DNA of 64,000 nucleotides. It comes from Eledone cirrhosa. Taxonomy: Eukaryota. How positions within the stretch are numbered: position 1 is the first letter of the stretch; every line of letters starts with the position of its first letter. The stretch lies in NCBI GenBank assembly GCA_964016885.1, contig OZ024741.1, positions 329,964,001 through 330,028,000 on the forward strand. Reading direction: 5' to 3'. The notes beneath the pieces were generated by a model, which made no database searches, was not told the DNA's origin, and saw only the letters and a list, made by a program, of their open reading frames with translations. This document shows positions 1 to 64,000 of this stretch, one piece after another. Position numbers and translations under genes: made by a program.

Positions 1-106
1 CCTGTATGAGCAAGACATAGTCACCAGACCTAGCATTCTCCACAACAGGATAACCCGTCTAACCCATGTTAGCATGGAAAATGAACGTAAGACGGATGTG
101 ATGATG
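1..106 (+). mobile_element. 3' tail remnant of RTE-clade LINE
   Basis: cacaacagga-aacccgtctaacccatg-tagcatggaa...gatgatg matches the 3' ends of the RTE copies at 16177 and 26667. Confidence 0.6.
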
Positions 107-1589
107 TTATATGTATATACACACAAATAAATATATATATATATATGTGTGTGTGTGCATGTATTATGTTGGTCCTACAAAACATCCAGCCCACACTGTA
201 AAATGGTCGTGTAAAAGACACGGTAAAAAGCACCCAACGCACACTGTAAATGTGTTTTTTTTTATTTCTTTCTCTTCTGCTATGGTTTATGTATTGATCA
301 TGTATTGGGTTTGATTCAGTCAATTGCTCCCCCGCTGTCTCTCTTTGAACGTTTTTGATCGATTATTTTAAGTTGGGGAATTGTCAATGTTATGATTTCT
401 TAGCAAAACATAAAAAATGTGAACAGATACTGGTACTAGGACTAGCTATAGTCAATCAATGTTAACAGCTACTGGTATTAGGACTAAATACTGTCAGTTT
501 ATGTGACTCTTGTTCTTACTTGTATCCATGATTTAGGAAATCAAAAAAATCTGCATAAATCCAGAATCAGTAAATTTAGTCACTGAGGTACACTCACCTC
601 AAGGTTTTGAACTTTTGATATAGTACTATATACATTATAAGCATGTGTATAAGAAAAAAAAATAGCTAACAGTTAGATATGGGAAAATACGCTTCCCTCA
701 TACACACATGCTGTCAGACACAAACACACCCCATGTCACACACATACACAATGTCACGTACATACATACACACAAATACTCTCTCTTTCACACACATATT
801 GTCACACACAAAAGAAATTAAGTCTTCCACGTTTGATTATGCATAACAACAACAACTACAATAGAATATGTTCTGCCTCTTATTCAGTCATTTGTGCAAG
901 ATCCTTGAATAAATAACAATAGCAACAAAAAGAAAAAAAAGAAAAGAAACTATAAAAGTACTAAACAATTAAAGTAACTTAAAAGCAAAACTATACATAA
1001 CAGGGTATTGAATAAATCAATATATCTAGTAAATAACTATATATATATATATATTAAGACAGGGGGGAAGAAAAAATGGCTTCACTTGTGCTTTCAACAA
1101 ATTTATTTTCTTCACAAAATCCAAAAAGAATTTTTCTTGATTGTTGGTTAGGTCTTAGGAGTTCTTGGTTAACGTAGGAGGTATTGTTTCGTTTTTAGAA
1201 AGACCTTTCACGCTGAGGTGCGCTTGTCAAACTGATGTGTATGTGGTGTGTTGTTCTATATATAGGGATTTAACATGTCTGTGGTGTGGTGGGGGTTTCT
1301 TTTCTCCCCCTTTAATAAGTGCATGGGTGTAGGTGTGTTGAAAAAGTGTTCATAGCAGTAATGAGTTGAGACGGTGAGTAGGGTTGGGTGGGGAGAAATG
1401 TAGCAAGTGCGGCCTGCCCCAGGCATTCTCGAAAAATTCCTTTATTCAGGGGAAAAAGCTTTTAGCATTGCTTTTGTGTTGAGAATGGTCACAGGCAAAT
1501 CGCACCTGTCAAGTTTGTGAATAATTATTTTTTTCTTTTTTTCCTGAAGAATTTTTCTACGTCCATCCCAAAGTTAGTCCTTTGTTCAA

Positions 1590-1806
1590 CACACACATAT
1601 GTGTGCATGTACGTACATACACACACGGGCATATGTAGGAATATATAGGCACACACCATCAATCACACACCCATGTACAAATACATACACAAAAACATAT
1701 AGAGACACATATAAAAACACACATACACATACGTACACACACGAATATGTACTCATACCTCCACATGGGTATATATATATATACATATACACACATATAT
1801 ACACAT

Positions 1807-1863
<57 letters not shown>

Positions 1864-1884
1864 CACATACACATACACACACAT

Positions 1885-1965
<81 letters not shown>

Positions 1966-2474
1966 CATATATACATACATATACATACATACATATACAT
2001 ACATATACACACATAAAGATACATAACTAAATATACATATATACACACATACACACATACACGCACACATACACACACACACACGCACGTGTATACACAC
2101 ACACACACACACACATATACATATGTCCGTATATATACCCCTCCGTTCACACATACATGCATACATACACACACATACACACATACATCTATATATATAT
2201 ACACATATAAAGAGAGAGGCACACACACACACACACATACATATATATATATATGCGTATACACGAGCACATAAAGACACATATACACATACACATATAT
2301 ATACATATATATATACATATATATACACATACATCTACATACATACATATACACAAACAGAAACATACACATATGTACACACATATATACATATATGCAC
2401 ATACATTCACATACACACACATATATATAGGTACATACACATACATACACACACACATAAACATACATATCTAT

Positions 2475-2555
<81 letters not shown>

Positions 2556-2602
2556 TATATACAAACATACACATATATACATGTACATATACACATATAT
2601 AC

Positions 2603-2653
<51 letters not shown>

Positions 2654-3062
2654 TATATACATATATATATACACACACACATACAAACATACACACATCC
2701 ATACATATATGTATATATATACACACACACACACACCCACATACACACACCCACATACATATATACCCACACGTACATACATCCATACATCCCTTCACAC
2801 ATATATGTGTGTGTCTCACCGTTCATTCAGATATTCATGTGTATACATAAGAAGAGGGGGGGGGGGTATGTATACACATAAATATCTGAATGAACGGTGA
2901 GACACACACATATATGTGTGAAGGGATGTATGGATGTATGTACGTGTGGGTATATATGTATGTGGGTGTGTGTATGTGGGTGTGTGTGTGTGTGTATATA
3001 TATACATATATGTATGGATGTGTGTATGTTTGTATGTGTGTGTGTATATATATATGTATATA

Positions 3063-3119
<57 letters not shown>

Positions 3120-3158
3120 GTGTATATGTACATGTATGTATGTGTATGTTTGTATATA

Positions 3159-3239
<81 letters not shown>

Positions 3240-3812
3240 ATAGATATGTATGTTTAAGTGTGTGTGTATGTATGTGTATGTACCTATATATATGTGTGTG
3301 TGTGTGTGTATGTATGTGCATATATGTATATATGTGTGTACATATGTGTATGTTTCTGTTTGTGTATATGTATGTATGTATGTAGATGTATGTATATATA
3401 TATGTATATATATGTATATATATGTGTATGTGTATATGTGTCTTTATGTGCTCGTGTATACGCACACATATATATATGTATGTGTGTATGTGTGTATGTA
3501 TGTGTGTGTATGTGTATATATATGTATATATATATATGTATGTATATATGTATATATATATATATATGTATGTATGTATGTACATGTATGTGTATGTATG
3601 TATGTGTGTATGTATGTACTTGTATGTGTATGTGTATGTATGTGTATATATATACACATATATATATATATATATATGTGTATATGTATGTGTATGTGTA
3701 TATATATGTATATGGATATGTATGTATGTGTATATGTATGTGTATATGTGTGTATGTGTCTGTATGTATTTATGTGTACATATGTGTATATGTATATGTA
3801 TGTATGTGTGTG

Positions 3813-3883
<71 letters not shown>

Positions 3884-3994
3884 GTGTGTGTGTGTATGCC
3901 TCTCTCTTTATATGTGTATATATATATAGATGTATGTGTGTATGTGTGTGTATGTATGCATGTATGTGAACGGAGGGGTATATATACGGACATA

Positions 3995-4025
<31 letters not shown>

Positions 4026-4146
4026 ATACACGTGCGTTTGTGTGTGTGTGTATGTGTGCGTGTATGTGTGTATGTGTGTATATATGTACATTTAGTTATG
4101 TATCTTTATGTGTGTATATGTATGTATATGTATGTATATGTATGTA

Positions 4147-4235
<89 letters not shown>

Positions 4236-4396
4236 ATGTGTATGTGTATGTATATATATATATATATATGTATGTATATGTGTATATATGTGTGTATATG
4301 TATATATATATACACCCATGTGGAGGTATGAGTACATATTCGTGTGTGTACGTATGTGTATGTGTGTTTTTATATGTCTCTATATGTTTTTGTGTA
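1590..4396. repeat. Compound (TA)n/(CA)n/(TACA)n microsatellite field
   Basis: Direct reading; CA-rich left of 2850 and TG-rich right of it. Confidence 0.95.
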
Positions 4397-4949
4397 TTTA
4401 GCAGTATTGGTTATAGATGTTATCGCCACTTTAGCAGGGTGGTAGAATCAGTGGTCGTTAGTTGCCAGTGTGGTAAGTGATAGTATCCTCGTTGGATTAT
4501 CTTGTTGACATAGACGTGAGGGAAGGTCCCTCGATCTATTTACCATCTATTTACAATATTCCTTTCGTCAGGTCGCCAATTCCAGCAGCATGGATTAAAG
4601 ATGTCATTGAGACACGAGTAACATAACAACGACTTCAACCGCAGTAATTAGAGATGCAATGTTTGTTTATTTATATGGTTGAAGTTACAGATAAAAAGAG
4701 GTTACAAAATGGAATGTGCCATTGCGCCGTTAAGCCGGCGAGGCTAGTGGTGCAATATCTCACTGTTACATTATGCGTGTTGCTGGCTTGAAGTTTCCGG
4801 TACAAGAGCGAGATTCTTCAAATCTTCGCGGTGAATTTCTTCCTCAGGGCGCGTAGGGATACATCCTCTTCTACTGGCGCTGATTGGCTGAACTGAGCCA
4901 AATCACGCACAGAGAATGTATGTGAGCCCGCGGAATGTAGGTCACTACA
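4397..4949 (-). mobile_element. Solo LTR (Gypsy-type), 553 bp, 4-bp TSD TGTA
   Basis: Absent from the left palindrome arm; flanked by TGTA at 4393-4396 and 4950-4953 (5-bp TGTAT also fits); termini TTTAG...CTACA; CCAAT and AATAAA on the minus strand. Confidence 0.75.
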
Positions 4950-5052
4950 TGTATGTATTTGTACATGGGTGTGTGATTGATGGTGTGTGCCTATATATTC
5001 CTACATATGCCCGTGTGTGTATGTACGTACATGCACACATATGTGTGTGTTG

Positions 5053-5615
5053 AACAAAGGACTAACTTTGGGATGGACGTAGAAAAATTCTTCAGGAAAA
5101 AAAGAAAAAAATAATTATTCACAAACTTGACAGGTGCGATTTGCCTGTGACCATTCTCAACACAAAAGCAATGCTAAAAGCTTTTTCCCCTGAATAAAGG
5201 AATTTTTCGAGAATGCCTGGGGCAGGCCGCACTTGCTACATTTCTCCCCACCCAACCCTACTCACCGTCTCAACTCATTACTGCTATGAACACTTTTTCA
5301 ACACACCTACACCCATGCACTTATTAAAGGGGGAGAAAAGAAACCCCCACCACACCACAGACATGTTAAATCCCTATATATAGAACAACACACCACATAC
5401 ACATCAGTTTGACAAGCGCACCTCAGCGTGAAAGGTCTTTCTAAAAACGAAACAATACCTCCTACGTTAACCAAGAACTCCTAAGACCTAACTAACAACC
5501 AACAACTTAATTTATAAAATAATATTTTTTTAAAGAAAAATTCTTTTTGGATTTTGTGAAGAAAATAAATTTGTTGAAAGCACAAGTGAAGCCATTTTTT
5601 CTTCCCCCCTGTCTT
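5053..5615 (+). mobile_element. Possible degraded L1/Tx1-like 3' end (mirrored at 1055-1588)
   Basis: Disrupted reading QVRFACDH...KEFFENAWG loosely resembles the C-terminus of Tx1/L1 ORF2; weak. Confidence 0.3.
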
Positions 5616-6057
5616 AATATACCTAACTGTACCAAGGATTACACACATTTTCCAATATATATATATATATATATACATATATATACATATACATGTATGC
5701 ACACACGCACACATATATATAATGAGAGGTTGTCCATAGGATCAGATAAGAAGTATCTCCCATGAACTAACTATCTCATTTAACAAGGAGTTTAATAGAA
5801 ATATATTTAGTCATCTAATAGTGAATATTGAGGAGATTATAACAGCAACAACATCAACAGCAGCAGCAACAATAACAACATCAACAACATTAACCTCAAC
5901 AACAGTGGCAATCTATAGACCTAGGATACTAACATTTTAAACTGTTTCTCCCTTGTATTGTAACTCTGGCCAACTTCCAGATTTTTGGCAGAAAATAGAA
6001 TTTATAAATCCAAAAGTTTTTGTTTCAAAAGATAGAGGAGACAATAATAATAATAAT

Positions 6058-6154
6058 AATTGTTTCTACTTTTTGACACAAGGCCAGCAATTATCCAGTG
6101 CATTACTGGTACTTTATTTTATAGACCCCGTAAGGATGAAAGGCAAAGTTAACC
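6058..6154 (-). mobile_element. Nin-domain SINE 3' fragment
   Basis: Reverse complement of ggttaactttgcctttcatcc..ggggtc.ataaaataaagtaccag seen in the full copy at 48687. Confidence 0.75.
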
Positions 6155-6226
6155 AAAGTTAATAATAATAATAATAATAAAACCAAGGGGAAGAAGAAAG
6201 ACAAGCCGAAACTCCTTTCTAGAGAA

Positions 6227-6271
6227 ATGGTGGTGCGCTGTTTGTTTTGGCTGTTACTGCTCTTTGCTGGG
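6227..6271 (+). CDS. Host gene coding exon 1 (signal peptide MVVRCLFWLLLLFAG)
   Basis: gaaATGG start context, 45 nt, hydrophobic, ends at the donor GG|GTAAGT in phase 0; joins exon 2 to complete a signal peptide. Confidence 0.75.
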
Positions 6272-6324
6272 GTAAGTTCCATATGAATTGTTTGATATTT
6301 TTTTAATTCTTTCTTTTGGGAGAC

Positions 6325-6690
6325 ACATGCCCTTGTGGTAAGGTTGTTGAACTTACGATTATAATGTCATGGGTTTGATTCTTGGATTGAGTTGTGTTTT
6401 ATGTTCTTGAGCAAAACACTTCATTTTACATTGATCCAGTATACTCAACTGAAAAAAAATAAGTACCAGCAATAGCTGGATGGTTTAACCTTGCGATGGA
6501 GAAAGTTTTGTACTCTTGGTCGCTTCATGCTACGGATCAGGATAAGCACTGGCCTGATGAGCCTATTTTTAATCATGCAATGGATTGGCATCCTGTCCAG
6601 GGAGAGTCTTGTACTCTCAGTCACTTCAGACCATGAAAACCAGGATAAGCACTGGCTTAATGACCCTCTGGGCTCAAAACAGACCTTAGA
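6325..6690 (+). mobile_element. Degraded tRNA-derived SINE with conserved central domains
   Basis: Degenerate A/B boxes, CORE-like ttcttgagcaaaacacttc, and a duplicated gcgatgga...cgcttcatgctac...gataagcactggc block. Confidence 0.5.
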
Positions 6691-7249
6691 CATTTTTTTC
6701 TTTGGGACTGAAATAACATTATCTATGAAAGTTAATTCATGTTTTATTAAGTTCAGTTGTGGAGATATGCCATTAATGATGATGTAATATTGTGAATTTA
6801 TAACATTTTCCCTGAGATAACGACCTTTAAGTGGCAATTGTCAGATATTCTGTAATTATACTCAGAATTAATTAGAGGTTAAGGGCTGAAACACTTGCTT
6901 GAGAGGGCATTCCTTACCTGAAGACCTGTTATCCAGCTCTTCTGGGGGTTTCTTACCACTGTGGCTTGTTCCTGTCATTGTTTTGTTTTTGTTTTTTTTT
7001 GTTTGTTTTTTTTCTATTAAGTCTCTAGAGAAGTTAAGGGCCACAACACTTGCTTGAGGTTTTTTTTTCTCTGAAAATCTTCTGCTGACCATCCCTCCTG
7101 AAAATTTCTTACCACATTGATTAATTAACAATTAGTAGAAGCTACAGATTCTTTATCTTGGTGGATAGGCTTGTTAAAAATGGAGTTCGAATCTTGATTT
7201 TCATTAGAATCACTATTTGCTATTTTAGATTTTTATCTAAATCAGCTAA

Positions 7250-7410
7250 GGTGGCAAATTGGCAGATTTGTTAGAACATCTGATAGAATGCTTTGCAGTT
7301 TTCATTTTGACTCTCTGCTCTCTGAGTTCAAATCCTGCCGAGGTCAACTTTGCCTTTCATTCATTTAAGATCAATAAAAAAAAAAGTACCAGTCAAGTGC
7401 TGGGTCGATT
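7250..7410 (+). mobile_element. Nin-domain SINE, degraded
   Basis: B box gagttcaaatcc followed by gccgaggtcaactttgcctttcat. Confidence 0.75.
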
Positions 7411-7649
7411 TTTCTTCAATATCTCTTTCTCACTCTCTGTCCTCTGGAAGAAATCTGCTGTATTCAGACCTGGAGAGGATTGGGATCCACCAGGTTTAAA
7501 ATTGCTCTAGAAATGCTGAATGTCAGTATGGCTCTCCCATGACTCCCCCAGGAGTTACGGAACTATGCAGACATCTAAATCAGCTAATGGATTACTTGCT
7601 AAGTTTTTGTTTTAACTGATATTAGAGTTAACAATGTAAACTGGAGCAA

Positions 7650-7915
7650 ATCATGCTCGACCTCACCTTACGTGATAGGAAAAGCAACACTTGGATTCAA
7701 AAGCAGATTGGAGTGAAGGACATAATCAAGACCATCAAGAAGGGCACTCCTGGCATAGTGGACACCAAGTTAACGAAAAAGAACCAGAGAGCAGCCAAAG
7801 GCCAGAAAGTGTGATTATCTTACCTGATACCTCAGACCCACATGGCCCAATATGGCCAGAGATAGAAAATGGTAGAATTCAACTGGGAAGGGGTTCCACC
7901 AACAGGAGTGAGAAG
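7650..7915 (+). mobile_element. Old RTE-clade LINE C-terminal remnant
   Basis: Reads IMLDLTLRDRKSNTWIQKQIGVKDIIKTIKK, typical of the RTE ORF C-terminus. Confidence 0.55.
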
Positions 7916-8009
7916 GCCATATATTTTATATTTTGGGGATTTTTAGAATTATGAAAATGCTTATTTATTTTGCTGTGGTTACTAAAGGCTACATAGCCTG
8001 TTGATTATA

Positions 8010-8213
8010 GGGCAGTGGATTAGCAAAAATCGGTAGAGCATCAAACAATATGTTTGCGGCATATACTTACAGCTCTTTATTGTTCTGAGTTCAAATCCTG
8101 CCAAAGTTAGCTTTGCCTTTCATTGTTAAGGGATCGATAAAATAACACACTGGTCTGTATTTAATCGCCTTTCTTTCGAATTGCTGGCCTTATGCTTGAA
8201 GGAGAAACAATTA
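8010..8213 (+). mobile_element. Nin-domain SINE, degraded
   Basis: A and B boxes, ctttgcctttcat...gataaaata and the ttgctggcctt tail. Confidence 0.7.
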
Positions 8214-8337
8214 CTAATCCTTACATTATCAGGTTGACATTTATTTACTCTAAGTGTAACAATATTACATACCGATAACCCTGTTTTTACTGTTACTGGT
8301 GCAGTAGGTTATTCTGTTATGATAACCTAATCTAGCT

Positions 8338-8512
8338 AAGACCTCATTATAATGGACAGTATTTTGGATAAATATAGGGTCAGACCTCATTATAATAGAC
8401 AGGCTGTATTTTGGTTAAATATAGAGTCAGACATCATTATAACAGTATTTTGGTTAGATATAGGATCAGACATCATTATAACAGAGAGTATTTTGGTTAA
8501 ATATAGGGTCAG
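8338..8512. repeat. Minisatellite, about 4 x 42-48 bp
   Basis: Repeated agac(c/a)tcattataa...gtattttggttaaatatagggtc. Confidence 0.85.
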
Positions 8513-8514
8513 AA

Positions 8515-9975
8515 CCCTACGAGTGAGGTGACATGAACCCTCATGTCACCTCACTCGTCCTTCCACTTTCAGTAAGGCGTACCCCAACTTCCGGCAGCAA
8601 CTCCCCCTCCCTGATCTCAAGGATCAATCATTCCATTACATTACTCCATGTCAAAGTCCACCATCCACCTGGTTGGTCGGTGGTCCCATTGCAATCTCTG
8701 CACTGTTGGGGCGACACTTTCCTTCTCTTCCTCGAAGTCCGTCAAATGAATGACTCTATGTACATCCAAGACGTGAGGTGGCATTCCGTCCACAGACACG
8801 TTGTTTCGGGAATTTATGACTGTGTTACCATTCCCTTTCCCCACTGAGATGTTCAACGCACATTCAGGGACTTGACCCAGACTTTTTCGCCCACTCGTAC
8901 GAATGCATTCTCTCTCTCCTCCACTGGTTGTTGTGACACCATGCACAAATGTTGCTATTCATATCTATATATTGCCCTGTGTGGAACTGACTCCTTGGCC
9001 TGTCCCACCCAAGAATATCTCTCTCAGTGTCCACGCAATTTCCTCCACAGTCCCCGTCTCCATTTCCTTCCATATCGCCATCCGTCCTGGCCCACAATCG
9101 ACCATTGAAAGATATGTCCCTTGTCGGTAGTGTTTCACATCCATCACGAATCATTTCCAGTTGTACTTCACCAGGATACTACCCCCCGTTTCATGCACGC
9201 CTGGGGCAGGGTCGATAGACAGGCATCTGTCACAATTCCCAACCACTTTCTAGATATTCCGTCTGCTAACGTTGGAGTCAATTTTTCTGGCTAGGAACAG
9301 GGTCCTATCCACTCCCATATGATGCAGGGTATGCAACCTCCTCAACTCCAAGTTACTCAGCTGACACACCAAAGCAGACATCCGTGACCTCACCGACTGC
9401 GGGGCATGACATGTGTTTGTTCAGTTCACAAACGTCCATCACCGGTCTGACCTTGTTCTTCATTAGTGGCAACATTTCACTCTTTATCTCTTCCTTCCAA
9501 GGGATCAATATGCCTTCCTTGATCCATCTTTGCACCTCTCCCTCAAACTCACTTCTGGCATCGCCTTTCAAGGTATGCTGGTAGCAGCTCATTCAGTTCA
9601 CTTCAGCATTAGAGGTTCTCCTTTCCAGTACCACTCAACTACCCACCATTGCCCATCAAACACAGCCCTGAAATCTTTGTCCTGTATGGTGTGAACAGTA
9701 TGTTTTTCTTTGTGGATCTCCTGTTCCCCTGCTGCACAATCACAGCGCATGATGTTCCCATGCTACCAAACGTTACCCCGACCTTACTCATTGTAACACC
9801 TCCTAAGCAGCCAATCGCATCCATGCTCATTACCACATCAATTCCATCCATCACATGGTCAATAATGATTGCCTGCAGCCTTATTTTTCTTCCCCGTACC
9901 ATAATCTCCACCTCATTACTACCTCTGCATCTAATCTCCCTGCCATCAACTGCCCTCACACTATTCATCCCACTC
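8515..9975 (-). mobile_element. Degraded, internally deleted Gypsy LTR retrotransposon (protease, RT start, integrase, PPT)
   Basis: KNKVRPVMD, DVKHYRQGTYLSMVDCGPGR and VNSRNNVSVDGMP-type motifs; PPT gagatcagggaggggg; same family as 40299-42683. Confidence 0.85.
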
Positions 9976-10352
9976 TACTTTTTAACCACCGCTCTCCATG
10001 AATTTCTGTCCATAGTATTGACATCGGCCAAGTCCCATTTATACAAATCACTCTTCACGCACTCTAACCACGTCTTCCTTGGTCTGCCGCGATCTCTAGT
10101 GCCAGGGATTGCCAAGTGAGTGATGGAGTTGATGCAAGGCGTGGCTCGCTGTACATGTCTGTAGCAATGGAGACGTCTGTGAAGGACAGCAGTGATCTCA
10201 TCCACACCCAGCTTCTGATGGAGCAAGGTTGAAGGGGTCTCATCTTTCAATTTGGTGCCACAGATCCACCTAATCATGGCATGATCATTTCGCCTGAACC
10301 ATTGCAGATCTGAGGTATTCGGAGCCCATGTCTCACTGCCATTGCAGAGCAA
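9976..10352 (-). mobile_element. RTE LINE C-terminal fragment
   Basis: GSETWA...MIRWICG...RGRPRKTW...DRNSWR motifs. Confidence 0.85.
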
Positions 10353-10683
10353 ACACAAGCAAAAAACAAGATGAAAAGTGCCAAGCTAATAGGAGTTATA
10401 GAGAATAAAAAGACCGAGAAAAGAGGAAAGAGTGAGGACTGTAAAATTTTACCATAGTAATTTTATTTATTTAAAATCCATTCTCAAGAGAGGATCCGTG
10501 TATAGGTATTTAAAGAGTAATTGGAGAAGAGTTGTTCTTTGGCTGGCAGATTAATTTAAATGTATGAAAAAAACAGTAAAATAAGTTTTGTGTGTGCATA
10601 GTGAAAGACATGTGAGAATATGTGTGTGATAAATGTATGTGCGTCAGTGTAAGTTTGAGTAAGGAAAGACATGTGAAAATATA

Positions 10684-11584
10684 TCTATATATATAAAACT
10701 GAGGATGTCTGTCTGTGTGTGTGTGAGTTTGAATCCCTAAAACTCGAGAAGCACCCAACCGACTGTTTTCAAACTTTACACATGTAATACTTATGTTTCA
10801 AGGAGTGTTCTGAGCAAAAAGAATTTCAAATTTTCAATGCCCTAGGGACCGCATTAGGCGATTTAGCGATCTCTCTCTCTATAATTCTTAGTATTTCTCT
10901 TTTTAGATAGATACATACATATAACGTCGCGCCCTTATAATATCTGTCTGTATGTCTGGCTGTCGGCATTACGTCACTTCCCTGAGGATGTCTGTCTGTG
11001 TGTGTCTGTGAGTTTGAATCACTGAAACTCGAGAAGTATCCAACCGATTTTTTTCAAACTTTACACGTGTATTACTTGTTTCAGGGAGTGTTATGCACAT
11101 AAAAAATTCAACATTTCTAGGGCCTGCATTAGGTGAAAAACTGCGTTTTTTAAGCTTTTTAGGGGCTTTTTGAGGCGTTACGTCAGACCGATTTCCTTGA
11201 AATTGTAACTATGTATTAATCGGTCTCTTCTTCATACCGTGAGCAAAGAAAATCCAACTTTTTTATGGCCTAGGGCCTGCATTAGGTGAAAAACTTCATT
11301 TTTTCAGCTTTTTATGACTTTTTGGAGGCGTTACGCCTAGCCGATTTTCCCGAAATTTCAAGGCATATTATGCACATAAAAAAATTTATTTTATGATCCC
11401 CTAGGTGAAAACTTGCATTTTTCCTGCTTCATCGAGGAAAATCTTAAAGATTATACAGCCATCAGAGTATTCGGTTTATTTTCTTTACATATTGTCCAGG
11501 CATGCAGTTTTTTCACGATTAGTTCTGTTGGCGGCCTGCGTTCCAAAATACCTTATCCCGTGTAACACCGGGTACCACTGCTAG
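10684..11584 (+). mobile_element. Non-autonomous Helitron, 901 bp
   Basis: 5' TC, 3' hairpin cccgtgtaacaccggg followed by CTAG, inserted between A and T with no TSD; empty site present in the inverted arm at about 15591-15610. Confidence 0.92.
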
Positions 11585-11739
11585 TGTATGATATAATGGA
11601 AAACCCTGTGTGAATATGTGTATTATATATGTATGTGTGTGTGTGTGAGTGTAAGTGTGTGTAGAGAGAGAAACAGATTTAATTTGAATGAATGAGTGAA
11701 AACATTATAGTTTAATGTGAGTATGTGTATGATATATGT

Positions 11740-11773
<34 letters not shown>

Positions 11774-12260
11774 AGTGTAAGTCTGTATGTGTAGAGAGGA
11801 ACAGATTTCAGGGTAAGGGAGTAAAAGGTGTATGAGTGTAGTTGATCTGTGACATTTCTTTGTTTATTTGTCTCAGGCATACTCCTTAATACCTTCCAGA
11901 TATTCATGCTGTTAGGACTCAGATGTCCCTGAGAATGGGCAGCTGGGATGTCAGAACGATGGCATAATTATGTTGGATAAGTTAAATTAGCCATTCTGGC
12001 ACACTACTTTTCATTCAATGATTGATGGCAAGTTTTAGTCACTTGATCAAGAGGCCTCCTTTGATATTCAGCATGGCTATACTGCGTTCAGTAGCTAAGA
12101 CAGTTTGGTTATGTTATTGTCTCAGTTTCCACGTTAAATGATGTTTGTGGAAAGAAGAGGAGTTGGTGTTAATATGTTCTTTAATTCAGAGATGTAATGG
12201 TTGAATAGTGCTGCCTATGTAGAATAGATTGCACTTGTTACATTCTAACCTGTATACCAT

Positions 12261-12408
12261 GAAAAACATGGGCGGAGGTGGTGAGAGCAGATCTCATATT
12301 GCTGAAACTCACGGAGGAGATGACGAAGGACCGTGACAAGTGGAGAGATGCTGTGCTGAATAGGACCCATCCCACCCTTGCAAGCAGGGAAAAGCGGACG
12401 TAAAATGA
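12261..12408 (+). mobile_element. Short RTE 3' end inserted in the PLE arm
   Basis: KTWAEVVRADL...DRDKWR followed by the tail gcaagcagggaaaagcggacgtaaaatga; absent from the opposite arm. Confidence 0.75.
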
Positions 12409-14469
12409 TAGGCAACAATTAGTGTTGCAGATTGGGCAATTGGCTAGGGTGCATCCGTTATCTTCACTGGGGGGTTGTTTTGTGGATAGGCATCTCCACA
12501 GGGAAGGTCCCGAGTAAGCTAGCCGGATATTGGGTATCTTTCTCCTGATGGCTTTGCGTATTGGATTGGTGATTTCCTCACTGTGGTGTGGGATCTTGAG
12601 GAAGCAACTATTGTTTGCGTTGGTCCGGTCTCTGGGTCTGGTGTTTTGCCATGGGTTGGAGAAGGAAGCTGGGTAGCCATTGATCTCTAACACCCTGTGG
12701 GATTGTCTGATATAGGTGGCTCTATTTGTAATGTCGCTTGCATATGCAAGCCATTTTGTTAAAGATGTACCCTCTTTTAGAACTGTTGGGAGGGCACATC
12801 TAGGCTGAAGGCGTACCTGTTGGATTTGATGGTGTCAAGTTCAAGTTGGTTGAGTTACTGGATGACTTCATCCGAGCTGTAGATGTGGCCCGGGAAGTTT
12901 GTTAAGAAGGGCTTTAAAATCTTGGACAAAAGCCAAGAGGTTTTGTATGATGGTCCTTCAACACTGGAAACAATGGATCTGATTTTCAAGTCCTTCTTTG
13001 TGGGTTTTGATCAGGTGGTAAAAGTTGGGCATCCTGCTGTTTTCTCGTTATGTACTGGAATCTCTTCGAGAGCCTTCGTCAGTCACAGATGTTGGTCCAA
13101 GTGGTATTGATCCAGTTCTCTATCAGCGCGGGTGTAATTTTGGTGACTTCCGAGTTGAAACTGTCATCATTGAGATGTTGGTAGGCTTGGCTGGTAATAA
13201 CATAAAACTCTTTTCCTTTGTCCAAAGGGAGGTACACGAGGTTCTTAGATCTGAGGTTGCTTAGGGTAGCGAGTTGTGATCTGGAGAGGTTGTGTTGAGT
13301 ATGTGTGTGTTTTTGTAGAATGTTAGATATGGTAAATTTTAACCATGAGAGTTTAATCTCGAGATCATGGTTGGCAGGTGGAGGGTGGAATAAGTTGTTG
13401 AGATGGTAGGTGTGAAATTTTGAGTTCATTGTGAAAGTCTCGGAAGTGTCGATGAAAGACTTGAGCTTGTAGGCGGCTCTGTAGAAATTGGCCTCAATGT
13501 TGAGTTTGAGCCTGTCATTGAGTTGTTGCGTCAGCATGAACTTGGGTGTGAGGCAGAGGCGTTGCAGTTCATCATTGGAAAGAGACCTGAATAGATCAGT
13601 GATGGGGTGTAGGTTGTCATTGATCTGCGGGTCAAGGATGGTGGTATTCATAGAGTCGGTGGGGTTAGTGTTGTCATGTTTCTGGTGGTCAACCTGTTGG
13701 ATTTTTACTCCGTTAATGTAGGTGATGTGGCAAGGAGAAGTGTTGTACTCACACTTAACACTATTCCTTGCTTTAGTTTGCTTTTTAAGGGTAGAGTTGA
13801 ATTTTCATTTGGGACGTTTTTTCTCAAATTGGACCCGGGCATGGTAGCACTGGTCGATAGCGGTTGTAGTTTTATGGAGCAGGCTATTGGGTGTTGTTCT
13901 AAGTAATGGCTCTAAGATTGTTCATATGTGTAGGTGGAGCTGGTGGTGTAAATTTCATGTAAATTTTTTTATGCAGGTGTGGTGTATATGTTTGATAAAG
14001 CCTGAAGAATTGAGGCCTCGAGGGAGGCAGATATTTCTGATGGTGTTCAGAATCACATGTTCTTCAGACAGTGTTTGGAAGCTCAACAATGAATGCAAGA
14101 TTAAAAATGTCAAGGTAATTGGTGTTATAGAGAATAAAAGGACTGAGAAAAGAGTGAGAACGGTAGAATTTTACCGTAGCAATTTTAATGATCTCAAATA
14201 TTTTCGGATTCTCAAGAGAGGATCCAAGAACAGATGCAATTATTTAGAACAACACCCGATAGCCAACTCCATAAAACTACAAACATTATCGACGAGTGCT
14301 ACCATGTCCGGGTCCAATTTGAGAAAAAAACGTCTCAAATTCAAACTCAACTGGACGCTTAAGAAACAAACTAAAGCAAGGAATAGCACTAACAGCTCAA
14401 AAAACGGGTACATCTTTCATGAAATGGATCTCATACACAACCGATGCAGTCACGTTATGAATAGAGCCA

Positions 14470-14638
14470 GTATCGGTAGAGGGTCGGACGCCATGCTTTC
14501 CAGCATAGTTACGTCCCTTTACGATCTGAGTTCAAATCCCGCCGAGGTTGACTTTGCCTTTCATCCTTACGGGGTCGATAAAATAAAGTACCAGTAATGC
14601 ACTGGGTAATTGCTGGCCTTGTGCCAAAAGTAGAAACA
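14470..14638 (+). mobile_element. Nin-domain SINE with 16-bp TSD
   Basis: TSD gttatgaatagagcca at 14454-14469 and 14639-14654; B box and Nin domain. Confidence 0.9.
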
Positions 14639-16176
14639 GTTATGAATAGAGCCACCCATATCAGACAATTCCACAGGGTATTAGAGATCAATGGCTACCC
14701 TGCTTCCTTCTCCACCCCATGGCAAAACCCTAGATCCAGAGACCGGACCAATGTAAACAATAGTCACTTCCTCAAGATCCCACATCACAGCAAGGAAACC
14801 ACCAATGCCATATGCAAAGCCATCAGGGGAGAGATACCCAGTATCTGGCTAGCTTACTTGGGTCCAACTCCCCAGTGAAGATAACAGAAGCACCCTAGCC
14901 AATTGCTCTATCTGCAACACTAATTGTTGCCTACATATCTACGTGGTATACAGGTTAGATGTAACAAGTGCAATCTATTCTACATAGGCAGCACTATTCA
15001 ACCATTACATCTCTGAATTAAAGAACATATTAACACCAACTCCTCTTCTTTCCACAAACATCATTTAACGTGGAAACTGAGACAATAACATAACCAAACT
15101 GTCTTAGCTACTGAACGCAGTATAGCCATGCTGAATATCAAAGGAGCCTTCTTGATCAAGTGACTAAAACTTGCCATCAATCATTGAATGAAAAGTAGTG
15201 TGCCAGAATGGCTAATTTAACTTATCCAACATAATTATGCCATCGTTCTGACATCCCAGCTGCCCATTCTCAGGGACATCTGAGTCCTAACAGCATGAAT
15301 ATCTGGAAGGTATTAAGGAGTATGCCTGAGACAAATAAACAAAGAAATGTCACAGATCAACTACACACATACACCTTTTACTCCCTTACCCTGAAATCTG
15401 TTCCTCACTACACATACAGACTTACACTCCACACACACACATACATATATCATACACATATTCACATTAAACTATAACGTTTTCATTCATTTATTCAAAT
15501 TAAATCTACGTTTCTCTCTACGCACACACACTTACACTCACACACACACATACATATATAATACACATATTCACACAGGTTTTTCCATTATATCATACAT
15601 ATATTTTCACATGTCTTTCCTTACTCCAACTTACACTCATGTAATTACATTTATCACACACATATTCTCACATGTCTTTCATTATGCACACACAAAACTT
15701 ATTTTACTGTTTTTTTCATACATTTAAATTAAATCTACCAGCCAAACAATAACTCATCTCCGATTACTCTTTAAATACCTATACACGGATCCTCTCTTGA
15801 GAATGGATTTTAAATCCGAAAATATTTGCAATCAACAAAATTGCTAAGGTAAAATTTTACTGTTCTCACTCTTTTCTCAGTTCTTTTATTCTCTATAACT
15901 CCTATTACCTTGGCACTTTTAATTTTGCATGCATTGTTGGGCTTCCAAATATTTAAACATATTTAAAGTTAAATGTATCATCATCATCATCATCACCGTT
16001 TGACGTCCGTTCTTCCACGCTAGCATTGTATATTTGGCAATACACTGTATGCTTAATTAAAAGCATTTTGAAGACCTTACGCTCTTGTTTTGAAGTAGTG
16101 ACTATGTCACTTACTTCTTTTTTCAACAAACAAAGGGAGATAAGCTCTCCCGATGATGATATATATATATATATAT

Positions 16177-17975
16177 CATCATCATCATCATCATCACCAT
16201 TTTACGTCCGTTCTTCCATGCTAGCATGGGTTAGACGGGTTGTCCTGTTGTGGGCAGTGTCCGGTTGGCTGACCATGCCTTGCTCATACAGGAACTGATT
16301 TTGGCTTTATTTCTACAGCTGGATCCCCTTCCTAACACCAACCTCATTTACAGTGAGTGCTGGGTGCTTTTTTCCGTGGCGCCTACACATCCACTTTACA
16401 GTGTGGGCTGGGTGCTTTTTTGCCGTGGCACCTCCACGACCACTTTGCAGTGGGAGGGTGTGGGGGCATATTGTCTATATGCTTCAGCTTCGGCTTGTAC
16501 CCACGGGGGGTCAGGTCTTCTGTATTACTGCGTGACGCCAGAGGTCACGGTCGTGTGTCATCGCCTTTGAGAGGTGTAATTGGGTAAGATCGGCTTTTAT
16601 CACCTCATCCCAGGTCTTCTTGGGTCTCCCCACTCCGCAGTTTCCATCGACTTTGAGTGCTCTGCACCTTTTTATGCAGCTGTCATCCTTCACACGCATC
16701 ACATGTCCATACCAATGCAACCGCATCTCCTGCGCACAGCATTTGATTCTTCTTATGCTCAGTCTCTCTCTCAATTCATTTATGCTTTGACTTTGCGTAT
16801 ATTACTATTACACATCCATCGGAGCATGCAGGATTTGTTTCTTTCTAATCTACGCAAGTCTTCCACAGACAGCGCCCAGGTCTCACTACCATGTAACATT
16901 GCTGTTCGTATACACACATCATACAGTCTGCCTTTCATTTTGAGGGAAAAGCCTTTTGCAGCTAGCAGTGGCAGTAGTTCCCTGAACTTCTTCCATCCCG
17001 TTCTTACCCTAGTTATTGTACTTTCCGAACACCCACCTCCACTGCTAATTCGGTCACCTAGGTAGCAGAAGCTGTCTACTGTTTCTACAGAGTCCTTCCA
17101 GAGTTTGGTGGTACTTGTTTCCTGTGGCTGTTTGCTGCTTGCTGTCTCAGCACAGCTGCTACATGTGAAGCCTACATTCTTAGTTAAGCTACCTGAGATC
17201 CCGCTACATCTCTTGTGTACCCATTGTTTGCATTTGAGGTAGAGAATAGAGTTCCTACCTACACCTTTCCTACATACTGAGCAAGGCCATTTCCCTGAGG
17301 GGATCTGGATTCTATTTTCTTGTCTACTTACAAGGACCTTAGTTTTGTCAGGTTGACTTTGAGACCCTTTCTTTCTAGTCCCTGCTTCCAAGTTTGGAAT
17401 TTTTTCTCTAGTTCTACCATAGATTCAGCTATAAGTGCAAGATAATCTGCATACAGGAGTTCCCATGGGCATCCGGTCTTAAACTCCTCCGTTATTGCCT
17501 GCAGAACTATGATGAACAGGAGAGGACTAAGAACAGAGCCCTGGTGGACACCGACCTGTACGCTAAATTCCTCGCTATAGTCATTGCTAATCCTAACTTT
17601 GCTGACTGCTCCCCTATACATAGCTTGTACAGCTTTCACAAGCCATTCATCTACTCCTAGTTTTCTAAGAGCCCACCAGATTATAGCACGGGGAACTCTG
17701 CCAAAGGCTTTCTCGAGATTGACGAATGCCAGATAGAGCAGCTTACTTTTAGCTAGGTACTTTTCCTGTAACTGCCTCACAAGGAAGAGGGCATCAGTGG
17801 TGCCTCTTTTTGGCACAAACCCAAATTGTATCTCATCTAGTTTCACCCGGTCCCTAATCAACTGTGCTATAACTCTTTCTGTTACTTTCATGACCTGGTC
17901 CATCAGCTTTATATCTCTATAGTTTCCTCTATCTAGTGCATCACCTTTACCTTTGTAGCAGTTGTCAATGATGCT
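16177..17975 (-). mobile_element. 5'-truncated RTE LINE (RT and C-terminus, frameshifted) with (GAT)n tail
   Basis: QFGF, NLEKAF, GVHQGSVLSPLLF, LLYAD and GSETW motifs; (CAT)n on + at 16177. Confidence 0.95.
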
Positions 17976-18014
17976 ATATATATGTGATATATATATATAT
18001 TTCTCTGTTTTCAG

Positions 18015-18084
18015 GTATTTGGAATCAGTTATGCATGGTCCTGCAAATTCCAATGGCGTAAGAATAGTAAAACTACAAGCCGCA
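18015..18084 (+). CDS. Host gene exon 2 (VFGISYAWSCKFQWRKNSKTTSR)
   Basis: Acceptor ttctctgttttcAG, donor GTAAGC, 70 nt, phase 0-1; carries the signal-cleavage site SYA|W and a PAN-like CxF start. Confidence 0.75.
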
Positions 18085-18499
18085 GTAAGCTGACTACTTT
18101 TTTACAATGAAGAGACATTACCCCAGTATCCCACTGGTATTGGGATTATTTGTGTTGTTTAATGAATTTATTGTATGGTGGGTGGAATCATGGTAACCAT
18201 TGAAGGAATACATACACATGGCTAAGTGATTGATGTGTTGGGCTCACAATCGCAGGGTCGTACGTTTGAGTGATAAAAACTGTATTTTATTACGAAAGTC
18301 CATTAGGATATTTGTTTGGCAACCAGTTACAGACACTCCCTTATCACTCTTGCCATCAGAATTGAAAGAAACATGTGATTGGCCCACAAGAAACATAAAA
18401 CAATCGTGAAAAGAGATGAAGAGAATTAAGAAATGTAGGATTGTAGGAGAGATTCAGTGTGGACTACCTTTAGAACTTGGTGATGTGTGGTTGACTCTG

Positions 18500-19020
18500 T
18501 GTGATATAGGCTAGGTAGTGTAGCGTGTTGGAAAAATCCTTAGCAGCACATAAATTTATAGTGGTTATAGACCACAGGCCACTAGTCAATGTACAGAATC
18601 TTCAATCTGGAAATGACATCACTGGATGCAGTGAGGGTTGGTCAATTGAACTTGGCACATGACTTTGAAATCATTTATAGAAGTGGAAATAGACATACAA
18701 ATCCTGATGCACTATCAAGAAAACAGTGCAAGAAAACAGGTGCTCATTTAGAAACTATAGCATTGGCATTTGATGACTCTGAAAATAAGAATGGTTATTT
18801 TCCGAAGAACAGATGAGGTCAACACAGCGCAATGATGTTTATATTTAAAAGATTATACAGTGGAAGAATCAGAGTAGTAAACGACCCCTGAGATCACTGG
18901 TGTTAGTAAGGCTGTGAAATGTATCTCAACACAGTGGTATCAAATGGAAATGCATCAGGGAATTTTGTATCATAGATTTGGTGTCCATCAAGGTTTATAT
19001 TCATGGAATCAGGTGGTCCA
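18500..19020 (+). mobile_element. Highly degraded Gypsy RNase H/integrase remnant
   Basis: VIDHRPL and HDFEIIYRSGNRHTNPDALSR motifs. Confidence 0.7.
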
Positions 19021-19044
19021 AAAATGTTACTAAAAAAAATTGAT

Positions 19045-20086
19045 GGTTCAAGAACTGGTGCTCATCTAGAAGTTGTTGACAGCTTTCACTACCTAGGTGA
19101 TCAAATTAGCAATTGGGGACAATGCTCTAAAATGTGATAACTAGGATAAGAACAGACTGGAAGAAGTTTAGAGATCTATTACCATTGCTAACAATAAAAT
19201 GCTTTTCTCTCAGATGAAGGGTAGACTGTATGATGCTTGTGCATGAACTGCAATGTTTCATGGCTGTGAAACATGGGCCTTAACTGCAGAAAACCTGTGG
19301 AGGCTAGAAAGAAATGAGTCGAGTATGCTCTGGGGGGTGTGTAATGTTAGTGTGTATGAGTGATATAGTATAAGCAAGCTGGGAGAAAAACTTAGCATAA
19401 GAGGAATTGGATGTAGTGTGCAAGAGAGTTTGGTTTGGCCATGTGATGCGCATAGAAGATGGCAGCTGCATAAAGAAATGCAGAGAAACCCCAGTTGCTG
19501 GACCTATGGGAGAGGTAGACCAAAGGAGACATGGGTTGAGGTTGTGAAGACTGACCTTAAAAAACTAAACTTCACAACAGAAATGACTAGACGGTGCTGA
19601 AGAAGACTTGACTTGCTCACTAACTGCTGTTCTCAACACCACTATGTCCACTCCCCACACACATTCCTAGCTGCTGCCCGTTTGGGAAAGGGTTGATGAT
19701 GGGAAGGGAATCCAGTGGAGGGCTTGCCAAACAAAGGTTCAGGAGGACCCTTCAATCATGTCAAGGCATGACAGCCTTCCTGGAGTTTGGTGATCTATAC
19801 GATAAACGCACCCAGTACATGCTGTAAAATGGTTGGTGATAGGAATGGCATCCAGCCATAGAAAGCTTGACAAACAAAGGGTTGGGAAAACCTTCAATCA
19901 TGTCAAGGATATGACAGCCTTCCTGGTGTTGGTGATATACACGACAAATGCACTCAGTACATGCTGTAAAGTGGTTGATGATAGGAAGGGCATCCAGCCA
20001 TAGACATCAGTAGCCACCGCTTCAGTGCAGACTTGGTCTATGTGGACCCATCCAACCCTTGCTAGCAAGGAAAGCAGATGTTAAAC

Positions 20087-20122
<36 letters not shown>
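19045..20122 (+). mobile_element. Old RTE LINE 3' part, with about 125-bp repeats in the 3' UTR and a (GAT)n tail
   Basis: VDSF.YLGD, GCETWAL and RGRPKETW remnants; (GAT)n at about 20087-20122. Confidence 0.85.
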
Positions 20123-20123
<1 letters not shown>

Positions 20124-20419
20124 GTGTGATGGTCAGTTGAAAATGTAAAAAAGTCTGATCTTCTTGTGTTCTTTACTAGCTATGAATGTCTGTTGAAAAC
20201 TTCATAGGCTAACTATGAAGGAGTGATGCTAGAGCTGTGAAATTTTGCATGCATTAATTTCAACTCTTACAAATAACTGTATTGTTTCTTTCCAAGGACT
20301 ATGTTGAAAAATAAACCTCAATTAGTCATTCCATGAGAGTATCTTGGTCAGCCTATGAACTTTTAACCGACCATTGTAATTATTATCCATATTATTGCTA
20401 ATTTTTTTTTTCTTTCTAG

Positions 20420-20665
20420 AAATCTTCAATGCATTTCTAAAGAAAAATATCACTGGATTGAATTACTTAGATAAGAAAAACTTTAATTTATATTCGTGTA
20501 AAACGAAATGCACCGACGATAATTTATGTAAATGTTTCTACTACTGAACCGATAATCATTCCTGCAGTATAATGTCTCAGAGTATTTGTGATAAGATTTT
20601 GAATTCGAGCTTACCAGATATAAACAATACCTTTACTGTATTGACGGTTTACCATGGAAAGAAGG
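20420..20665 (+). CDS. Host gene exon 3, PAN/Apple-like module; in-frame TGA at 20545-20547
   Basis: Acceptor tttttctttctAG, donor G|GTAAAT, 246 nt, phase 1-1; reads CKTKCTDDNLCKCFYY*TDNHSCSIMSQSIC. Confidence 0.75.
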
Positions 20666-20869
20666 GTAAATAAATTATTTATCTATTTATTTGTTTCTTT
20701 CTTACCCTTTTCTTTTTTCTTTTTCTTTCTCTCCTCATATGTTTCAGTCATCTTTCCATACAATTTCTTCTTTCTTTCCTTTTTCCTTTCCATTTCATTC
20801 GTTTTTCTTTCTTTTCTTTTCTTCCTTTTAGTAGTTTGGTGCACTCTGCAATAGCTCACTGCAAATGTC

Positions 20870-22130
20870 TGTCTATCTTTGATTTCAGACAGCCTGTCCA
20901 CTGAATTTTCCCCTATTCAGCTAGGGGTGGGTACCATGCTGGGTTGTGAGGCTGCCACTCACACCACCAGGGCATTTACCAACTTGCTTTCTGAAACCTC
21001 CAAGGTTTTCCTCAAGCTAGATCTCAGGAATGCCTTCAAATCCATCAGTCAAGATGTCATCTTCCGTTCAATTAAGGAGAGAGCCCCTCAGCTTTACCAC
21101 TTTGCTTGGCAAGCCTATTGGGATCCCTACTACTTTACCTTCGGCGACCATTTCCTACTATCTGCTACAGGGGTCCAACAGGGTGGCCCATACAGACCTG
21201 CACTTTTTTGCACTGGGCATTAATGACATCACCAAGATGGGAATTGACCTGGATCCGAATGTCTGGTATCTGGATGATGCTTGTTTGGGGGTTTCTCCAG
21301 ACAAGGTCCTTTCAACCACGAAGGTGATGATTGAGGAGCTGGATACTCAACCACCAAGCTTCACATCAGCAGACTGTTGACCTGTTCACAAAGTCCTTCG
21401 CCTCCATCGCGGTTCCTTGCCCTTCAGCATGGTGCTCCCTTGAATCCCCACTTACTGACCAAGCCTTCGAGTCCATCTTTCGATTTAAGTTGGCTAAGCA
21501 CGAGCAACTTTAAAAAAAAATTTTTTTTATACTTAGGAATTATTTGTCAACCCTAAGTTGTTAATTTCTTCAGAGATAGTCCCTCTTACAAATTCTCATC
21601 ATCTCTCCAATGCTTTGACAACCTCACATTCAGTGAGCTTGAGGGTTTGATCAATGTCTCACTCTCTCTAGAGTCTCGCGCCCAAGCTAGCTGCCCTGCC
21701 CAAACGATTTGGAGGTCTTGGTCTGCGCGAATGAACATCTTTGTCTCTACCTTGATTTCTATCCTCCACCCATGCAAGCTCCTCTTTAGTAGGTGACATT
21801 CCCAACTTCCCAACTTGGACTAGTTCCACCATGGAGTTGGATGAAGCTTTGCTACAGTGGAGAGAGCTGGGTTTGTTGGTTCCCGTTACTGATGAGGATA
21901 GACGGAAGCAGAAAGCATGGGATAAGCTGTATTCAAGGAAAACTTTTAACTCCATCTTTGATCATTCTGATCAATTTTCTAGGTGCCTCTAATGGCTTGC
22001 CTTACTGAGGTGTCAGGTGATGCCCGTGGAGGTGCCTGGTTGTTTCCGTGCCTTAGCCTCGCTATCACCCATGGCAATGCTGCAAGCATATTGGCTTGCC
22101 TCAAAGTGTTTAACTAACCTTTATGATGGG
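20870..22130 (+). mobile_element. CRE-clade non-LTR retrotransposon RT fragment
   Basis: QLGVG..GCEAA.H, KLDLRNAF, GVQQG, WYLDD and QASLP motifs; frameshifted. Confidence 0.8.
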
Positions 22131-22584
22131 ATGTGTGGCCGATTGTCACAATTGGTGGTGAATTGCCCCCCTTTTTTCTTTTTTTTAATGGTTTTTTTTG
22201 TATTATATTTTATATATTTTTGTGTATTGTATTTGTTATTTGTGTTTGTATTTTATTTTTAAAAAAATTGTCAGCAATTTGTAATGTTATTTATGTATAT
22301 AATTTATAAAGTTTACATACACTCTACTTTCTTTCTATCCTTGTTTGTTTTTCTCTATCTTTTTACCTTATTTATTTTCTCCTTGTTTTCTTTCACTCCT
22401 TTCTACCCCCCCTCTCTTCCCTCTCTATTTCTATCTATCTCTGTAGCCCTCTCTCTCTCTCAGTCATATGACCCCCACTGCCTCTCCCTTCCCTCTCTCT
22501 CTATATATTTGTATATAACTAACTATCTATCGCTCTCTCTCACTCATATTACCCTCACTAACTCATTATAAACATCTCTTGCAG

Positions 22585-22818
22585 ATCTCGGGAAAAAGTT
22601 CTCTTTTGGGTCTATGACTGTGAAATATCCAAATATATCTGCCTACTTCAGTTCACAGTGCAACTGTTACAGGTTTTGCCTAGATACTATCAACTGTTGT
22701 GGCTATTCTTACCATAATAAGTGGTGTCAATTACTTTTCATGACCAATTGTTGGAACTACTCTGTCCTTGTCCTACAACCAGAAGAAAAACTTGTTCACC
22801 TAACTCATCCCATAACAT
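22585..22818 (+). CDS. Host gene exon 4, second PAN/Apple-like module
   Basis: Acceptor tctcttgcAG, donor GTAAGT, 234 nt, phase 1-1; reads CNCYRFCLDTINCCGYSYHNKWCQLLFMTNC. Confidence 0.85.
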
Positions 22819-23329
22819 GTAAGTAGTTTGTATATATATCTATATATTATGTTTAACGTAATCCTATTGTCTTATGAAACTAATTCTGCAATTAACATTT
22901 GATGAAATCGTCTATGTTTTGCTTCATGGTTGGATGATAAAGCTGGCTCATCGAAATATGTAAAGAATTTTCGCGGAATTAAAATTATAAGTAAATTTCC
23001 AGTCCAACCTTTTGTTAATGTTTTTAATGAATACTTAACTCTATTCCTGCTCCAGCCACTGGATACTACATCTACGATGGATGATTTGCATAACATTCAG
23101 TGCCTTAATTTTGTTAACACTTTATGTTAGGTTGTTTCTTAATGGGTAGAACTGGTGGTTCTGGTTAGTAAATGATGATGCAACAAAATTAAAGCACTGA
23201 ATTTTATACAAATCATATATATATATGATGCTGAGTGGGCCGTGCTAAATCTTTTATCTTTTCTTTTAAACGAGTGGCGATGGTTATACCACCTTTCTCT
23301 AAATTTAAAAGAAGTTGCACCAATATAAC

Positions 23330-23493
23330 TATCTATCTATCTATCTAAGGCGGGTAAAATTCCCGAGATCCATGGACGAGCTCTCTCCAGCGGTCTCTGT
23401 CCCTCATTATCGCTGCCATGTCCTGCGTCTCCAACAGACCAGTGTCTGTCCTTAGGGCATCAACATACGTTAACCTTGGTCTTCCTCTTCTAT
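23330..23493 (-). mobile_element. RTE-like LINE 3' end with (TAGA)n tail
   Basis: RRGRPRLTYVDAL..DTGL...DRDRWR then a stop and (ctat)n on +. Confidence 0.75.
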
Positions 23494-23964
23494 AAGAGTT
23501 ATTATTCGTTTTAACTATGCATTCATAAACTAAATTCCGATCAAGACAATTATTATTTAGTGGACAAAAATTACGATTTTTACATTTGCAATTATTTCCG
23601 TTACTATTCAAAATTCCCTCACTGTGTACGTATGTCGGTAGGTTTCTCTCATCTATGCTAATGGTATTATCATTGCTATATGAGATGATGTTTATTCTAT
23701 TAGTGATATTATGTTTACAATTGGGAGTTATCTCCCTATGTTTAATCCCTAGATTTCTATTATTAATTTTTGCTATATAGTAGTCAAGTAGGAAAGTTTA
23801 ATTGTGTGTCGTTTAAAAATTTTATTGTATTTATGTGATCTAGGAAAACATTTGGAAGAACTTTCAAACAACATTTGAATGATTCGAAGTCACAGTTCAT
23901 CTGAAACATTTGTAAGGGATTAAAAACTATTATTTGATGAAAGAAGATTGAGTTTCCTTTAATA

Positions 23965-24023
<59 letters not shown>

Positions 24024-24115
24024 AGAGAGATACATATATCATCAACATTATCATACATGAATTTAAATAGAAACAGAAGCTTCAATGTAATATTTTGACC
24101 ATATAATATAGTCTT
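23494..24115 (-). mobile_element. Degraded Penelope-like element (RT end to GIY-YIG start)
   Basis: CKCKNRNFCPLNNNCLDRNLVYEC linker/GIY-YIG; VDDICI and FLD remnants. Confidence 0.7.
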
Positions 24116-24212
24116 ATAGTGCAGCATATAAACCCACTGAACAGAACAATGATGGGTATCAGCACATATGGGATACCCATCTGTTTCCATTCAGTGGGTT
24201 TATATGCTCCAT

Positions 24213-24375
24213 TGTCGGACGCCATGCTTTACAGTACAGCTACGTCCCTTTACGGACTGAGTTCAAATCCCGCCGAGGTTAACTTTGCCTTTCATCCTTA
24301 TGAGGTCGATAAAATAAAGGACCAGTAATACACTGGGTAATTGCTGGCCTTGTGCCAAAAGTAGAAACAATTATT
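24213..24375 (+). mobile_element. Nin-domain SINE, 5'-truncated
   Basis: Near-identical to the SINE at 14470. Confidence 0.88.
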
Positions 24376-25109
24376 AGACTATATTATATAGTCAAAATAT
24401 TTTGTCGAAGCTTCTATTTCTATTTCAATTCTGAAGAAGAAAATAGATGCTTTTGTTCATTTGAACCACATATTATTCACCTAATGACGTAATTCTTCTT
24501 GCACACATTTCACTCATCCCAAGAGAATGTCTTCACATACTACCGTTATGACTTTCTATTTTCTAAAGGCGAAATTTGGTTATAATTTTTTTTAATACAT
24601 ATTCAAGGTGCCTATAAACTCTATCACTTGCAGCTGCTAAATGTACAACAAAGTTATATATGTATATATACTAAACAGAGTTAACTGGGACTGCATAAAT
24701 GTGTATATAAATTTACATATTTTGTATATTTAGAGGTATATAAAATTGTTTATCATTTCTTTTTCAAATCACAGGGAAATATGTATATTTGGCATGTTTA
24801 TATGTCTATATACTAAAAATGTGTAAATTTATATACATAGTTATGGAGTTTTGGTTACTTCATCTCTGTGTATATATTGATATAAGTTTGCTGCACACTT
24901 CAGCCAACTTAATAGGCGTAATATATATCTTAATTAGCTACCAACATAAGCACTAATAATATGCAAATTAGTACATCTATTTCGGTATATTTCTATAACT
25001 AGACAGGTCAGATGACTGTGTCTCTCTCATACATTCCATTCTGGCATGCTTTCCAATGCATTTATATGCATATATTGTCATCATGAATGACCATAGTTTT
25101 GCACTTAGA

Positions 25110-25362
25110 AATTTTCCCTCTGAGGCACAAGGCTGGACAAGGGGTGTTTGTGGAAGGCCAGCAATCTCCCCTCACGCCACCAATGTTATCCAAGTGAAAA
25201 GCAATGGCTAATACAGCTTGACAGCAGTGATGTTGCAACTCATTTCTACAGCTGAGTAGACTGGAGCAATGTGAAATAAAGTGGACACAATGCATCACCC
25301 AGTCTGAGAATCAAACTCACAACCTCCCAATAGCAAGCCCAATGCTCTAACCGCTAAGCCAT
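25110..25362 (-). mobile_element. CORE-type tRNA-derived SINE
   Basis: Minus-strand A box tggcttagcggt, B box gagtttgattc and CORE-like ttgctccagtctactcagctgtagaaatgag. Confidence 0.75.
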
Positions 25363-25394
25363 ATACCTTCACTTGTATGTGTATGTGTGTGTGT

Positions 25395-25937
25395 TCTCCT
25401 GTTGTGGACAGTGCCAGGTCGGGTGACCTTGTCTTGTTCATATGGGAACTAATTTTGGCTTGGTTTCTACAGCTGGATGCCCTTCCTAACACCAACCTCA
25501 TTTACAGTGAGTGTTGGGTGCTTTGTTCCGTTGTGCCAACACAACCACTTTACAGTGTGGGCTAGGTGCTTTTTTGCAGTGGGAGGGGGCTGGGGGCATA
25601 ATGTCTATATGCTTCAGCTTCGGCTTGTACCTGTGGGAAGTCTTCTGTATTACTGCGTGATGCCAGAGGTCACGGTCCTGTGTCATTACCTTTGAGAGGT
25701 GCAATCGGGTAAGGTCGACTTTTATTACCTTATCCCAGGTCTTCTTGGGTTTCCCCACTCAAGGCTTCCATCGACTTCTAGTGCTCTGCAGCTTTTTATG
25801 CAGCTGTCATCCTTCATACGCATCACATGTCCATACCAACACAACCAACTCTCCTGCACACAGCATTTGATTCCTCTTATGTTCAGTCTCTCTCTCAATT
25901 TGTTTATTCTTTGCCATTTGCGTATATTACTATTACA
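25395..25937 (-). mobile_element. RTE LINE 3' fragment
   Basis: [12 protein letters not shown] motif and a 3' UTR shared with the copy at 16177. Confidence 0.9.
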
Positions 25938-25980
25938 CACACACACATATATATATACATATACATATATATATATATAT

Positions 25981-26640
25981 TTATTAAAATAACAGATTAA
26001 AGTTTAAGCAAAGAATCGCTGCTTTCACCCTTAACGGGATCTTCTGAAACTAACAAAGTCAATCTGTGAATGCAGAAGTAAATATTTCAAAAACGTTGCA
26101 ACCGGAGGAAGACAGGAAGATGATACTTTGGTTCGTGGAAACGTTCCCTGGCAAAGAACGGGAAAAAACGAATATAATACGTCATTATTTGGAGCGGTGA
26201 AAAACAATTACACGCAAAGACAAAACCACGTTTATGGTATAAAAGAAGTCGTAGACTTATATTCTATTAGGTGGTTCAACGAGACGTTCTCTGGCAATGA
26301 ACGGAAAAAACGAAGATAATACGTCATATGTGGAGCAGGGAGAACAATTGCACGCAAAGACAAAACCACGTAAATGGTATAGCAGAAGTCGTAGACTGAA
26401 TTCTAACTAGGAGACCGAATGAATCTCGGCTTTAGAGTTAAGAATAAAGTAAATAAAATACAGAGGTAATTGAAATTAAATAAATACTTACATGCAACCA
26501 TATACGTACATACACAAGCATACGCACGTACACAACCCCCCCCCCAAAAAAAAAACAAGCACGCACATACAGAACCCACGCAACGCCTGTACCCACACAC
26601 ATACGAATGTATACACCAAATACACATAAAAATATATATA
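25981..26640 (-). mobile_element. Penelope 3' UTR/pLTR fragment
   Basis: Close match to 51960-52520, which is attached to a PLE ORF. Confidence 0.85.
26001..26051 (-). ncRNA. Hammerhead-like ribozyme, variant core CAGAAGA
   Basis: AGUUU-CAGAAGA-UCCC guuaa GGGU-GAAA-GCA..UGC-UU-AAACU. Confidence 0.55.
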
Positions 26641-26666
26641 TATATGTGTGTGTGCGTGTATAAATG

Positions 26667-27462
26667 ATCATCATCATCATCACCGTTTTACGTCCGTTCT
26701 TCCATGCTACCATGGGTTAGACGGGTTGTCCTGTTGTGGGCAGTGTCTGGTCGGCTGACCATGCCTTGCTCATACAGGAACTGATTCTGGCTTGATTTCT
26801 ACAGCTGGATGCCCTTCCTAACACCAACCTCATTTACAGTGAGTGGTGGGTGCTTTTTTTCCGTGGCGACTACACATCCACTTTACAGTGTGGGCTGGGT
26901 GCTTTTTTGCCGTGGCACCTCCACGACCACTTTGCAGTGGGAGGGTGTGGGGGCATATTGTCTATATGCTTCAGCTTGTACCCATGGGAGGTCGGGTACT
27001 CTGTATTACTGCGTGACGCCAGAGGTCACGGTCGAGTATCATCGCCTTTGAGAGGTGTAATTGGGTAAGGTCCGCTTTTATCAATTCATCCCAGGTCTTC
27101 TTAGGTCTCCCCACTCCGCGGTTTCCATTGACTTCTAGTGCTCTGCACCTTTTTATGCAGCTGTCCATACCAACGCAACCGCCTCTCCTGCACACAGCAT
27201 TTGATTCCTCTTATGCTCAGTCTCTCTCTCAATTCATTTATGCTTTGCCGTTCGCGTATATTACTATTACACATCCATCGGAGCATACAGGCTTCATTTC
27301 TTTCTAATCTACGTAAGTCTTCCACCTTCAGCGCCCAGGTCTCACTACCATGTAACATTGCTGTTCGGATACACGCATCATACAGTCTGCCTTCTGGGAG
27401 AAGCCTTTTGCAGCTAGCAGTGGCAGTAGTTCCCTGAACTTCTTCCATCCCGTTCTTACCCT
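26667..27462 (-). mobile_element. RTE LINE 3' fragment with (GAT)n tail
   Basis: GSETWAL and RRLRWYG motifs; (CAT)n at 26668. Confidence 0.92.
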
Positions 27463-27476
27463 ATATATCCCGTTCT

Positions 27477-27525
<49 letters not shown>

Positions 27526-27711
27526 CATATATATATATGCCGTCATTACAACAGCAGAGGTCCGACGAGCCCCCAACTCCAGAGCTGGGCCCGATCGACA
27601 CATGTCGAACCCTGAGCCGATCAATAGCAAAATATGCATCACCAATCAATAAACGCAATGAAGGTATAACAAATCGTCCATGTATTATATATATATATAT
27701 ATATACACATA

Positions 27712-29009
27712 TGACACTCATAGCTGAATCAATGGCCGAGCTAGAGAAGAAATTCCAAACATGGAAGCACGGCCTAGAATCAAAAGGACTTAAAATTAAC
27801 CTGGCTAAGACTAAAGTTCTAGTTTGTAGGAAAGAAAATAAGGCGGCGGTCCCTTCTGGGAAATGGTCATGCTCAGTGTGTAGGAAAGGCGTAGGTAGAA
27901 ACTCCATTTTATGTCCTAAATGCAAAGTATGGGTGCATAAAAGATGTAGTGGGATCACAGGTAAGCTAACTAAGAACATAGATTTTACATGTGGCCGGTG
28001 CTCTGGTGCAATGAGTAGCAGCAAGTGCCCACAAAATACTAGCTCTTTCAATTGCGCAGAGGGTTCTATAGAAATAGTGGACAGCTTCCGTTACCTGGGC
28101 GATAAAATCAGCAGTGGGGGAGGGTGCTCTGAAAGTACAGTAGCTAGAGTCAGAACTGGTTGGGAAAAGTTCAGAGAGCTTATACCATTATTAGCTGCTA
28201 AAGGGTTCTCCCTAAAAATGAAAGGCAGGTTGTACGATGCCTGCATACGAACAGCAATGTTGCACGGCAGTGAGACCTGGGCATTGTGTGCAGAAGATAT
28301 ACGCAGACTAGAGAGGAACGAAGCTTGCATGCTCCGCTGGATGTGTAACAGTAATATACGTGAACGGCAAAGTATAAACGAACTAAGGAAAAAATTAGAA
28401 ATAAGAGGGATCAGATGTTGTTTACTCGAGAGAAGGCTACGTTGGTATGGACACGTGATGCGCATGAAAGTCGATAGCTGTATAACAAAGTGCAGGGCAA
28501 TAAAGATAGACGGTAGCCACGGAATAGGCAGACCTAGAAAAACCTGGGACGAGCTGATAAACTCCGACCTCACACACTTACACCTCTCCAAGACAATGTC
28601 ACTGGACCGAGACCTTTGGCGGTACTCAGTAACAGAGAAGACCCGCCTTACCTAAATACATAGTAAAACCTACTACAGCCAGTAGGCATCTCTAACAAAA
28701 TACACCCCCCATCCACACCACCCCGTTCTATGTAAAGTTATGTTGGTGCCGCGCCATCCAGGCCGAAACAAATGAGATCGTGTAGGTGTCACGACAAAAA
28801 AACACACAGTCCACGCTGTAATGTGGCCGTGTAGGCAACACGGTAAAAACCTCCCAGACCCACACTGTAAATGTGGTTGGTGTTAGGAAGGGCATCCAAC
28901 TGTAGAAAACCTGCCAGACAGTCCTATGCGAGCAAGACAATCACTCTTGCCTCAAGTGGGACTACCCCCGTCCAAACCCATGCAAGCGTGGAACACGGAC
29001 GTTAAACGT

Positions 29010-29040
<31 letters not shown>
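27712..29040 (+). mobile_element. Young 5'-truncated RTE LINE (open C-terminal ORF to 28655) with (GAT)n tail
   Basis: Uninterrupted GLKINLAKTK...CSVCRKGVG...YLGD...GSETW...GRPRKTW; tail at 29010-29040. Confidence 0.95.
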
Positions 29041-29349
29041 ACACACACACATACATATACATATATATACATATCCAAACATCTTGAGAAAAAAAATATA
29101 TTAATAATAATGGTAATAATAATGATAATGATAACATATAAATAAAACCAATAGCAGGCAGGTTGGAAGAAAAGAAAAACACAGAGGAATTGAATCCAAA
29201 AGTTCAAAATGAGGGTGGCCTCTCACACATAATGTCATCTTTCCAATGTCAGCTTTATATAACTGACATGTAAATGTCATTAACCAATCCTATGTTTTAA
29301 AAGGAATAAACAATCCTACGTTTTGAAAGAATAAACAAAAAATCAAAAA

Positions 29350-29610
29350 TAAACTCAAATTATAATTAAATAAATACGTATATAACAAGCGCACACACAT
29401 ACCTACATGTAAATACACATATGTTCGGAGACGTACGTCAACCAAAACACAAAGTACACATATACACACACCCTACATTTGTACGAAGCCGCATACTCTC
29501 ACAGAAGCAAAACTCACGTATACACATAACCAAAAGCATATGTACCAGAATATATAATATATACGCTATAACATATACAATCAAATATACGTACCTTCAC
29601 AAAACATATA
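29350..29610 (-). mobile_element. Penelope 3' UTR fragment
   Basis: Matches 52590-52865. Confidence 0.8.
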
Positions 29611-29620
29611 TATCTGTGTG

Positions 29621-30295
29621 TCATCATCATCATCATCATCGTTTAACGTCCATCTTCCACGCTTGCATGGGTTTGGACAGGAATTTTCCACTTGAGGCAA
29701 GATTGGTTGTCTTGCTCGTATAGGACTGTCTGGCGGGTTTTCTACGGCTGGATGCCCTTTCTAACACCAACCATGTTTACAGTGTGGACTGGGAGGTTTT
29801 TACCGTGTTACCTACACGGCCACATTACAGCGTGGACTGTTTTTTTTGTCGTGACACCTACACGACCTCATTTGTTTCGGACTGGATGTTGTGGTACCAA
29901 CATAACTTTACATTGAAAGGGGTGGTGTGGATGGGGTGGGGGTAGTGGGACGGGGGTGTATTTTTGTTAGAGGTGCCTACTGACTGTAGGTTTCGCTTTG
30001 TACTTAGGCAAGGCGGGTCTTCTGTATTACTGTGTAGCACCAAAGATCTCAGTCCAGTGACATTGTCTTGGAGAGGTGTAAGTGTGTGAGGTCGGAATTT
30101 ATCAAGTCGTCCCAGGTTTTTCTGGGTCTGCCTACTCCGTGGCTACCGTCTATTTTTATCGCCCTGCTCTTTTTTATACAGCTGTCGTCTTTCATGCGCA
30201 TCATGTGACCGTATCAACGTAGTCTTCTCTCGAGTAAACAACATCTGATCCCTCTTATTCCTAATTATTCCTAATTTCTCCCTTAGTTCGTTTAT
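29621..30295 (-). mobile_element. RTE LINE 3' end with (GAT)n tail
   Basis: Same subfamily as the copies at 27712, 39633 and 57495. Confidence 0.92.
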
Positions 30296-30365
30296 ATATA
30301 TATATTTGTTTTGCAAGGTTTTTGATATGAAATCGTGTGTTGAAACAAATGTTATATTTGGGGAA

Positions 30366-30462
30366 GGTCATATTGTTATAATATTGCCAGAAATAATAAT
30401 AGAACACACTCACTGTGAATGTGTTCTATTATTATTTCTGGCAATATTATAACAATATGACC
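30366..30462. repeat. Perfect 43-bp-stem hairpin within a PLE pLTR-like fragment
   Basis: ggtcatattgttataatattgccagaaataataatagaacaca followed by its exact reverse complement. Confidence 0.9.
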
Positions 30463-30483
30463 CTCAATATAACAATAAATATA

Positions 30484-30820
30484 TCATCATCATTTTACGT
30501 CCGCTTTTCCCTGCTTGCAAGGGTGGGACGGGAACAGATTCTATCTTGATTTCTACAGCTGGATGCCCTTCCTAACACCAACCTCATTTACAGTGAGTGC
30601 TGAGTGTTTTTTTTCCGTGGCGCCTACACGTCCACTTTACAGTGTGGGCTGGGTGCTTTTTTGCCGTGGCACCTCCACGACCACTTTACAGTGGAATGAT
30701 AGGGACCCCAGTCCTATCATCTCATTTCTACAGCTGAGTAAACTGGAGCAATGTGAAATAAAGTGTCTTGCTCAAGGAAACAACACGTCACTGGGTCTGA
30801 GATTTGAACTCACAACCTTT
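30484..30820 (-). mobile_element. RTE 3' UTR fragment (30484-30693) followed by a CORE-SINE fragment (30718-30820)
   Basis: Matches the 16200-16455 tail and the 25240-25325 SINE respectively. Confidence 0.75.
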
Positions 30821-30860
30821 CAAAAACAAGAAAGACGGTTTCATTTGTACATCACTATTT

Positions 30861-30935
30861 ATTTTGTTATATGTATTTCAAAGACGTAGGGCAGTTGTAT
30901 AAGAACCGCCCTGTGTGTTTTCTTCAGACAAGAAT
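30861..30935 (-). ncRNA. Type I hammerhead ribozyme (partly decayed stem II)
   Basis: UUGU-CUGAAGA-AAA..AGGGCGGUU/AACUGCCCU..UUU-GAAA-UACAUA-UA-ACAA. Confidence 0.6.
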
Positions 30936-31564
30936 CCAAACGAGATGTAAATTTCCATTGATATTTTACTGGTCATACGTATTATTCGCTTCGCCAACCA
31001 GTAAGCATATCTCCAAAATTCTTAAGTAGCAGTTCTTATATGTGCGAGAGATAGTTATTCCAATTGGTGTTGCTGTTTGTGAACTGGCTAGGGTATCAAG
31101 TTACCAGATTCGGCGCTTGATTCATAGTAAGGCATGTATGAACTGTAAGTCTATTTTTTATTTTTTCATACTAGATTTTATTCACTTAGATACTAATTCT
31201 AATTTTAGATATTTGTACTTTCATACTCATATTATAATGTATCTATATATTTATGAATGTTAAATTAATTATTTGGTGGTCTATTTAACATTATTTACTG
31301 AAGTTTTAACTATATACTCTACAAAATGTCTTATCAATTTTGTGTAAACAAGAATTAGAAATTTCAGAGAGTTTATTAATAATTTTATGCTTACTATTTA
31401 TGATGGGTAGAGTATCTGTAGTACCGAGACCACATCCCCTAGATATAGATCCATTTATATTTGGAAAAGCATGTGAGACCAAGAAAAGGAGTATACCACT
31501 TGTTTATTTTTTTAGCGACCAAATCAGTTTTGACAGGTCATGATGAAAAGGAAGATGAAAAAGA

Positions 31565-32212
31565 TGAAAAGCTGCCTAAACAATTATTTTATGGGGAACT
31601 GACCAAAGGAAAAAGGCCACAGCATAAACCAAAGAAGTGGTTTAAGGATGTTATAAAAGACAATCTTAAAGCTCTGAAGATTGATATAGAGAACTTGGAG
31701 AGACTGGCTGAAAACCATACATCATGGAGAAAGATCATCAAATATGAATGTGATGTCTTTGAGAGAAAGTGAGTGGAGCATGGTGTTTTGAAACGTTCAC
31801 CTCATAAGTGAGACTCAAGTGCACTGCCTGCCAGCAAAAATCCAGCAGAAATTAAGGTGCAATGTATGTGGCCGATTTCTTCTATTAAGAGCTGGTTTTG
31901 TTAACCATCTTAAATTACACAAGCCTGAGAGAAATCGAGCCATCTGTCAGATGGTTCTACTGCCACACACTCTACAGTAAATTTCCAGTGAATGTGGCTT
32001 AATTTGCAAGCCAGCAGGTGGACTGACCAGACATGGTAAAATGCATGAGGACACACCCCAGCCGGTTTTGCCAGGAGACAGACAGTTTAAGTGTCACATC
32101 TGTGAACGTATCTGCAAAACAAAAGCGGGTCTGAAAAGTCAACTGCGTGCACATGATCGTGAAATGTTCAAGGAAGGGATGACACTCTTCTGGCAAGAAG
32201 CAACAATCGGCA
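31565..32212 (+). mobile_element. RTE-BovB-like LINE 3' end with C2H2 zinc fingers
   Basis: LPKQLFYGELTKGKRPQHKPKKWFKD and FKCHICERICKTKAGLKSQLRAH. Confidence 0.85.
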
Positions 32213-32336
32213 TATATATCATATATAAATTCTATATTAGTGAATAAGTTGTGTTCCGTGTATTAGTTTTAAGCTATTCTTACAGTGTATATGTCTAGGT
32301 TAAGAGTGTTTACTTTTTTTTCATCTTATTTTGTAG

Positions 32337-32884
32337 GGAAATTTGACCGTTCCAATAATTACCCATCTGGTTCCATTAACTCAACAAAGTCCAGTTCTGA
32401 TGACTCAACAAAGTCCAGTTCTGATGACTCAACAAAGTCCAGTTCCACCAGCTGGATAACGACCAGTTTTATCAAATCACCAACACCAAGTGGTTCAAGC
32501 AGTGGTATAATACAATTAAGCAGCATACAACATACCAGTGCCATAATAGATGCTTCTTCCATAACAGCTACACGGTCCATATGTTCCTGTGAATGTGATC
32601 GAGGGACACAACCACCTCCCACTAAGGAAGAGCTGGAAGATCTCAAGAATAAATTACAAAAGGAGCTTGCTGTAGACAAAAAGAAACTGTCCAGTACAAT
32701 TCGAGCTAAGACCAGCGCCCCTGACGAACGTACATCGGCTACATGTATAGGATCGGTTGGTGTAATTCTCCTGTCGGCTTTACCTATCTTCATCATAATT
32801 ATTGATCTCCTCCAGCTCTATGGAGACCTGATAACTTTTTACAAAAATCTATCAAGGCTCTGTTCCAACAGGACACAAGGTTAG
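32337..32884 (+). CDS. Host gene terminal exon 5: Ser/Thr stalk, CxCxC and coiled juxtamembrane motif, TM helix, short tail
   Basis: Acceptor tcttattttgtAG in phase 1; open frame to TAG; CSCEC...LAVDKKKLSSTIRAKTSAPDERTSATCIGSVGVILL...D; 24-bp tandem repeat encoding STKSSSDD. Confidence 0.9.
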
Positions 32885-32980
32885 GCGGTCTGTAATCTGC
32901 CAACTTATTGGATACAGCAGTGAGGCTATTGTATCACGTAATTGATGCATAAATATTTACATAGCATGAATATATATATA

Positions 32981-33970
32981 TATTGTTATACTTTGGGAGG
33001 GTCATGTTGCCAATAAAAACACACGCACCTGTTGATTTTCACTTCAATTTATTATAAATTTCTGATTGGTTGGTTGGTTCGATAACCGAAAGGTTGTTTA
33101 TATATAGTGTCAAAGTTCTTTCGTCACACATTCTGTGACCTCCTCAGTGACTAGGTTTTTATTTTGTGTGTCTCTCCTTTGTTCTGTCCTACACCATCTT
33201 GTTTTTGTGTGTTGTATGCTTAGTTTGCGCATGCGTTACATCCAGGTGTGTGTGTTTTTATTTATTTATTTATGTGTTTATTTATTTGTCACTAGTTGGT
33301 TGTTTGTTCTATCTGTGTGTGTCTGTATATCTTCATTTTGCCCTTAATTACTAGTTGTGATGTTGCTATTCCACTCATGTTTTCTGTTTAATTTTGGTTG
33401 GAATTTGTTTATATTTGTTGCCTCTGTGATTTGTCTGAGCATCGCAATATCATTTTTAATCTAATTTTCTAATTTTTTCTAATGTGCTCCTATGTTCTAT
33501 TTTGGCATATTGGTGGAGTACTGATGAGTTTTTCTCATCCAGGAGTTCTCGGCAGTGTTCACTTATCCTTTCTCCTATGCTACTGGCTGTTTTACCTATG
33601 TATGTTATATTCTTATTCCTACACTGTCCCTCAGTACATCTCATGTAATATACTACGTTCCTAGTTTTGCAGTTAGTTTGCGGGCTTAGCTTGCAGACTA
33701 TGCATTTCCTATCGGCACAGGGGAATCTTTGAAATGGGTATGTTTTGTTAATTAGGGTTTTTTTATGAGAATACCTGGTCTTTCAACTATCTTGATATTT
33801 AATTTGAGCTTGCCTAGGGCTCTTCTAAATCTATAAGCTAGTTCACTTCTAGAGGTTGTATTGACGAACATTGTGTGTTTTTATTGGCAACATGACCCTC
33901 CCAAAATATAACAATATCTGTTTCAACACACATTTTCAGATAAGAAATCTCGCACAACAATTTCAAAAAC

Positions 33971-33975
<5 letters not shown>
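32981..33975 (-). mobile_element. 5'-truncated Penelope-like element (GIY-YIG) bracketed by an inverted repeat
   Basis: YIGKTASSIGERISEH motif; 32982-33024 is the reverse complement of about 33873-33915. Confidence 0.85.
33109..33151 (-). ncRNA. Minimal type I hammerhead ribozyme in a PLE 3' pLTR
   Basis: GUCA-CUGAGGA-G-GUCACA gaaug UGUGAC-GAAA-GAAC-UU-UGAC, in sense orientation to the PLE ORF. Confidence 0.7.
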
Positions 33976-34008
<33 letters not shown>

Positions 34009-34068
34009 TAACAGATTAAAGTTTAAGCAAATCCCTCTTTGGATTTTAGTCTTCAAATTTATTATTAT

Positions 34069-34132
<64 letters not shown>

Positions 34133-34139
34133 TCTTTTC

Positions 34140-35292
34140 CTTGTATGACAACTACAGGAGAAGTACCTAGATAAAAGTAAACCCCTCTACTTAGCTTTTG
34201 CTGACTTGGAGAAAGTGTTTGACAGAGTCCCATGCTCCATTATCTGGTGGGCCTCAGAAAACTAGGAGTAGATGAATGGCTTGTGAGAGCTATACAAGCC
34301 ATGTATAAAGATACAGTCAGCAAGGTTAGAATTAACAATGAATATAGTGAAGAATTTAGCATAAAAGTTGGTGTTCATCAAGGCTCTGTCCTTAACCCCT
34401 CCGTGTTTATTATCGCCCTTCAGGCTATAATAAGTTTAAGACTGGCTACCCATGGGAACTTCTATATGCAGATGATCTAACTCTCATAGTTTAATCTATG
34501 GCTGAACTAGAGAAGAAATTCCAAACATGGAAGCATGGCTTAGAATCAAAAGGCCTTAAAGTTAACTTGTCTAAGACTAAAGTTCTAGTATGTAGAAAGG
34601 AAAATAGGGCACAGGTTCCCTCTGGGAAATGGCCATGCTCAGTGTGTAGGAAAGGAGTAGGTAGAAATTCCATTCTATGTCCCAAATGCAAACTATGGGT
34701 ACATAAAAGATGTAGTGGGATCACAGGCAAGCTATCTAAGAACGTAGATTTTATATGTGGCTGATGCTCAGGTGCAATAAGTAGCAAGTGCCCACAGGAT
34801 ACTACCTCCTTCTACTGACCAGATGGTTCTATAGAAATAGTGGACACTTTCCGTTACCTGGGTGATAAAATCAGCAGTGGTGGAGGATGCTTTGAAAGTA
34901 CAGTAGCCAGAGTTAGAACGAGATGAAAAAAGTTCTGAGAGCTTATACCGCTGTTGGCCACAAAAGGTTTCTCACTGAAAATGAAAGGCAGATTGTATGG
35001 TGCTTGTACACAAACAGCAATGTTACATGGCAGTGAGACATGGGCATTGTGTGCAGAGGACCTGCATAGACTGGAAAGGAACGAAATATGCATGCTCCGT
35101 TGGATATGTAATAGTAATATATGCGAACGACAAAACATAAATGAACTAAGTGAGAAATTAGGAATAAGAGGGATCAAATACTGTTTACTTGAGAGAAGAT
35201 TGTGTTGGTATGGTCACGCGATGCGCATGAAGGACGACAGCTGTATAAAAAGTGCAGGGTGATCAAAATTGATGGAAGTTACAGAGTAGGTA
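34140..35292 (+). mobile_element. Degraded RTE LINE internal fragment
   Basis: DLEKVFDRV, GVHQGSVL, LYADD and GSETW motifs with stops. Confidence 0.92.
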
Positions 35293-35304
35293 GATGCTTT
35301 TATT

Positions 35305-35703
35305 TCCGTATAACGGAATTAAAAGACCATGTGACCTCTGCGCCGCTGAGGCCCTGGAAATACTCTACGCCACAGACCACATCTTAAACAAAAAATCTGA
35401 GGCAATTTCGGCTTATAAACATAAATTGCACAAAACTTTCCTGTATTACAGCCCCACATTATACCCTAACAGATAGTACGATCTATACGCGGATATTTTA
35501 CGTCTTGATGTGGTAGCTAAGTATATGTTATGTTTATACCATTACTTATTTGCATAGGTAAGTATATATTACCTGTATGTTTTGTGAAGGTACGTACACT
35601 TTCTCATACGTATATTTGATTGTATATGTTATGGTGTATATTTTATATATTCTGGTACATATGCTTTTGGTTATGTGTATACGTGAGTTTTGCATCTGTG
35701 CGA
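35305..35703 (+). mobile_element. Penelope GIY-YIG C-terminus and 3' UTR fragment
   Basis: CDLCAAEALEIL..LNKKSE; reverse complement of about 52735-53130. Confidence 0.88.
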
Positions 35704-39632
<3,929 letters not shown>

Positions 39633-40298
39633 CGCGAACGGCAAAGCATAAATGAACTAAGTGAGAAATTAGGAATAAGAGGGATCAGATGCTGTTTACT
39701 CGAGAGAAGACTACGTTGGTATGGTCACGTGATGCGCATGAAAGACGACAGCTGTATAAAAAAGTGCAGGGCGATAAAAATAGACGGTAGCCACGGAGTA
39801 GGCAGACCCAGAAAAACCTGGGACGACTTGATAAATTCCGACCTTACACACTTACACCTCTCCAAGACAATGTCACTGGACCGAGATCTTTGGCGCTACG
39901 CAGTAATATAGAAGACCTGCCTTGCCTAAGTTCTAAGCGAAACCTACAGTCAGTAGGCACCTCTTAACCAAAATACACCCCCGTCCCACTACCCCTACCC
40001 CCACCGCCATCTACACCACCCCTTTCGATGTAAAGCTATGTTGGTACCACAACATCCAGTCCTAAATAAATGAGGTCGTGTAGGCGTCACGACAAAAACA
40101 CACAGTCCACGCTGTAATGTGGCCGTGTAGGTAACACGGTAAAAACCTCCCAGTCCACACTGTAAACGTGGTTGGTGTCAGGAAGGGCATCCAGTCGTAG
40201 AAAACCCGCCAGACAGTTCCGAGCAAGACAACTAATCTTGCCTCAAGTGGAACAATTCCCATCCAGACCCATGCTAGTGTGGAAGATGGACGTTAAAC
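39633..40298 (+). mobile_element. RTE LINE 3' fragment (tail lost)
   Basis: RERQSINEL...RRLRWYGHV...DRDLWR and the 3' UTR ending in ggacgttaaac. Confidence 0.92.
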
Positions 40299-42683
40299 AA
40301 ATAACAAGGTGAGGCCGGTACTGGACTTTCGGGAGCTGAACGAGCAGGTGTCATGCCACACGGGTGGCGAGGTCACGGATGTCTGTGGGGAAACCCTGTG
40401 TGAGTGGAGACGCATGACGGGGGCTTCCGCAATCGTCGATCTAAAGTCGGCATACTTACAATTACACATAGATGAGAAGCTCTGGCAGTATCAGCTGGTC
40501 AGGTATAAGGGCCGGACATATTTCCTGACCAGGCTCAGTTTCGGGCTGAGCTCTGCACCAAAGATCATGGCGGCGGTCCTCAAGACCATTCTGGGAAAGG
40601 CCGACAAGATGAAGATGGCCACTAATTCCTACATTGACGACATCCTAGTGGATGAGTCTGTAGTGTCGGCGGCGGAGGTCACGAGCCATTTACAGGGGTA
40701 TGGACTGGCTGCGAAGCCGTCAGAAGCGTTGGAGGGAGGAGCCGCGCTGGGATATAGGCTACGGCGAGACAGGACGGGCGTGTTAGTATTCCAGAGGGGA
40801 AATGAAGTTCCAGAACTGGGCTCGAGTATGAGTAGGCGGGAGCTTTTCTCGGCGTGTGGAAAGTTGGTGGGTCACTACCCGATTGCTGGGTGGCTCCGGA
40901 CAGCATGCAGCTATGTCAAGAGACGTACGGGCGGGGTGACTTGGAGTGACAGAGTGGGAAAGAGACGGTGGCCATGATGCAGGAGATCGTGGAGAGGGTG
41001 AAGGCCGACGACCCAATGCGGGGACGCTGGTATGTTCCCAAATCGCAGAGCGGGACCGTATGGTGCGATGCTAGCAGCATAACACTAGGTGCCACGTTGG
41101 AGATAGGAGGTGTTGAGGTTGAGGATGCAGCCTGGCTTAGGAAGAAGGACGATTGCAACCACATCAATGTGGCCCAACTGGACGCGGTGTTGAGAGGGGT
41201 GAACCTCGCCCTGAAGTGGGGACTGCGCACCATCGAGATTCGCACCGACTCGGCTACTGTACTCGGATGGGTGAGATCAGTGCTCACCAGTGAGAAGAGA
41301 GTGCGAACGAGAGGGGCGGCGGAAATGCTGATAAAGCGCCGCCTGGGAACTTTAGGAGAGCTGGCCACCGAGTTCGACCTGAGGCTGAGCATAGTTTTCG
41401 TGCCCTCAGAGAAAAATAGGGCGGACGTTTTAACCAGGGTGAAGAAAGCCTGGATGGAAGCGCCGGGGGATGTAGAAGAGGAGATAGCTGCCGTGTGTCG
41501 GCTGACCGAGTCGGATCTGAAAGGGTTGCATGACATGCACCACATGGGAGTGGATAGGACTCTGTTCCTAGCCAGGAGAATCGACTCGGACGTTAGCAGA
41601 CACAGTGTTCAAGGAGTGGTTAGAGGCTGCGTCCGATGTCAGTCCATTGATCCCGCCCCCGGGTGTGCACGAAACGGGAGGCATCCCGGTGGATCGCGAC
41701 TGGAAGCGATTGGCGGTGGATGTAACACACTACCGACAAGGAACATACCTCTCAATGGTCGACAGTGGACCGGGACGGATGGCGATATGGAGGGAGATGA
41801 AGACTGGAACGGCTGAGGAAATCACGCGGACGTTGGGAGAGGTGTTCTTGGAGCGGGACCCTGTGGACGAACTGCTGATGGACAACAGCGCAGCGTTCCG
41901 CTTGGAGGCGCTGAGGGTGATGCTCGATGGATGGAAGGTGGACCGTTTCTTCAGAGCAGCGCACAGGCCGAGCGGGAATGGAATTGTGGAGCGACACCAC
42001 CGGACGATCAAGGCAATGGCGGAGCGGGGCCATATCTCACCAATGGAGGCAGTGTTCTGGTACAACATGTCCCCTCGGGTGGGACAGGTTGAGGAATCGG
42101 TGCCACACAGAGCAGTATTCAGATACGAGTGGCGGCACCCGTGCACGTCACCACAACGGCCAGTGGGGAGAGAGAGTGCATTCGTGCAGGTGGGCGAAGA
42201 AGTTTGGGTTAAGCCCCCAGATGCACGTTGCACATCTCAATGGGGAAGGGGAACGGTGATGGCCGTAAATTCACAGAACAATGTGTCCGTGGACGGAGTA
42301 CCACGTCATGTCCTGGATGTCCGTAGAATCACTGTGTCAACGGACTCTGAGGAAGAGGAAACATAAAGTGCTGCCCCAACACTGCGGAGATCGCAAAGAA
42401 GTCGTAAACCACCAACCTGGACAGCAGAATTTCATATGCAGAAGGACGAGGGGGAAATTGATCCTTGAGATCAGGGGGGCGTGTGGGGATGGTGTGGCGT
42501 GCGATTGCCGGAAGCGGGGGAGTGCTCGACCGGAAGGGTGCTTGGCCGGAAGGATGCTCGACCGGAAGGGCCAGCAGAGGGCCTCTCTAGTGGTGACCAG
42601 CAACGGTGTGGACGCGAGTTTTGGCAGCTCCCGGTGTTAAGCAGTTGGACGCACGTGGAAGAGGAGTAACCTGCAGTGGAATT
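40299..42683 (+). mobile_element. Gypsy LTR retrotransposon, 5'-truncated (RT, RNase H, integrase, PPT, start of 3' LTR at about 42482)
   Basis: RPVLDF, DLKSAYLQ, YIDD, WCDASS, TDS, HHCC and DDE (AVDV, MDN, GIVER) motifs; PPT gatcaggggggcg then TGTGG. Confidence 0.95.
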
Positions 42684-42714
42684 TAGCGGCGCCTATGAAA
42701 AGCGGTAAGTGAGA

Positions 42715-43810
42715 TAGCTTTTTCTAACCACAGAAAGTACATTGAAAAGTCTTGGAAGAGATACCTTGACGACTGTTTCATCATCTGGACAGAATCTCTA
42801 GATACTCTGGATGAGTTCAATATCCTCCTGAATAATCTACACCGATCTCTCCAATTCACAAAAGAGATGAGTAGTACCAAATTACCATTCCTAGATATAA
42901 TGGTAATCAAAAACGACACCACCATTACCACGGATATATATTATAAACACACAGACACCCATCAATATCTGAATTTTAAGTCGTACCATCCACCTCATAC
43001 AAAAAGTAACATCCCATACTGCCTAGCCAGAAGAATTTGTACCATTGTAGAAGATACGAATACCAGGAACAAACGCCTAACAGAACTGAGAGAATTTTTG
43101 CTCAAACAAAAATACCCATCTCTACTTATAGAAAATGGCATACAGCGAGCTATAAAAATACCTATACAACAACTTAGGACAACCCAAGGAAGAAGAAACC
43201 AAGAACTGGTCATACCATTTATAATGACACACAACCCATGTCACCAGAATATCTTCAACACTGCCAAAGCAAACCTACCGAATCATTGCTCAAAGTAATG
43301 AATTAAAAGGCTTAATCACAGACCGATCTTTGACTCTTAGTAAAAGACAGCCGAAAAATTTGAAGCAATTACTAACAAAGGCAAAGTTTGACCTTAACAA
43401 CAAAGACCAATCATTCACTGTATCCAAATGCAATGATAGTCGATGTGGCACATGTCAATCCATACACACCGGTCAATATATGAACACAAAAACTGGAAAA
43501 ATATTCCCAAATGCAAATATGAACTGCAAAAGCAGAAATCTAATTTACTGCATTAAATGCCCGAATTGTGAAGAACTATATGTCGGTCAAACTGAAAATG
43601 CATTATCGGAACGTGCACAGGTGCACCGACAGCAAATCAGAGACCCAGATGTCCGTCAGATACCTCTGAGTAACCATCTAGCAACATGTGGTCAGAAAAT
43701 ATTTATAATATTTCTATTCTACAAATTACACAGCCCAAGTGAAAGCAAGAAAAAAATTAAAGAAAAGAAGTCTATTGATAAATTCCAACCCAAGCTAAAT
43801 GAACAATAAT
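42715..43810 (+). mobile_element. Penelope-like element (RT C-terminus, Cys linker, GIY-YIG)
   Basis: WKRYLDD, LPFLD, YKHTDTHQYL..SYHP, CNDSRCGTC, NLIYCIKCPNCEELYVGQT. Confidence 0.93.
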
Positions 43811-43814
43811 AATG

Positions 43815-46212
43815 CTTAGGGGTTTAGACGACGTGTATTTGTGTATTTATGACTTGTAAAAATATTCAGAAGAATATTTTTGGCTGGTGCGTGTTTGTAC
43901 AATCAGCTCCAAGAAAAATACGTGATGTCGTTCTGCATTTCTTTTGCCGGAGTGTCTGTGTTATTTTTATGACGTCCGTTTGTGACGTCAGAGCTATCAC
44001 ACCACAGGTGTCGCTTCGCTACATATAACCCTCCTCCAGATGACCAATCGATGAAGAAGTAAACATATGTAGTGAGAAGCAAGGCAAAGATAGGTAATAA
44101 ACAAAAGAAATGTTTGCACAAACAAAAGGCAACAACAAAATGTAACAACAGAAACATGCAAAACAATCAATAAAATGCAACAAATCGTAAGAAAGACAAA
44201 AGCAAAGGGCAGCTGAAATGTACACAGTTTGACACAGTTTGTTTCCAAAAAGGCTCCAGTGGCCAGTTCATATAATAAAAGTTTCGAAGAGTTCTTTGGG
44301 CCAGTGGACTCTTCGACCGGAACGGGTCGTGGTCTTGTATCTTGGTGATGGAGGGGGGGGGGGGGGAGAAAGATGAAGGTGTATGTGGAGCAGGTGTGTG
44401 AGAATCTGTGTGGGCCTGTTTAAGTCTATCAACCGCAATGGTCTCTCTGGATCCCTTAATGTCTACAGTGAAATGTTTATCAGAACGAGCTAATACACGG
44501 TAGGGTCCAGAGTACGGTTGTGTGAGAGGTGGTCTCACAGCATCGTTTCTTACGAACACATGGGTCCACGAGGCAATATCCTTCGGGACTGCAGATTTTA
44601 CAGTTTGTTTCCTCGTATCCATCGGCGGCAGGTCCTGAAAATAAGAACGCAGACGGGATACGTAGGAAAGCGGATCTTGTTCAGCAAGATCGACAGAGGC
44701 AAGCATTTTCCCAGGTTACGCTAGAGGAGCACCATACAATAATTCGGCCGGGGAGAACTCAAGGTCCTCCTTTAATGATGACCGAATCCCCACAACACAA
44801 TAGGGAGTTACTGGCTCCAACGCGTAGAGTCAGGAGAAGTCCGTAGAGCGGCTTTTAGTTGTCGGTGGAAGCGCTCCACCATTCCATTAGATACAGGATG
44901 ATATGAAGTTGTTCGGATGCGTTTAGTGTCAATGATCTTCGTCAATTCGGAGAAGAGATTCGATTCGAACTGTCTTCCACGGTCCGTTGTAATCGTGGTT
45001 GGCACTCCAAAGCGGGCAATCCATCCTGATACTAGGGCACGCGCTGTCGTTTCAGCAGTGATGTCTTTCAAGGGGATGGCTTCAGGCCATCGCGAAAAAC
45101 GATCAATTACAGTCAATAGATAAGTATGACCACCATTGACTGGCCAAGGTCCCACGATGTCCACATGACTGTGCCTGAAACGGGCGTCCGGTGTACTGAA
45201 CGTACCGAGCGGAGCCTTAATGTGCTTATGGATTTTCGATTTCTGGCAAGCGATGCAGGAACGGCACCAAACAGTAATATTGCGCCTCATATTTGGCCAG
45301 AAGAATCTGGCTGTTATGAGCTTTACTGTGGCAGAAGATCCTGGGTAGGAAATGCTGTGTAAAGCAAGAAACACAGTACGACGATGGTTTAGCGGGACGA
45401 ATGGTCTCGGTGAATCCACGGAAACGTCGCAGAGAATCTGTCCGTCTGCGGTGGGCAATGGCAGGTATTTCAAATTACTCGTCGCAAATTCGGCTGATGT
45501 AATATCCAACGATTCCAGTGCAGGTTGGTCTGCTGCCAAGTGATTTAAATCGATGTTGTGGGATGACGCAATCGAACTGATCGGCAATCGAGACAGGGCG
45601 TCAGCCGCTGTGTTTAATGAGCGTGGAATATGTTGGATGTCGTTTGTGAATTGCGAGATAAAGTCGAGATGCCTTGTTTCTCTGGGCGAGTACTTGTCGG
45701 ACTTTTCCCTTAAAGCGAAGGTCAAAGGTTTATGGTCAGTATAGATTGTAAAAAACCTTCCCTCGAGCATATGTGAAAACTGTTTCACGGAAAGGTAGAT
45801 GGCTAACAGCTCCCGGCCAAAGGTGCTGTAGCGAGTTTCTGCAGGCTTCAACTTCCTGGAGAAAAATTCTAATGGTTGTTGGTGATCGTCACTACTCTGT
45901 TGTAAGACTGCACCTACTGCAGTATCCGACGCATCAACACAAAGCGAAAGCTTGGCATTGGACACTGGGTGAGCCAGCAAAGATGCACTAACCAATGCTG
46001 ATTTGGCTTTTTGAAAATCCTCGAGCTGAGTCTGAGTCAAAGAGATTTCCTTGTTCTTCTTGCGGCAAGTTTTCAGAATCTCAGTAAAAGAGAAGAATAG
46101 ATAAGCACAATGCGGAACAAAACGTCTATAGAAATTTATCAGTCCTAGGAATTGTCGCAACTGACGAAGTGAGGTCGGCGGAAGCAAATCCTCTATAGCC
46201 TGAACTCGTTGA
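43815..46212 (-). mobile_element. CsRN1-like Gypsy element (RNase H, integrase, GPY motif, PPT, 3' LTR from 44023)
   Basis: [53 protein letters not shown]; PPT ggaggaggg then TGTAGCG. Confidence 0.93.
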
Positions 46213-47860
46213 GGAGGAGGGAAAAGAGTTAATCCAAAAAATGGTAAGACGTAAGTCTGACTGGAATAACAACAACAAGCGAGAAGAGAGGATAGAACGG
46301 AGGTCACAGTAATAAATAAACCTGAATTGAAACGGACAAGGCTGTGTGGTTACTAATAACGAGTGTTTGGAAAGTAAAGGAAACACAAACATAGGGATAA
46401 ACATTTCCCCTCATCAGTTGTCTGCTGAAAAAAGGAGGAGGGAAAAGTGTTAATCCCAAAAATGGTAAGACGTAAGTCTGACCGGAATATCAACAACAAA
46501 CGAGAAAAGAGGATAGAACAGAGGTCACAGCAATAAATAAATATGTTTTGAAACGGAATGTTTTTAATAGAGTAATCCATTTCATACATATAGGTAAATG
46601 AAAGAAGAGTGTTCTATGTATAGTACAGAGCTATTTAAATACCTTTTCTACGGAAATACTTAATACATAAACAGCTCCCACCGGGAATGATTGAAGTAAA
46701 TTCTGCATCTTGTAAATGTGATTGGCATCTTCCAGTCCGATAAGTTGAGCAGTCTACGGTTATAAGGAAATTAACCAACATTAAATATGGATATATATGA
46801 AATGGATTACTCTATTAAAAACATTCCGACACCTTCTAATGCTTCTTACACCAAAATGTTAATTGATAAAGTTGAAAAAGTTATACAAAGAATGAGATGG
46901 AAAGCTATGATATTTGATGGACAGTTCAGTACAAACTTAACAGATTACTTTGACATTGTCATGCAAATACCCACCAAGAGTTAAAGATATGGCCCCCTTC
47001 GAATTAGACTTAGTTAATATGATCAACCAACTAAAATTTCGTAAGTACAATGATAATTTTCAATAATATTTCTAATATTTAATCCTCTAATAATACGTTT
47101 GCATTTTCCGATAAAACTAAACAGTTATATGAAGTTAATAAACAATTATATAATCAACTTTTAATAGATAGTATTACTACTAAATATCAAAAAGCTAAAA
47201 ATAACACATATAATAATATAAAAAATGAAGCTAAAGATATAGCAAGAAAATTAAGAATAGATAATAGAACTGAAAGCCTAGCAAAACGTAAAGTCTATAT
47301 TACACTTAAAGCCCATAAAACAGATTTCAATAACCCACCTAGTTGTAGACTTATTAACCCTACTAAAACAGAAATTGGTCTTGTTAGTAAAAAGACTGTA
47401 AGAAATATCATTAAACAAATAAGAAGTAAAATAGAATTATTTCAATGGTTAAATACCTCCTCAGTTATATCTTGGTTTAATAATATACAAGAGAAAAATA
47501 TGTCTACATTTACCCAATTTTATATAGTAGATTTCTACCTTTCTATTATTCACTCCTTATTAGCCAAAGCATTAGCATTTGCTAAACAATTTACTTATAT
47601 ATCAGAACTTGAGGAAGATGTAATTTTGTATGACAGACAAACATTACTTTTTGCCAAAGACGAAACCTGGGTAAAAATATCAAACCCAGAAAATGTTTTT
47701 GATGTCTCAATGGGTTCTTTTGATAGTGCCGATGTGTGTAATTTAGTTGGCTTATTCCTCTTCCACACACTTATAGAGAAATTCCCCAATCACACTATCG
47801 GGTTGTATCGAGATGATGGACGAGCAGCATCTCATAATCTTGGCAATAATCATAGTTAAA
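46213..47860 (+). mobile_element. Penelope-like element 5' part (RT), with about 220-bp tandem pLTR-like repeats upstream
   Basis: YSIKNIP..IQRMRWKA, CRLINP, MGSFD and LYRDDG; 46213-46325 resembles 46434-46545; 46553-46590 inverts 46793-46828. Confidence 0.85.
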
Positions 47861-47931
47861 TATATAGTTTCGATGTCTAACTGGTGAATTTACTGATTAT
47901 AATTTGAACTATGAATCATTCATGCGTTTGC

Positions 47932-47974
<43 letters not shown>

Positions 47975-48686
47975 CTCATTTTGAGATGGTTTGGGGGGTC
48001 TCAGAAAATTGGATTTGCACTGTTTTTTATGTATATTTAACAAAACCATAATAGCTGACAAATATCGGTCTATCTTTCCACTGAACTGGAGGTAAAACTA
48101 CAATTATAACATTACTAACAATGAGTATAATTATTATTCTTTATTAAATGTATACCGTTGCATTAATACCTATAATTATATCTATATATAGTGTGTACAA
48201 ATATCTTTATCTAGTGTAATATCATAATCGTAGTTACATTTATAAATAATTTAAACACTCAAATGACATTATGTATTATTATAAGTGTTTGGTTTTCCCT
48301 GGTAGGTCGAACTTATATAATCATTTACTTAATACAATATATGAAAAAATAATAAATTATAATCTTGGTATATTTTGATCAATACATATATATATAGTTG
48401 AAAATTCTGACTTCTTTAAGTTTAATTATAAGGCCAGTTGATACTTTAGGCACTCAAACCATTTAACAATAAATTCTTTAATAGTTATAACTATAAATAT
48501 CTGATAAATTATATTATAGAAACTTTTGTCAATATTATAAGTAATTTTGATAAAGATTACCTTCGTGGTGATATGAAACTTTATATATATATATTTTCTG
48601 TATATCTCGGGTTTCGTAAATCCTCTAAATTTGTTTTCATAAAATTTGAATTTTAGAAATCTAACATAATTATATTATAATATTAA

Positions 48687-48877
48687 GGCGGTGGATTGGC
48701 AGTATCGGTAGAGGGTCGGATGCCATGCTTTGAAGCATAGAGTTACCTCCCTGTATGATCTGAGTTCAAATCCCGCCGAGGTTAACTTTGCCTTTCATCC
48801 TTCCGGGGTCGATAGAATAAAGTACCAGTAATGCACTGGGTAATTGCTGGCCTTGTGCCAAAAGTAGAAACAATTAT
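48687..48877 (+). mobile_element. Full-length tRNA-derived Nin-domain SINE
   Basis: A box tggcagtatcgg, B box gagttcaaatcc, Nin domain and an (ATT)-like tail. Confidence 0.9.
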
Positions 48878-49349
48878 AATATTAATACAAATACCTATTA
48901 ACTTCTACAACCTAAAATTTGATTCTTTACCCTGAAATAACATAAATTAAATATTTTGAAAATTAACCGCCAACTATAATATATAAGAATTTTGTGTGTG
49001 TACAAACTTGAACATAAATTGCCCCCTTTGTCTCTCTCTCTCTTTATTCCTCTTTCATCTGTCTTCTCAAGCTAAATACTAAATAAGTTATCATATCAGC
49101 TATTTCTTCCTCTATGCTTACTTTTCCCTCCTCTTTCTCTAGTAGTTTTTAAAAATTAAAAATTCTATAACTGTCATATTGATGCCATGTATTTCTTAAA
49201 ATATATTACTCACACTCTCTCTATTTTTGTATTACGTTTTCTCATGTTCTCAATATTAGGGTATAAATATTGAGTTTTATAATAAGTTAATCACTACCTT
49301 GATTAAATCTTAACCATCTACCATGTCAGGGTATGTCATGTATCATTTT

Positions 49350-49414
49350 ATTTTATCTGATGAAGACGTACTGTTGAACTTAATTCAGTACCTCTGAAAT
49401 ATGTATAATAACAT
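49350..49414 (+). ncRNA. Type I hammerhead ribozyme
   Basis: AUUUUAU-CUGAUGA-AGACGUACUG..CAGUACCUCU-GAAA-UAUGUA-UA-AUAACAU; same family as 54361. Confidence 0.75.
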
Positions 49415-49562
49415 ATAATTGATTACAAGAATATCTATTTTGTTAATATTTTGAATTAATATTATATATATATATATATACGTTATTCCGGGTTGAATCG
49501 GAGGTAACCACAGTAAGTAAGGTACTCAATACATAGCAGAGTATAACAGTTTTAATATAGAT

Positions 49563-49615
49563 GAGATTCTACAGGACTAGAACTGTTTCATTCATTAGAA
49601 ATCATCAGGAATCTC
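49563..49615 (-). ncRNA. Type I hammerhead ribozyme
   Basis: GAGAUUC-CUGAUGA-UUUC uaau GAAU-GAAA-CAG uucuaguc CUG-UA-GAAUCUC. Confidence 0.8.
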
Positions 49616-49631
49616 CTGATGATTTCTAATG

Positions 49632-49682
49632 GATTCCTGATGATTTCTAATGAATGAAACAGTTCTAGTCCTGTAGAATCTC
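49632..49682 (+). ncRNA. Type I hammerhead ribozyme (inverted copy of 49563-49615)
   Basis: Identical core; stem I GAUUC/GAAUC; GUA site at 49673-49675. Confidence 0.78.
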
Positions 49683-49753
49683 ATCTATATTAAAACTATA
49701 TATATATATATATATATAATATAAGATCAAAAGATGGTTAAAAGAGTTCCAAG

Positions 49754-49824
49754 TATTTTATTATGCGCATTTCAAAAACAAATATCATCATGGGATGATA
49801 TCTGCGTTCTCATCAGATAAAATA
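49754..49824 (-). ncRNA. Type I hammerhead ribozyme (inverted copy of 50768-50838)
   Basis: Exact reverse complement of the 50768 motif. Confidence 0.85.
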
Positions 49825-50261
49825 GGGAGACATGATAGGAAGCTTAAAAAACACTTGTGAATAGTGAAGTTTTAAATCAACATATGAAAAATAAATTAAG
49901 ATGGATGTATTAGATTGGGAAAAAGTGAGGGGGGGGGGGGTAAGGAAGAGGAAGAAATAAGAGTAAAAGATGGTGGGGGAGGAGTATAAGAAGGAAGGAT
50001 GAGAGAGGAGGAGAGATGGGTGATAGAGAGAGAGAGAGTTAGCCTTTACAATTGAGAAAAAATATTGTCTCACAGAGAGAAATTAAAAAGCCGTAGGAAG
50101 ATAATAGATAATTTAAAAGATTTTGAAATAAAAAGTTAATGAGGTTTATGCATGAAGAAAAAGGAATTAAGAATAGTATTAGATTAAGGTTTGTATATTG
50201 AAGGGCTTAATAATATGTGCGAAGAAAAGAATTGATTAATATGTATTATTAATATAATATA

Positions 50262-50450
50262 AGGTGAATTGGCAGTATCGGTAGAGAGTTGGACGCCATG
50301 CTTTGACGCATAGAGTTACTGCCCTTGCCATTCTGAGTTCAAATCCCGCCGAGGTTAACTTTGCCTTTCATCCTTACGGGGTCGATAAAATAAAGTACCA
50401 GTAATGTACTGGGTAATTGCTGGCCTTGTGCCAAAAGTAGAAACAATTAT
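50262..50450 (+). mobile_element. Nin-domain SINE
   Basis: Near-identical to the SINE at 48687. Confidence 0.9.
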
Positions 50451-50767
50451 TAAAATAAAAATATTAATGATATTAAGGATATAATATGAAAAGAAGAAGA
50501 ATAAATGAGTTATCTCTCTGTGAGAATATTTTTTCTCAGTTGTAAAGACTATCTCTCTCTCTCTCTATCACCCATCTCTCCTCCTCTCTCATCCTTCCTT
50601 CTTATACTCCTCGCCCACCATCCTTTACTCTTATTTCTTCCTCTTCCTTACCTTACCCCCCCCTCACTTTTTCCCAATTTCATACATCCATCTTAATTTA
50701 TTTTTCATATGTTGATTTAAAACTTCACTATTCACAAGTGTTTTTTAAGCTTCATATCATGTCTCCC

Positions 50768-50838
50768 TATTTTATCTGATGAGAACGCAGATATCATCCC
50801 ATGATGATATTTGTTTTTGAAATGCGCATAATAAAATA
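50768..50838 (+). ncRNA. Type I hammerhead ribozyme with palindromic stem III
   Basis: UAUUUUAU-CUGAUGA-GAACGCAGAUAUCAUC ccau GAUGAUAUUUGUUUUU-GAAA-UGCGCA-UA-AUAAAAUA. Confidence 0.85.
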
Positions 50839-50955
50839 CTTGGAACTCTTTTAACCATCTTTTGATCTTATATTATTTATACTCCAGTCCGACAAATTGT
50901 AGAGTGCTATTTATCGGATATTTGCATTGCTTTATTGTGCTACAATAAAACTCAC

Positions 50956-51876
50956 GGCGATACTTGGTTTTAGTGTCTTAAATGATCATCATCGACAATC
51001 AGTTATTAGCTCCACCCACTACACGAAACGTCATCAGCTGCTGCTGCTGCTTGGTTTTTATCTTACATGCTTCATTTTTACACGGAAAAACATTGAATTT
51101 TTATAATAAATATTTATTAAAATATTAAGAGAAAATTAAATTTTTGATTTATTTTTTTAACAAAATAAATATTTATTTACAGTTTTTCACAGAAAAACTA
51201 TGCTTCATTTTTACATTTTTAACAACAGAAAAAAAATTTCTTTAACAATATATTGTTGCGATATACAGTTTAATATTTTTTCGAAACATTTACCTTCACC
51301 AGTTGGATACGTGGCATTGCGCCATCGCCACTCAAACTCCCTTAAATACGACTGAAATAGTGGTTGGCTGGTACCATTGATGCGTTTCAGTTTTTTTTTT
51401 TGGAGGGGGGGGGGCATGAGACCACATCCCCTCAATATTTTGCGTGTGTACTTGATATGGGATCAACGAAATGCTGCGAATGATTGACGACCAGGCAAAT
51501 TTGGTATTTGATTGTATGCCCGCCACTCATCTGTATGGATCATCGATCCATTTGCACAGTGCCTTTCAATGAGAGGCAGCAGTACGATCAGGGATTTCAT
51601 GTAGAAAAATATTGCTGTAAAAGAAATATATTGTTTAAAGAAATTTTTTTTCTGTTGTTAAAAACTGTTTCGCAACAATATTTTTTTGTTTTCTAATTTT
51701 CTCTGTTAATATTTTAATAAATATTTATTATAGAAATTCAATGTTTTTCCGTGTAAAAATGAAGCATGTAAGGTGATGAAGCAGCAGCTGATGAAGTGTC
51801 GTGACGTATCGTGTAGTGGGTGGAGCTAACTGATTGTCGATGATGATCATTTAGGACACTAAAACCAAGTATCGCC
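50956..51876 (-). mobile_element. Non-autonomous Merlin (IS1016/IS1595-like) DNA transposon, 921 bp
   Basis: TIRs start GGCGATACTTGG; 8-bp TSD AAACTCAC at 50948-50955 and 51877-51884; internal HTQNIEGMWS..YLREFEWR transposase remnant. Confidence 0.92.
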
Positions 51877-51979
51877 AAACTCACCTCCTACATATATATA
51901 TATATATATATATAAATGAAAGGTATAGAAAATTTTAATTATGTAAAATATATATATATTTATTAAAATAACAGATTAA

Positions 51980-52030
51980 AGTTTAAGCAAAGAATCGCTG
52001 CTTTCACCCTTAACGGGATCTTCTGAAACT
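51980..52030 (-). ncRNA. Hammerhead-like ribozyme, variant core CAGAAGA
   Basis: Same sequence as 26001-26051; lies at the PLE 3' end in sense orientation. Confidence 0.55.
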
Positions 52031-53934
52031 AACAAAGTCAATCTGTAAACGCAGAAGTGGATATTTCAAAAACGTTGCAACCGGAGGAAGACAGGAAGAC
52101 GATACTTTGGTTCGTGGAAACGTTCCCTGGCAAAGAACGGGAAAAAACGAATAATACGTCATTAATAGGAGCGGTGAAAAACAATTACGCGCAAAGACAG
52201 AACTACGTTTATGGTATAAAAGAGGTCGTAGACTAATGTTCTCTTAGGTGGTTCATAGAGACGTTCTCTGGCAATGAACGAAAAAAAAAGAAGATAGTAC
52301 GTCATATGTGGGGTGTGGAGAACAATTGCACGCATAGACAAAACCACGTAAATGGTATAGCAGAAGTCGTAGACTAAAATTCTATCTAGGAGACCGAATG
52401 AATCTCCGCTTCAGAGTTAAGAACAAAGTAAATAAATACAATACAGAGGTAATAGAAATTAAATAAATACATACGCGCATACAAATACGTACATACACAA
52501 GCATACGCGAAAACACTTACCATAGGTATACAAAACTACGCACATATAAATATGTGTGTGTATGTATGCGTGTATACAAATAAATAAATAATTAAATAAA
52601 CGTATATAAATAAAATACGTATATAACAAGCGCACACACATACCTACATGTAAATACACAAACGTGAGGAGACGTAAGTCAACCAAAACATGAAGTACAC
52701 ATATACACACACCCTACATACGTACGAACCTGCATACTCGCACAGACGCAAAACTCCCGTATACACATAACCAAACCATATGTACCAGAATATATAAAAT
52801 TATACGCCATAACATATACAATCAAATATACGTACGAGAAGGTATACGTACCTTCACAAAACATACAGGTAATATATACTTACCTATGCAAATAAGTAAT
52901 GGTATAAACAAAACATATACTTAGCTACCACATCAAGACGTAAAATATCCACGTATAGATCGCATTATCCGTCAGGGTATAACGTGGGGCTGTAATACAG
53001 GAAAGTTTTGTGCAATTTATGTTTACAAGCCGAAATTGCCTCAGATTTTTTGTTTAAGATGTGGTCTGTGGCATAGAGTATTTCCAGGGCCTCAGCGGCG
53101 CAGAGGTCACATGATCTTTTATTACCGTTATACGATCTAGCCCTAGCTAGGATCTCCCAGTGTAACTTATATTGGGTGTGGTTGTCTTTTAGACTCCAGA
53201 TATAATCTGAAAGTGACGTCATATTCCTTCTTAGAGGGTAACGAAAAGAATGGGTATGCATGTAAAGACGCTGCTTGAATCTATTGGCGGTTAACCCTAT
53301 GTAGGCCCTACGGGACGTGGGTGTTTCAACCTTACATTTGTAGACAATGTTACTAGAGAGGCATTTCCCGGAAAGGGGGCAATCAACCCAATTCCTACAA
53401 TTACAGTTAGTACTAACTACAGGGTTGCACGTGTTCCTACAGCTAGGTAGTTAAGCTAAATTTGAAGCTGTGATGTTATGTGCAAGGTTAGGAGTCGTAG
53501 AGTAAGAAATTTTAATAGTATTTCTATTAAAAATGTTACTATATTTATGAGTAGGGGGGAAAATGCTTCGTAATAAGGGAAAGAAAGATCTTAGCTAATG
53601 GTGTGGCCACCTCCATATTATATGGTGGGTTATACCAACAAATGCGACGGGATCTATTTCTTCTAGGTCTATTTTCGTACTCTGTATATGCTACCTTATC
53701 GACAAATCCACTCCGAGCAAGAGCTTCATTGTAATAAGTGAAGTGGTCGTTGAAAATATGCTCGTTAGTAGATAGACGGGAAAGCCTCAACGAAACGTTT
53801 CTTACCAGGTTCTTGGTTATGCTGGCAGGATGGTTGGAATGCTTACTTATGTAATTAAGCGTATCATTCGGCTTTCTATACGGGTAATACAACCCTTTCA
53901 ATAAATTGAGGTTAACGTCGAGGTAATTAACGTT

Positions 53935-53985
53935 AGTTTCAGAAGATCCCGTTAAGGGTGAAAACAGCGATTCTTTGCTTAAACT
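53935..53985 (+). ncRNA. Hammerhead-like ribozyme, variant core CAGAAGA (inverted pLTR copy)
   Basis: Same fold, with one stem III substitution (GCA>ACA). Confidence 0.5.
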
Positions 53986-54096
53986 TTAATCTGTTATATT
54001 AATAAATATTTGCTCTACGGTTCTTATATATTTGATATATATTTATCCTTATCGAGCCCTCTTTGGATTTTAATCTTCAAATTTATTATTATTACT

Positions 54097-54136
<40 letters not shown>

Positions 54137-54139
54137 TTT

Positions 54140-54245
54140 ACATAATTAAAATTATTTAAATTATATAAAAGTTATTTTTAAGTGAATATGATTTTTTTAA
54201 TATATTTTGAAGTGAACGTGACCCAACGGGTACACGGGTGATCTA

Positions 54246-54246
<1 letters not shown>
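54140..54246 (+). mobile_element. Helitron 3' terminus
   Basis: Hairpin cgtgaccc-aac-gggtacacg followed by CTAG|T. Confidence 0.6.
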
Positions 54247-54320
<74 letters not shown>

Positions 54321-54360
54321 TACAAATATTAATAAAATAGATGTTCTTTTGATCAATTAC

Positions 54361-54413
54361 ATTTTATTATACATATTTCGGAGGTACAACAGTACATCCT
54401 CATCAGACAAAAT
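54361..54413 (-). ncRNA. Type I hammerhead ribozyme
   Basis: AUUUUGU-CUGAUGA-GGAUGUAC uguu GUACCUCC-GAAA-UAUGUA-UA-AUAAAAU. Confidence 0.82.
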
Positions 54414-54545
54414 ATAATGATATATGACATACCCTGAGATGTTAAATGGTTAAGATTTAATCGAGGTAGTCTACTGTAAAACTCTAGTCTATTTAATCAA
54501 GGTAAAACTCATTCTCTGATATACTCATTGAATCTTGTTTAACTC

Positions 54546-54599
<54 letters not shown>

Positions 54600-54890
54600 A
54601 AATGAAGTAATTCCGTCGGAAAAGTCCAGGAAAAAAGAGTGCTCTATGTAGGTAACAGAGCTTAATAGTTATGTAATAAACAACATAAGGCAATTATTTC
54701 ATTTACCAGTGGTTTCTTAAAAGCAAAAAAAAATTTGCTTTCAATCATCAGAACGAAAAAATCCTGGTGTATTTATTGACGTTGGATTTTAAAATCAAAA
54801 ATGCAATCTATATGAAAGTGAGGCAGGAAAAGGAAAAATAAAATAAAAACACACATGCAAACACACACACACACACACAATTATATACAT

Positions 54891-54947
<57 letters not shown>

Positions 54948-55081
54948 TACATACACACATACATACACACACACATATATACACACACACACGTGTATAT
55001 ATATACATACACATACATATACACATACATACACACATAAAAATATCAACATATGCATACATACACATACATATATACAAC

Positions 55082-55130
<49 letters not shown>

Positions 55131-55400
55131 ACATACACATATACATACACATACATACATACACACAATCATACGTATATACACACGTACATACATACAC
55201 ATACATACACACATATATACACGCATACATACGAATGCACAAAAATAGAAATATATACACACACACATACATACATAACCATACAAATATACACATACAT
55301 AAACATACATATCACAAACACGTACATACAAATACAAACACACACATATATATGTGTGTAAAACTCATTCTTAGATAATTCATATGAACCTTATTTAACT

Positions 55401-55462
<62 letters not shown>

Positions 55463-55948
55463 CATACACACATACACACATACATACATACATACATACA
55501 TACATACTCACATACACATATATACCTACACACACATATATACATACACATACGTATGCATACGTATATACACACACACACATACACACACATATACATA
55601 TATAACTCAATATATATATATACATATATATATATGAGAAAGAACATAATTATTATATATATATATATAAAAAATAAATATTGTATATATAAAAAATATT
55701 GTATATATAAAAATAAAAATGAAAATAAAAAGTTGGGAATACGACAAATAATAAATAAAAAAATATATATTTAGAAAAGGGTATAAATGCTTATAGCAGA
55801 TTTAGAGCACTCAACAAATTCCTGGAGCAAAATATGTAATGATGCATATACATACACCCTTATACATATATACATATCCACATATATATACATACACACA
55901 CACAAAAAAACACAACCACAGAAATACACACACACACACATACAATTA

Positions 55949-56040
<92 letters not shown>

Positions 56041-57015
56041 TAGGAAAAAGTCTGACCCCACGGTAGAGCTCAAGCCTTTACTGAGGCTATTATATATACA
56101 CACACAAAACCATTAAATAAAAAAATACATATACACGCACAAATATACACACACATTAAATCTATATATACACACATACATACATACACATATATACATA
56201 CATATATATATATAAAGAATTAGTATATCTACCAACATATGTATACAGATGCATACCTATGCTAGCAAATATGTTTTATATACACTCATATATACACACA
56301 TACATACATACATATAAATATATACACACACGCGCACAAATACAACAGAAATATATCATATATACGATTATATATACATATACATACAGATAGATATAAA
56401 CATACATACACACATATATACATACACATATACACATACACACACATATACATACACATATATATATATACATACATATATACACATATACATACATATA
56501 CGCAACACAAAAAAAATTAATAACTAAAAATAAAAAAAAATTTGGTATGTGAAGGGTAAGGCAAAAAAATAGGGGGGGAAAATGAGGGGGGAAATAAATG
56601 ACATAGGAAAAGGTTTAAATATAAGGGGAGATAAGGGAAAAAGAGAATACAAGAGTACAGAACGTGGATTCAGCAGGTAAAAAAAACCGTAGTGGAAGTA
56701 AAGAGCAGGAAAGGAGTTCAAGGTGGTTGAGTTATCATAGGAATGTCAATCCAGTTACAAATCAGATGTGATTTCAGATGAGGACAACATCTGAAGATCT
56801 CGGTCTTTGAGTTCAGGCAAGCAGAAGTGGCTTTCAAGTTTAGCAAAATCCTATATTTTTCTGTGGTACACAAAGAACAATTCTTTGTGCCCCTTTGGTA
56901 CTCCCTCGAATGGTCTAAAATAGACCAATCGATAGAGTACGGGATGTTTTTATCCTTGAATTCCCACACTTTACTTGCGAGGGCCGCTGTTGTTCGTTTA
57001 TCGGAGTGCTTAAAA
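54600..57015 (-). mobile_element. Penelope-like element 3' end with about 2 kb of microsatellite-rich 3' region
   Basis: GIY-YIG C-terminus WEFKD..IDWSIL..CSLCTTEK..LNSKTEI..CPH at 56718-57010; hammerhead at the distal end. Confidence 0.75.
54697..54758 (-). ncRNA. Type I hammerhead ribozyme
   Basis: UUUCGUU-CUGAUGA-UUGAAAGCAAA uuuuu UUUGCUUUUAA-GAAA-CCACUGG-UA-AAUGAAA. Confidence 0.85.
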
Positions 57016-57494
57016 TGTATGTATATGTATATATAATCGTATATATTATATATTTCTGTTGTATTTGTGCGCGTGTGTGTATATATTTATATGTATGTAT
57101 GTATGTGTGTATATATGAGTGTATATATATATATATATATATATATATGCGTAATTGTATGTGTGTGTGTATTTCTGTGTTTGTGTGTGTATGTATATAT
57201 ATGTGTATATGTGTGTGGATATGTATATATGTATAAGGGTGTATGTAAATGCATCATTACATATTTTGCTTCAGGAACTTGTTGAGTGCTCTAAATCTGT
57301 TATAAGCATTTATACCCTTTTCTAAATATATATTTTTTAATTTATTATTTGTCGTATTCCCAACTTTTTATTTTCATTTTCATTTTTATTTTTATATATA
57401 CAATATTTTTTATATATACAATATTTATTTTTTATATATATATATATATATATAATAATTATGTTCTTTCTCATATATATATATATATATATAT

Positions 57495-58459
57495 CATCAT
57501 CATCATCATCGTTTAACGTCCATATTCCACGATTGCATGGGTCTGGACGGGAGTTTTCCCACTTGAGGCAAGAGTGGTTGTCTTGCTCGCATAGGACTGT
57601 CTGGCGGGTTTTCTACGGCTGGATGCCTTTCCTAACACCAACCACATTTACAGTGTGGAACTGGGAGGTTTTTACCGTGTTACCTACACGGCCACATTAC
57701 AGCGTGGACTGTGTGTTTTTTTGTCGTGACACCTACACGACCTCATTTGTTTCGGGCTGGATGTTGTGGCACCAACATAACTTTACATTGAAAGGGGTGG
57801 TGTGGATGGGGTGTGGGTAGTGGGACGGGGGTGTATTTTGTTAGAGGTGCCTACTGACTGTAGTAGGTTTCACTTTGTACTTAGGTAAGGCGGGTCTTCT
57901 TTATTACTGTGTAGCGCCAAAGCTCTCGGTCCAGTGACATTGTCTTGGAGAGGTGTAAGTGTGTGAGGTCGGAATTTATCAAGTCGTCCCAGGTTTTTCT
58001 GGATCTGCCTACTCCGTGGCTACCGTCTATTTTTATTGCCCTGCACTTTTTTTATACAGCTGTCGTCTTTCATGCGCATCACGTGACCATACCAACGTAG
58101 TCTTCTCTCGAGTAAACAACATCTGATCCCTCTTATTTCTAATTTCTCCCTTAGTACGTTTATGCTTTGCCGTTCACGTATATTACTATTACACATCCAG
58201 CGGAGCATGCAAGCTTCATTTCTCTCCAGTCTGCGTATATCCTCTGCACACAATACCCAGGTCTCACTGCCATGTAACATTGCTGTTCGTATGCAGGCAT
58301 CATACAGTCTGCCTTTCATTTTTAGAGAGAACCCTTTAGCGGCCAATAGTGGTATAAGCTCTCTGAACTTTTCCATCCCGTTCTGACTCTAGCTACTGTA
58401 CTTTCAGAGCACCCTCCCCCACTGCTGATTTTATCACCCAGGTAACGGAAGCTGTCCAC

Positions 58460-58468
<9 letters not shown>
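57495..58468 (-). mobile_element. RTE LINE 3' fragment with (GAT)n tail, inserted in the right arm
   Basis: YLGD, GSETW and RRLRWYGH motifs; absent from the left arm. Confidence 0.93.
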
Positions 58469-58528
<60 letters not shown>

Positions 58529-58644
58529 AGTTATATATGTATATGTGTGTGTGTGTATGTACGTATGCATACGTATGTGTATGTATATATGTGTGTGTAG
58601 GTATATATGTGTATGTGAGTGTGTATGTATGTATGTATATATAT

Positions 58645-58911
58645 GGGACTGGCTTTGTGCAGTGCCTTTGCTCACTATAAAAGCTTCATGGCACAGGCAT
58701 TGCTTTATGTCTGGAGATCTCTCTGCACTTGTCGTCACATGGTACCATGGGCCCAGCACTATGTGTCAATAATTGTCACAAGTGTAATGTTTGTACCAAA
58801 GTTTTCAAGTCGCTGGCTGGACTAAAAAGTCACACTCGTTCAGCGCATCGGTAGGAGTTCTCCTACATGGATATAAAGTAGTGGCCATACTCGAAAACGA
58901 GTTGGCAGCCA

Positions 58912-58913
<2 letters not shown>
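58645..58913 (+). mobile_element. RTE-BovB-like LINE extreme 3' end (C2H2 finger) followed by (TA)n
   Basis: [25 protein letters not shown]; resembles the 31565-32212 family. Confidence 0.65.
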
Positions 58914-58999
<86 letters not shown>

Positions 59000-59117
59000 G
59001 GTTTATATGAATTATCTAAGAATGAGTTTTACACACACATATATATGTGTTTGTATTTGTATGTATGTGTTTGTGATATGTATGTATATGTATGTGTATG
59101 TTTGTATGGTTATGTAT

Positions 59118-59206
<89 letters not shown>

Positions 59207-59484
59207 TGTATATGTATGTATGTGTGTGTATATATATATATGTATGTATGTGTGTGTATATATATATATATGTGTGTGTATATATATATATATGTGTGTG
59301 TATATATATATATGTATGTATGTGTGTGTATATATATATATGTATGTATGTGTGTGTATATATATATATATGTATGTATGTGTGTGTATATATATATATG
59401 TATGTATGTGTGTGTATATATATATATATATGTATGTGTGTGTATATATATATATATATGTATGTATGTGTGTATATATATATA

Positions 59485-59543
<59 letters not shown>

Positions 59544-60007
59544 ATATTTGTATATGTGTGTCAAAATCTAGCTGTCGTCTGTTCTACAGCGTAGATGTAA
59601 TTCACTTCGCGCAGAAGTTTTGTTCAAATTTATTGCGGAAATTTTGTAAGTTCAATTTTAATTTTGATACTATTGTGTAGCTTGACCCCCCGTCTGAACT
59701 GTCAGGCGGTGGGTCAGCTCATCTTTGCCCCTCCCGGGGGTGAAAAGCCTGTTTTTAAAAATTTTGTGGCATAAAAAATTTAAATCGTCTGACAGAAATG
59801 TTAAACGAAGCTAACGAAAATAGCGGTGGGGGGACAGCGGTAAGAGTTGTAAGCTCGCACGCTTTAGTCCCCCCCCCCTTCCTTCCCAACTAACGTCATA
59901 GAGAAGGAAAGAAAAAATAAAAGAAAAACAGACGAATCTGCGGAGAAAAATGACGAAAACACAAATCTGGACATTGATTCCAACAACGAAAAAAAAAATT
60001 TGAAAAA

Positions 60008-61702
60008 TTGCATGACAATATTAATACCACAAACAAAGACACAACAAACACAAAAATAACATTTGAAAACAACATCATAACAGAAAGCAAAGCAGACGAC
60101 AAAGTCAACACCAATAATATTTCATTTGCACAAACAACAAAGAAATCTTTGACATATATACCTGAAAATATTTCAGATGTGGCACAAAGAATTACAGACG
60201 CCAGACAATACATAACTGAAGGGGAAAATGGTATTTTATCGGTAAAAATGCCTCAAGAACTCACCAAAGACATTGAAAGTCGGACGGTCGTTTTCCGCAC
60301 CATCAACAACATTTCTAAAAAACCTCAACAGCCAACACAAACAGAAATCAAAGCAGTACTTACAGAAGTACTTAATGAAACCACTTTCATAAGAAGAGAC
60401 AGACTGTATGGAAGCCTAGCGATTATTATGAAGAACGAATCGGCGGCAAAAAAATGTGCTTTGTCACCGATTCGTTCGACAAATTTTACCTTTTATCCAT
60501 CTTATATGGGTAAAAGAACTCAGCGCATATGGCTGGATGCAATGATGCCAGATGTGGACTACTGCTGGCTCATAGCTGGCTTCATCGATCCAGCGAATGA
60601 CAACGTGATTTCCATTGGGAAAACCACAGGCAATGCGTTCAGTGGAACAGGTATAGAACTTGTAGTGCAAATGAAGCCTGAACGCATCGTCCAAATACCC
60701 GACAGAATCCTATTAGAGGGCTACGGGTATATAAACATTAGCGTGGAGGGGAGAAGGCCGTCCTGTCATATCTGTGCAGGCAGAGGGCACCTGAAGGCGG
60801 CTTGTCCCCAACTCAACAAAAAGAAAACCCTGCTACCAACACCAGCTCCACCACCACCACAACAGATAAACAAACAACAAAACTCAGTCCCACCCAACCC
60901 GTCCCTCAGTAAAACTACACCACAACACAAACAGTCACAACACATTACCCAAAAACAAAATACAGTCCCACCCAACCCCTCACTCAATAAAACAACACAA
61001 CCACCGCAGCCACAACACACAACACAGTCTAACATAGTGATATCCATCTCCCCCACAAAGAAAACCAACACGGAAACATTACCAGCAAACATACCTCTTC
61101 CCTCCAACACTGAAGATAACCCAACGAATTCGGAGGAAGAAACGGAGTCCTTCAGACAGATTAAAAGGAAAAAAAGAAAACATGTGCAAAACACACAAGG
61201 CCAAACAACCCCTACCCAAATGTCAACACAATCCAACAAAACACAAAACACCCCTCCAGCAACAAACAAAACCAAACCTGCCCCTCCCCTCTTCGAAACA
61301 CTCACACCATCCGAAAAAAAGACATTACACTATACTTACATCAACAGAAACAATAATAAATTAAATGAACTCATAAACAATAATCCTTCGGTACAAACCG
61401 AAGGTGTAAACTTTGTTTCTTCAGAAAACTACCCACATTTAAAATTAATAAAGATCCCAATGAACCTCTACCAAAAACTAAAAAAGGATTTTAAGGAGGA
61501 CGTAGGACCACCCTCTGTTAAACCCATAAACTGCGTCCTACTAAAAATCTTTCCCCCTCCCCTTCCCATCCCCAACACAACTCCAAACACCCCAACCCCA
61601 CCACACACTGACGACCCCACACCACCACAAGACACCCCTTCACCCAACACCCCCGACCCCATGGAAGTCGTGCGACCCGAACCTCGGGAAGCAGAAAGGT
61701 AG
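60008..61702 (+). CDS. Tx1 ORF1 (gag-like, CCHC knuckle, Pro/Thr/Gln-rich tail); true start probably upstream
   Basis: 564-codon open frame containing CHICAGRGHLKAAC. Confidence 0.85.
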   Translation: MHDNINTTNKDTTNTKITFENNIITESKADDKVNTNNISFAQTTKKSLTYIPENISDVAQRITDARQYITEGENGILSVKMPQELTKDIESRTVVFRTINNISKKPQQPTQTEIKAVLTEVLNETTFIRRDRLYGSLAIIMKNESAAKKCALSPIRSTNFTFYPSYMGKRTQRIWLDAMMPDVDYCWLIAGFIDPANDNVISIGKTTGNAFSGTGIELVVQMKPERIVQIPDRILLEGYGYINISVEGRRPSCHICAGRGHLKAACPQLNKKKTLLPTPAPPPPQQINKQQNSVPPNPSLSKTTPQHKQSQHITQKQNTVPPNPSLNKTTQPPQPQHTTQSNIVISISPTKKTNTETLPANIPLPSNTEDNPTNSEEETESFRQIKRKKRKHVQNTQGQTTPTQMSTQSNKTQNTPPATNKTKPAPPLFETLTPSEKKTLHYTYINRNNNKLNELINNNPSVQTEGVNFVSSENYPHLKLIKIPMNLYQKLKKDFKEDVGPPSVKPINCVLLKIFPPPLPIPNTTPNTPTPPHTDDPTPPQDTPSPNTPDPMEVVRPEPREAER

Positions 61703-61735
61703 GTCTCTACACTCTCCTTTGGCTTTGCCGCCCAC

Positions 61736-64000
61736 ATGGATGTGTTAAGAGTAGGATGTTTGAATGCATGTGGCCTGGGCTCAACTTGGAAGCAAGCAAA
61801 GCTTCTAAATGACCTCAGGTCACGTGGTATAAATGTAATGGTTATCTGTGAGACTCAGATCAGCGTCGTGCGGCAGCTGGCCCCTACCTTCGATGACTTT
61901 GAGGTGCATGCATCTCCCTGTCAACCTGGAGGTGGGGGTGGGGTTGTCGTACTGCTGGAAAAACACCTGGGTCTCGCCGTACAGGTTGTTCACTCGGACC
62001 CGGGGGGGGGGGGGGTCGTTTGTTGGTGCTAGACGTTGGCAGTAGTGAATGTGCGGCCTTGAGACTGGTCACCGTCTACTCCCCTTTCGGAGCTGAACGG
62101 CCCGACTTCTTCCAGCGTTTGGAGACTTTTCTGGGAACGTCGCGTTCCCTGCTTCTAGCGGGGGATTGGAATGACATCCTAGATGCACGTTGGGACTATG
62201 CAGGAGCATGTCCTAATAGAGAGGGGTGTAACAGCCTCAAGGGGTTACTCGACCGTTTTAACTTGGTCGATAGATATCGACTAGATTTTCCAACTGTGCC
62301 AACCTGGACTTGGACGAACCATAGTGGTCAATCTAGATCGTACCTAGATAGATTCTTAGTTAGAAGTAAGGATAGGGACATATTAAGCTGTCCAGAAATG
62401 CTCACGGTTGGCTATACGGATCACAAATTAGTGACCTGCGTAGTCAATCTCGAGAAAACACATAAACAGGGGTTACTGGAAACTTAATTTGTCTTTACCG
62501 GCAAAAGAGACTTACAGAAACCGGATTAGCAGATTAGTTAAGGAGAGGTTGACGGGTGCAATCGCCAACAACCGATGGTGGGCATCTCTCAAAAGAGAGA
62601 TTAGAACAGAATCAATAAGTTATAGCAAGATGTTAGCTGCCGATAGGAATAGAAACGAGAAAGAATTAACAGGTAAATTAGAAGAGGCAATCAAGAGCGA
62701 AGATGTGGCCAGAGTGCTGGCATCGAGGACGGCCTTGAACCAGTTTTTCGATGCAAAACACGAAGGCTGCGTCATTCGAAGTAAAATACGTGCTCTAGGT
62801 AATGAGGGGGCCAAAGCTGTTGGCTGGGCCCGCGTGACAGAAGCTAAGAGTGGAAATCGATCCACCATCCGGTCTTTGCAAGACGAGGATGGACGGGTGA
62901 TCCGGGAGCCTAAGCAGATGTGCGAGGCCTTTCAAAGGCACTTTGCCCGATTATTCGGGGGAGGCGAGGGTCCGGGCGGGGACGTGGATTTCGGTCCATA
63001 CCTCGACGGCCTGCCACGTCTCTCGAGCGAAGAGGCAGAGTCCTGCGAGGGACCAATCTCGGTTGATGAGATCGGGGATGCGCTGAGCCAATGCAGTAGA
63101 CGCAAATCTCCAGGTCTCGATGGTATACCTTACGAACTTTATTTAGCAATGCCGGTCTTCTTCTCCGAACTCCTCGAAGCGGTCTACTGCAATTGGCAGC
63201 AGAACGGGAGAATTCCTTGTTCTGTAGCCAAGGGCGTAGTCTCGCTGGTAAGGAAGGACGAGAACAAGGAGGATAGTATAAATAATTTTCGGCCCATAAC
63301 CCTGCTAAACACAGAGTTAAAGATTTTGGCCAAGGTGTTAGCAAAGAGGTTGGCGCTTGTCGTGGGTGGCTTGGTGGGAGATGCGCAGACATGTGCTATC
63401 CCATCCAGGTCCATTCACGATAACCTCCACCTCATGCGATACATCATAGAATGGGTTGACAACAAACCCGGCTTCGGTGGGGCCCTGATCAACTTGGATC
63501 AGTCTAAGGCCTTCGATAGGGTCGACCATGGTTACCTGGATGCGGTGCTAGCGACGGCTGGGTTCGGTCCTGTTTTCAGAGGCTGGATCACTGCCTTACA
63601 TAGCAACCACATCTGTTCTAGGGTCAAGGTGAACGGCTACCTTTCGAAGCCGTTCGAAATCACACCATCCATTCGACAGGGGTGCCCTCTCTTCTCCCTT
63701 CTGTACGTATTGACTCTCGAGCCTTTACTGAGGAAGTTGGAGTTGTTGCAGGGTATCCCCCTGGAACCAGGATTGAACAAAGCGGTGTCGGCCTACGCCG
63801 ATGACGTAACAGTAATGGTATCGACCGACTCGGAGATCGAGGCGATCGGTACCTTACTGGAGGATTACGAAAGGTTGTCAGGAGCGAAACTGAACCGGGA
63901 AAAATCCATCGGGCTGCAACTCGGAACGTGGAGAGGCAGACCGATGCCTCCCAACGGTGTCGTCGGACACTGGACGGAGGGCCCGGTGAAGTTGCTTGGG
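61736..64000 (+). pseudogene. Tx1 ORF2 (APE endonuclease and RT), frameshifts near 62002-62016 (poly-G) and about 62470
   Basis: VGCLNACGL, GDWN, SYLDRF, TDH, KSPGLDG, RPITLLN, DQSKAFD, IRQGCPLS and AYADD motifs. Confidence 0.9.

Follow-up and report, generated by a model that had tools for sequence, protein, structure and literature searches.

Results

A gene for a predicted membrane protein, with a single premature stop

The window analysed here, a stretch of 64,000 nucleotides of Eledone cirrhosa (contig OZ024741.1, positions 329,964,001 to 330,028,000), holds a gene of octopod type whose predicted product is a single-pass membrane protein and whose reading frame is broken by one premature TGA, and with a probability of roughly 0.78 this is a recent nonsense mutation that would turn the allele into a null. 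An ordinary recent mutation, rather than an RNA-edited stop, is the most likely origin of the codon. The features of the locus, numbered within the window, are as follows:

6227..6271, plus strand: putative exon 1, with ATG, hydrophobic signal-peptide core and GT donor of phase 0
18015..18084, plus strand: putative exon 2, with AG/GT sites, phase 0 to 1
20420..20665, plus strand: exon 3, six-Cys module A; tblastn E 6e-13; symmetric (phase 1-1), 246 nt
20545..20547, plus strand: premature TGA (codon 81) with 118 nt between it and the exon 3 donor, in a Gln column of the homologues
22585..22818, plus strand: exon 4, second Cys module B; tblastn E 1e-7; phase 1-1
32337..32884, plus strand: exon 5, with stalk, CxC, coiled segment, juxtamembrane motif, transmembrane (TM) helix, short tail and TAG
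32379..32445, plus strand: perfect, frame-preserving 24-nt tandem repeat in the stalk, 2.8 copies
33012..33017, plus strand: AATAAA, likely polyadenylation signal, 128 nt past the stop

The exon chain had been proposed in a sequence-only reading, and its coordinates, splice sites, intron phases, length and single internal TGA were all reproduced: the five exons join into 1143 nt, or 380 codons and a terminal TAG, all four introns are of the GT...AG type with phases 0,1,1,1, and the join contains no stop besides the TGA, no frameshift and no loss of a splice dinucleotide. The locus is confirmed as a real gene with its exon chain as first described, exons 3 to 5 being borne out by homology while exons 1 and 2 are those that we infer. 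Octopus proteins match exons 3 to 5 in order and on one strand (tblastn E of 4e-41 for exon 5, 6e-13 to 2e-12 for exon 3 and 1e-7 for exon 4), and by this similarity these exons are not a chance chain. The last residues of two homologous predictions, P0013 and P0009, look as if translation had continued through a phase-1 GT donor where exons 3 and 4 end, and probably have this origin. Contigs of four runs over 17900-32950 continue across the introns, and among the matches listed, in which repeats dominate, none of them forms an exon-exon joint.

Exons 1 and 2 are the predicted start of the gene, put forward less firmly than exons 3 to 5. Both have good splice sites and each is unique in the genome; exon 1 is the sole non-microsatellite signal-peptide-like start among 11 candidates in 1-20420, and the exon 2 acceptor accounts for two of the three phase 0-to-1 candidates within 6400-20300. 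Control stretches of equal length yield several comparable mini-exons by chance. Exon 1 gave no significant homology and exon 2 no homology support, and their translation was no closer to the O. vulgaris N-terminus than shuffled sequences were (p 0.17); in the Octopus homologues the 5' ends are mostly missing or unalignable.

Octopus homologues and domain architecture

The homologues, all of them uncharacterised, are LOC118765931/LOC118765932 of O. sinensis, CAI9732728-9 of O. vulgaris and LOC106880439 of O. bimaculoides, one UniRef label among them reading 'Apple domain-containing protein'. They share with the E. cirrhosa locus modules A and B, the stalk, the CxC-coil-TM end and the tail, at 67% identity over the last 114 amino acids and about 35-45% in the Cys modules, and the locus is the best match to them in the genome. 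Where these Octopus species carry the gene in several copies or with its A-B modules repeated, the E. cirrhosa genome has one A-B pair: the subfamily is single-copy there, as is exon 3 itself, and tblastn of the Octopus proteins found no paralogue in the 200 kb on either side of the window. A metagenome scan with the module A alignment (A2) produced 482 pattern matches and no confirmed relatives.

Module A had been described as PAN-like, which is supported by comparison of its sequence, although it falls just short of the Pfam cut-off. Six cysteines (C26, C30, C36, C38, C48 and C56) are invariant across the seven rows of alignment A2, and their pattern around a helix and an aromatic strand is what we take to be the PAN/Apple pattern. 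With X placed at the stop, PAN_1 (PF00024) does match the module (E 9.4e-4), but at 19.4 bits against a gathering cut-off of 21.4; the Octopus homologues of the module reach 15-17 bits, and the Atlas clusters of P0009 carry PAN_1 at 0.92. The two halves of exon 3 taken separately matched no Pfam family, exon 3 as query found no candidate among short homologues, and the best E in a profile search of PDB sequences was 0.03. The AF2 model of exon 3 has a pLDDT of 68 (pLDDT of the two models, 52 and 68), and the top Foldseek rows for these models were SML-2, factor XI, MIC4 apple domains, saratin and kallikrein, of which SML-2 and saratin are presumably PAN-type. None of these rows reached E <= 0.001 (6e-3 for a two-module homologue, 3 or worse for exon 3 alone), and Z in the VIA structure comparison was at most 4. 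Skipping of the symmetric exon 3 would leave the frame intact, a point that the sequence-only reading had missed.

Of the two Cys modules originally proposed, the second is present with Octopus homology (34-43% identity to six segments) but has no Pfam counterpart, a search up to E 10 returning no family; its similarity to module A is weak (hhalign E 0.029). The Ser/Thr stalk and TM helix, also part of the original description, are borne out by composition (49% S/T over residues 205-280) and by a hydropathy peak near residues 335-357, the predicted TM helix.

The premature TGA and its age

At the codon 81 column, Gln stands in seven of the eight homologous module-A segments, the remaining one, a chimeric prediction, having a gap, and Trp in none; these segments are partly dependent, since two are unnamed proteins that scarcely differ from each other, and O. 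vulgaris and O. sinensis supply four. In remoter PAN-like segments, aligned by eye, the column holds Gln, His, Lys or Ser, and never Trp. Exon 3 retains 15 of 16 invariant columns as against 22 of 63 variable ones (p 3e-5), and exon 4 retains 21 of 32 columns. Because the invariant columns are so nearly complete and no second lesion is present, the loss is likely recent, as the sequence-only reading had supposed by default; under assumed mutation rates, the time since loss is bounded at roughly 2-5% neutral divergence per site. Judged at the protein level, the gene appears to have been under purifying selection until recently.

The stop would most simply have arisen from the Arg codon CGA, one transition away from the Gln codon CAA, and CGA>TGA is a common nonsense route in human genes according to the consulted part of PMC12046619. 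The CpG observed/expected ratio is 1.26 in exon 3 and 0.12 in exon 4, and this lack of CpG depletion in exon 3 weakens the methyl-CpG route to the stop. Stops more than 50-55 nt upstream of a junction are NMD-sensitive in human genes (PMC12046619, same part), and an mRNA carrying this TGA would be an NMD target; any protein made from it would be a secreted stub of 80 residues that has half of a PAN fold.

As for signs of a unitary pseudogene, the assembly contains the disabling lesion and no further lesions were seen, a state compatible with a very young loss or with a segregating allele. The family has many loci here and the gene several copies in Octopus, so single losses are plausible. The subfamily, in turn, is single-copy here, so that no close copy could stand in after a fixed loss, and heterozygosity of the allele is favoured over a fixed pseudogene.

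Alternative explanations of the stop

Alternatively, the gene could remain functional if exon 3 were skipped or a cryptic in-frame site used: the resulting 298-aa receptor would have module B only, and the stop would be tolerated in an exon that is alternative. With its 246 nt and phase 1-1, removal of exon 3 leaves a predicted open frame of 298 aa, three in-frame GT precede the stop and one in-frame AG follows it, and module number varies among the Octopus homologues. We nevertheless think this improbable: the exon 3 acceptor is the most pyrimidine-rich of the four, the cryptic sites are, by eye, poor fits to the consensus, and exon 3 is no more decayed than exon 4, so it has not long been out of use. 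Slightly less probable again is an assembly consensus error in an intact gene. Contigs of four runs over 20365-20690 leave 20442-20650, and with it the codon, uncovered, in a comparison from which a filter drops records. The TGA, known from the assembled sequence, is a lone lesion in an otherwise clean frame, but it lies outside any homopolymer, and chromosome-scale assemblies rarely carry substitution errors. Moreover, contigs of run X1, which may be the assembly's own sample, are identical to the assembly across exons 2, 4 and 5 (1081, 811, 297 and 535 bases), and this absence of differences argues for high local accuracy. Decoding of UGA as selenocysteine or by programmed readthrough appears the most remote of these explanations. 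TGA is the leakiest stop codon and a 7-bp helix begins at the stop (partner 20645-20651), but the +4 base is A, local folding is no stabler than in shuffles, the homologues carry Gln rather than Cys at codon 81, and there is no SECIS among eight Rfam matches up to E 10 in 32300-36000. The basal rate of readthrough at premature stops is below 1% in the consulted part of PMC12046619.

A rescue by ADAR, which the sequence-only reading had kept as a possibility, would convert A20547 so that UGA becomes UGI and is read as Trp, yielding full-length protein where editing is active. Coleoids recode heavily and have a few stop>Trp edits, two decapodiform species having one TGA case apiece (table S6 of PMC8382921); A20547 is predicted to be paired in a 7-bp helix in 401-nt folds, and the introns carry 24 inverted repeat pairs. 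The proposal nevertheless fared poorly. Trp occurs in no homologous segment, so the edit would not be restorative, and table S6 of PMC8382921 gives TGA>W counts of 0,0,0,1,1,0 as against 4,2,3,3,2,2 for TAG>W, both octopus editomes having zero. The site context is CTG-A-ACC, and the caution already raised about its 5' G was well placed: this neighbour is disfavoured across metazoans including O. bimaculoides (PMC9989829, consulted part), and edits at third positions after G affect about 1-2% of such codons versus 7-17% for CAA and TTA, which is our own ratio of tables S6 and S7 of PMC8382921, whose denominators may differ slightly. All editome counts come from these two tables. The predicted duplexes are not unusual either, although weak structures can escape such prediction: local folding z-scores of +1.4 to -1.0 are no better than shuffles, 13 of 15 control windows, with slightly longer targets, form a stronger long-range duplex than the best one here (-32.5 kcal/mol), 33 of 91 exon-3 adenosines lie in helices of equal length, and the inverted arms all lie outside exon 3, the closest 531 nt away. 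Editing rescue is unlikely, and we give it very little weight; the same small weight attaches to its stronger form, a non-restorative, editing-gated stop by which the receptor is made only where ADAR converts UGA, and a stub or degraded message results elsewhere. If true, this would be an obligatory UGA stop-loss edit in an octopod, of which the octopus columns of table S6 (PMC8382921) have none, and a simple test case for coleoid editing that gates a whole protein.

Discussion

The recent nonsense mutation that we prefer has parallels in young unitary or polymorphic pseudogenes such as human GBA3, which, in the partial account consulted, likewise involve a single allele with a truncation, in a single-copy gene that is otherwise intact; the E. 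cirrhosa lesion differs in being known from one assembly. Among titles on cephalopod premature stops, no comparable case was found. Stop-loss A-to-I editing, seen in Fusarium PUK1-like genes and rarely as stop>Trp in coleoids, resembles the present case in having an in-frame stop in an editing-rich lineage. The consulted part of PMC4817773 describes 323 Fusarium stop-loss events as UAG>UGG and mentions PUK1 orthologues with G in the genome, and TAG is the codon at 16 of the 18 stop>Trp sites listed for coleoids in PMC8382921 (table S6); E. cirrhosa, in contrast, has TGA, a 5' G and a Gln column. On the preferred reading, then, this is one more loss-of-function allele in an uncharacterised gene and matters little. 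It is of use to annotators, since gene-finding programs would report the gene split or cut short.

PAN/Apple proteins (PAN_1; factor XI/prekallikrein, the HGF N domain, apicomplexan microneme lectins) share the Cys spacing and the helix-plus-strands layout of module A, and apple-type structures lead the fold searches, if with weak matches. Unlike these proteins, the E. cirrhosa protein scores below the Pfam cut-off, has no protease domain and contains a module B that Pfam does not recognise. A literature search on octopus PAN/Apple-domain proteins found no paper. From its architecture and the lectin-type ectodomains of its family, the intact protein would likely be a glycosylated surface receptor or adhesion protein, with PAN modules that bind glycans or proteins.

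The C-terminus, with its CxC, coiled segment, conserved juxtamembrane motif and TM helix, has the features of a mollusc family. Exon 5 is 67% identical to the O. sinensis homologue over the final 114 aa (E 4e-41), and with that homologue as query a search reached 746 representatives at E <= 0.001; among the 150 listed, the majority match over the membrane-proximal segment. The Atlas clusters of this family are mainly from Mollusca and have no Pfam family in common, and on such similarity the membrane end is part of a large unnamed mollusc family; titles and abstract openings on mollusc-specific single-pass lectin families did not mention a CxC-coil-TM family. This membrane-proximal module outside Pfam, placed under shuffled lectin-type ectodomains, is the finding of more lasting value, and the E. 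cirrhosa genome holds at least 11 other loci with the C-terminal module.

Gene model and homology

All five exon segments that a sequence-only reading had joined into one gene were found, together with the internal stop described within them:

6227-6271 (+), putative exon 1
18015-18084 (+), putative exon 2
20420-20665 (+), exon 3, PAN/Apple-like Cys module (module A)
20545-20547 (+), in-frame TGA at codon 81, in exon 3
22585-22818 (+), exon 4, Cys module (module B)
32337-32884 (+), exon 5, stalk to TM helix

The four introns, which are mostly repetitive, are all GT-AG with phases 0, 1, 1 and 1, and the 1143-nt join comprises 380 codons and a TAG, the TGA being its only internal stop, as originally described. 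The contig carrying the window measures 416 Mb in a genome of 3.0 Gb.

Searching with exon 5 gave two matches among 6014 candidate proteins, from Octopus vulgaris and O. sinensis (E 4e-41, 67% over 114 aa), and the same proteins match, in gene order, exon 3 at 44-47% (E 6e-13 to 2e-12) and exon 4 at 41% (E 1e-7). Proteins of O. bimaculoides, another O. sinensis gene and two unnamed fragments came to light in wider searches. The terminal residues of two homologous predictions resemble read-through of the GT donors of exons 3 and 4. On homology, exons 3-5 belong to a real gene, and to that extent the five-exon model stands; exons 1 and 2 are proposed from splice signals, frame, hydrophobicity and uniqueness, show no significant homology (p 0.17), and mini-exons like them also occur by chance in control stretches.

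Contigs of sequencing run X1 are identical to the assembly across exons 2, 4 and 5. In X2, a run from the same sample, two contigs differ from the assembly by one letter and an 8-base gap over 22280-23090 and by two letters over 32416-32950, which may represent a second haplotype at the locus.

The in-frame stop

The column of codon 81, read between flanking cysteines with no gap between them, holds Gln in seven of eight homologous segments (partly non-independent), the eighth being a chimeric prediction gapped there. Distant PAN-like segments, compared by eye, have Gln, His, Lys or Ser, and none has Trp. This column and a frame free of any second lesion favour a recent nonsense allele, already named among the simplest readings, with a probability of roughly 0.78. 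Exon 3 keeps 15 of 16 homologue-invariant columns, compared with 22 of the 63 that vary (p 3e-5), and exon 4 keeps 21 of 32 invariant columns, so that decay has not been faster in exon 3. Under assumed substitution and indel rates, the absence of a second lesion bounds the time since loss to at most about 2-5% neutral divergence.

TGA can be reached in one step from Arg, Gly, Ser, Leu, Cys or Trp codons or from TAA, and, for a presumed ancestral codon, the route CAA>CGA>TGA takes two transitions. CGA>TGA is described as a frequent nonsense route in human genes (PMC12046619). CpG observed/expected, from small counts, is 1.26 in exon 3 versus 0.12 in exon 4, possibly reflecting different methylation, and the lack of depletion in exon 3 argues against a methyl-CpG route. 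A recent nonsense mutation would make the mRNA a predicted NMD target, since the stop lies 118 nt 5' of the next junction and the rule, taken from mammals, is 50-55 nt.

Skipping of exon 3 could keep the gene working, as this exon is symmetric and the skipped frame is open (298 aa), but we consider it unlikely, and an assembly error as the source of the TGA is also rather improbable. Selenocysteine or readthrough is extremely improbable: no SECIS was found in 32300-36000, and the Gln column argues against selenocysteine.

Rescue by ADAR, which had been left as a possibility, is very unlikely. UGI would be read as Trp, a residue that the homologues do not have at this position, so editing would fall outside what PMC8382921 calls restorative. 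The 5' G beside the A that would be edited is indeed disfavoured, across metazoans according to PMC9989829. In table S6 of PMC8382921, stop>Trp edits in six coleoids number 4, 2, 3, 3, 2 and 2 at TAG and 0, 0, 0, 1, 1 and 0 at TGA, with 0 at TGA in both octopuses; the underlying pipeline used RNA assemblies with Swiss-Prot matches, making the table a prior and no test of this gene. The ratio of its tables S6 and S7, whose denominators are possibly mismatched, gives third-position editing of about 0.7-1.6% for CGA, AGA and GGA versus 7-17% for CAA and TTA. Stop-loss edits in Fusarium are given as UAG>UGG (PMC4817773), whereas the E. cirrhosa stop is TGA. Pairing of the A at 20547 with 20645-20651 in a predicted 7-bp helix speaks for editing, yet helices as long hold 33 of the 91 exon-3 adenosines. 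Local folds of 101-801 nt around the stop have z-scores of +1.4 to -1.0, 13 of 15 control windows give a stronger long-range duplex than the best one at the stop (control targets being slightly longer), and none of 24 intronic inverted repeat pairs overlaps exon 3, the nearest arm lying 531 nt off. These pairs, at 10367-15927, 16514-17437 and 25640-30680, include one of 938 nt (75% identity) and one of 679 nt (95% identity), and are possible intronic ADAR substrates unrelated to the stop.

Predicted protein and membrane-proximal family

In the predicted protein, a hydrophobic N-terminus is followed by modules A and B, a stalk, CxC, a coiled segment and a conserved motif, and then by a TM helix with a short tail. 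It has nine sequons for N-glycosylation. The stalk (49% Ser/Thr) and TM helix (near residues 335-357) agree with the initial description. Within the stalk, a perfect 24-nt repeat (32379-32445, 2.8 copies) is a recent frame-keeping expansion.

The gene had been described as of PAN/Apple type, which was borne out in part for module A; module B has no match in a Pfam search and weak similarity to module A. Module A retains six invariant Cys, scores 19.4 bits against PAN_1 (cut-off 21.4), and its O. bimaculoides homologue has PAN_1 clusters as its nearest Atlas neighbours (0.92). Structure models are of modest confidence (pLDDT 52 and 68), with Foldseek lists headed by apple-type structures, none at E 0.001 or better, and VIA Z-scores of at most 4, actin-depolymerising folds sharing the top rank. 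Module A therefore looks PAN-like, with borderline membership. Going by this architecture, the protein may bind glycans or other proteins at the cell surface, as a receptor or in adhesion.

With the O. sinensis protein as query, 746 representatives were obtained (E <= 0.001); of the 150 listed, most align over the membrane-proximal segment, which the Atlas places among mollusc clusters without a Pfam family. Among 52 of the longer listed hits, 31 have ectodomain Pfam matches (E <= 0.001), some more than one: C-type lectin (15), IgGFc-binding (9), PAN (3), EGF (3), F5/8 (2), PLAT (2) and single cases of Sushi, Ig and Methyltransf_FA. The membrane-proximal module might serve these proteins as a common anchor for oligomerisation or signalling; our literature search found no paper on a CxC-coil-TM mollusc family.

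At least 11 further loci of the E. cirrhosa genome carry the C-terminal module (32576-32881 in the window), with frames open through the TM segment, four of them within about 1 Mb on contig C2 (283.5-284.5 Mb). Modules A and B were found at a single locus in this genome, in contrast with the several copies of Octopus species, and no paralogue was found within 200 kb on either side. The O. vulgaris predictions P0001 and P0003 resemble fused tandem gene copies whose module-A pieces are truncated or chimeric, suggesting that Octopus too has undergone tandem duplication and may have broken copies.

Probable transposable elements

Many fragments of an apparent single LINE family, presumably RTE-like from their reverse transcriptase and endonuclease motifs, lie on both strands (16780-18101, 27525-28655, 36069-38735 and others), several within introns of the five-exon gene. 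By their motifs, the ORF pieces at 40297-42366 (+) and 44167-46349 (-) resemble LTR-retrotransposon pol fragments, the one at 42699-43809 (+) a Penelope-like RT with GIY-YIG nuclease, and the one at 59978-62487 (+) an L1/Tx1-like ORF1 plus endonuclease.
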